DNA of 58,474 nt from Bigelowiella natans CCMP2755. Its lineage: Eukaryota > Protista > Cercozoa. Location: positions 1-58,474 of the forward strand of contig ADNK01000269.1 of assembly GCA_000320545.1 (NCBI GenBank), given 5' to 3'. The position numbers and the translations under genes were made by a program. How positions within the stretch are numbered: position 1 is the first letter of the stretch; every line of letters begins with the position of its first letter. Of this stretch, positions 1-58,474 are shown piece by piece. Under the pieces are notes generated by a model, which saw only the letters and a program-made list of their open reading frames with translations, did no database searches and was not told where the DNA came from.

Positions 1-565
1 GGCGCATTTTTTTCACACCAGGACAGCTGCATCTGTGTTTCGCATCGCAGACTCAGCTCACATCAAGTTCCCTCATCGATGTTCCCATCGCAAGAGAACA
101 ATGATTGACAACTCATCAATGTCTAGACGTTCCCATCGTGAGGACGACCATGCCAGCTGCAGCCAGCTAGCCAGCTAGCCAGTACGACTGACACGCTGGC
201 ACGTGAAAAGACTTGAACCTTTTGAATGAGGCCACAAACACCACTTGACAAACACAAGCTGTCGCTGTTTCCTTTGCGGAAGCGTGCTGGCATGGGAGTC
301 TGACACCACCCGAACTGAACTAGCAAACACTTGCTAGCTTGAAGTGCAAAATTGGATTTGGGATTTGCTCCCAAATCCGATGCAACACTGGAACAGCTGG
401 AATCAACACGCATCACTGATCAGCAACGAACAAACTCAGACGTTGCCACTTGAACTGCCAGACTGACTGACAGGGTGCGATGCATCACTGGAGTTGACAA
501 CGTGCCTTGACTTCTCACATTCACAGGGTCTGTTTTCAGAGTGCAAAACACGTTGCACCAGTTGC
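1..565. other. TpA-depleted block (decayed sequence flanking retrotransposon copy 1)
   Basis: Only 6 TA dinucleotides in 565 bp by manual count: 5 in CTAG and 1 in GTAC. About 35 are expected at ~50% GC. Confidence 0.85.
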
Positions 566-890
566 TGTTGCGCGTAAGGTGTTCACAGGCCGAGGCGCTA
601 CGTGCACAAGTAGGCAGGGGGGGGGAAGGCACGTTTGCTTCCTTTTGAAGAGTTATGTTCATTTTTATTAAAGATTATATTTTTATTAAATCGTGCACTG
701 CGTAATCATTCGCGAAGCTTTCGCGAATGCCGCCGCACGTGGGGCAGCACACTTCCGGTGTGCTGCCATGAGTCCCGCCGGAACCCACGTGCCTATACTG
801 TATTAATATCTACGTTATCTATATTCTATATCCGCGACAACCCCTTTGTTGTCGCACGTGACTTGTGCTCGCGTAGTAGTACGCACTACA
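566..890 (-). repeat. 3' LTR of copy 1
   Basis: Direct repeat of 5955-6286. Termini are TGTAG...CAACA on the minus strand, preceded by the PPT. Confidence 0.95.
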
Positions 891-898
891 CCTCCCCC
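891..898 (-). other. polypurine tract of copy 1
   Basis: GGGGGAGG abuts the TG of the 3' LTR on the minus strand, with a further (GGAA)n purine run just upstream. Confidence 0.8.
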
Positions 899-941
899 AA
901 GTCACGTTGCTCCTTCCTTCCTTCCTTATTCCCTTAGACCT

Positions 942-3900
942 TTATCGCTTTCGGAACTTCACCAACCACCAGGTAATAGATTCCTCTCTAACCTTATCTC
1001 CTTTGTCGCTTACCCAGAACTCACCTTCGTCCTTAGGTTCGTGTCCATACCAGCCCTCTGCATCAAGGTCCCCCAGGACCTTATACCAGTGCTCAAAGGG
1101 TAAGTCGGGAACAGCTAGGTAGAGTAGCTGATATTTTCCGTCCTTTATTTTCATAGCTACCCTCTCCATATTTCGTAATCCAGGGTAGCCTAGATAGACA
1201 ATCTTCATGCGCCAATCGTCGTTCACCCTGACCTTATTGTTTCCATATTCCACATCGAACTTAGGTCGGGGTCCTAAACAAGGCATGGCTCGCTCCCACA
1301 CAGTAGGGTTTACTTTAACATCCTCTAGGAGCTTCTCACCGATATCATAATTCTTTAGGTGACTGATGTGGCGCAAGGTGACCCTGTTCCCATCATAGAT
1401 GTAGTACTGCTTCCTCCCCTTCCTCTCGGTAACCTTTGCAACGCCACCCCAGAAGGGGTCTTGTTTATTTCTCGATCTCAGATTTACCTTGGCCCTAACA
1501 TACTGTCCTTCCTTTAGAACTCGGCCATCGTACGGGACCTTCTCGTCTTCGCTCTCGGTATCGTCGTCGTTGTCGTCGCCTTCTTCCCTCTCCTTATCCT
1601 TGATACCTCCCCCAGACGTGAAGGTGTCGTTTACTAACCCTTGTATCTTGTCTGGTGTGGTGCTATTTATCCTGCTTAGGTTGGCCAAGGTGCGGTGGAG
1701 TCGCTCTACCTTGGAGTTGGACTGGGCATAGTATACAGGTGAGGCATCAATATTAGGGTGTGGTAGCTGTAGAAGAGAGGTCTCATTATCCACATGTAAT
1801 TTCTTTGGTATCTTGTTTATGCTAACTTCATCAGGGATAGCCTGGAGCTCAGACTCCCAGGTACGGTAGCAGTTAGTAAGCCTCTGCTTATATAAGCCTT
1901 TGTTCTTCTTAGCAACGTTGACCTTGATAATCTTTTTAACCCAGCACTTTCCAGTGGCCACATCAACGAAGGTAAGGTAGTGATAGCCATCGTACTTATA
2001 AACATCAATTTGCACGATATCTAAGAAGTTCCTTGCTTTGATTTTCTTAGATGCACGGCTCTTGCTGGACTCCTTGGTGGCGACACCTGCCGCTTCAAGC
2101 TGGAGCACCTGCAGCCACGCAGGTATGTCCTTATCTCTTTTAGCTTGTAGGGCCAGTAGTAATGGTAGAGTAGAGCAGTGATATGGTTTTCTCCTACGTG
2201 TGCAGGTCCATGGGCGGTAAAGAGAAGGGCTCCCCTGGTCCGCCGTGGCACGTAGGTACGCCTAACATTATTAGTGTATACATATATCCTATCACTAAGT
2301 ACCTCATGCTTGTGTTTGTATTTATCCAGGTGTTCTTGAAGGTGCTGGAGCTCCTCTGGCTCAGGCAGGAAGTCGCCGTCCTCGAAGGTAATCGCGTTAA
2401 CCATAGGGGTGACCTGGGTAGGGACTTTCTTTTCGAACAGCCTGCTGAAATAGTCAGCAAGCTGCTTGTCTCCTGGTGCGTAGACCACTGTCCTCTTGTC
2501 CCTAAACTCTTCCGTGTCCGCCCTCATAGCTGCATACTCATCGTTAGGCGCTTCGAGCTTGCGGTCGATGCCTAGGAGGGGCTTGTGGTCAGTCATTAAG
2601 GTGAAGCTGGGCACCGACAGCAGGTAGTATCTTAGTTTCCTCTGCGCCTCAGTCATGGCTTTATACTCTCCTTTTGTAGGGCTGTATTTGGCCTCAGCTG
2701 CTGTACAGGCCCTGCCCCACACCCGTATGATCTGCTGGTCTTGGGTAAGTACAGCAGCCATACCTAGCTTAGACCAGTCTGTCCATAGGGTAGCTGGTCT
2801 AGTAGTGTCTAGCTTAGCATTCAATAGGGTGTTGCTGCATAACTTTATTAGGTTATCGAAGTGGGCATCAAGGCCAGCCTTGGCCCACACCTTAGCGAAG
2901 CTGAGGCCTACAGAGTTCTCCTTCCGGTAAGCAGTAGTAAAAGCAGCTGCAGTCCTAGCGTAGGTAGGGGAGAACCTACGTAGTATCCAAGCTGCAGTCT
3001 GCAAGAATGACTTTAACTCCTTTGCATTCTTAGGTTTAGGGGCTTGCTGTAGTGCTGCTACTTTCTCGGGGTTTGGGGTGATGCGGCCTTGCTCCAGGTA
3101 ATATCCACACCACTTGATTCTTGTAGCTAGGAATGTACACTTCTGCAGTCTAATGGTAAAACCGAAGTGTGCAAACCTAATAAATATATTTTCCAGGAGG
3201 AAGATCTGAGCGACGACTGTGTTGGTACATATTATGTCATCATCCACATACACAAACACAAACACCCACAACACAGACGCCATCCCATCATGTGTGTATG
3301 CCCTGTAGTTCTGACTACTGAACGCATCCCCTGATGTGCTTAGGCCGTAAGGGAATACGACGAAGTGCCACTTCCTGTGCCTGCTGGAGAACGCGGTAAT
3401 GGGGCGGGAGGTTTTGTGGATGGGTGTCTGCATGTGTGATTCATTTTTATCTAGGGAAGAGTAGTATTTGTATCCTATGACGTGTTCAATGACGTCATCT
3501 ATCCTTGGTGTAGGTGTCTGGATCCTCTTTATTACTCGGTTGTGGCGGATGAAGTTGTGCGCCAGGCGGAAGAAAGGGTAAGTAGGTTTCTTAGCTAGCA
3601 CATGTCTCACGTTCCATGGTGAGTTGCTTGGCTCCATCTTCCCTTCCTTTGCCCATTCATTGATCTGCCACTCTATCTTTTCCCAGTCCGCTTCCGGTCG
3701 CCTATGTTCTGGGTCATTGATGATGCACTCTTCGTATCCCTCCTTTAGCTCGATCTTTACTGGGGTAAGTTTGCTGGAGGGCTTCGTCGTCGGCTTGGTA
3801 ATGTCAGAGTACTTCTCGTTTAATATTTTATTAATGTACTTTTTGCCTTTGTCGATATCCCAATCATCAGCTGGGGGGGTCTTGTCCAGTAGCTCCGTTA

Positions 3901-5915
3901 TCTGTCGGATGGTCTTGCCGGGGTTCTTCTTCCGTAGCTCGGTAGGTGTAGGTAGCTTGTTGTCCGCTAGGTCCATAAACTCTAACGCATTAACGCTTGA
4001 CTCAGAGGTCCACTCGTCAAGCCGTATCATGTTCTGGCTGATGGTCCTGCCTGACTTCTTTGGTAACTTAGCATAGTATATCTTGTGATTGTAGAATGAT
4101 ATGATCCCCCCTAATTTTTCTAGGGCATCCTGTCCGAGGAGTAGTTCCATGGATAAAGTCATGGCTACTCGGGTCTTGATTTGGGTCTCCGCGTCGCTGC
4201 CAGGTATCTGTAGCTTTAGCATTAGCTCACCGACGGTCTTCATAGAAGAGCTTCCGTCTGCTTGAGCATATTTACGTTCTTTCTTAGTCACTTGATCCAA
4301 TAGTCCTAACCTTCTTACTGTGCTTAGGCTTATGAAGGACTTCGGCATGCTGCCACTATCCCAAAGGGCAGGTAGTTTCTTGTAGTCTCCGTAGCTGTCT
4401 TTAACTTTAACCTTGGTCATAGCAACTTTGATAGTCCTGTTAGCGTCTTCGTCATTAATGTTGCATACTCCTAAGTTCTTTATGTCGTCTAGGGTCATGG
4501 GCTTGTCTTGGTCCTGCGTTGCTGGTACTGCTGTCTTCGTCGGCGCCTGCTTAAGGTGATCTAATATTCCGTTTATCTGCTGCTGTATAGCATTGATACT
4601 GTTCTGCTTCTTGTTCTTATATTTATTGTTCTTCCCGTTGTTGCTGCCTTGCCATTTGCTGTTGTTATATCCTTGTCCTCTGCCTTTCTTTCTCTTTAAC
4701 TTCTCGTAGTGTTCGTTGAGCTGCCTGATCGTCATCCTGGGTCGTCCTTCTTTCCTGTCTCTGCAGTCTTTAGCGGTGTGTTTCCCTTTACGTGAGCAGT
4801 ATCCGCAACGTCGGTTACCTTCCCTGTCCTTGTACCAGTCTCGCTGCGGCTTAATAGCGTTAATGTTTCCTATGCCAGGTACCTTAGGGCTGGTAAACTT
4901 GCGGTCCTGCTCCTGCTCGCGTAGGGATATAGCCCGCACTGCTGCCTCCATCGTGGTGTAGCCTTTCTCCGTAACGTAAGTGGATTCCTTTATCTTTAAC
5001 TTGAACTCTTCAAACCTTGCCTGATCATCACCTGTGTTGTAATTAAAATCATGTAGTTCGTCGATCATATCCTGGAAGCGCGTGGCAAAGTCTCTAACAG
5101 GTTCTCTCTCATGCTGCATCATTGCTCTGTATTTTCTAATAGCCTGGGGTAGGGAGTTAGCATCCTGTTCATTTACTAAAAGCCTTCATTATCGCCTCAA
5201 CGTCTCGTAGCCCACTAACTGTAGTGTGTATTTTCTCCAGCTGCCTGATCCGGGTCCTGCCTGTCTCGTAAAGGTCCATGGCTTGCTTTATTATAGCTAG
5301 CCATTTGAGCTTGTCGTTTTCGGTGGGGTTAGGGGTAAAGTCGCAGAGTATACTCCTAGCGTTCTTCCACCACCTCCTTGCCTCACCTCTTTTCCCGTTG
5401 TATTTCGTTGTCATAACCGGTGCTGTTTTAACAGACATGAACTGGGTGTTCCGCTGTACCGGCTGCTGCTGCTTGACGGTGCTCTGGGTCGTCCCCCGCG
5501 AGGCGCCCAGACCCCCGTCGTTCCTAAACAAAGCTGCCCACTCTGGAGGTAAGTCTGCTTCGTAATCCATGATGTCCTGCATGATAGCTGCCCAAACATC
5601 ATGTGTCTGATACTTGTATTCTATCGATACTTTCAGTTTGGCGTAGTTGCTCGCCCTGGGTCGCAAGGCTCGTAATGCCATTACGACCTTCTTGCTTTCG
5701 GCGGCCACGTCCTCGTCGTCCGCCTCGTAGAAGTTCTCCAGTGCCTCTGCTGCTGCATCTGCTTTCTTAATCCCGGGTGCTGGTCCCGGCGGTGCCTGTG
5801 GAGGTGTTCCTCCTCCTTCCTTAGCGTCCGTATCGCCCTTCCTTTCCTGTTTCTGCTCGTGCCCTTGCACGGCCTGCGAGCCAAAGTCCTGCTGTTCTTC
5901 TAGCTGCTGTAACAT
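942..5915 (-). pseudogene. gag-pol polyprotein of copy 1, broken by two single-base indels
   Basis: ORFs 5169-5915, 2021-5122 and 942-2108 together reproduce the 1657-aa ORF of copy 2. Relative to copy 2 there is a +1 base near 5177 and a -1 base near 2094 (either could be a sequencing error). Confidence 0.85.
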
Positions 5916-5931
5916 TGTTAGTCAAATCGTT

Positions 5932-5949
5932 TCCCGTGTGTGGAAGCCA
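5932..5949 (-). other. primer binding site of copy 1
   Basis: TGGCTTCCACACACGGGA lies 5 nt inside the 5' LTR and is complementary to a tRNA 3' end (...GGAAG-CCA). Confidence 0.7.
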
Positions 5950-5954
5950 AAGGT

Positions 5955-6286
5955 TGTTGCGCGCAAGGTGTTCACAGGCCGAGGCGCTACGTGCACAAGT
6001 AGGCAGGGGGGGGGGAAGGCACGTTTGCTTCCTTTTGAAGAGTTATGTTCATTTTTTTTTTTTTTAAAGATCATATTTTTATCAAATCGTGCACTGCGTA
6101 ATCATTCGCGAAGCTTTCGCGAATGCCGCCGCACGTGGGGCAGCACACTTCCGGTGTGCTGCCATGAGTCCCGCCGGAACCCACGTGCCTATACTGTATT
6201 AATATCTACGTTATCTGTATTCTATATCCGCGACAACCCCTTTGTTGTCGCACGTGACTTGTGCTCGCGTAGTAGTACGCGCTACA
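5955..6286 (-). repeat. 5' LTR of copy 1
   Basis: Repeat of 566-890 with about 5 substitutions and an expanded poly-T run. Confidence 0.95.
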
Positions 6287-6575
6287 GGCACGAATGCAAG
6301 CGCGGGGATGGACTTGTAGTTTTTGTGCGATGCAATGTGACGCAATCTAGCGATGCACGTTCGTTAGCATGACACGTAAACCATTATGTGTGTAAAAACA
6401 GACCAAAGTATGTACTACACGCGCATTACATAGCAAGTATTGCCGTATGCATGTGTTTCCGACTATGTACAAAATACAAAATGCAACGCCTCAGACGGCA
6501 CACAGCGAGCTTCCCTTTATAGCTCCCTAGCTCACACAACGAAAGGGAATATATTCACCCTGTTCAATGTAATCC

Positions 6576-7121
6576 TCATCTCGACATTTTGATGTCTGGT
6601 TGCTTTGGCGGGGGGCCCTTTTGTTCCATCTGCTGCCGTTGTTGAGGTGGATAAGGAGGTGGTGGCCCCCCCCTTCCCCTTCCCATGTATGGGGGAGGCG
6701 CCATTGGCATCATAGGAGGAGGCATAAATGGCCCTCTTGGAGGCATAAACGGGGGTCTCATGAAAGGGGGAGGCATACGAGGAACTCCCGGAAGGCCCAT
6801 AGGAGGAGCCATGGAAGGAGCGCCAGTCGATGACGTCAAGAATTCGGAATAGTCTTGAATGTTGAGAAAGATACATAGTTAGAACGTGCATGGGCGAATG
6901 AACAACATTCGAATTTATCATTGTTGAAAGATGTGAATAAAATTTTTAACTTTTGAAGGAAATGATTCTCAGCAGTCAAAATAAAATTCTCGATTTTCTA
7001 GGTCATGCTTACATTGGCGAACATTCTCCTGGTGCCTTCTTCCATGCATATGCTGTTTTCGGCCCGCTTGAGAATCATGCGTTAGGTAGATGTCACAGTA
7101 ATCGCAATAGAATCGTCCCAT
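6576..7121 (-). CDS. SNRPC: U1 small nuclear ribonucleoprotein C (2 exons: 7121-7013, 6853-6576)
   Basis: Spliced translation [41 protein letters not shown] matches the U1-C matrin-type zinc finger and is followed by a Pro/Met/Gly-rich tail. The GT-AG intron keeps frame. Confidence 0.93.
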
Positions 7122-8066
7122 TTTTTAATGTGCCTGAGATGCGAAGCCTTCTGCGAGCTTTGTATCAGCAATGAAAGAATTCAGCTTTAGTTTCCAAATA
7201 GCTATTAAGGATTTAATCGTTATAAGGTATATGCGACATCGAATACATGTAATTTATTGTTAAAAGTAAGGACATTTCGGAACAGTATGGGTAATACTTA
7301 GGCATGCCGAGGAAGATTTATCACGTCCTAGATTTAATCACGGCAGTCGTAAATTAGTCCCGGTATTATAATTATTGTTATTACCCATGCAGTTCTGAAA
7401 ACTGGAATTCGAAAGAATGTATTGAAACTAAGAATCTCCAAACTCGCTGTTATCCATTCCTTTTAGAAGAGAGAAGGTACGTAGACTACGACTAGATCTA
7501 TTCGTTCTGATTTTGTTCTTCCAAAAAATGAACCTTCCCTTTCTTTCAGACGTTTCTGGGTTTCCCACGAAGTTTTTCGATGTTTTTCTCTTCGGTGCTA
7601 GAAAAAAATTGATAATTTTACTTAATTTTGTGAAATCGGGCTGGAAAGCGAAGGAATAATAGGCTATGATTTTATTTATTCGGTAAAAAATGTCAGACTT
7701 TCAACAGACACAAGAACAAGCCACTGTGTTGATCGAAATCTGACCTCAAACTCCCTGCGTTTATACGACAAAAAATGGACATATCGTGAAATTATTGAAA
7801 AGAACATAGTCCATTCCTTCGCAACACACTATCGGATTCTCCATTTTTAAGATAGATATTGTTCCAAAAACAAACAGATAATTGAAAAATGGGATACAAA
7901 AAGGCTATTGTTGCATTCATTTTATAATTTTATCTCATTTTCCCCCACATTTTGGCTGTGCTGTCAATAAGAATAAATCCGAAACAGGGTATCGTGGGAA
8001 CGGATTACTTTTTAACCGATTGCAATCGCACTGCAGTTGGTATTTTGTCCCCCCCCCCCCTCACCT

Positions 8067-9307
8067 ATGAAACGTAATCTGCATCATCATCGTTTATCGT
8101 ATGGTGATGATGACAAAGAGAACTCGTTAGCTGCGGGGAACAAGAAGGTGGTTTTCACTCGCAAAAAATCAAAAATCCCACAAAGTAGTCCTCCGCCATT
8201 GGAGGATCCAGATCTTGCTTCAAAGTTTGAATGCCCAATCTGCCTACATTGCTACGACCACGTAATTTACGTATGTTCCAATGGACATTCGGTGTGCAAA
8301 ACATGCTATGAGAAGATTGAGCCGAAAAGGTGCCCGTCATGCCGAGTTCCTCTCACCGGAGCAAGGAACCAAGCTCTCGAGGCAGTAGCCAGTCACACAA
8401 TTCTCCCATGCCGTCATAAGGAATACGGATGCGACTTTAAGGTAGAATTTTAGTTACCCATTCGTCTCAGATGAAAGTGATGTATTGGTCTTTGAAGGGC
8501 AGAGGCCTTGCGCGGGCTAATCATAGGAATAGCTGCGTTTTTCGGCCGATAAGATGTCTCTTCCACAGGTATTCTATAATTACGGCAAAGCGATCCCATT
8601 TTTACTCTGAGAAATTTTTCATACAGATGCTATCCACAGTGTAAATGGCACGGTCCTCCGAGTGCTCTCCTAAAACATCTAAATACCCATTGCATGGTGC
8701 GGAAGATCAAACAGGTACGGAAAACAAGCTGATCTAATACTTTCTACTCCATGGCTCAAGTAGATATTTTTGTCCAAAGGATCAGCCATGTGATGTTTAC
8801 TGGAGCTACGAGACAAAGGAAAGATGTTGGCAGCGGGGCAAGGATGCAACCTTTTTTTCCCATGATTACAATCGATTTTACTACATGAGCATCAGTAGAC
8901 GGGGGGAACACTATCATCTGGCTTCGGTATGGCTTCCTACCACAGTAAAGGCCGCGGAGTCGCCAACCCTACAAATGGAAGTCAGTATCCCTCTCGAGGA
9001 TGACGAGTTTGTCACTTACACTCTGAAACCTCCTCGACTGGATCCGAGCTTGATGATGGATGGTAATGTGAAGCGGCTCATCGACCAGGGGAAAAGTTTC
9101 ATCATTCCCATCAAAAAGTGGAGGTACCCGCATCCCATTTTCTCTGAAGCATGGCTGCTATATCTCGACTATGGATAATGTGTGATGTATGTGACTTTCC
9201 ACCCTCACAAAATCTTGACTGATTGACTCATGTGCAGGAGTCAATGGATAGAAGACCGTAATAAGTACTACTTCAAAATATCCGCCCGATGGAAGCAATG
9301 TTCATGA
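8067..9307 (+). CDS. SINA/SIAH-like RING E3 ubiquitin ligase (multi-exon)
   Basis: FECPICLHCYDHVIYVCSNGHSVCKTC...CPSCR...RNQALEAVA...LPCRHKEYGC is a SINA-type RING plus zinc finger. Further GT-AG exons run to a TGA at 9305-9307. Confidence 0.8.
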
Positions 9308-9540
9308 TAAAGCTAAAAACCTCACTTTAGAAAGGGGAAAATAAGTATAACCTTCCTAGCAACCATTTATACTGCTTAGTTTTAAGTGAATCTTCAGGAT
9401 TAAAATTGAAGCAGCTCGAGTTGTCTGTAGAACGCGAATGAGCCTGAGGTTTAGGTACCCAAGGCCAAACCCGCTAGTTTTACATTGATTACTAAGTTTA
9501 ACATCCTTTATTTCACTTTTCATCGTGGAAATAACGATGG

Positions 9541-10500
9541 GTGGTGATGTACATCTAGAACTTCACAATGTGCGTTCATTTAGACATTAACACGAACGTG
9601 CAGATGCTCAATCTACATTGAGGCCAGACGCAGTTCTGTAGAGACTGTGTCGAAGCGATTGATCTACACGCATAGCCTAGGTGCACAAGCAACACACAAA
9701 AATACCATTATGAGAGGCAGTACCATCGTTCACATGCGATCCAGACAGAGCCCATTGAGATTGCTACACATGCGACGATGTATAGAGCATGTGTGTTCGC
9801 ACCGCACTAGCGCAGCATGAATAGACAAGCTTAAGTCTAGCTAGAAGTAGCAGTTGGCTTCGTCAATTGCAGCATCACTAGCTAGATCACACGAGCATCC
9901 CTAGATCCGGGCTCGCACGACAGCCCACGCCTCACTCAATAATGCGCTAGTATACTAGATCGAATGATCCGCGTGCGAGTGGATCATTGCGATTATAAGC
10001 TAGCGATAGGTGAGCGCGAGCAGCATGCAGGTGCATGATCGATATATAGAATGCATGCGCAAGCTAGATCTATAGAGATCTAGAAATATCCACGGTATAC
10101 ATGCTAGCACATCTAGATATCTACTAGCTACTACTAGATATATCTAGATATGTGTCATTGACAAAATTTGTTGATATTGATGCAGTTTCGCCCGCGGCTC
10201 ATGATCAATAAGCGCGCGCATTTCTAGATGTTTCTGTGTTTTCTGGTCAGTTTTAGTTTCTTTGCAAGCTAGCAAGCGCATGCGCGTGCGACATGGTAGC
10301 TAGCTAGCTATATATTAGCTCTCTAGCTCTAGAGCTAGTATGTGCGCATGTGCCATGTGCATGGTATCGATGTAGTCATGATATTCAGCTTGAACTCATT
10401 TGTGAATTCCCAACGCAGGCTCGTAACATGCTAGCATGCTAGCATGGCTAGATGGCGTAGCATGCAAACATCGTCTAGCACATATAGAACTAGAGAAGAC
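9541..10500. other. CTAG-rich, purine/pyrimidine-alternating convergent intergenic spacer
   Basis: About 30 CTAG in 960 bp by manual count (about 4 expected), with many CATG/TGCA/GCGC. Lies between the 3' ends of two genes. Confidence 0.8.
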
Positions 10501-10505
10501 TTTCA

Positions 10506-11813
10506 TCAATCAATTAAAACCACTGGCTTTTTCTGGAAAAGTAGATGTACTTTCGCCCTTCGAAGTATTTCTGAAGGATTAAACCTCTTCTTGTACAATT
10601 CAAAACGCTTGTCGAGGAGGGCTTGACGCTCAGGCACAGAGAGGTTATACAGCTTCTCGAATGCTTTTCCAACATCGTGCATCTCGACAAAATCTACGAT
10701 CCCTTCATAAAGAGCTTCATCCTTCCAGTGGCTTCTCTCAGAAATAATAAACACTTTTGTACTCATAAGTTGCGACATTCGCGGTTCCAGCGATCTAGTT
10801 GCATTGCCTGGCGGTCTTGGATAGGTACAGAACTTATGGAAATTTAGAAACACTCCTTGCGCAGCAGGATCGTTAACGAAGCCTTGGAAAGCTCTATCGT
10901 CCCAAATATTATAGATGTTTGCAATATTAGCTTTGGCAAGAGGATGTTCTAGCACTTTCTCCCAACATTTTGCGCGATCAAATGCAAGGCTGCCGAAGAA
11001 TATTAGCTTGAAATTTGGGTTTGCTGAAGTAAAGTCCGGATGGCGAGGCCAATTCTGTAAGTAGCCAGCAGGTACGTATCGTACATCGGGGAGCGTCGCG
11101 CTACATTTCTTTATCTCCCCAATATTTCCCCAACCATAATCCCATATCTCATCAAAATATCTTTTGTTCCAATCTGGCAATTTGTCGCACATGCTTGCCT
11201 GATTGGCCTTGCCGTGAGTGTCGTGCCACGATCTATAGTTCATATACTCGGTTTGATACAGAACTGTTCTGATCCCTTTTTGCTTCAACGCCAACATTAG
11301 CGGATGCTGAAAGATGCAACTTCCCACCCAAACACCTAAATCTCCCGGTTTAGCCTCAGGCGGCACTACATAGTTAGTGTACATGAAAACTGCGCGAACA
11401 CCGAGTCCTTGAACACCTTCTATAATGGACTGCTGGAGCATCTTATACATAAACTTTAGAGCGTGATCTCTACGTTCTCCCTGCCAAACCCATACTGTAC
11501 GTGACTTATCTAGTGCGAAAGCCTCAGTTGGTAAGGGGGTTGGGGGAAAGGTAGGTACAGGTGTCGGGTCCTTTTTTAATTTACTGCTTACTACGCTACG
11601 TTCTTTTTCTGCGTCACCATCTGCAACGCCACCGAGAGCAGGAATAGATTCAATTCCATCTGCAATACCCTCCCGTTTCGCGACGGACCCGGAGTAATCT
11701 GGGCCATCTCTTTCCCAGGTGAAGTTGTTGTCCACCAAGAGGTCAACGAGGACGAGCGAGATAAGCAGAAGTGGCAAGCCACCTCTTTCTGTAAAAATAT
11801 CTCCTAACGCCAT
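10506..11813 (-). CDS. intronless type II membrane glycosyltransferase-like protein
   Basis: Long uninterrupted ORF with an N-terminal hydrophobic anchor (LPLLLISLVLVDLLV) and a Pro/Thr stem. The C-terminal LIFFGSL...VFLNFHK...LEPRMSQLMSTKVFIISE resembles GT-B nucleotide-sugar binding domains. Confidence 0.65.
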   Translation of the reverse strand: MALGDIFTERGGLPLLLISLVLVDLLVDNNFTWERDGPDYSGSVAKREGIADGIESIPALGGVADGDAEKERSVVSSKLKKDPTPVPTFPPTPLPTEAFALDKSRTVWVWQGERRDHALKFMYKMLQQSIIEGVQGLGVRAVFMYTNYVVPPEAKPGDLGVWVGSCIFQHPLMLALKQKGIRTVLYQTEYMNYRSWHDTHGKANQASMCDKLPDWNKRYFDEIWDYGWGNIGEIKKCSATLPDVRYVPAGYLQNWPRHPDFTSANPNFKLIFFGSLAFDRAKCWEKVLEHPLAKANIANIYNIWDDRAFQGFVNDPAAQGVFLNFHKFCTYPRPPGNATRSLEPRMSQLMSTKVFIISERSHWKDEALYEGIVDFVEMHDVGKAFEKLYNLSVPERQALLDKRFELYKKRFNPSEILRRAKVHLLFQKKPVVLID

Positions 11814-12000
11814 AAGGAGCGTTTCTCTTCGGTACGCCCTCTTCTCTCTCTTCCCCTCTCTTCTATTTTCGTACCTCACCCAACTTGTATCTCTCTGATC
11901 AATCTGCAACTGCTGAGATCTGGGGGTGAACGAATGCAGAGATCATGCGACATACAGAAAATGCAGTCGGAAGACGTAAATTGCATGGGAATTACTACAT

Positions 12001-13260
12001 TTTGCTAGAACGACTTCACTCGTCTCACAAAAATGCTTCGCGTCGTCGCCACATTGCTGCTTGTTGTCAGTCACACTGCTCCAAGCTAGTGTCCCATCAT
12101 CCCAATCCTGCTGGTCTTCACCAGTCAGTCCTCACCATGGCTAGTTCGAGGCACTGCGTTTCGTGCATTGTGAGTGTTTTGCCACACTTGCTTTGGGAAC
12201 GTTGTTTTTCATCGTTGTCTTGTTTGCCTCGTCTGCTTTGGGTGCCACGTCTTTGAATCGAAACAAAACGAAAACGAAATGCATTTTGGAGAAGTGCGAG
12301 AGCAACTTGTGAAACACAACTGCAACCCCATCAAAGTTGAAAAGAGAAGGAAATGCCTTCTGGCCTTCGTGCAAAGAGAAGAGTTGGTGGTTGCTGCTTT
12401 TTGCAACGACCTGCGCACCCATCCTGCGCCCTGCGCACACGCAGCGCAACACGCAGGGAACGTGAAAACTCAGTCGTTGTTGACCAAGCTAGCAAGGGGG
12501 ACTGAAGCGGACTCTTGGTGCTTGGATTGCTGGAAGTGTTCGAGAGGGCTGTGGCCGAAGAAAAAGGGGCGATCGACGAGAGGAACAGTGGGAGTGCGGT
12601 TCGATCAACGATGGAAACGAATGGGCAATGCATGCCGAATGCGCGTGATGCAAACAACCACCCGTTCTAGCGTTAGAAGACGGCAGCCAATCATGCAAGT
12701 CGCACAATGGTCTGATGGTACACATAGGTATAGTGTTGCTGTCACCGACTGCACTAGCTAGCTAGACCACTCGAGCGATTCATCTAGTCATCATGTACAT
12801 GAAGTGACGCGAAGTGTCGCATGTCTAGATGTGCTATGTCGGCACGCGTGCACACTGTGAATCAATGAGCCGCGCGTCCTGGCACGCGCATTGCCAGAAT
12901 GATGTGCGAATGATGCGTGCAATGATGCTTGCTAGCTTGGCGTGTCGCTTGCTCTCGATGGCGATCCATGCGCAAGCAGGCGCTTGCGCCTGCCACGATG
13001 CTTTTCTTCGCTGCATGGCCTGTTGGTCACGTGCGTGTGGTGCGATGGTCGTGCATGTATGGGCATGCAGGCTAGCAGGTGCACACACACACGATTGTTG
13101 CACACAGTTTTCATGCGTTGCGATCGATGCATGTCATAATGTATGGCATAGCTGCTAGCATGAATGACATTGCAGTGCACAATGCCAGCTAGAATGCATT
13201 GCCTCTTTTCATGTGCTGCACGTGCACACATATGACCATCATGCTTGGACAATTGTGATG
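12001..13260. other. TpA-depleted block containing a decayed dispersed repeat
   Basis: 12001-12670 has only 5 TA, all in CTAG. 12125-12220 is homologous to 34711-34820. Confidence 0.85.
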
Positions 13261-13444
13261 AGTCCACAGTACTGAAAAGCGTAAAAAGTACTGCGTTGTG
13301 TGCAGCACTACTGTGGATTAGGTTCAAAGAAGAAAGGTATCATGCAGTATCCCACCCACGAGGCAACTCAGAAATCATTGGTGTGAATCATGGTGTCATT
13401 TGATGAAGACTTTGACACGATAATTTGCAGAGAAATTCCACGCT

Positions 13445-15317
13445 TCAATGAGCTAGAAGTTGTCCCTGATCGTCATTGTTTAGTTTTGCTCCTGATCTCA
13501 GTGATGCTTCGTAAAGCTCCTCAAGGCAGACTCCGATGTTGAATGGTAAAAATGCGTCGTGGGAATTATTCACACTCGCGCTGCAAGATTGATTTGAATT
13601 TACAAAAAGAGCAACAGACTTTTGTGTACGATCGTTGCTCCATTCTTCAGCAAATTTATCCACAATTTGAGAGCGTATAAAATTGTTTTCCCCTGACGTA
13701 GTTCCTCCATTAGCTTCAGGGGAGTGCTTTCCGTTGACAGTCAGATTTACTTGATTGAGATATAAGTCCATGTGTGGAGTTTCTGTCTGATTTAGTAGGA
13801 GAAATTGTGAAGAAATCCATCCCAGAAAGACACCAAAATCACATTACCAACTGGAAGGCCTCAAAATCTTGATTAATGAGTTCCTGGAAAAGGTCCTCAG
13901 TGCGTATTATTTTGTTTCCGCGTAAGTCAGAAAGGGTCAAATAAGGCACCTAATTTACACAGCAGGATATCATCCCAGTGCAAGAAACTTACGTTTGCCT
14001 ACCTTTAGAGTAGCTCCCATCGATGATCTGTACATGCAGCTTTGTGAGGACGTGCTTTTGTTTAGAACATATTGTGAGCATTACCTTGCAGCTTTACGAC
14101 ATAGTGGGTCGTTCATGCCCTTCAGAAATTGAGACGATAAGGTTTATGTATTTCCAGTTGGATATATTGCACTGACCGTTAGAATAACTCCGGAAATGCC
14201 ATAGGCCAGAGCGTTTCGAAATATCAAACCTATCTGTGCAGCATTCTTATCCATCGATGCAGAATATTCATTGCTAAATACCTTTTGTGTACCTGTTCAT
14301 CTTGGAAGTATCCGTTGAGCACAAGTACAACTTTTCTATCACGAACTACTGCACCTCTGGGAGCTGAATGTCTTTCGGAGTAAGAGCTTATTCCCCTTGA
14401 GCAGCATGGGATTAGGTTTCTGGTGATATATTGAGAGTTGATATATCGATGATCGTGATGATAAGCGATTATCCTTTCATTGTTGCTGGGATAAGAAGGT
14501 ATTTTTAGGAGATAATCCGAGAGAGACTGCCACTTCTTATTGCGGCGGCGAACTAAAGCCATGATACGTAGGTGGTGACCTTTGAATGGGAACCCTGGAA
14601 AATATGCTAAGATGAGAGTAATGGATTGTCGCCGATGAATCTACTTACCTGCAAGTTTGGTCATCTCTGGTGCAGATTGAATCTGAAGTCTCCGAACAGT
14701 ATTTCTCCAACCGGGAGGAAAATTGGGGTTCGTATTGAGCGATTCTATGGAGCTATTTGTCACACACACGAAGACAGACATCCGCATTACATGAACCAAA
14801 GTACTTTGAATTGCTTTGAAGGGCCGTTCATTGAAGATTTCATACAGACCTGTTTGTGGCTGCAAGGTACTCAACTTCAATGTCAGATAGATCCCATGTG
14901 GAGAACTAATTTTCCATCAGAACCGAGACGTTGAGAAACGATATGTAACATTTTAGCTCCTTACTTAGAAGTGGAAATTGTGAGGGGAACCGTCAATATG
15001 ACGATACAAGTCATCAATTTGCTCAGAATCATTGGGGTTTAATTCTTTTTACCAATCTCTCCAAAACCATCTTGGAATTTGCAGCGAATAAGCCCATCTT
15101 GGCCAGCTCTGTGTCACTCGCCCTGAAAAGGGATGCAGACTCTGCGATTTCAAAAGCAACATTTTGATTAATTTCCAACTGGATAGATGATGCATTTCAA
15201 AAGCTCTAAATTGATTCCATCACGTGCACCTGGTTCTCTCCCCTGGAACAGCCACCTTAACGTAAGTAGGACTAGAAGGCGCCCACTCCGTCCCGTACGT
15301 GCGAGAGAAACGCGCAT
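13445..15317 (-). CDS. SpoU/TrmH-family RNA 2'-O-methyltransferase-like protein (multi-exon, start uncertain)
   Basis: Exon translations KVVLVLNGYFQDEQ / GLIFRNALAYGISGVIL / DPLCRKAAR / LPFNIGVCLEELY follow the order of the SPOUT motifs, and GT-AG introns are visible. Confidence 0.6.
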
Positions 15318-15787
15318 TTAAAATGAGGTTACCTAGATTGGTCTCATCACATCGGAAGGTCGTTCAGACGGAACCCATTGCTGGCTAGAATCCTATGAAT
15401 AATTTCGATATTTTCGGCTTAATTTTTTACAAGAAGAAGGACATCCAAGATCATACATGTGTTCGATAGTTTCTGTTTAAATTTTTGCCAGGATGGGAGG
15501 TAGCCCATCATCAAGAGTGCCAAAACGACAAAGCGGCGGGATTTAGGGTAAAATGTAGCTTGCACCAATCTGGATTGAGAATGGAGAATTCCCTTATAAA
15601 AAGAGCCACGTCTCCCTCTTTTTTATAACCAGGAATCTAGGCGTAGAGCACAAATTACATGGAATTTGGTCTCTGCGACTTGCATATAATGCTGGAACGT
15701 TTTCGATTTCTTCCCGTGTCGATAGAAAAAAGGCTATTCCAGTGAAAATTGGCCTCCTTTTTCGCTTTGGGGAGCGGCAGCATTGGA

Positions 15788-16845
15788 ATGGCTGTTGGCT
15801 TGCCCGTCGACACTCAGATTACCACAACTATCCGCACTCCCAAAATGTCCCACAAACCGCTTCTGACTTCTAAACCTAGAAGATCAATGCTTGCATGCAC
15901 AGCTCTCTTGTTCAGCATAGCGTGTTTGGCATTTCTTACGACGCAAAATGGCCAGATGGGTTCGTAAGCTCCTTGCCACGTAGACATCCTCTTATGAATA
16001 ATTTGTTATGATTTGGCATGAGATGTTCAGGGTTTACAAAAAGTTTCAATAATTTGACTCAATAATATTGCAGTCTCATCGCCTATCGTGAACACGAGGA
16101 TCTCAAAGGCAAGAACACCCCTGCCAATGAAATTGGTGAAGATTGAACTAATATTGTTTACATTCTCACTTATCAATAGAATATGATTGAATTTAATCCT
16201 AAAAAAAAAAAACCAATAAATCATATAACATAAATATTTACAATCATGAAGGCGCGAAGAAGCAGTCTTTCTGTTGATCGTGGATTAAAAGCATGTGCTG
16301 AGGGAGAAGACGATTTCGAGCGCCGTCTCCAGGCAGTTCAGTCAGCAGGTCGTAGAATGCCAAAAGAGGGAGATTTTTCAGGAGAGAAATTGGAGAAGCC
16401 AAAGCAGAAAAGCAGCAATTCATATCAGAAAAAGGAATATGACTTCTCGGATGAGAAAATATACTACGAGGGCCCTCCCCATAGGGGCGACGCAATTGTA
16501 AACACCGCCCTTGGATTCTCACTTGTATGGCTACCCCTGACCGTAGCTTCACTCACAAGGGCTGCATCTATTAAGTATGTAATTTCCGACAAACGTGTCT
16601 CTGTCATCACGAAGGCGCCGTGGGACAGCGAAGAAACTAGGGTTGACGCCCCTTTCGACCAAATCAAGAAAGTTCAGAGTGTGGGCCGAGGAATCGGTCT
16701 TTGGGGCGACATGGCGGTTACAACGTTGGACAACAATGTGTTAGAGTTCCGATCTCTTGATAACTTCAGAGAAATTGAAAAATACGTTGAGAAATTGATC
16801 CCTCAAAAGGAGGATGACTTCGAAGAGGATTATCAGACGTACTAA
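15788..16845 (+). CDS. plastid-targeted cyanobacterial-type bacterial PH (bPH_2) domain membrane protein
   Basis: YYEGPPHRGD...LPLTVASLTRA..KYVISDKRVSV...RGIGLWGDM...LEFRSL matches the conserved cyanobacterial/plastid PH family. An upstream exon encodes a hydrophobic signal peptide. Confidence 0.8.
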
Positions 16846-17038
16846 TAATGCGTCTGGTTGATAATCTTAGATCACTGTATTCGTGGCTTTATGAACTAAA
16901 CTAGCACAAATGACCATACATGTCCAAAGTAGAATGTGTAAGACTCGGATGCTTTGTCATTCTTCACTTTCTAAGCTCTCCGCTTGTTTAAAGCCTGGCT
17001 AGCATCGCACATGATCGTTCAAATTAGGAAGAACATTT

Positions 17039-17040
<2 letters not shown>

Positions 17041-17118
<78 letters not shown>
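17041..17118. repeat. compound microsatellite (TA)n(GA)n
   Basis: Directly visible. Similar (TA)n, (GA)n and (CA)n tracts recur in introns near 20469, 27413, 41808, 43055, 45722, 51187, 54550, 56353 and 57055. Confidence 0.95.
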
Positions 17119-17121
<3 letters not shown>

Positions 17122-18089
17122 CTGACAATTGTTGTAATTATGTTCCTATACTATGCCATAAGATCTACGTTACGTGGTAGCGCAAAACTTTAGACAGTGC
17201 GTACAATGACCGTGGCAGCTACAGAAACAAAATATGTTCACGCTTAAGGAATAGCCACAAGTTGTAATATGTAAAAATATGCCCCTATAGTATGAACAAG
17301 CCTTGCTACTGCTTCAATATAATATAGAGACATAAAGTCTATATAGCGTACCGGGTTTTCGGCACATATGTTACCTTAACACATATGTGCTCAAAACTAC
17401 ATATGTTCGCACGTGCGTACGCTATAGAGACATAAGGTCTATGTAATAATATATTCTAGTCCAGCGTACGTTGTTACCTATATAGATACCAATTTATTAT
17501 GGCAGCAGTATCAGTGTGCATGTGCGATCGTATCATGTAGCATACAATTTACATTTCTATGCAATATTTATTATATATAATAGCTACAAGTATGTATGCT
17601 ATATATTTGGAATTTAAACTAGCTCTCTCTGTATAACCTCTCACATTACTTTGTAACTTGCACGTCTAACAAGAATAACTCTATATAACTATTATCTCTG
17701 AGCATGACTACAGACAGCTCGCAGGCATTGCGCTATCTGCAACAATGTCATTTTAAAAAATCTAACTATTAACTATTTATAACATCTGTCTCATAACAAT
17801 GCTATATGGCATCACAATGAAATGTAATTTAACGTCTTATGCAGCTAGCTCGAGCTACATGTATTCGCCTACTCACGCTGTAAATAGATATATGACAAGT
17901 GCCGGATGCGCAGCTCCACGCGCATAGCCACGCCTGCGACTAGCGTGATGCCACATTCGCTCATAGCTTACAATTAACATGACTACATTATAAATTGAAG
18001 TGCTGCACTATCTGTCGCGTTGTTATCGATGGAAGGCAGAGGCGTGCATCTTCCCTTTCCTATATACCGTGATTTGATCTCGGTGCTAG

Positions 18090-19691
18090 TCAGCGTTGCA
18101 GATTTGTCTCCTGCTTCAATTCTATTTCACTCCCCCCCCCCCCTTCGAAGTTAATCCAACCCATGCTTTCCATTGCACTCACGTATTCGGGTGCACGTTT
18201 GAACCCGTGACTGCGACCTAGCCTTAGAGCCATCTCAGACACCTCGTATGAGTAGCTGCTGGCAGAAGTGGGGCCTTGCTGCTCCTCCTCTTTTGATTCA
18301 GCCGATGATTCTTGTGCTGAAATCTTAGTACTAGCACCACCAACGTTGCAGAAAGTGTTGTTATTGTTACTGGTTGGCTCGATCGTATCTCGCTCGGGGC
18401 CCTGGTTATCCTCCTCCTTCTCTATCTCAGCTTTTCCGTCTCCACCGACATCGATTTCACAGTCGTTAGCTTTGGTGATAACCCAACAGCTGAATCTCGG
18501 GGGAAGACCGACCCGGGGTATGATGTCGATTCTCTTCTTCACTTGCAGTAGAGCGTGTTTTGCTACTGCAGTCTCCACAGCCTCTGCACTTTCCCGGTGC
18601 GCAGCCTCTACCATAACAAAAACACCACCTGGAGCGAGAAGACTTTCAGCTGCATCGACATAATCCACCGCAGCACCTCGTGTGGGAATCCGGCAGCGGA
18701 TTTTCTGTGCGTGGTTTGCGCTTGCTGGAAACTTTTCCTTTGCAAAGTAAGGTGGTGTTCCTGTGACTAGATCGTAGGGCGCACGTCCGCCCCCATCCCA
18801 ACTTCGTAGATCTTGATTGGCCACACGTACTGCATCCTTCTCCTCGCTTCCGTCAGAACCGAGATTCCAGAGCAGGCCGCGCTGTAGAAGGTTGAACGAC
18901 ACCTTTTGTGCTTCCACACCAAACGAGAGGACTGACCCTGGGAAAGCCCATGCCAGAGTCATTAACACACTGCCGCAGCCACAGCCGATGTCAGCATGAC
19001 GGAATTTCTTTATCTTTGACGACGAAGGGCATAATATTGGGGTTTGGCCGAAGGCAGGACCGCCGTATCCACGATCGCGCATTTCTACGGACACACACAA
19101 ATTTCCATCTCATCAAACGTTAAGCTTCATCTTCTACCTAACATTGTTTTTATTGCTGCTGTTGTTACCTCTAGCTGCCACCCAGGCGCATATGAAGTCG
19201 TCAACCGTGAGCTTGTGGCCAGCCGCGAGTTGAAAAATACGCCAGTTCCCGCAACCAAGATTTCCCAGAATTTCGCCTTTCCCAACCAGATCTACAGAGG
19301 GGAGTACTAGCCCTTTGTCGCCACTTCCATGCGCTGGAGGACCGGGGAACCTAGTTCGTCGCAGTTTTTTTACAACTCCGGGCCTATCTGCATCATTTAA
19401 CGCTCGTTTTGACGGGCGCCTCGTTCCAGTTCCAGAGCAGACCCCGCATATCTAATATAACAATGAGGTATAAGTGCATCCGCACGTGTAGAGGGGAGAG
19501 AAACGGAAGTTGTTCGGACAGTTTACCGCTCCGTCGTAGCGTTTCGTCTTCTTGTTATATTTCCGCTTGTTCCCTAGGCACTTCCAGCACTTCAGGCCTC
19601 CCATCGATCCCCCGGACTCCACGTCGTCCCCCTCCTTCTCCTCATTTCTATTCTTATCAATGTGGTCTGCACGTGTCGTGCTCATAATCAC
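18090..19691 (-). CDS. tRNA1(Val) A37 N6-methyltransferase (TrmN6/YfiC)-like protein with N-terminal Cys-rich finger (multi-exon)
   Basis: SAM motif HADIGCGCGSV and motif IV DLVTGTPPYF. Upstream exons give WRIFQLAAGHKLTVDD and CWKC...CGVCSGTG. Confidence 0.8.
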
Positions 19692-19844
19692 ATCACTTTC
19701 GGGGGGAGAGGGGTTGGTTGTCGTAGTATGTGTTCATTTGAGCGACAATAAAATTACCTTGTCGCATGGTAAAAATACCACATATTTCATACATTTCCCA
19801 AGGTCTCCTACCTAAGGTGTCAGAACCTCTCTCCTCTCTCCGAC

Positions 19845-20464
19845 ATGGAGGCTCCTCGAGGACAAACTGTGCTCGATGTCCTCAACCAGCTCCTTGGAGA
19901 TGTGCGTGAATAACACCATCTTACAGACACAAATTTACCGTTGACATTAAGAAGAGAGTTTTATTTACATTATTTTTATCCCATCGAATCATCGATGTGT
20001 GCAGCAAACTGGTGAAGATAGTGAGGATGTGACGCCATTGGCGCTCAGCAAGCAAGACATGGCCGCCAGAATTTTACGAGAATGCTCCAACTTTCATAAG
20101 ACAAGGTATCATGGATTTTACCGAGTTTCGAAAGATAAAGCAAATAAAGAATTAATGCGAAAGCAACAATAACTTGGAGTTTTTATGCAGGCCATATATT
20201 CGCCCTGGAGTTGACATTTCTGGTATCCGCTCTCTTGATCGAATTATTGCATTGTGTATTTTGGAGACCGCTACTCGTATTGTGTAGTTGGAAGATTGCT
20301 GGCGCGATGTGCAACGAACGTGCCATCACACATCAGCAATCAGTACTTCACTCAGATAATAACTCACCAAATTTATTGCGTGGCAATTTTTTAGGTTTTA
20401 CAAAGCACTTTTGCTCATCCAAAAAGTACCAAGATATAGCTTATGGCTGGTATATTACTGACAG

Positions 20465-20506
<42 letters not shown>

Positions 20507-23192
20507 AATATTTTTTTTATATATTGCTGCTGCTGCTGCCTAATTGTATTACTTGGAACTACTACTTTCGCCGCTGATCAATGGAAAAGCAGCATTTGTT
20601 TTTTAACGTGGAAAGAATAATTCTCTCTTTTCTTCTCTTACATATTGGTACATCGTCACACAAGCCGCGCGCACACATACTCGCACAAAACCAGGATAGA
20701 TACCCGTGCTGCTGTTTTAATCTTACCTCGACCCTTGTGCAGGTCTCTAAGCTTCAATCGAAACTTTTTCGCAGAGCTGTGCTACGATGTAAGTTATCAA
20801 CCTTTTTTATGCCTTTGGAGTTCCAAGAAGGGTCTGTTTTGGTGTGCTATATACGCATTTATTTTGCCATGCTGCATTTGCTGATGACAGTGATAATGAC
20901 CAATCGGTGTGGTAATTTCAGGGCTGGTTGTCGATATGTAGCTATCCTTCCGGTGCTGCCTATGTGCTGATGCCCTGGATTGATCCCGAACGATGTAATC
21001 TCTCCCTCAGAACAACATAGAATGCAGATCTAATGTCTTCCAATAGAATTTTTCTTCCCCATTCTCTGCTTTTAGTCTGTGATCGATGGCATGTGTAGCT
21101 TACGGCTTCTCTTCGATACCTTTCTTTTCGCATTTTCTCATTTGCGTTCTTTGTGTGAAGGTGTAATGGATTATAGAAACATACATATATCGAAGAAGGT
21201 CGTTAAGCGCAGCAAGCGGTGAGTGTGACAATGCATGCAAACACCAAGTTTCACTGTTTTTCCATTTGTAACTACTAATACGGGTTAAGACGGGCTTGCC
21301 ATCCGAGTGAATGACGGCGATGCTAAAGGAAATCCGCAAATCAATCGATCGCTTACTTCCTTTGTGTAGTACTCGTTCGGCGCGCTGAATTAAAAAAATC
21401 TTGATATTTATGGGCCCCTGCTGCATGAGCTCAATCACAGGGGTTTCAGAGACAGCGCGACAACATAATTAGATAACAACCCATAATACTATCCTACCGC
21501 GAAAGTGCCCTTGCTGCATACTCGCAGGGCGTTCTTCGTTTGACTGAATAGGGAGAGAGTTGGAAAGATATCCTCCTCTTTCGTCTTCTTCTTCACTGTC
21601 TGTTGTAACAGCGATGGTGGAAGTTATGGTGTTGGTTGTAACCAGATATAATGATGAGCTTTTATACTCGTTTTACGTGTGTCTTGTGTTATTTCTCTAT
21701 ATGCGTGTGTGCGTTTGCGTGCTGGTAAGGTATGTACTGTCGGTAAACAAGGCCTTTGATCAGGTACTAATTTCACTGAATGAGAACAAGAGCGTGACGA
21801 TTATGATGATGATGGTGGTGATGATAAACAGGTAGTGCGCAAATGCATAGAGCAGCATGGAGAAAGTTGGTTGTACAAGCCGATGGTGCGGTTACTCAAG
21901 GTAGAACCCAGTACAAGCACTGAAAGTAGCACTAATAGTGGTAGTAATAGCAGAAAGAGGAGGAGGAGGAGGAGGAGGAGGAGGAGGAGGATAAGGAAGA
22001 GTAGGGAGTTGTTGTCTTAGTTAGATTATATACGATTGATTATGACTAGCCCCGGGTTGACGTTGTAGTTGGAAAGGTTTATTTGTTTTCATAAGTCGCT
22101 GTCTCTTCCTCTACTCATCTAGTTTGCGTAGTTGATCAATGTTTTGTCGTTGCTGTCATTGCTGTCGTGCGTGTGCCCCCTCTATTGTGATGTTCGATAC
22201 GCCAAAGGGGTTAAACCGTGATGGATATCCTTCCGTATCATCATCATCTTCATCGTCGTCATCGCCCTCAACTTCTAGTAGCTGGAACAACGAGGGGAAT
22301 GCTAGAAAGCAGCAGCATTCTGCTTCGTTCAAATTCGGTGTTCACTCGATAGAGATGTGGGATGTGAGCGCTGCGAGCGGTGATGATGAAAAGAAGGTGT
22401 TGGTGGCGGGAGATATCGGATACACAGTCGGAGGATGTTACACTTCAATGACTGGTTTTAGAGCACCAGGCACAGCAGGGGCTGGGACTGCACAGCTTGT
22501 TGCCACAGGAGCACTTTTACGGAATCTCGGATTTAGCTTCTGGGACCTTGGAATGGTGTGCGAAATGACCACGTTGACCGCCATTAATATGATAATAATT
22601 CCAGTATTTTATCAATTTCACATCCCCCCCTCCTCCTCCTCCTCCCCTCCTCCCTTGTGTTGTGTGTGCTGTTTTCCCGTACTTGATCCGATTAAATGTT
22701 CTGTCTATATATGTGTTGTGTTGCCAATAAAGGTGTTAAAATATAAGACTGAACTGGGGGGCGTAACGCATTCTCGGGAAGACTTCATCAAGAGGCACCT
22801 ATAGATTTACTATGTTTCCCCTGCTATAGCTTTTCCCTATATATCTCCCCCGTTGGTTTTGATGCTATATATGATGTTGAAGAACCACCAATTTGGAATC
22901 TTCTCTTCTAAAAATAAAGCTCCACGAACATCACACGAATGACCATACCGCAAATCATTGGAGTAGGAGCGCACTTTGGGGAAAAACTGATGATTAGTCG
23001 TACGAACGGCTGTGAAGTTATGGCTGTGAGAAGCAGATCATATTCTGCCTGTTATGTTGTTGATGAAAATATACATTACATCTATTCGAGCCTTCATTTA
23101 TTCCTACCTGCTGCTCTATCATAACTATATACAGATTCCACTCGGTCAGAGACGACTCGAAAGTCAAGCTTGAGCTATCAACCTTTACCCCC

Positions 23193-23229
<37 letters not shown>

Positions 23230-23584
23230 GTACACTTTATCTATAGTTGTTCTACAAGTCATTGACACTGATACTGCTATCTCTTTCTTTATTTCTGCTG
23301 CAGTCCAACCGCTGATTCGAGGTCTGAGAGATTATCAAAAAGCGCTACGTGCTACTACAACCTCTTGCAATAACCGCACGCAGCAACCAATTAGTGATCC
23401 CAAAAGTAAAAATAGTAATAGTAGTAGTAGTAGTAGTAGCAATAGTGTTAAGACTACAATTAGTAGTAGCTGTAGTAATGGTGGTGGTACAGCTACCGTT
23501 GAATGGCCTAATAAGATGGAGAAGGAGAAGGCGAAAAATGTTATCAAAGTGGGAGAAATCAGTATGGAGACGAAGCGGTGCTGA
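19845..23584 (+). CDS. leucyl/phenylalanyl-tRNA-protein transferase family protein (multi-exon)
   Basis: Exon translations [23 protein letters not shown] and VHSIEMWD...[20 protein letters not shown]...GTAQL...WDLGM..YK are diagnostic of the Aat/ATEL family. Confidence 0.82.
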
Positions 23585-24299
23585 TCATCACGACGCTAGA
23601 TGCATCTAGACATAGAAATGATCAAATAGTAAGCGTAGGTAACAGTTGAGTCAGCATGCTACCTACTAGCTACATAGTAGCCATTGCCATGCATGGATGT
23701 CCGTGCCCATAGATAGAATATGTGCTGTGCTATGATGATGCAAGTTGACCAGAACGATCGATCGATTACTCATGCATAACTGCATATGCAGATGGTCAAA
23801 CCTAGCAGACACGTGCGAGGACACGGTCGAATCATGAACAATGCCTAGAATCTTTTATCCAACATTCTGATGACAGCCACGATACACAATAATGCTATAA
23901 TGCTATGCTATATAGGTCAGCAGACATGCTGGGCTAGTAGTCTAGTGGTCTTGTAGTAGTACGTACGTGCACGTTGCACTCTAGCTAGCTAGCACTCCTG
24001 CATGCATGTGCCGCAAAAGCACGCGCTTGGAACGCTTGGTGCGCATGACTTGTCTCATGTTCAATCCTACGTACGCAAAAATTAACTGCGCAAGCAAACG
24101 AACGTGCCGTACGCGTACCGATACGATGACGCTCGAGCTGTACGTTACTAGAGTCTCATCCCCAGGGGTAGTTGTGCATCATCAACAAACGTATATAATG
24201 TACAGGCCTTTCGTAAAGTGACATTCTAGCAAGCATACATTATTGTGAAGAAGATGTGCCAGCGTCATAGGATACTGAGTTAGTTCACCGATTGCAACT

Positions 24300-26455
24300 T
24301 GCTTCTCCGATGTCTGTCACATACTGTTTCCGTGTACCAATGTAGCCCAAATCAATATGGCCGGCCAAGGAAGCTCCTAAGTTTCGGAAGCGTTGAAGCT
24401 GCGAGTTTGGGCTGGAAAGTCAGTAAACACCAAGACGGAGGCGAGACTCAAATGATTGTTTTCACATCCAATCAAATTGTAAATAACCTATTCAAAATCT
24501 ATTTTTTTTACCATTCTATACCTGTCGTTCGCATATACTACGAATACCCGCTTCGAAGTCTCCCGGATAGGTAAGCTTCAGAATGATTCTAAAGGTTATC
24601 ACGTGCAATAACATCGAGTAGTAAAATACTGCTGCTGAGGTCATCTCAATCTCTTTAAACCATTCGTTACACATTCGCCGCGTCACTACTTAGAGTAGTA
24701 ACGATTCGACTGATAAAAACCTCTTCCTCATACCTTGTTTCTAATGCCCTAAGTTCTCGTTCCACCGTTGAACATTCTATCGTTGGTCGCCGTTGTCCAC
24801 GAGCAAACTCGTTCGCGCGAGCCTGTTAGAATGGGACAAGATATCAGGAAGAGAAAATTAATAGAGAGCGCAAAAATTATCTCCATTTATGGATACGACC
24901 TCTGCCCAGCGTATACCACCCTTTTGAATGAGAAGGTTGCGCACATTCGCTTTTTCGAGTGCCTAATAAAAAATAAAACTTAGGTCTACTTAAAAATTAA
25001 TCTAGTGACGCGTTGTTTCCAATTAAGGGGTTTTCCTCACCAGCCGTGTTATGTGCGGTATAATGAACATTCGATACAGCTCATAGGGACTCAACTGTGG
25101 ATCGTGATAAAGAGAACGACATAAAAGTTATGAAGTCCGAATTTCGTTTCTGAATTTGTCGATGGGATGAATATCTCTTTTTCACCAAAGATCTTGTGCT
25201 ACACGAAAGTGGAGTTTATTGGAAATATACGACTTTGACTAGCTCTTTGAGATTGTAGAGAATCTCATGCGAGCGCTTAATATCATCAGCCTGGCGGTCC
25301 TGCTCCTCGCGGAAGAATTGTCTTTGTTGCTGAGATGGTAATACATTTGAGTATGAGGCATCAAAACAACCAATGATTATCCCCCGCGCAAGATTTCCGT
25401 TCAGCACGCTCATTTACATTTCTGACTGCAAAATCATAGACATCATACCTCGTCAATTGCTTGACGTTTCTGCTGCTGAGGCCATACAGAAAAATCAAGA
25501 AAGCTTGGTTATTCCTCTAGTATGATACGTATTTTATGCAGAATGAAGGCGCAGAGAGCACCCTCTTGATAAACCTTGATAATGAAAACATAAAGCCTAC
25601 CTCTGCTGCCCGGCGCCGTTTTTCTTCCATCTCCATACGTTTTTTTTGCTGTAAAAATCCAAATTGAGATGAGTCCAATTGAGGGAACAGGCAATTTTTT
25701 ATCAACGTAATACCTCTTCCATCATGTGCCGTTGTTGCTGCTGTTGCTTCATCATTGCGTACTGCCAAAACAATTTTATAGACTCGTTTATCTTTTGCTT
25801 TATGTGATTATGGGACTGTAATGACACACCTGCATTTGACGCCACATCTCCTGCTGCGTTTGCTGTCTTTGCTGGGAAGAAGCAGGGTTGACCGGGTTGT
25901 TTCTGCCTGGCTCCATTGAGGGCGGTCGGTTATTATTCCACATCTCCTTTTGCCGTTGGTTCTTTCTTTCTTGTTGTCCTGCTTTTTTTCTTCTTTCTCC
26001 TCCCCCGCCTTCTTCTTCTTCTTGTTCTTGTTCTTGTTCCTGTCCTCGAGTATCCCTCTGTCCGAATGAACAATGTGGAAGATGAAGCTGATGAAGAAGA
26101 AGACAGTGAGTCGACGATTAGGATGATTTTACATCCAAAAACTACCAAAACAGCCTGCATTTTCAATAAACATCCATTCTACAATTGTTCACAGTTCATC
26201 CCCGTTTTAGTTCAAAAAACATGCGTGATTAATCGAAGATACCGAACATGTTTCGGATGAAATAACAACACGGAAGAACAAGCGGGCGGTGCCATAAGTT
26301 CCCACACGGAGCGTGGTGTAGCGGATCATAGAGCGTACGTCGTCCATCATCAAGGGGCAGGAGCCTCTCCTCCTTGCATTCTCTCCAAACACCAACGGCA
26401 CCATCATGGAAAGCAGCAAATATATCACCCCATCCTGAAGGGATGCCTCCACCAT
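24300..26455 (-). CDS. hypothetical multi-exon protein with coiled-coil segments (boundaries approximate)
   Basis: Minus-strand exon-like frames bounded by GT/AG, e.g. QQKKRMEMEEKRRRAAE, QFFREEQDRQADDIKRSHEILYNLKELVK and VERELRALETRYEEE. No family recognised. Confidence 0.4.
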
Positions 26456-26543
26456 TTCCTTATGTCGTGAGCAACGCCGTCAAAGCCTCATTGTCAATGT
26501 TCCAGCTCGTTGCCTCATATTTGAATGGTCAGAAGGCTACAAC

Positions 26544-27409
26544 ATGGTTACAGAAGCTGCTGTCTCGCGGGGCAATGACGTAAATAGAATACAGTTTATA
26601 TTCTTCGATACCCTCTCATTCATTGATTACTCGGGTGATTCGCATTATGTTAGGGTGGCTGTAGACCTGATTTTTTACTACTCATGGCTGAGCATCGAGT
26701 TTATGCCTTGGCAAGTCCACTGTATTAACATTCACATCACTACCATAATGGTGATGGCAATGGTATCCTCACCTTCATTTCTCACAACCTCGATGTTTAA
26801 CAATGAAGCTTCCAGATTTTTCTGACAACTTTTCCTCGTTGGTTCGTTTCCCTCTTCAGGTGGCTATTATCGACTACCGATTGATACACACTTTCTATGA
26901 GATTCTTACAGTCACCAACATTTATGAGCTCTCCGGCAAAGACTTGCATTTAAGAATATCGTGCTCCATATCTATCGTGTCGATGGCAGCAATTTTGATT
27001 GAAATCCCCTTTGCCCTAACTAGCGACTCTGCAATATGGATGTGAGACACCAATAGTAAAGAAGTGAAGAAAGAGGAGGCTAAATCTAACGATTAGTTTT
27101 TGCCTATTTACGGATACGGATATATGATACATTTCTGGAAAGGAGTTAGTTTTGGCGTGAATTCTCTCTAGAATTATTAAATTAATTATGTTTTAAAAAA
27201 TTCAGGGCTATTGGAAGGATAACTACAGGACTTTGGGCTTTCACACAGGGGACCCTAAGCATCCATCTAGTTAGAATGTCTGACGCAAAAGATCATTATA
27301 GTTAAAATAGTCGGATTAAATGAAAAAATAATCTCAAGTTACCATTCACCACCACCATTAGATACGTATTCCAATCGCTCTATTTGCCACTACACACACA
27401 CGCACACAC

Positions 27410-27461
<52 letters not shown>

Positions 27462-28285
27462 GTGCTGCATATTTTTGCTCTGTATTCCCAACAATTCAGT
27501 ATAGCCACAGCATTACGCCTTCATAGAGAAAAGCAGAGAGAGGATTTCACAAACATTTGGTAACAATTCTAAACTTGTGGAATTAACATTGACATTTCTT
27601 TCTACTGGACTTCTCATTAATAAACCTCCCGAGCACACGTAATTTGTTGATCGAAAAATGAATAAATCACAGCCGTGTGAAGATGGAGGAGGATAGAAAA
27701 GTCAAAGAGAACCAAAACGAGAAAAACACAGCGGAAGAGAGCAAAACAGGGAAGAAAGTTCGCTTGAGTCTTAAACAATTAAATAGAGTCTCCCGAAAAA
27801 GACTTATTTCGAGCTTTGGCTATGAACATGACGAGCTAGAAAGCAAGAACTCTTACAATATTTGTAGATCGTCGAAATCCATAGAGTTAATGAGCATTCC
27901 AGAAACGGTGAGTAGCATCGCGAGCTCGCAGACAGCGGAAGCCCAGCAACAGGGAGAAGATGAAAAACCAGTGTCGATTGCGAGATCCAAAGAGAGCGTA
28001 GATAGTATACCCGAGCGAAAGATGTCGTTGATCAGCTTTTCACCATTAATACTCCACCTTAGAAGTTTGTCGTTAGTGATCATTACTGTTGCCTATACCT
28101 TTGGTCCTACACTCGTCATCTTTGGTGTGGTGTCAATATTGAATGGACACCATAACGTCTCTTACTCGGAGGTGTTTAGAAAAAAGCAAGAGCACTATAA
28201 TGTACTCACCGACCTCATCAGTGCCTCCGCTCTTGCAGGAAACCAATGCCTCATATTTTACTCTAGTCGAGTTGAACTGAAGTAG
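26544..28285 (+). CDS. multi-pass (GPCR-like) membrane protein, multi-exon, start uncertain
   Basis: Several hydrophobic helices in successive exons, with a long charged Ser-rich loop before the last two helices (ORF 27677-28285). Confidence 0.5.
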
Positions 28286-28933
28286 AACAAAAAAAGCAAC
28301 ATGGTTATTCCAAGTGTCTGATCGTTTTTAGCTCAATCATAGTTATTCACCACTAAGGTGTCAATCATCACTGCTTTAGGTTGCACTTGAACCAAATCAG
28401 AACTACACATGTACATACCTATGTGTGTAGGGATACACTGTGACACTGTGACTTTAGTCAGAGATGTGTGCATGAAAAAGACTCAATCTTGTGCCACGCT
28501 AGCACGTGCGTCGGCGATGCTGCTTTGCGAAACCGACCGATCTGCGTTTCTGCAGTCAGTCATGCATTAAGAATCGTGGTGTACTAGTGTAGCATGTAAC
28601 TTCAAATTCGTCATCATTACTTCGTCATGCGTGCATGTGCTATAGTGTGCATGGTGCAGCCTAGTGCATGCACCTAGAGTTTGCACGTGTGCATCACAGT
28701 ATGCGTGATGTGTAGTAATGATAAAATTATTATAAGACCGCTAATGGCAGTGTTGCATGATGTGTGGCATGTACTAGTGTAAACATGCCCGTCGCAAAGC
28801 GATACTGTCGTATGTTCTGCTACTGTATCATTGTTGTTACGTTCATGCAAGCGCAGATGCCACTCCGCGCCTTCACGTGAGGTCCAAGCCTGCTAGCCTG
28901 CTATCGCTCAGCATGTAACAATACAGGAAATAT

Positions 28934-28977
<44 letters not shown>

Positions 28978-29298
28978 TTTATGCCAGATTGCACTAGGTG
29001 TTACATTTAGCTTTGCCTTGTTATTAAGTCACATCACATGATTAGACATTCATGATCTAAGACGACAAATTGTTTCCAAACACAGGCAGGCATCCTTTTC
29101 TATGACTAACCCTTCTAATACTTCTTTAACCATCATTTTGCATTTCTTTTTCGACGAACTATTTACACTATTCTCCCTGGTGAAGTTTCTGGATGGCTTC
29201 ATCTTGACTATTGAGACTTGTCTCACACCTTTTATCTTGCCCATATTTTGACTGCACTCTGCATTTATCTATCCCATTGTGCAGTAGTTGCCAGATCA

Positions 29299-31029
29299 TC
29301 ACAACCTACCGCCTTGCAATTGAGATGACGTTCCTGCATTAGCAGACCGCTTGTCAATCTTTCCGCGAAAATCTGGCACAAATGAAGGCATGGGGATTCC
29401 AGGCAACGACTTGGGACCGTTCTTAGCTGCGATCTCCGCCAGAGATTCAGGTAGGGGGGAAACTGCGCTAGAGTCATACGGCAGCCCAACTGCCTTTGCG
29501 CTCAGCTCCCAAAGCCTTCTGGCCTTCTCTGCGTTTCTCGCCTCTGGGGATGGGGGAAGCTCCTCAATAGATCCACCTGCCCCTCCAGCACCTGTGAGGC
29601 CACGATTAGAGGCATCCGTACCAGGCTTTAAGTATGCGACTGTCTTTGCAGCGCCATTCCAGCCCCAATACACTCCCGATTCCTTGCAACGATCGCTGGA
29701 TGCAACCTCGGCCAGCCTGTCACCCGCCTCCCACTCGGAGACGTAGCCGCCGGTCACGTAACGCATGAAGAGCGGGAAAAGTTTACGAAACCACGGCTTC
29801 TTGTCGCGGAAAAGACCTGTTTCGGCAATACATCCGGGGTACATGGTGCTAAAAGTTACACCTGAATCCTTGTGTAGGCGTCTGTCGGCCTCAAAAATAG
29901 TCATCATGTTAGCCAGTTTTGAGTCTTTATAAGCCTTAGCGCCATTCCAGGCACCGCCGTTGATCATTTCGGGGCCTTTTCCCGTCCCCGCTTTCTCTGC
30001 AAGCCCATTGAGCTTACCAAGGTCTGCCCATGGCCAAACTGCACCCCCACCAACCGTGTTGGTGTTTCCTGTGATCGAACCGACGACGATCACTCGTGGG
30101 TCTCGAGATTTCTTAATGGTAGGGAGTAGAAGATTCAGGAGGAGGAAGTGCGAAAGATGGTTGACTTGTAATGATGTCTCATAACCATCCACGGTATATC
30201 TGCGAAGAAAGAGGGGATAGTAAACGTGAGCATAATAAGACTTCATCGTTAATACGAAATGAACATTCGTTACAGATGTTGAGAAATTACTCCGGATTTT
30301 GGTGTGCTGGTAAATAAAGAGCCGCATTGCAAATGAGAGTATCGATTTGGCGGCCGCGTTTAAGTTTCTTTGCCATACGCCGTACTGACTCAAACGAAGA
30401 CAGTTCAACCTCCTCAATGCTGTACCGATCCTATAAAGGAGGAAATTCAATATATTCATCTACATTGAAATTTTAATTGTTTAATTAAGTGAACAGATTA
30501 TCGACGACAGAAGTGACTTTTCTCATACCTTGGGAAATCCCATCCTCTCCGCCTCACGTCTAGCCTTTTCAGGATCTCGCACCGCCATTACAACATGCCA
30601 CTTCCCGGATTCGATAAGTGATCTTGCAGTGTTTAAGCCTAAGCCAGATGATGCCCCGGTAATAACGGCAGTCTTCAGCTTGCCGCTGGCACGAGGTGCT
30701 GTGTGCATCAAGGCATCAAGAGCATCCATGAACATATTTGCATTTTTGGCGTAGGAAACAACGCTACGAGCTGAAGAGTAAGGAACAGCTCTGTGGGCAG
30801 CCTTGGTAGATGTCATGGGTGGCTGGGGTGGAAATTTTTGGTGCTGAGAGTAAATGGATTTCAAAGGTCGCAGCCGAACCCGAGCACTCATCTGAGGTGT
30901 GATTCGGTGTGTGGAAGCGGTCCTAGCTGATAGTAACAGCTCTGCCGTAGTGGATGGCAGCATTAATGCTGTCGCAAAGATGAAGAGAGCTATTAGCACG
31001 ATGCTTGAGATTGATTTTAACGTGCCCAT
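29299..31029 (-). CDS. POR: light-dependent protochlorophyllide oxidoreductase, plastid-targeted (exons 31029-30529, 30430-30291, 30199-29299)
   Basis: [10 protein letters not shown] Rossmann motif, [26 protein letters not shown], catalytic AYKDSK and [12 protein letters not shown]. Both introns are GT-AG and in frame. Bipartite signal+transit presequence. Confidence 0.96.
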
Positions 31030-31860
31030 GGTATTGCTGTCTTCGATGGAGACTGAGAAAAATTGTATCAGTTTTAGCTTTAGTTTATTCGGATTCACTT
31101 TCGCTCGAGAAGGGGAGGGAAGAAGAGAGAGGGAGAGGGGGAAGAGGGGAAACACAGATGCGTGCGTGCGCACGCACGCACGCACGCACGCACGCACACA
31201 CACAGGACCTGTGGATATTCGAAGTCTGGGTGGTGGACGGAAGTTAGGTGTGAGGAGTACCGGAAGTTATCAAAAATGTAGGTCGATGAAGCCAAAAAGA
31301 GTGAAGTCCTTCTTCTTTTCAGCTGAATCCCTCTGCTCCTGCAACAAATCGGTAATGACTCCTTCTCTTCGGAAGGGAAAGACCCCCATATGCAAGTGTT
31401 GTGGGTGTTTTTTAAGTCAGAACCCGAGATATCTCGCTAGAATCTCGAGCACAAACGAACTCCTTTCTCTCCCTGCGGCATGAACCAAATTGACAAAAAG
31501 GAGGAATTGCAAGAGATAAGCCACGCTGTGCTCCGAACCACAACGGCTGAACATCTCAGATCGGTAAAGCGCAAGCATGAGAAACTGTTTCATGGGTAAA
31601 ACGCCGTATAATTTTTGAACTACGGCATCATCTTCCCGTGTCGGCATGGAAAAATAAATCTGTTTCATCCGAACAGAACACTTGGCTCTTTGGGAAAATG
31701 AGGGGTACCAAGAGAAATCAGCACATCTACGTCAAAAAACTTGCCGATGAGAAAAAATCCAGCACAATTCACAGCTGCAACAAGGAGATTCATCGCAAAT
31801 TCATCGCAAAAACTGGCAACTTGTCATCTCAACGCGCAGAGCGGAGAAGTCACCGGTACC

Positions 31861-33184
31861 CCTTCTCGTTGCACCAGGCAGTGTGATCGTGGCTTCTCCT
31901 AGAAACGAAATCAGCTTTTGTCACTTCCTTCTTTCTTCTCGTTTTTGAGTTTGGTTCGCCTGTTGCACTCGGTGCGCGTGTGTTCTGCTTCACATTGCCC
32001 GTCTGTTTGAGCGCGCCCAACTTGTCAGCAGTGACCTTGTTGGAGTGTCACACGAACACGAACTTTGCTAGTTTGGACCTTGAGAGTGCTCTTGTCCTCC
32101 GATCCTTTTTCTTTTCCTTGCTTGCACTCGTTTGTCCCTGATGCTTCACTCACGAAACGTTCCAGCGTTTTGCCGTTGCCACTTTTTGAACCGCTCTGGC
32201 ACTCGGAGTCGTGCAACGTGACCACTTCACCTTTTCACTCGTCCAGTCGTTACTTGCTCGTTCGTTGGGAATCAGCTGTGGACCACATCAGCTTGAGGTG
32301 TGTCCAGCTTGTCCTCTTGTCAACAGCACCGCCAGCAGCCAGTGTGCGCAAGACACTGTCACTGTTGGAACGTCGAGCTGGTCACGAGTTGACCAACCAG
32401 TCAATCACTCGTTCCTTCACGTTCGCAATTGGACGTTTGTTGCGTTTGTTCGTTCTGAGCACGTGCCTGCTCCGTCGGTCAGTTTTTGTTTGAGGTGCGC
32501 TGGTGCATCCATCAGCCCGCTCCAGCATTGCTGTTGGCTTGCTAGCTTGGTTCCGAGTTGCATGAATGACACGCCAGCACGCCTCTTGTTGAAACGTTGA
32601 AGTGAGCACGACTTGAGTGAATGAATTGTGAATGGCAAGTGATCAATTGTGTGAGTTCTGTCGGTGGATCCTTGCATGGAGTGTGAAGTTGAACTCAACT
32701 TCCTGTTGTGACTCTGACCATCCAATTTTCAGCACGGCATTGCACGAGGCGCATGCCAGCACTGGAGCATGCCAGCATGGCGCGCGTCTCAAGTGACGTG
32801 ACAAGCGAGTGGAACAACCAAACACATCCAGACGCGTGCCAGCGTGTTGAACAAAGCCATGGCGCGCGAGTTGCAATTTCTGGACTGGTGGACCAAGCCA
32901 GAACAGGAGTGCGTGCGTGCATGCAACTCACAATGCCTGCATATCTTGCCATGGGACATGGGACACGCTGCGATTCACGATGATCGATCGGGCTGTACGT
33001 GCTAGCGTGTGCAACGTGCATCACAATGCGTTTTTGGGTTGAGCAGGTGTGTCGGTGCATTCGGATTGTCCTGGCGGTGTCATGCACACACATGCATGCA
33101 CGCACGATGCATCTGGCTAGTGTTGGGCACACATGCATGCACGGCACACAATGAACTCACGCACACACGCGCGCATGTCTAGAC
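31861..33184. other. TpA-depleted block
   Basis: 9 TA in about 1320 bp by manual count, 6 of them in CTAG. Confidence 0.88.
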
Positions 33185-33299
33185 TTGATGAGGACACTTG
33201 ATGAGGACACCAAAGCAATGAAACAGCTGCTCGAAGGAAATGGTGATTAACAAATTACTTCGTCTCAAGACCAAACGGAATGAGAGCTTCTTGCGCAGG

Positions 33300-34855
33300 A
33301 AGTCCTAAACTTGTTCCCTGAATCAACGAGGCACATCACATCTCTCTAGCAAGATTTCTGTGCATGAATTGTGGTCGGCCTCACCCTCACGTTATGATTG
33401 AGGATTCATGCAAATATGGCTTTTGTTCGTTACGATATTGCGCAATGCTCTCTTGACTACCTGCATTTCAGCCGCCGATTCCAAAACAGATAACAGTTTC
33501 TGTGAAAAGTCACGAAGCAAGAAGTTACTAACATGTGTGCAGACAACCAGCTAACTGGCTGAGCCACTACCTTGGCAGGTTTTTGAGCTTGAACAAGTGG
33601 GCTTAAGACTATGGAACGGACGTCCCACTCTTCGACTATGAGCATTGCAACGGGTTCCTATTCAGCAGCACAGACTTAAATTTTATACTGAGTGGTCACA
33701 CAGGGAATAGTTTTCACCGTAGGATTGTCGTCTGCCAACAACATGAGTAGCTTTTCAGATTCTGAACCGTCTACAAACGACAACAGGATTGATGTTGGGA
33801 AAACATTGGCTGAAGTGAAATTAAATACTTTCGACTGATTTCTTAAATGCCTGCAGTAGTTGCCTTTCTTTTGTTCTGCCTGTGGCTAGAAGATAGTGGA
33901 GTCAGACACATGTGCTTGACATGCGCGTACTGCTGGGCGTGACTGTTAAAGAAAATCCATACCAAAGTCCTCGTCCATGACAACTTCCAAATACCAATTT
34001 GCAAGAGTCTAGTGGATACAATAATTGGTTTAATAAACATAAACCCAGGATGAAAGGGCTTTTAGTTTACCTGCACAGTCTCCCTTTTAATGGCATCGTC
34101 CTCAACTGAAACTGTTTGAAGACTGAACCCGTCAAACTTAGCTTTATCGATGTGCGAGGAAATGCCCGCCCGGAGAACAGGTCCACACAATATGTGACGG
34201 TTCTTTGAAATTGAATTAAATTAATCGCACATCGAACCGACAGTTTGGATTGATTAGCATCCAACCTTTAGGGTGTGCTGGGAAATAAAGTTGTGGAATC
34301 GAGGAGAGGCGCTAGCACGTTCCATGACTGTCAAAATTACAACATCACCTATAAATCCTTCTACGCATAGTTCAATCACAATTTTCCCGGAATTTCAAAA
34401 GCATTCTTGCCTGGCATCTGGGTTTTGGGAACACGCACAGCCACTGCCAAGAAATCTGACATGCAGGTAGTCAACACAAATGCCACAGTTCCAACCAACA
34501 GGGCCAGAAACAACGTCCACCTTACAGAGTTAGAGTTGTACTACATGTGAGCATTACCCAAGGCATTGCATTTGATCTGAAATCACTACCGTTTGTTGTT
34601 GATGGGGATCATGACTCGATCTACGTCGGTCGGTTCGGCTGTCCGTTCTGTTCCGAAGCCCTGGAGATTCTCCCGAGTTTGGTCGACTTTTTGTGGATTG
34701 TTGACCCTGACCAAAGCCCTCACTGAAGCCAATTGACTGAAGCCAGTTCGAGGCACTGCGTTTCGCACACTGCAAGTGTCTTGCAACACTTTGGAAATGT
34801 AGTTCATCATCATTGTTCATTGACCCTGATTTTCGTGACACACGATCCTTTCAAC
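33300..34855 (-). pseudogene. possible decayed multi-exon gene interrupted by retrotransposon copy 2
   Basis: Minus-strand splice-donor-like sites (CAG/GTAAA near 34070, CAG/GTAGT near 33460) and broken frames. The end nearest the LTR is homologous to 12125-12220. Confidence 0.3.
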
Positions 34856-35181
34856 TGTAGCGCGTACCACTACGCGGGCACAAGTCACGTGCGACAACAA
34901 AGGGGTTGTCGCGGATATAGAATATAGATAACGTAGATATTAATACAGCATAGGCACGTGGGTTCCGGCGGGACTCATGGCAGCACACCGGAAGTGTGCT
35001 GCCCCACGTGCGGCGGCATTCGCGAAAGCTTCGCGAATGATTACGCAGTGCACGATTTAATAAAAATATAATCTTTAATAAAAATAAACACAACTCTTCA
35101 AAAGGAAGCAAACGTGCCTTTCCCCCCCCCTGCCTACTTGTGCACGTAGCGCCTCGGCCTGTGAACACCTTACGCGCAACA
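34856..35181 (+). repeat. 5' LTR of copy 2
   Basis: TGTAGCGCGTA...TACGCGCAACA (10/11 terminal inverted repeat). Contains hairpins and AATAAA. Confidence 0.97.
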
Positions 35182-35186
35182 ACCTT

Positions 35187-35204
35187 TGGCTTCCACACAC
35201 GGGA
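35187..35204 (+). other. primer binding site of copy 2
   Basis: TGGCTTCCACACACGGGA follows a 5-nt spacer and is complementary to a tRNA ending ...TGTGGAA-G-CCA. Confidence 0.7.
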
Positions 35205-35220
35205 AACGATTTGACTAACA

Positions 35221-38200
35221 ATGTCACAGCAGCTAGAAGAACAGCAGGACTTTGGCTCGCAGGCCGTGCAAGGGCACGAGCAGAAACAGGAAAGGAAGGG
35301 CGATACGGACGCTAAGGAAGGAGGAGGAACACCTCCACAGGCACCGCCGGGACCAGCACCCGGGATTAAGAAAGCAGATGCAGCAGCAGAGGCACTGGAG
35401 AACTTCTACGAGGCGGACGACGAGGACGTGGCCGCCGAAAGCAAGAAGGTCGTAATGGCATTACGAGCCTTGCGACCCAGGGCGAGCAACTACGCCAAAC
35501 TGAAAGTATCGATAGAATACAAGTATCAGACACATGATGTTTGGGCAGCTATCATGCAGGACATCATGGATTACGAAGCAGACTTACCTCCAGAGTGGGC
35601 AGCTTTGTTTAGGAACGACGGGGGTCTGGGCGCCTCGCGGGGGACGACCCAGAGCACCGTCAAGCAGCAGCAGCCGGTACAGCGGAACACCCAGTTCATG
35701 TCTGTTAAAACAGCACCGGTTATGATAACGAAATACAACGGGAAAAGAGGTGAGGCAAGGAGGTGGTGGAAGAACGCTAGGAGTATACTCTGCGACTTTA
35801 CCCCTAACCCCACCGAAAACGACAAGCTCAAATGGCTAGCTATAATAAAGCAAGCCATGGACCTTTACGAGACAGGCAGGACCCGGATCAGGCAGCTAGA
35901 GAAAATACACACTACAGTTAGTGGGCTACGAGACGTTGAGGCGATAATGAAGGCTTTTGTAAATGAACAGGATGCTAACTCCCTACCCCAGGCTATTAGA
36001 AAATACAGAGCAATGATGCAGCATGAGAGAGAACCTGTTAGAGACTTTGCCACGCGCTTCCAGGATATGATCGACGAACTACATGATTTTAATTACAACA
36101 CAGGTGATGATCAGGCAAGGTTTGAAGAGTTCAAGTTAAAGATAAAGGAATCCACTTACGTTACGGAGAAAGGCTACACCACGATGGAGGCAGCAGTGCA
36201 GGCTATATCCCTACGCGAGCAGGAGCAGGACCGCAAGTTTACCAGCCCTAAGGTACCTGGCATAGGAAACATTAACGCTATTAAGCCGCAGCGAGACTGG
36301 TACAAGGACAGGGAAGGTAACCGACGTTGCGGATACTGCTCACGTAAAGGGAAACACACCGCTAAAGACTGCAGAGACAGGAAAGAAGGACGACCCAGGA
36401 TGACGATCAGGCAGCTCAACGAACACTACGAGAAGTTAAAGAGAAAGAAAGGCAGAGGACAAGGATATAACAACAGCAAATGGCAAGGCAGCAACAACGG
36501 GAAGAACAATAAATATAAGAACAAAAAGCAGAACAGTATCAATGCTATACAGCAGCAGATAAACGGAATATTAGATCACCTTAAGCAGGCGCCGACGAAG
36601 ACAGCAGTACCAGCAACGCAGGACCAAGACAAGCCCATGACCCTAGACGACATAAAGAACTTAGGAGTATGCAACATTAATGACGAAGACGCTAACAGGA
36701 CTATCAAAGTTGCTATGACCAAGGTTAAAGTTAAAGACAGCTACGGAGACTACAAGAAACTACCTGCCCTTTGGGATAGTGGCAGCATGCCGAAGTCCTT
36801 CATAAGCCTAAGCACAGTAAGAAGGTTAGGACTATTGGATCAAGTGACTAAGAAAGAACGTAAATATGCTCAAGCAGACGGAAGCTCTTCCATGAAGACC
36901 GTCGGTGAGCTAATGCTAAAGCTACAGATACCTGGCAGCGACGCGGAGACCCAAATCAAGACCCGAGTAGCCATGACTTTATCCATGGAACTACTCCTCG
37001 GACAGGATGCCCTAGAAAAATTAGGGGGGATCATATCATTCTACAATCACAAGATATACTTTGCTAAGTTGCCAAAGAAGTCAGGCAGGACCATCAGCCA
37101 GAACATGATACGGCTTGACGAGTGGACCTCTGAGTCAAGCGTTAATGCGTTAGAGTTTATGGACCTAGCGGACAACAAGCTACCTACACCTACCGAGCTA
37201 CGGAAGAAGAACCCCGGCAAGACCATCCGACAGATAACGGAGCTACTGGACAAGACCCCCCCAGCTGATGATTGGGATATCGACAAAGGCAAAAAGTACA
37301 TTAATAAAATATTAAACGAGAAGTACTCTGACATCACCAAGCCGACGACGAAGCCCTCCAGCAAGCTTACCCCAGTAAAGATCGAGCTAAAGAAGGGATA
37401 CGAAGAGTGCATCATCAATGACCCAGAACATAGGCGACCGGAAGCGGACTGGGAAAAGATAGAGTGGCAGATCAATGAATGGGCAAAGGAAGGGAAGATA
37501 GAGCCAAGCAACTCACCATGGAACGTGAGACATGTGCTAGCTAAGAAACCTACTTACCCTTTCTTCCGCCTGGCGCACAACTTCATCCGCCACAACCGAG
37601 TAATAAAGAGGATCCAGACACCTACACCAAGGATAGATGACGTTATTGAACACGTCATAGGATACAAATACTACTCTTCCCTAGATAAAAATGAATCATA
37701 CATGCAGACACCCATCCACAAAACCTCCCGCCCCATTACCGCGTTCTCCAGCAGGCACAGGAAGTGGCACTTCGTCGTATTCCCTTACGGCCTAAGCATA
37801 TCAGGGGATGCGTTCAGTAGTCAGAACTACAGGGCATACACACATGATGGGATGGCGTCTGTGTTGTGGGTGTTTGTGTTTGTGTATGTGGATGATGACA
37901 TAATATGTACCAACACAGTCGTCGCTCAGATCTTCCTCCTGGAAAATATATTTATTAGGTTTGCACACTTCGGTTTTACTATTAGACTGCAGAAGTGTAC
38001 ATTCCTAGCTACAAGAATCAAGTGGTGTGGATATTACCTGGAGCAAGGCCGCATCACCCCAAACCCCGAGAAAGTAGCAGCACTACAGCAAGCCCCTAAA
38101 CCTAAGAATGCAAAGGAGTTAAAGTCATTCTTGCAGACTGCAGCTTGGATACTACGTAGGTTCTCCCCTACCTACGCTAGGACTGCAGCTGCTTTTACTA

Positions 38201-40194
38201 CTGCTTACCGGAAGGAGAACTCTGTAGGCCTCAGCTTCGCTAAGGTGTGGGCCAAGGCTGGCCTTGATGCCCACTTCGATAACCTAATAAAGTTATGCAG
38301 CAACACCCTATTGAATGCTAAGCTAGACACTACTAGACCAGCTACCCTATGGACAGACTGGTCTAAGCTAGGTATGGCTGCTGTACTTACCCAAGACCAG
38401 CAGATCATACGGGTGTGGGGCAGGGCCTGCACAGCAGCTGAGGCCAAGTACAGCCCTACAAAAGGAGAGTATAAAGCCATGACTGAGGCGCAGAGGAAAC
38501 TAAGATACTACCTGCTGTCGGTGCCCAGCTTCACCTTAATGACTGACCACAAGCCCCTCCTAGGCATCGACCGCAAGCTCGAAGCGCCTAACGATGAGTA
38601 TGCAGCTATGAGGGCGGACACGGAAGAGTTTAGGGACAAGAGGACAGTGGTCTACGCACCAGGAGACAAGCAGCTTGCTGACTATTTCAGCAGGCTGTTC
38701 GAAAAGAAAGTCCCTACCCAGGTCACCCCTATGGTTAACGCGATTACCTTCGAGGACGGCGACTTCCTGCCTGAGCCAGAGGAGCTCCAGCACCTTCAAG
38801 AACACCTGGATAAATACAAACACAAGCATGAGGTACTTAGTGATAGGATATATGTATACACTAATAATGTTAGGCGTACCTACGTGCCACGGCGGACCAG
38901 GGGAGCCCTTCTCTTTACCGCCCATGGACCTGCACACGTAGGAGAAAACCATATCACTGCTCTACTCTACCATTACTACTGGCCCTACAAGCTAAAAGAG
39001 ATAAGGACATACCTGCGTGGCTGCAGGTGCTCCAGCTTGAAGGCGGCAGGCGTCGCCACCAAGGAGTCCAGCAAGAGCCGTGCATCTAAGAAAATCAAAG
39101 CAAGGAACTTCTTAGATATCGTGCAAATTGATGTTTATAAGTACGATGGCTATCACTACCTTACCTTCGTTGATGTGGCCACTGGAAAGTGCTGGGTTAA
39201 AAAGATTATCAAGGTCAACGTTGCTAAGAAGAACAAAGGCTTATATAAGCAGAGGCTTACTAACTGCTACCGTACCTGGGAGTCTGAGCTCCAGGCTATC
39301 CCTGATGAAGTTAGCATAAACAAGATACCAAAGAAGTTACATGTGGATAATGAGACCTCTCTTCTACAGCTACCACACCCTAATATTGATGCCTCACCTG
39401 TATACTATGCCCAGTCCAACTCCAAGGTAGAGCGACTCCACCGCACCTTGGCCAACCTAAGCAGGATAAATAGCACCACACCAGACAAGATACAAGGGTT
39501 AGTAAACGACACCTTCACGTCTGGGGGAGGTATCAAGGATAAGGAGAGGGAAGAAGGCGACGACAACGACGACGATACCGAGAGCGAAGACGAGAAGGTC
39601 CCGTACGATGGCCGAGTTCTAAAGGAAGGACAGTATGTTAGGGCCAAGGTAAATCTGAGATCGAGAAATAAACAAGACCCCTTCTGGGGTGGCGTTGCAA
39701 AGGTTACCGAGAGGAAGGGGAGGAAGCAGTACTACATCTATGATGGGAACAGGGTCACCTTGCGCCACATCAGTCACCTAAAGAATTATGATATCGGTGA
39801 GAAGCTCCTAGAGGATGTTAAAGTAAACCCTACTGTGTGGGAGCGAGCAATGCCTTGTTTAGGACCCCGACCTAAGTTCGATGTGGAATATGGAAACAAT
39901 AAGGTCAGGGTGAACGACGATTGGCGCATGAAGATTGTCTATCTAGGCTACCCTGGATTACGAAATATGGAGAGGGTAGCTATGAAAATAAAGGACGGAA
40001 AATATCAGCTACTCTACCTAGCTGTTCCCGACTTACCCTTTGAGCACTGGTATAAGGTCCTGGGGGACCTTGATGCAGAGGGCTGGTATGGACACGAACC
40101 TAAGGACGAAGGTGAGTTCTGGGTAAGCGACAAAGGAGATAAGGTTAGAGAGGAATCTATTACCTGGTGGTTGGTGAAGTTCCGAAAGCGATGA
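35221..40194 (+). CDS. gag-pol polyprotein: Gag with zinc knuckle, aspartic protease, reverse transcriptase, RNase H, integrase, C-terminal Dam-like domain
   Basis: Knuckle CGYCSRKGKHTAKDC; protease ALWDSGS; RT LDKNESYMQ, FPYGL, YVDD; RNase H WTDWS, GEYKA, TDHKPL, ADYFSR; integrase H-H-CxC, QID..VD..DNE..VER, then a GPY/F-like segment. Confidence 0.97.
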   Translation: MSQQLEEQQDFGSQAVQGHEQKQERKGDTDAKEGGGTPPQAPPGPAPGIKKADAAAEALENFYEADDEDVAAESKKVVMALRALRPRASNYAKLKVSIEYKYQTHDVWAAIMQDIMDYEADLPPEWAALFRNDGGLGASRGTTQSTVKQQQPVQRNTQFMSVKTAPVMITKYNGKRGEARRWWKNARSILCDFTPNPTENDKLKWLAIIKQAMDLYETGRTRIRQLEKIHTTVSGLRDVEAIMKAFVNEQDANSLPQAIRKYRAMMQHEREPVRDFATRFQDMIDELHDFNYNTGDDQARFEEFKLKIKESTYVTEKGYTTMEAAVQAISLREQEQDRKFTSPKVPGIGNINAIKPQRDWYKDREGNRRCGYCSRKGKHTAKDCRDRKEGRPRMTIRQLNEHYEKLKRKKGRGQGYNNSKWQGSNNGKNNKYKNKKQNSINAIQQQINGILDHLKQAPTKTAVPATQDQDKPMTLDDIKNLGVCNINDEDANRTIKVAMTKVKVKDSYGDYKKLPALWDSGSMPKSFISLSTVRRLGLLDQVTKKERKYAQADGSSSMKTVGELMLKLQIPGSDAETQIKTRVAMTLSMELLLGQDALEKLGGIISFYNHKIYFAKLPKKSGRTISQNMIRLDEWTSESSVNALEFMDLADNKLPTPTELRKKNPGKTIRQITELLDKTPPADDWDIDKGKKYINKILNEKYSDITKPTTKPSSKLTPVKIELKKGYEECIINDPEHRRPEADWEKIEWQINEWAKEGKIEPSNSPWNVRHVLAKKPTYPFFRLAHNFIRHNRVIKRIQTPTPRIDDVIEHVIGYKYYSSLDKNESYMQTPIHKTSRPITAFSSRHRKWHFVVFPYGLSISGDAFSSQNYRAYTHDGMASVLWVFVFVYVDDDIICTNTVVAQIFLLENIFIRFAHFGFTIRLQKCTFLATRIKWCGYYLEQGRITPNPEKVAALQQAPKPKNAKELKSFLQTAAWILRRFSPTYARTAAAFTTAYRKENSVGLSFAKVWAKAGLDAHFDNLIKLCSNTLLNAKLDTTRPATLWTDWSKLGMAAVLTQDQQIIRVWGRACTAAEAKYSPTKGEYKAMTEAQRKLRYYLLSVPSFTLMTDHKPLLGIDRKLEAPNDEYAAMRADTEEFRDKRTVVYAPGDKQLADYFSRLFEKKVPTQVTPMVNAITFEDGDFLPEPEELQHLQEHLDKYKHKHEVLSDRIYVYTNNVRRTYVPRRTRGALLFTAHGPAHVGENHITALLYHYYWPYKLKEIRTYLRGCRCSSLKAAGVATKESSKSRASKKIKARNFLDIVQIDVYKYDGYHYLTFVDVATGKCWVKKIIKVNVAKKNKGLYKQRLTNCYRTWESELQAIPDEVSINKIPKKLHVDNETSLLQLPHPNIDASPVYYAQSNSKVERLHRTLANLSRINSTTPDKIQGLVNDTFTSGGGIKDKEREEGDDNDDDTESEDEKVPYDGRVLKEGQYVRAKVNLRSRNKQDPFWGGVAKVTERKGRKQYYIYDGNRVTLRHISHLKNYDIGEKLLEDVKVNPTVWERAMPCLGPRPKFDVEYGNNKVRVNDDWRMKIVYLGYPGLRNMERVAMKIKDGKYQLLYLAVPDLPFEHWYKVLGDLDAEGWYGHEPKDEGEFWVSDKGDKVREESITWWLVKFRKR

Positions 40195-40237
40195 AGGTCT
40201 AAGGGAATAAGGAAGGAAGGAAGGAGCAACGTGACTT

Positions 40238-40245
40238 GGGGGAGG
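40238..40245 (+). other. polypurine tract of copy 2
   Basis: GGGGGAGG lies immediately before the 3' LTR, with a purine-rich run at 40201-40226 upstream. Confidence 0.8.
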
Positions 40246-40571
40246 TGTAGCGCGTACCACTACGCGGGCACAAGTCACGTGCGACAACAAAGGGGTTGTC
40301 GCGGATATAGAATATAGATAACGTAGATATTAATACAGCATAGGCACGTGGGTTCCGGCGGGACTCATGGCAGCACACCGGAAGTGTGCTGCCCCACGTG
40401 CGGCGGCATTCGCGAAAGCTTCGCGAATGATTACGCAGTGCACGATTTAATAAAAATATAATCTTTAATAAAAATAAACACAACTCTTCAAAAGGAAGCA
40501 AACGTGCCTTTCCCCCCCCCTGCCTACTTGTGCACGTAGCGCCTCGGCCTGTGAACACCTTACGCGCAACA
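40246..40571 (+). repeat. 3' LTR of copy 2
   Basis: Apparently identical to 34856-35181. Confidence 0.97.
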
Positions 40572-41400
40572 CAACCGCTTCTGCTGCATGCTGAATCACT
40601 TCATTCGTTCATTCATTCATGGTTCAATTGGAGGTGTCACTGATTGAGGAGGACATGGATGAGTCAGCATGTCTCATGATCCTTTCAATGGCTCCAATGT
40701 GAACACTTCTTCCTTTCTTGTGACATTCTTTCTTTCTTTCTTTCTTTCTTGGGCAGTTGACTGTCTGAGGAGACTGAGGAGGGCGTGGATGAGTCATGAA
40801 ATCGATGATCCTTTCAGATCCACCAGTCTCGCTGGGCTGCATCGCCACAGCTGTGCTGGTGTGGCGCGCACGTGCATGTGCTGGTGTGGTTGTTCCACGC
40901 AGTTTCCTCGGACGCGTTTGCAATGCACGGTGTGGCACACGCAAGTCGATCCGGGCAGCAAGTGCAATGATCTGCCATGCATTGGATGCATTGCAGCAGC
41001 TGCATGACAGCGATTGTGCCATTCACGTGCCAACACGATGCATGCATCGAAGCCATGCTGGCATGCTGCATGGTGGCACGTGCTTCATTCGCTGCTCGTC
41101 GAAGCCACACTCTGTGGTGGCATGTGCTTTCACTCGTCGTGAATGTTGCCGCGACGCTTGAGCGCACGATGCCGCGGCACAGCTAGTTTTGGACGCGCAC
41201 ACCCATGCGCTCGCTCGCACATTGCTAGATTACTAGATTGCCTGACGCGCAAAACATCAAACGGTGCGTCGTGCATGCTAGCATGTGTGCTTGCGTGCAT
41301 GCGCGACAGCAGTGGTCTCACGTTTCACGCTCGTGCACGCACGCTCTCGTCTTGTCTGCAGCAGCGTTCACAATGCATGCTTTGCAAACTTCTAGATTTG
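40572..41400. other. TpA-depleted block flanking copy 2
   Basis: No TA at all in 40572-41182 (about 610 bp). The 6 TA up to 41400 include 5 in CTAG. Confidence 0.88.
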
Positions 41401-41807
41401 TGCATGTAGAGATGCTAACACTATAACACACGTACATTGTCAGTCATCGCATGCACACGCGGAGCACACTAGCTCGTCATGCCATGCACAATGCTAATCC
41501 GAAGTGACGTTGCATGTGAGCTACACTAGCTGTGCGTGCATGTACGTGTAGTAGCACATATACATTGCGCATACTACGTTGTACGCCTGTCTAGCTGTGT
41601 CTACGCACTAGCGATGGCGGGTGTTCTGGTAGCTGGGGTCCGCATGCATGTGTGCGTGAAGGCGATCCGCAGGTGCGATGATAATAGACAGCTACATGCT
41701 GCGTGCGCTAGTCGTACGTCTAAATATGCTGGCAGCGAAACCCTAATGATAATAGAAATAGTAATATGATATTATAGGGACTTTAAGTCCCTATAATATA
41801 CACCTAT

Positions 41808-41860
<53 letters not shown>

Positions 41861-42099
41861 ATGACGTTATCTATAATAAATATTTATAATAGACATAGTA
41901 ATATGATGTATATTATACACATATCACATTATGTTGTCTAATGATAATGTAGGAGTGCTTGCCAAGATGCGAGAAAATGATCTAGATAAAGATAGCATCT
42001 TAGCTGTAAATGTGATTTGCAATGATTTTATTTTGTAGATCCCCCATCGTAATTGTAGTTTGAAACACGGTCTAACACCGCCTCATATGAACATCACAT

Positions 42100-43052
42100 G
42101 CGCTTGTGAGTGGCATCACTTGGGTATGCAACTATGTGCAGCTAGTGCCGTTTTCATTCAATCATTCTCATATTTCAGTCACAGTGTGTGACTAACTCTC
42201 CGCTGCAGCGTGGGCTTGAAGAATATGCCTTGGGGTGTGGAAAAAATAATAATAGTCCCGTCATGTTCAGAGCACAGTTGTTGAGAAAGAGCGACACACA
42301 CAATCCGATATATTCAATGGTTCATCAAGTAAACCGAAAGCATACCTTCGAAGTGTTGATGGATAAACGAAGGTCTTATCACACGCTGAACGTATAACAA
42401 CGCATTATTAGCTTTAAGAAAGTAGGAAACTTGTTCATGATGTACCCACCTGCGCACTCGTACTGCGATGTGTGCGATCTCTGAATGTGTACAAATATTC
42501 GTATTCATTATAGTCCGCATTTGTTAGCGCTAAGCAGCTTCATTATTACCATGTGTGCTTGTAAGCTGGTTCGATGCTTATACCAGCGGTTACAGGTATC
42601 ACAATGATATGTGGTCGAATTCTGATGGAAGACATAAAGCCGCCTTTTTTACATTATGTTTCTCTATCGTAAAAACCATATTTATAAACCTCATGCGTCA
42701 TTCCATGCAGCCCCAGGTCGTTCTTATTCGACGTTTTGTATTGGCACTACGAGATTGGTTTATATTAAACTATGTTTCACATAAAATCTTCCGCAGCAAC
42801 ATGGATGGACAACTCTCCACCACTGTCTAGATTGTGGTAATCATTTACCTTTGAGCATCTGAAAGGCTTTACGTGTTTATTGTACGCCATCTAATTATTT
42901 AGTTGAACACCCCTGAATTCAGTTGAGACCAATTCTTTCTTAACATACACCCCCATGTCAACCTTTCCACCACACTAGGATGATGAGAATTGTCATCGTC
43001 AAATAAGCTCCAACGCACACACACACGCAAACACACACATAAATAAATATGT

Positions 43053-43103
<51 letters not shown>

Positions 43104-43106
43104 AAC

Positions 43107-43145
<39 letters not shown>

Positions 43146-43913
43146 ACTGTGTTGAACGCTTCATCACAGCTTGGACACTTCAGTTTCGACAGAACCTGAT
43201 AAGATGCGGGGGTTGGGGTTATTCATTTTTAGTATTATGGTAATAGTATTATCATAGTGTGGCTCACTGGTATTCTTCGCCGCCGCAGAGATGTTTTCTG
43301 ATTATCAGCATATTGGCTTTAAGCATAATGGAGATGTCATCTTCGGATTGCATAAAAAACACATTCACGAGCGGCCAAAAACGCTATGTAGACACTATAA
43401 TATAAACTTGATTTGATAAGATCGAAATGGTGCGGTGTTCGTTCACCATATTGCAATTGTGATTCTTTAGCTTTGACAAAGAGTTTTCAACGAAATGGCA
43501 CTGGATGAATAAAGCAAAACAGAATTTCCATTGTTCGACGGCGTAAATATTGGAAGGTTAACAGACATGTGATAACACCTTGGGACAAGTAAGGGATTTC
43601 ATATGCTTTTGGCGAATGTGCAATGCGCGACCACTCTGGGAAATTCATACAAATAACTCAGTAGGATTCTGGTGTAGCTAAAAATGCAAGAATGACCTGG
43701 TAGACGTACGCTGCATCACAATGCGGACACTGATACTTTGCCGCCTACACGTGGTAATTAAAGTAAATTAATCTTCTATCGCTGAATATTTTAGAAATTG
43801 ACCTGTTCTCTAGTCGTTGGGCCCTGGGTTTCTAATAAAATGCTCAGTCTCAGAGCTTTTTCGATGATCAAAAGGATTCCCGCCAAACTCTTTACGCAGC
43901 TGGGCACAGCCAT
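42100..43913 (-). CDS. zinc-finger protein, many small exons (boundaries approximate)
   Basis: Exon translations YQCPHCDAAYVYQ, LKCPSCDEAFNT and YHCDTCNRWYKHRTSLQAH (C2H2-like), flanked by splice sites. Confidence 0.5.
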
Positions 43914-44486
43914 TAGAGCCCCATTACTTTGTTCCCTTTCCGTCCCCTCTTCGTTCAGCCTCCTTGCAACTTAGTACGAGTATATAGAGGAGTAGACAAC
44001 CTTCTCTCTCTCCCTATCTCTGTGCCTATGCCTCCTCTCTCCCTCTCGGTCGGTCGGTCGGTCGGTCGGTCGGTCGGTCGGTCGGCGTCGGCTTTGCTCT
44101 GGTGGCAGGACTGCTGGCAATGATGATTTTACCTAAAAATAAGAGCGACGAAATCAGATTAACATTTGTTGGTGAAATTTCCTAAAACGGAGTTTGTTTG
44201 CTTTTTAGGGTATGGTATGTAGCTGGTAACGACCGGCAGCTTTTGCCGAAACTGAAATGTATCCGACGTGCGTACTGGGTGAAGAGGGTGGCGAGGAGGA
44301 GGACTTGATTTCCATGAGAGAGAAAAGAACAAAGCTGCTGACTGGCAGGCACATTGCGTTTGTCATTCTTATTTATTCTTTTGTTTGAGAAAAAGTTTCA
44401 TCGCATCTGTCGGCACGTGATATCCCTCCCTTGCTCGGAGAACGTACAGCGAAGATAAAGACCGCTCCTCCCCCGTACCTGCTTTA

Positions 44487-45402
44487 ATGAGGCAGCCTTT
44501 GCTCAACCCCAACGAAGAGCAGCAAAATGGTCACAAGAACATCTTTCAGGCTTAGTTCTTGACTTTGTGAGACAATTTACTTTTATTAGAGTATAGGAAC
44601 ATATCCCTGCCATCAGGCCGGGGGTATGTTTGGGGCAGTTAATTCCATCGCATGCTTAACTTTGCTTCTAACCTACGCCATATTTCTTCTGTGAATGGTC
44701 TTTGTTTCTTAACAGTTGGTGGGAGTCAGGCTTGCGGCTATGAGTCGACTTCTCGCAAAACCGAGATGTTCAATGTTTTGACGGTGAATTCTCCTCCATT
44801 ATCGGTTGTATTTGTCACACTACTAGCAACTTTCCTACTCACAACTTCGCAAGAACCCCACACTAGTCTATAGCAAAACCATTAACTAATCTCTAGGACG
44901 CATGGAAAGAGTTTGGTGACCTGCTGTCGGCACCGGTGAGAGGCATAAAACACCATTGTATTCTTAATAATCAGCGATATCATTGTTGCCGCCATTGTCG
45001 TCGTTCTTCCGAATATCAGGTGTTCCTAGCATGGTCCTTGCTAAAGTCAATCTTGTGGGCCCCTATAGGCCTTATTTTCTTTGCTATCATCCCTGGCGCT
45101 CTCCATTGCTGGAGGCCATCTAAAAGGTTTATTTCGCCTGTTACCCTCGGCATTCCCCTTTCACGTTTTCCCTCTTTACTTCTTTGGGTAACAATGATCT
45201 CTCCAGCTTCACGGAAGCTAATATATTCTTCTCTTCATACATTGGTTATCTAAAGGATCGACGAGGAGGATGCGATGAGCGAGTTCGACACACAGGACAA
45301 AAGTCGCCACCGGCAACGTGCTCATACGACGTATATTCAAAAGACCGACTTCCTTACTTGCGAAGTTTGGCCAGGTGATTTTCCATGCTAATGATTGAGC
45401 GT

Positions 45403-45445
<43 letters not shown>

Positions 45446-45640
45446 CCATAAATTTCCACATAATTAGTTCCTTCGGCGCGAAACCGTTACGCGTACATCA
45501 TCATCGATAAGGCGAGTGGCAGTTGCTGCGTGGTTGACCCTCCCCCTCCTTCCGTAACGCGACAAGGGCAGGACTGCTCAGCCCTCTTTGCAGCTTGCTC
45601 TAGCTTAGGTGTTAATCCGACTTATCTGTTCGTCACGCAG
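44487..45640 (+). CDS. hypothetical membrane protein, multi-exon (boundaries approximate)
   Basis: Short AG...GT bounded exons such as MRQPLLNPNEEQQNGHK, DAWKEFGDLLSAP and VFLAWSLLKSILWAPIGLIFFAIIPG. Confidence 0.35.
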
Positions 45641-45717
45641 GTAGTGAGTACTATGTCTGCAACTGCACTATTAGCTCGCATAATGAAAACGTATGCTAAT
45701 AATCCCTCTATTTTCAT

Positions 45718-45761
<44 letters not shown>

Positions 45762-47440
45762 TATGCTGTTGAATTTGAGAATCAATAAGATTTTTAAAGC
45801 TTGCATGTCCTACCCAAACATCGCGCACATGTGACAGGGCCAAGACGCTGATGAGGCGGCCAAAGGCGTACAGATTGCCCTTCGGTGTTTTCCAAATGCA
45901 AAAGTCATAGACGAGGCGGCAAGCCAGAAACAGCAGCACCAACCACTATTTCTCGGGAAGGAAACCTGCCTTCTTCCGATAACGTTGATAGGACGGCTTG
46001 CATTGGCCATCGTTCCAGGTTTTTAACAATCACTGCCGAATTGTCTGCTATTCGATGAGGGCGCTAGTAGTTATAAAAAGATGAAAATGTTTCTAGATCC
46101 TTCGGCAATCTTGTTCTCTGTTTTCTGTCCCCCCCCCCCCCCCCCTACTTCCAAGATGACCCAATCGCGCTATTTTTAAACAGCCGACGGATTACTCAGT
46201 CTTCAGCGTGCAGAAGCTTTGTTCAACGGGGACGGAATGGGACCTTCTGTTGCCTCTAATCTTCCTGTGACTAGAAAAGGCAGCGCCAGTGACTCTGACA
46301 ACGACGTACTTAGCCGTATACCTGGTGATAACACTTCCTCCCATCCCAAATCTTTCTACATCTTACGGTTTTCGTTTTATTACCCCATTCCCTCTCTCTG
46401 TCTTTTTCGCTTTTCGTCTCAGATCGTTGCTTTGTATTTCCGAGCTCTGAAAATACAGCGCGACTAAGGTATACAGATTCTGGGGAGAGAGAGAGAAGTC
46501 GGGATATAGGGGACAAGAGCAAGAGAAAGAGATAACAGCGAGCGGGATGCATTAATTTGCAACATAGTATATTTTAGTCCTTCTTGCAGATTGCTCTTCG
46601 CTGATTGTTGTTATGATCTTGAATGCGATGTGCTAGACTATTCGCGGCCTGGTTGCAGCCCACAGAATCGTTCCTTACTCACCTGGCGCACCGTGCTCAC
46701 TGTCTGAGAGAGAGCGGCCAGCCAACGATTCCATGTGATGAGCTGTTATTTATTACTATCCTTGTTTCTGTCGTCGCTGTGTTTCTGCCGATTTCCATTC
46801 GGATGCGTGGTAGAAATGAAACCTTACCTTTTTGTTCATGTGACAGACTTGATGAAGGAAGAGCGCAAGGCTAATCCATGGGTTCTCATGAGTGCGAACA
46901 ATGTCAGGCATCAATTTCCCCTTCGACACACGCAATAATTGAAGACCTATGTGCCTCGTTATCATTGATAATTATACCTTGAATATTACCCAAACAATCA
47001 CAGTGAAGAGAACGTTGCCATTTTTATTTTGTCTTGCAGTATAAACGAGAGAACCTCATCAAGGCCGTGGAATGGCGCCTCCTTCAGTATCGCTCTCGGT
47101 CATGTTTATTCCGTCAATTTCGGTGGTTAGGCCCGCAGGAGCCTCCCACGTGGCATCTTCAGCTTAAACTTGTTAATAAGACCCCACCATTACGGGGAAG
47201 GACAGCAAAGACGTATGACAGCGATGATGCTAAAAGTAATAATGAGGATGGAAGCGACTATGGAGACCTCAAGCAAAAGCACTTGCCCCTTCACCGAACT
47301 GAGAATGTATTTATTTCAAACTAAATTACCAAAGATAGACACCCAGGATGTATGAATGTGTAGATTTATTTGTGTGTACTCTGAAATAGGGAAAGGGTGC
47401 AGGAGGGAGCTACCATCAGCAAGAAGAACTAAGCATTGAC

Positions 47441-50257
47441 ATGAAGGTGATGGATATCAACACTTTCTCGAAGAAACTAGAGGAACTTTGGAATCTGTTT
47501 TCTCGAATGGAAAGCCTAGCAACAACTACAGGCAACTATAACAAAACGACAGAGCTAATGCCTACACCTATGGTGCCTAACAACAACAACAAGGAGGAAG
47601 CAATGATATGGGTTGCTCCTACGGTGTGCATGCTACTTTCTCCTCCACCTACCTCTAAAGCTGGTGAGAACAGTCGTACTATCCTCAAGGACAGCAGAAT
47701 CACACCGCGTGAAAACACCAAAATGAGTTCCAACAATACGGAAAATGAGGAAATTAAGACGCTGCGAAACAAACTTGAGAATATCAAGAGAAACAATTTG
47801 AAGCTATCCAAGAAGACAAGCGAGCTTGAAGTGGAGATCCGCCGATTGAACGACAAGGAAGCCGAGTATAAACTAATGTGCGGTAATCTCAAAACCGAGA
47901 ATACAACCCTAGTTGAGAACCTCCGCCAAGAAAAGCAACAGCTCAGATCGCTGCAACAGAAGCAGTTCGAATCGACTATAAACAATAGCAAAAATGAAAA
48001 TGTCGCAGCAGAGCTCAAGAAACAGCAGCAGCAGCTGATCTCCCAGCTCAAGTCTGCTGATGCATCCACAGAGGCCTTACGGAAGGAGAGCGAGGTGCTA
48101 CGGGGGAAGATTGCGACTTCCAAGCAAGATAATAGTAAGCTCGCAGCGACAAACAATGAGCTAGAAGCGGAGATACGTCGAAGATGTAGTGAGGAGACTG
48201 AAAGAACAAGGATATGCAATAAGCTTAGGAGTGAAAATGAAGAACTAAATCAATGTGTCCGCGACGTCAGACAACAGATGCAGCAGGAACGATCCAAGTG
48301 GTCTATTGAAAATGATAAGGCTGCAACGGAGTATGAGAAGAAGCAGCACCAGCTCACCTCAAAACTTAAGCATGCAGAGACAACCGTAGAGTCTTTGAGT
48401 AGGAAGCTCGAGGCGATGCAGTCTGAGAACGAAGGTGCAATGCAGGAGCATACAAGGCTGAACGCTAAGGTTGCAGCAGAGCACAAGCGACAGAAAGAAG
48501 ATCTTTCCTCTCGTCTCCAGGCATCTGACGCTCGCGTTGAAGCCTTACGAAAGGAAGGAGAAGCCCAGCGAGCGAAGATTGCAGCATCCAAAGAAGACAT
48601 TGTGAAGCTATCCAAGAAGACAAGCGAGCTTGAAGTGGAGATCCGCCGATTGAACGACAAGGAAGCCGAGTATAAACTAATGTGCGGTAATCTCAAAACC
48701 GAGAATACAACCCTAGTTGAGAACCTCCGCCAAGAAAAGCAACAGCTCAGATCGCTGCAACAGAAGCAGTTCGAATCGACTATAAACAATAGCAAAAATG
48801 AAAATGCCGCAGCAGAGCTCAAGAAACAGCAGCAGCAGCTGATCTCCCAGCTCAAGTCTGCTGATGCATCCACAGAGGCCTTACGGAAGGAGAGCGAGGT
48901 GCTACGGGGGAAGATTGCGGCCTCCGACGCTCGCGTTGAAGCCTTAGGGAAGGAAAGAGGAGACCTTCGAGCGAAGATTGAAAAATCCAAACAAGAAAAT
49001 GTGAAGCTATTCGAGAGGATAAGCGAGCTTGAAATGGAGATCCGTAGAAAGAACGATAAGGAGGCTGCACAAGCAGAACTAGGTGATGAACTTAGAATTG
49101 AAAAGAATCACTTAACTGAACGCTTGAGGCATGTTAGTCAACAGTTGAAGCAGAAAGAATCCGAATATAATCGGAGTGACAGTAGAAGGGATGAAACCGA
49201 ATCAGAGCTGAAGAAACAGCAGCAGCAGCTCATTTCTCAACTTGAGAATGCCAATGCTGAAATTGAGGCTTTAAGAAAAGAGAAGGAAGCAATTCAAGCT
49301 CAAGGTGAACTCATGAAGCAAGACAATGTCAAACTTGCCGCTCAAACAAGCAAGCTTGAGAAAGAAATACGTATAAAATGTGATGTGGAGGTCGACAAAG
49401 CTAAAAATTACAACCAACTAAAAAATGAAAAAGACGACCTTACTCATCGGCTTCACTGTGCGCAGCAGCAACTGCAGCAGCAGGGAAACGCCTCGGCCGT
49501 GAATGAGGGCAAACTTGAAGAACTCAAAAAAGAGCTGCAGCAGCTCAGCTCCGACCTCAAGAATGCTAACAAGAAAATTGAGTCCCTTACAAATGAGAAG
49601 AAGACTCTGAAATCCAAAAACGAAGCTGTCGTGAGAGACAACACCAAGCTTTTCGCAAAGGTAAACGAACTTGCCGAGAAGGCTTTCCGAAAGAATGAAA
49701 AAGGCACTGAGAAGCAACATTCCCAATCAATCCTCAATGATAGTACGGGCAACAATAGTACCTCTTTAGAACACAAAAAGCAACAGGATCATCTTGCCTC
49801 TCAACTCAAGAATGCAAATGATACCGTCAAGATCTTAAGAGAGGAGAAAGAGAGTCTGCAAGCGAAGAATGAAGCTATTCAAAAAGACAATGCAAAGCTT
49901 TTTGCCAAGGTGAACGAGCTTGCAGAAAAGGCATTCCGAAGGAATGACGATGCTGATAAGACTAGTTTGAGTCAGATTGAGGCTAGGGAGAAGGAGATAT
50001 TAGCCCTCAAAACTAAGCTTCAAGAATTTGAGAAAAAGGTTCGGACCTTCACGGTGGAGAGATCAGAAGGAGACGGAGAAGGCGGAGATGGATGTTTAGG
50101 TGGATCGACTGATCAGTCCTCAAAAGCTACCGCCGCAACTGGAATGAATACTTCTAGTAACGACGAAGTTGGCGACCTGCCAACCGTATCCCGAAAGCAC
50201 GCTAAGAGCAAGTGAGACAAGCACGTGCTATGAATGCAAATCTCTCATTTTCTCTTT

Positions 50258-50303
<46 letters not shown>

Positions 50304-51184
50304 CTCTCTCTGCACGCATGCGTGTGCGCGTGTGTGTCTGTGTGTATATAAACTATTTTAAATGAAATGTTCTCTTATCTTTCTCGCTTTCTCTCCCTTC
50401 CCCTCCTCTATATCATATATTTGGCTTCCTATTCTTATTTTCACGTGCATATTGTCGTCACGCACCACTGAAGATCTCCCCGAAGAATGTCTACTCGCAT
50501 GTCTATCTCCATGCGGCGGGGACGACGGCCTACACGGAGTAGCATGGCAAACGTCGGGGATTCTACTACAAAGCAGCCTCGAAACCGAGCGGCTAGGAAG
50601 AAGTCAGAGATCGTGGCAGCCCGTGCAGAGATATTGACCTACTTCAAGATAGTGATCGAAAGCACGGAGAAGAAAAAGGATCTTAAGGGCAAGTCCTACA
50701 TCTCGTACGTCATCAGGACCAAAGATAGCAACGACACTAAGGCCAACTGGGAAACGCGACGACGCTTCTCTGAGTTCGACGAACTTCACAGTACTTTCTA
50801 GCCTAATAGTGCAAAAAGGGGCGGGGTTAGAATACACGTGCAACATTTTGACGTTAAAAATACAATCTTTTGTATGTTATTCTCTCAGGCATTTTAAGGC
50901 AGAAATTTCCTCGGTCAAAGCTGCCGTCGCTGCCCCGCAAGAGAGGACTCTTCAGTTATGGCAACAGCTTCATTGAGAAAAGGAGGGTCGCTCTCCAGCA
51001 ATATCTCACCTCGTTAATTTCTATCGGTGAGCTTGCAAAAAGTGCAGATATCTTTAAGTTTCTCACCGAAGATTCGAAGGGCAACACGTCATCTCGCCGA
51101 TCCATGATGGCTTTGGACAACGTGTAAGTTAAAAACCGCCATCCCTTATTACTAACCTGTGTCTGTTCTTTAAGCGGATGCGTA

Positions 51185-51224
<40 letters not shown>

Positions 51225-52867
51225 TTGTATGCAGAGAGAAAATGGAAACATCCACCACTCACCGTAGTTTCTATCTTTCTTACGCTTGTATTTAACAATC
51301 AAATTCCCAACACAGATCAATGCTTGCATTGCTCGACGAAAGCACTCAGCCACGTAAGACGGAAGGATGGCTGATGAAACAAGGTACCTTCAACAAGGCC
51401 TTTAAGAAACGGTATTTCCGCCTCATGATCTCCTCGTTCGGGGACTACGATGGCAAAGATGACGGTGATGAAGGGGAGGGAACTTCTGTTATGCTTCAGT
51501 ACTTCAAGAATAAGAAGTCGACGAAACCTCACGGTTCTGTAGCACTGCGAAGAGTGCCATGGGGGCAGGAAATGACAGTTGTTGAGCTCCTTGAAGGAAG
51601 TACTTTTGGCATTAACGACGGAGAGCGTGTGTATATCCTCAAGGCCGAAACAGTCGAAGGATGCGCAAAGCTGGGTTGGACCTTATCTCTGAACGCCATA
51701 GCTATCCTGCCTGATGACGTCGTTGCGGCGCTTGAAAAAGCTGAGGAGGAAAGGATGGAATTGGTGGAAGAGGTAGAAGAAGAGGAAGCAAAACATACTA
51801 CCCCACAAAAGGGGGCTAATGAAGGTGGGAACGGACAGAGAGCCGAAACAGCAACCGCCATTGATGAGGATGGGAAGGTTGTAGACGATCTCCGGAAGAC
51901 TCTCGCAAGTAAAGACGCCGCCTTAAGGGATAGGGAAGAGAAGCACGCTGAGGAGATTAAGGCTCTCAAAGACCAAATTCGAAAGGCAGAAGAGGCAGCA
52001 ACGACAGCGAGACAACCCGCCTCTGGCTCTACGATTCCACCCCCTCCAGCTTCCGGAATCCCCCCCCCCCCATCCTTCGACATTCCCATTGTTGGGGGGG
52101 AGGGTGGCATTCCACCCCCTCCGGCAGGAGGAATACTCCCACCTCCCCCAATGTTGGAAGGAGCTCTGCCTGTTTCAACTTCGGAAACAGCAACTAGCAG
52201 GGGAGGCCTTCTCGACGCTCTTAAGAAGGGACGCAAGCTGAAGAAAACTACGACCAATAGCAACAAGCAGAAGAACAGCAGCAGCGGTATGAGTTTGTGT
52301 GCGTGTGTTTGTGTTTGTGTCTGAGACGCCTTGTGGGGAAATTGTATTTGCGAATTTAGCCGCATCATCAAAATTTTGAGGCAAAAACACACGTAGATGC
52401 GAAATAGAAATCGTAGGGAAAGCAAGAATGTAATCAATCCGCACTGCAGCATGGAAGTAAATCTAAGTCAGAGATGAAGATTGGAAGTATTGACTATGTT
52501 TGTTCAAATCTTGTGCATCCATTGCTATTGAAAGGATATTCGTCGTTTGTTGAATGATATTTTATATTTCTGCAAGTAGGTGGAGGAGGTGATATGCGAA
52601 GTGCGTTACTCTCCGCAATAAAGAGTGGCAAAAAGTTAAAATCTTCAAAAAATCGGAAACTTCCTGAAAAGAAGGCCGAGCCAGCTGATGGAGGCGGCGG
52701 TGGTAACCTCATGGCAGATCTTATGATGAAGCTCCGAAAGTGTGAAACAACATACTAGCCATCAATACAACTTCAATATTTCCTCATATTTTAGCATACA
52801 ATGATTTGAGTGAGAGTACATTACTTATCGTTTCCGTTGCTATCCCCTCCTTCTATATTTTCTCTCA

Positions 52868-52907
<40 letters not shown>

Positions 52908-53135
52908 CCCTCCCCCCCCCCTCTTTCTCCGTGATTATAACATTGTTAATACCTTTGCAGTCGAAGAAAACACATTTCCGGCGGAACAGGATCAGCAGCG
53001 AGTAACCAAAAGTCGGTACGGGCTCAGCTTGTCAAGCAGAATAGTTTATTAGCAACTACCAGTCGTGCAGGAAGATCCTCAAGCGTCTGGGACGATAGCG
53101 ACGATGACGACGACGACAGTGAGTTTTCTAGCTAG
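47441..53135 (+). CDS. coiled-coil - PX - PH - polyproline - WH2x2 - C - acidic protein (WASP/WASH-like nucleation-promoting factor); may extend upstream to ~46237
   Basis: 924-aa coiled-coil exon. PX: YISYVI...RRFSEFDELH...LPSLPRK...FIEKRRVALQQYL. PH: KTEGWLMKQG..FKKRYF. WH2: RGGLLDALKKGRKLKKT and MRSALLSAIKSGKKLKS. C region GNLMADLMMKLRNRRKHISG; acidic end WDDSDDDDDDSEF. Confidence 0.8.
47799..48919 (+). repeat. in-frame intragenic direct repeat (47799-48115 and 48603-48919, 317 bp)
   Basis: Two copies 804 bp apart, with one visible difference (GTC vs GCC). Confidence 0.92.
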
Positions 53136-54121
53136 TTTACATAATTATTGTGTATAATGTGTGCATCCACATTGCATGCGTCATGTTACATTGTGTTATC
53201 AACACAAAAATCAGCTTGGAGCTGAAGGACGTATGTTTACTTTAACCGGCCCGCATAGTATAGTTGCTGGTGTCCATATTACTACATTAGGCTGACTACA
53301 TAGCTACGCCTATAGTACATGTGATCAACGCATGCATGTGTGTGCCTTGCTACTGATTGCTTGAGACGACGAATAATGTAATGAACGATTTTTTTTTTAC
53401 CCAATGGTGGTTGCTCGTGTGCAAATCTTTGTTTGTGCATGCGAGCTACGTGCCACGTGCACTCATTGCTGTGCACGTGTTAGTGGTTGCGTCTAGAACA
53501 TCCACCGCCCACAGCCAGCGATTCGACAATGGCATGTCAGGCTGTTGTGCTCATATGCATGTAGGCAGGCACCACGCGCGTGCATGCTTCTCATCCAATG
53601 GATTTGCACTACGCTCCCCCCTTATAATAACCGCATGCATTTATGCCCACCGGCCAAGATTTACGATGTACGGAGCCCTTTTTTTGGCGTATGGAGGTGT
53701 TTCAGCACATGCCAGCAGCAGGTTCAGACAATAAAGAGGCGTGCTATCAACATGCGAAATGAAAGACTTTTCACAGTAAAGAAACCAATCGAGAAGAACG
53801 AGCAATCATTCCTTTGTCGATTCAGAATACATGGCATATAAATCAGTCTCGTGCCAAAACTGAATTACACAGAAAGCTTTAGATGATTCACAGCTAAAAA
53901 GCACACACGGAGCCGTGGGTAGATACTTCCTATCTCTAATAACCAGTACCACCACATGAGCTAGAGTACGTGAGCAACCATTTACTGTCAAATAGAGTCA
54001 CACACTGCTCTGAAACTCAGATGCCAGTGTTAGTAGTTGGCTTGTCAATTTTGTACATTTTCCTTTCTTTCTTATCTTCCTTTACGTCTTCCCCCTTTCC
54101 TCCTACTTCTATTTTCCTTCT

Positions 54122-54231
54122 CTATTCATCCATGAGGTCTATGGGCTTGGAGCACATCTGTACTATTGCGTTGAACTCGTCAAGCGTAACCTTTATTGTA
54201 TTTGTGTTTTCAGTTATGAAGTTCCTAGCTC

Positions 54232-54268
<37 letters not shown>

Positions 54269-54549
54269 GAGCATTGCGAGCTATGCCTGCACCTGCAGAT
54301 TCGAATGATGATGATGTGCGATTTCATGCCTAAGTGTTCAGTGGATATTTCCGGACATATTACCCCTTTTGTGGGATTGGAGACTTTGAATGGATGCCGT
54401 AGCATATCAGGTATCCTTTCTTCTATTCTTTCCAGCTGCGACATCATTTTCCCTGTGCGTCAGTCAACCACGGCCAATGAATCAAATGGATATGAACAAA
54501 GGAGCAGAAATATGGATGAGCGAAAGTGTGTATGTGTGAGTGTGTATGA

Positions 54550-54627
<78 letters not shown>

Positions 54628-55386
54628 TGTATATTTGTGGGCTGTATTCACCGAAGGCTGCCGCCAGTGCTTTCACTGATATATATTTCTGAGGACAACA
54701 ACATTGGTATCAATCCACTATGAAGCCTTCTTGATCATTTCCTTTTTCATCCTCTTCTTCTTTCTTCTTCTTCTTCTTACCGTTCCGTCTGAGTCCGTTT
54801 CTACAGCTAAATGTTCGAACATCTCATTGACTTCACCCTACCGTAAACGAATAAAATGCGGTAAATTTCACAATGAAACATGTTCTGTTCTGTGTGTGCT
54901 GGTACAAGGTGCGTACGGAAACAGTAGGAAAAATTACGTTCGAAAAATCCAACTCTTCTGTCTCGAGCTCATCTTCCAACAGCAACCTCTCGTCATTAAC
55001 GTGATCCTGCGTGGCAAAGAGGAGGTGGTAAGAGAAAATCTCTCATGACAATTAAAAACAAATTTTTGACTTTTGCTCCAAAAAGAATAGCACATGTTGT
55101 GTAAATCGTTAAATAAAGAGAATGGGAGATCAAGAGAATGGGAGATCGAGGTCTTATATCACCGCGTAATCTGAGGGGATCTTCGGCCAATTCTTCACGA
55201 ATTCACCGACCCACGGGTCCTTTGCCTGATATGAAGAGATGTTAAATGATGTCGCGTTAATAGAGCATCAAACACTGATGGCGAATACAAATGTCACTGA
55301 ATCGTTAACGGACCATTTCCCAGGCCAGCTTTCCAGCGTCGTTTTTTACATCGCGCTTACAGTCTAATTCCTAAGCGAACGAGAGA

Positions 55387-55427
<41 letters not shown>

Positions 55428-55669
55428 TGTGTACGGGAGATTCCGCGGTGAAGAAAAACTTGAAAGAGTCGTAAATGGAGGGGGGGGGGGGGGGGGGGGG
55501 GTATATGGAAATGGAAATGAAAACGGTGATAACAACTAAAACTCAATAAATACTTTAAGAAATACCATGAGAAGCTTCATTATTGGGATCATTGTGGATT
55601 TGTGCGCCCTATATCAATATAGCATAAGTCAATGCATCGACTGTAGTCATTCGGTGTTAACAGCAAACA

Positions 55670-55707
<38 letters not shown>

Positions 55708-56348
55708 GCAATATCTGTATGCTCTACTTGAGAAGTGTCCTACCCCAAAGGGCTATTATGCATGTACCTCTCTACTGCGATGTGCAGCGGCGTGTTGCCT
55801 TTGGCATTTTGATAGTTCAGATCCACCTCACACACAGTCGCTAGGATCTTCACAACCTCGAATTTGCCGTAGAAAACCGTCGCGTGTAGCATCGTAGCTC
55901 CACTCTGCGGAAAGGAACAAGACACACTCAAATCGTTTTGCTTGCTGATAGTAATCGTTATTTTCACTGTTGTCGTTGTTGTTTTGATGATGTTTGATCT
56001 GTTTTACTTTGGATGTTGGTCGGTTGAGGTTCAAGTAGCCTAGTGAGGGGACGAAGAGAGTAAGAAATAAGAACTGATAGCTTCGCAGATTGTGATTCAT
56101 TCATATCGTTATTAAAATATACTTTCCTGCGACACGATCAAAGTCGAAGGACAAAGTTATACGTGCTATTTCAGTAACATTTTAGATTTTCGACCACTCC
56201 CTATGTGCTATCTTTCAACAATCACCGTCAAGTATTAAATCTTCGCTTTCCATCAGAAGCCGGAGAAAAGTCACCTATAGAGTCCAAATGAGATGATTAG
56301 TTTCCTTTTTGCTCGCATGTGGCTCGAGGGCGCTTTGTATTAGGATTG

Positions 56349-56389
<41 letters not shown>

Positions 56390-57051
56390 TGGCAATACCT
56401 CGTCCAAACCGCTCCTTGCGGTAGCGAAGCATGTGATGAGCCTCTTCCAAACCGTCTGTGCACGCTGGATCTTCTCCTGATCTTTATGTTCATTGTCAAA
56501 TGCACCTTCGTGAAAACTATTGAGAGGGCCCATTGTCATCATTCGCGTTATCCCACGCTTCTGCAAGGTGAGGAGGCGGAAAGGTACAAATGGATCAAAT
56601 ACTGTAGGATTCAACAACGTGATAGGTGGTGGGACTCACGACCAACAGATAAGGAGACGTCACAAAAACAAAGGTTTTGTTTTGATTGAATTTAAAAAAG
56701 AAATCACTATATTATCTCCTAGGTGTAAGTAGGTATATGCCCTTTACATCCAGTCATTTTCATGATGTTTTAGCTTTCAGTTTTTGGGATGAGAGTTCCT
56801 ACAAGTTCAGGCTGCTTGCTATCCCCGTATGTGGTCCCTCCTTTTGCGTCACCAATCTGTATCAATGGAAAAGAAGGGGAACAAATGTCAGTAACTGCTA
56901 ATCTATGTCTTCATGGATTTTCTGTGCTGAATCATTTTATTTTGTTTTCTTTCACACTCTAAATTACCGCTGGTGGTTCATCGAATTTTTCGTCTACAAG
57001 CCTGGTATGAAAAGCCAGACAGTCCTCCCTGTGCCACCGCCGCACAAGATA

Positions 57052-57119
<68 letters not shown>

Positions 57120-58210
57120 ATGTAACTAATACTATAATATACATGTACACGTATATACTCATGTATGTGTATACATCGCAGTAATTGTGTGTGTAAGATA
57201 TTTTATTATCATCAACAAGTAACTATACTATTGACAGCTTGGAATAGTAGAAGTTTGTTCTCACCTCCATCGTCGGACGGCATCGGGGTCATGTTGATAG
57301 TTTTGCATGCACTGCTGAACAGCCTCTAATGTTCCGTTCTTCACCGAAATGTCTATCGGGGTCTTGCCCTAAAAAGATGCCACGTGGGGGCAGAGGGAGG
57401 ATAAGGGATGTAATCGAGTGCAGCGTGAGAGAGTTTATAATTGATATCTAGACGTACTTTTGAGTTTTTCTGTTTCATGTCCCCGCCAGCCTGAAAGAAG
57501 AAGCGATTTGAATGAGTACGTCGAACGGTATTGAATTCGGGAGAGGGCAGGGAGAAGGTAATTAGGCTATACATCCATCATGCATGGAATCTTGTTTTAC
57601 ATTCAGCTCTCCGAGCAATGAAAAGGGTTTGGGAATTTGTCTCTCATATTAGAGTATACCGGGGACCATATACTACAAAAACATGATACTACAGGAAGTC
57701 CTCATCTATCTAATAACACCTACCTGTAATAAGAGGCGAAGAATCGTGCGTGCTTTACTTTTCTGGAGCACCTGAGGAGGTAAGATTATATAATATTATA
57801 TTGTGTGTGTGGTATTTGTGCTATTTTCTGGGCGTAGTCGTTCAGTAAAACTCTTCTGTATTTATTTTTGTTACAATGGTTTCATCAGTAACAACAGCAC
57901 GTGAGTAACCTGGCAGATGAAGTGACATGAAGAATCCCCATTCTTATTCGTGTGATTAGGATCAGCACCAAACGCTAGCAACCATTTTGTCATCTAAATA
58001 TTGGATATGAAATAGAAGATGAGACATATGAAGTGCATACGACCATGAACAGTAGTCATCCTGCTACCCCCCTCCTCTTTTCTGACTTATAAAAGTGATG
58101 AGCGCTGCTGTTCTACCTCTGCCATCCGAGCCCAGGTCACGGAGTGGAGAAATGAGCTCGATGCACCTAGAACACGAAAGCGACGAATCAGGAAAACGTA
58201 GAAATATCAT
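54122..58210 (-). CDS. ankyrin-repeat protein, multi-exon (5' boundary uncertain)
   Basis: GATMLHATVFYGKFEVVKILATVCEVDLNYQNAKGNTPLHIAVE and KNDAGKLAWEM are ankyrin repeats. Many further minus-strand exons run to a TAG at 54122-54124. Confidence 0.62.
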
Positions 58211-58474
58211 CAACCTTCTCTCCCTCTCTATCCTTACTCTCGCCTACAAAACACTACAATTGAGAAAAAAAAGTATAGAAATAGGTTACTATTGAAGCTC
58301 CGATTCACGTTTAGTAAATCCTCGATTCCCTGCAAAATGTGGTAGGACGAGTACGTATTAAAAACGACGACGATATATCAACTAGATCTAAGAAAAATGT
58401 GAATGCCATACGCACCTTGGCTTCAACCAGTACAGCACGACAGCGTCACGTAGATTCCCTCTCAGCTGATGACC

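Follow-up and report, generated by a model that had tools for sequence, protein, structure and literature searches.

Two nearly identical retrotransposon copies lie in a 58,474-nucleotide stretch of Bigelowiella natans CCMP2755 DNA (the window), and many of their differences set TA in one copy against CA or TG in the other. The question is whether TA is being lost and, if so, by what process. A preliminary description, made from the letters alone, proposed an "inverse RIP". Copy 1 occupies positions 566-6286 on the minus strand and copy 2 positions 34856-40571 on the plus strand. Both are of Ty3/gypsy type and share 99.1% identity (BLAST and MAFFT).

Copy 2 is flanked by the target-site duplication CAAC (34852-34855, again at 40572-40575; flank comparison, plus strand). 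Its 5' LTR (326 nt, 34856-35181) does not differ from its 3' LTR (40246-40571). An intact gag-pol ORF of 1657 amino acids (35221-40194, plus strand) has the Ty3/gypsy order: weak gag, aspartyl protease, reverse transcriptase (RT), RNase H and integrase zinc finger. Ty3 provides the closest match to the RT (PDB 4OL8, E = 3e-20). Only the zinc finger of the integrase was matched by Pfam (E = 5e-4); the catalytic core was not detected by Pfam in this ORF. LTRs of the family start with TG and end with CA, and a 4-bp target-site duplication is present in 21 of the 23 other master copies, which are identical to copy 2. The LTR ends, short duplication and pol order fit a Ty3/gypsy (Metaviridae) LTR retrotransposon, and the element is classified as such.

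Copy 1 is a composite, formed by recombination or by assembly join, because it has no target-site duplication (flanks TGCC and GCAA) and its LTRs come from two family haplotypes. The 3' LTR (325 nt, 566-890, minus strand) has the haplotype of copies L027 and L028 except for one CpG->TpG change at 885; the 5' LTR (332 nt, 5955-6286, minus strand) has a different one. The internal region (891-5954, minus strand; gag-protease-RT-RNase H-integrase by alignment) is dead; it carries a private extra A at 5177 and lacks a G, again privately, between 2094 and 2095. The LTR pair therefore cannot date the hits described below relative to integration. Dating of copy 1 by LTR-LTR divergence was dropped for the same reasons, and the earlier polarisation of sites by comparing LTR with LTR was unsound.

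The internal regions of the two copies differ by 22 substitutions and two single-base indels. Thirteen of the 20 transitions are TA<->CA/TG, where site composition predicts 26.6% (p = 3.5e-4); alignment confirms the earlier count of 22 and all 13 positions listed with it. In the 5' LTR comparison the class accounts for 8 of 11 substitutions; the earlier estimate was about 8 of 10. The four LTR sites reported to carry CA/TG in the copy 1 5' LTR alone are also present (copy-2 coordinates 34925, 35059, 35070 and 35172). Many of the differences separate lineages of the family and are not private to either copy. Twelve of 16 lineage-level changes are synonymous, and TA<->CA/TG makes up 8 of the 15 internal transitions at lineage level (p = 0.025). 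Such sites run in both directions between haplotypes, and the one at 35898 looks reverse by parsimony. The differences beyond the private ones are mostly synonymous polymorphisms between active, recombining lineages and may have either polarity.

Copy 1 was compared site by site with about 35 other genomic copies (12 distinct copies and 23 identical to copy 2); polarity was taken from the counts over copies. All eight substitutions private to copy 1 are TA->CA/TG, which upholds the earlier claim that TA is the state being lost. They lie at window positions 6217, 6083, 5964, 5410, 3635, 3491, 3436 and 3336 (copy-2 coordinates 34925, 35059, 35172, 35726, 37500, 37644, 37699 and 37799). A random-site model gives about 5e-9 for eight of eight private changes at TpA. 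All eight fall within the 5' 2.9 kb of the copy (3336-6217, minus strand) and none within the 3' 2.8 kb (p = 0.005); TpA was hit at 8 of 190 sites in the first part and 0 of 207 in the remainder. On the coding strand three are A>G and five are T>C. Of the five internal changes, four alter the protein, in contrast to the lineage-level changes (Fisher p = 0.047).

The copy 1 5' LTR has its nearest relative in an unrelated insertion (contig C225), whose 3' LTR differs from it at exactly three sites, CA/TG in copy 1 and TA in the relative; every other copy has TA there too. In the RT, the changes noted earlier from Tyr TAC to His CAC (residue 827) and from Ile ATA to Met ATG (residue 760) were confirmed, and alignment with 4OL8 identifies Tyr827 and Ile760 of the master state as conserved Ty3 RT residues. 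The direction is TA->CA/TG because the sister LTR, the other copies and the Ty3 homology agree.

Copy 2 has no private changes, and at least 23 other full-length copies match it exactly. This 24-copy identity, like the alleles of copy 1, is that of the assembly sequence, where near-identical repeats can be homogenised by the assembler and private hits thereby masked. The group is, to judge from this identity, a recent burst. No private TA->CA/TG hit was seen in the assembly sequences of these at least 24 copies. At the rate measured in the viral inserts discussed below, zero hits in the master copies leave room for only about 30 generations of targeting. Repetition does not induce the process, since at least 24 identical repeats show no hits, and the label "inverse RIP" misleads as to the trigger. 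Of the TA-class differences, which had been read as ongoing hypermutation, eight can be shown to be hits, and these lie in the 5' half of copy 1; copy 2 has none, and the rest are lineage differences, mostly synonymous.

The same signature is found across the family. Low-frequency events over all copies comprise 18 TA->CA/TG changes and two in reverse. Of the polarised A:T->G:C transitions, 18 of 21 are at TpA (27% expected, p = 4e-8); the other three are all in copy L034, at CA or TG sites. In coding-strand sense the 18 events are 11 A>G and 7 T>C. Position -2 holds A or T in 16 of these 18 events, a small sample (p = 9e-4). Events are concentrated in an AT-rich LTR segment (35058-35080, plus strand, equivalent to 40448-40470), where one lineage or more has a hit at each of the six TpA (7 events across 5 lineages). 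Several TA->TG variants are present in both LTRs of one element in the L029, L030 and L031 group. No heavily mutated relatives of the family were found in the window self-BLAST or when 46 flanks were compared with the element by BLAST; the genome searches scored the best 24-40 candidates, and diverged copies are beyond their reach. Matches to the family number roughly 370-680.

The window also contains TA-erased blocks. One (1-565) adjoins the unhit 3' end of copy 1 and has six TpA left, five in CTAG and one in GTAC. Another, which holds the copy 2 insertion (40572-41400), has six left in 829 nt, five in CTAG; its first 565 nt are free of TpA. CTAG accounts for 30 of the 47 TpA that survive in such blocks of the window.

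TpA->TpG/CpA hypermutation has been shown experimentally in integrated viral DNA of B. natans (Mettrop et al., bioRxiv 10.64898/2026.01.13.699255). In a mutation-accumulation experiment, TpA changes arose de novo and were inherited; of the 231 de novo mutations in two integrated viral regions, 230 were A->G or T->C. The authors locate the mutations at TpA; Table S2 of the preprint has four rows reading ATG or ATT. Demonstrated targets are one giant-virus insert and one virophage insert, and the main target is a single-copy, transcriptionally silent region. Hypermutation is local: other foreign inserts and the rest of the genome are spared, and the genome baseline outside hypermutable regions is AT-biased. 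A long-term footprint was inferred from coding sequences poor in TpA, among which reverse-transcriptase and DDE domains are enriched, and an ADAT2/ADAT3-type enzyme was proposed as the mutator. The words "retrotransposon", "LTR", "trinucleotide" and "context" are absent from the text of the preprint (10.64898/2026.01.13.699255).

The 5' half of copy 1 is thus very probably an early footprint of the TpA->TpG/CpA DNA hypermutation of B. natans. The process is real, and it is not new: this is the footprint of a mutator already described. The earlier statement that no such system was known is outdated by that work; the proposal that a mutator directed at TpA acts on foreign or silent DNA is borne out by the copy 1 spectrum and by the de novo process in this alga (10.64898/2026.01.13.699255). 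New here are the polarised early hits in an LTR retrotransposon, the W-T-A preference, the LTR hot spot and the untouched identical repeats. Hit lineages also seem to have gone on transposing.

A mechanism can be proposed in which adenine, in duplex or transiently melted DNA, would be deaminated to hypoxanthine and then read as G. The enzyme may favour W-T-A and act poorly on C-T-A-G. Targeting would depend on locus or chromatin state rather than on repetition, given that hits are absent from copy 2 and from at least 23 sisters identical to it. In several lineages both LTRs carry TA->TG/CA variants, so lightly hit elements can probably still transpose; the mutator would therefore also supply differences between active lineages. 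Profile searches of the genome gave an ordinary-looking set of deaminase-fold loci (six for PF00383 and one for PF02137); searches with PF14441 (OTT_1508-type deaminase) and PF12851 (TET/JBP) gave no match, and neither did their controls. Candidate ADAT2/ADAT3 proteins are Bn78255 and Bn77986. A more detailed picture is possible and is offered tentatively, with the balance against it. The mutator would read beyond TpA, preferring W-T-A, being slowed by C before or G after TA, and striking the AT-rich, promoter-like LTR segment most, as if it needed melted DNA. As lightly hit elements transpose, the defence would be a main source of substitutions between active lineages, and the bursting lineage would already have lost its exposed TpA at about nine sites.

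Deamination may instead have acted on RNA. A-to-I editing of genomic RNA (ADAR/ADAT type, with a 5' U preference) could be fixed by reverse transcription before integration; the TA->TG variants found in both LTRs predate those insertions, L030 has five private events, each A>G in coding-strand sense, and the genome has one A_deamin-family locus (C2414). However, hits in the DNA of a parent copy followed by transposition explain the both-LTR variants equally well. Editing of plus-strand RNA cannot produce T>C on the coding strand, which is the change in 5 of the 8 copy 1 hits and 7 of the 18 events overall, so the strand restriction expected of RNA editing fixed by reverse transcription is not seen. 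The same change is moreover heritable in a transcriptionally silent single-copy region (10.64898/2026.01.13.699255). RNA editing is accordingly an improbable source of these hits.

Error-prone synthesis at WA motifs (polymerase-eta-like) or a general T>C bias is less probable still. TA is itself a WA motif, and four copy 1-copy 2 differences are AA<->AG; these are lineage-level differences in synonymous Lys codons, however, and no polarised low-frequency event is AA->AG, the three non-TpA events all belonging to L034. A general T>C bias is at odds with the AT-biased baseline outside hypermutable regions (10.64898/2026.01.13.699255). An artefact of sequencing or assembly, or transitions that fell together by chance, is equally improbable. 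The assembly may have joined two copies to make copy 1, and the copy 1 alleles are those of the assembly; yet errors lack such specificity for one dinucleotide context, chance is answered by the random-site figure, and the signature recurs in independent copies on other contigs. Least probable of all, and already disfavoured, is the opposite polarity, a RIP-like or 5mC-type CpA->TpA decay with copy 1 ancestral and the other copies derived from a mutated master: an unrooted tree alone cannot polarise the five internal private sites and lineage-level sites go both ways, but the C225 sister LTR shares derived features with the copy 1 5' LTR and has TA at all three sites, Tyr827 and Ile760 are the conserved Ty3 states, the mostly nonsynonymous internal changes are in a dead copy, and the de novo direction measured in the species is TA->CA/TG (10.64898/2026.01.13.699255).

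DNA hypermutation at TpA, the preferred reading, makes this locus comparable to the viral inserts of Mettrop et al. Species, A:T->G:C change at TpA, action on both strands, locality and foreign target are shared: the copy 1 hits are A->G or T->C only, lie at TpA, affect both strands and are confined to one part of the element. The locus differs in that the target is a young LTR retrotransposon copy, polarity is read site by site, and 4% of TpA in the hit part are affected. That a eukaryote directs an A:T->G:C mutator at foreign DNA is remarkable and has already been reported; to the two viral inserts known as targets, the locus adds an LTR retrotransposon in which single events can still be read. 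It also gives three testable constraints on mechanism: the trigger is not repetition, the neighbours of TA matter, and an AT-rich LTR segment is a hot spot. The pattern suggests that elements which survive the defence have their evolution shaped by it.

APOBEC3 acts on minus-strand cDNA, and ADAR hyperedits double-stranded RNA with a 5' U preference; the substrates are replication intermediates or RNA, and the changes are strand-coherent. A 5' T/U preference is typical of ADAR and of TadA/ADAT enzymes. Fungal RIP changes C to T at CpA, is triggered by duplication and hits all copies. As in animal deaminase restriction, the transitions here are clustered, context-specific and located in retroelement copies, and the 5' T/U preference, also considered in the preprint discussion (10.64898/2026.01.13.699255), matches that of ADAR and TadA/ADAT. 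Unlike the changes made by APOBEC3 or ADAR, they affect both strands of one copy, and the substrate of the process as measured is resident chromosomal DNA. The likeness to fungal RIP is that of a context-specific transition mutator which degrades mobile DNA and leaves its products enriched over the target dinucleotide. Its chemistry and direction are the opposite, as the preliminary description had said of the direction and as the polarity here agrees; at least 24 identical copies are spared, and the main target of the process in the viral work is single-copy.

The retrotransposon present twice in the window is of Ty3/gypsy type. Copy 1 lies on the minus strand (566-6286) and copy 2, an LTR retrotransposon of the same family in opposite orientation, on the plus strand (34856-40571); they are 99.1% identical. 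The LTRs of copy 2 are 326 nt each and identical to each other, and the element has a target-site duplication (CAAC) and a single intact ORF of 1657 aa. The encoded domains are, in order, a weak gag, aspartyl protease, RT, RNase H and an integrase zinc finger; the nearest RT is that of Ty3 (4OL8, E = 3e-20). Pfam detected no integrase catalytic core in the polyprotein, and no methyltransferase or other credible family in its last 257 residues (39421-40191, plus strand), even at E <= 1. Copy 1 carries two frameshifts found in no other copy. Direct repeats spaced at 804 nt (47716-49065; two 300-nt copies, 99% identical, and a third partial one) are unrelated to the retrotransposon.

Alleles of both copies were read from the genome assembly alone. 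The preliminary description estimated about 22 internal substitutions between them; the count is 22, plus two single-base indels. The 13 internal sites that it had assigned to exchanges between TA and CA/TG all belong there, making up 13 of the 20 internal transitions against 26.6% expected (p = 3.5e-4). The LTR differences were said to be mostly of this class, as are 8 of the 11 substitutions of the 5' LTR, and the four sites with CA/TG in the copy-1 5' LTR only were found as described.

The site-by-site comparison, made without building a consensus, took in eleven intermediate copies (L027-L037), a fragment from contig C225, and 18 additional LTRs; the sample is skewed towards copies nearest the two query copies. 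At least 23 further full-length copies, all on other contigs, match copy 2 from end to end without a difference, and copy 2 has no private changes; it belongs to a very recent burst, whose common state is here called the master. One such master copy, L019, is directly preceded by a 156-nt LTR fragment (L025, G000:C1247:9409-9564), forming a partial tandem LTR. The comparison divides the differences between copies 1 and 2 into those private to copy 1 and polymorphisms common to other copies. Eight substitutions are private (copy-2 coordinates 34925, 35059, 35172, 35726, 37500, 37644, 37699 and 37799, the first three in the 5' LTR only). Each of them replaces TA by CA or TG (3 A>G, 5 T>C), and at each the remaining copies all have the copy-2 base. 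They are confined to the 5' 2.9 kb (p = 0.005), and four of the five internal ones are nonsynonymous (I169T, I760M, Y827H, I860T). The shared polymorphisms form two haplotypes with mosaic occurrence, and the four-gamete test fails (e.g. 36891 vs 38430). Changes of this class are synonymous in 12 of 16 cases, and the stop codon is TGA in the master vs TAA in all nine other copies; TA<->CA/TG still accounts for 8 of 15 transitions (p = 0.025). These differences lie between active, recombining lineages filtered by selection and do not reflect post-insertion decay.

Copy 1 is a composite of two elements, produced by recombination or an assembly join. It has no target-site duplication (flanks TGCC vs GCAA); among 23 master copies, 21 show one, of 4 bp. 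Its LTRs are of different haplotypes: the 3' LTR matches L027/L028, and the 5' LTR resembles the 3' LTR of an unrelated C225 insertion, the two having in common an insertion of six A and three further states. Its flanks contrast as well, the unhit 3' end adjoining DNA nearly stripped of TpA and the hit 5' end normal DNA (TpA 6 vs 30 per 565 nt). Polarising hits by comparing the two LTRs of copy 1, as was originally done, is therefore unsound. In L033 (G000:C2101:17466-23180) the LTR haplotypes also differ, the 5' being master-like at 34868/34877/34949 and the 3' belonging to the alternative haplotype; genomic copies therefore seem to exchange sequence often.

The proposed direction, TA lost to CA/TG, is nevertheless upheld on other grounds. 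The sister of the copy-1 5' LTR, the LTR on C225, is distinguished from it by precisely the three hit sites, each of which is TA in C225; all eight sites are TA in about 35 other copies, and the internal private states occur in no other copy. The master Ile760 and Tyr827 align with conserved Ty3 RT residues, so the claim that copy 1 has altered conserved RT positions also holds.

Nor are the hits readily explained as an artefact, since the signature recurs in other family copies, where low-frequency derived states are again mostly TA->TG/CA. Such changes are found in L030 (35068, 35070 and 35080 in both LTRs; 37303, 37461), L029 (35043, both LTRs), L031/L032/L036 (35061, in both LTRs wherever both are sequenced), L033 (37279) and L040 (35077, 35079). 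Over all copies compared, there are 18 TA->CA/TG events vs 2 reverse, and 18 of 21 A:T->G:C transitions fall at TpA vs 27% expected (p = 4e-8). Variants present in both LTRs are older than those insertions; hit elements thus still transposed afterwards. L034 (G000:C3705:47767-52913) lacks about 565 nt of internal sequence (element positions ~2881-3447) and carries three adjacent changes tightly clustered at 35197-35200, outside TpA. Polymerase-eta-type mutagenesis at WA is argued against by the count of polarised AA->AG events, which is zero. Editing of plus-strand RNA is opposed by the finding that a single copy has been hit on both strands, and by heritable changes in silent single-copy DNA (Mettrop et al., bioRxiv 10.64898/2026.01.13.699255).

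TA->CA/TG hits appear to depend on flanking bases: A or T stands before the T in 16 of 18 events (p = 9e-4), and the A has a G after it in just 2 of the 18. Four blocks of the window are nearly erased of TpA (1-565, 12001-13260, 31861-33184 and 40572-41400). Of their 47 surviving TpA, 30 are in CTAG and 34 in S-TA-S, vs 21% elsewhere in the window; GTAC accounts for 4, and CTAC and GTAG for none. C preceding T on both strands thus protects TpA best. In the AT-rich LTR segment 35058-35080, all six TpA are hit in at least one lineage, and the segment takes 5 of 16 events of the long copies vs 1.6% of TpA (p = 4e-6); part of this excess could stem from weaker constraint on the LTRs of active lineages. 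New insertions (L002-L024, 1.5-kb flanks) lie in or beside TpA-poor, CA/TG-rich DNA. The 500 nt beside 23 master copies have a median observed/expected TpA of ~0.37 (read from table) and are not themselves old members of the family; the median of 1.5-kb tiles of the window is 0.74. This suggests an integration preference for DNA already hypermutated.

The TpA process behind the copy-1 hits is already known. The preliminary description knew of no such system in this lineage, but a TpA mutator has been reported for B. natans (bioRxiv 10.64898/2026.01.13.699255). In 15 mutation-accumulation lines, a single integrated giant-virus region and a single virophage region held 231 of the 302 nuclear mutations, at ~1000x the baseline rate and in some lines only. 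All but one of these (230/231) were A->G or T->C, placed by the authors at TpA; four T>C events on scaffold 10 in Table S2 read ATG (3) or ATT (1), contrary to that text. By hand count of the same table, just 3 of its 91 A>G events are at TAG. The preprint numbers give a rate of 1.1e-5 per TpA per generation, at which the copy-1 load (8/190 TpA) corresponds to ~3900 generations, and 24 identical copies (8952 TpA) would stay clean for only ~30. The burst copies are therefore not targeted at this rate and hypermutation is not repeat-induced, unless the assembler homogenised the copies. An ADAT2 homologue, Bn78255, is the authors' proposed agent, acting by deamination of adenine in DNA; six CDA-fold deaminase loci and a single A_deamin locus are present in the genome and do not pinpoint the enzyme. 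The words "retrotransposon", "LTR", "trinucleotide" and "context" do not occur in the preprint text. From TpA-poor coding sequences its authors infer that transposons may be targets too.
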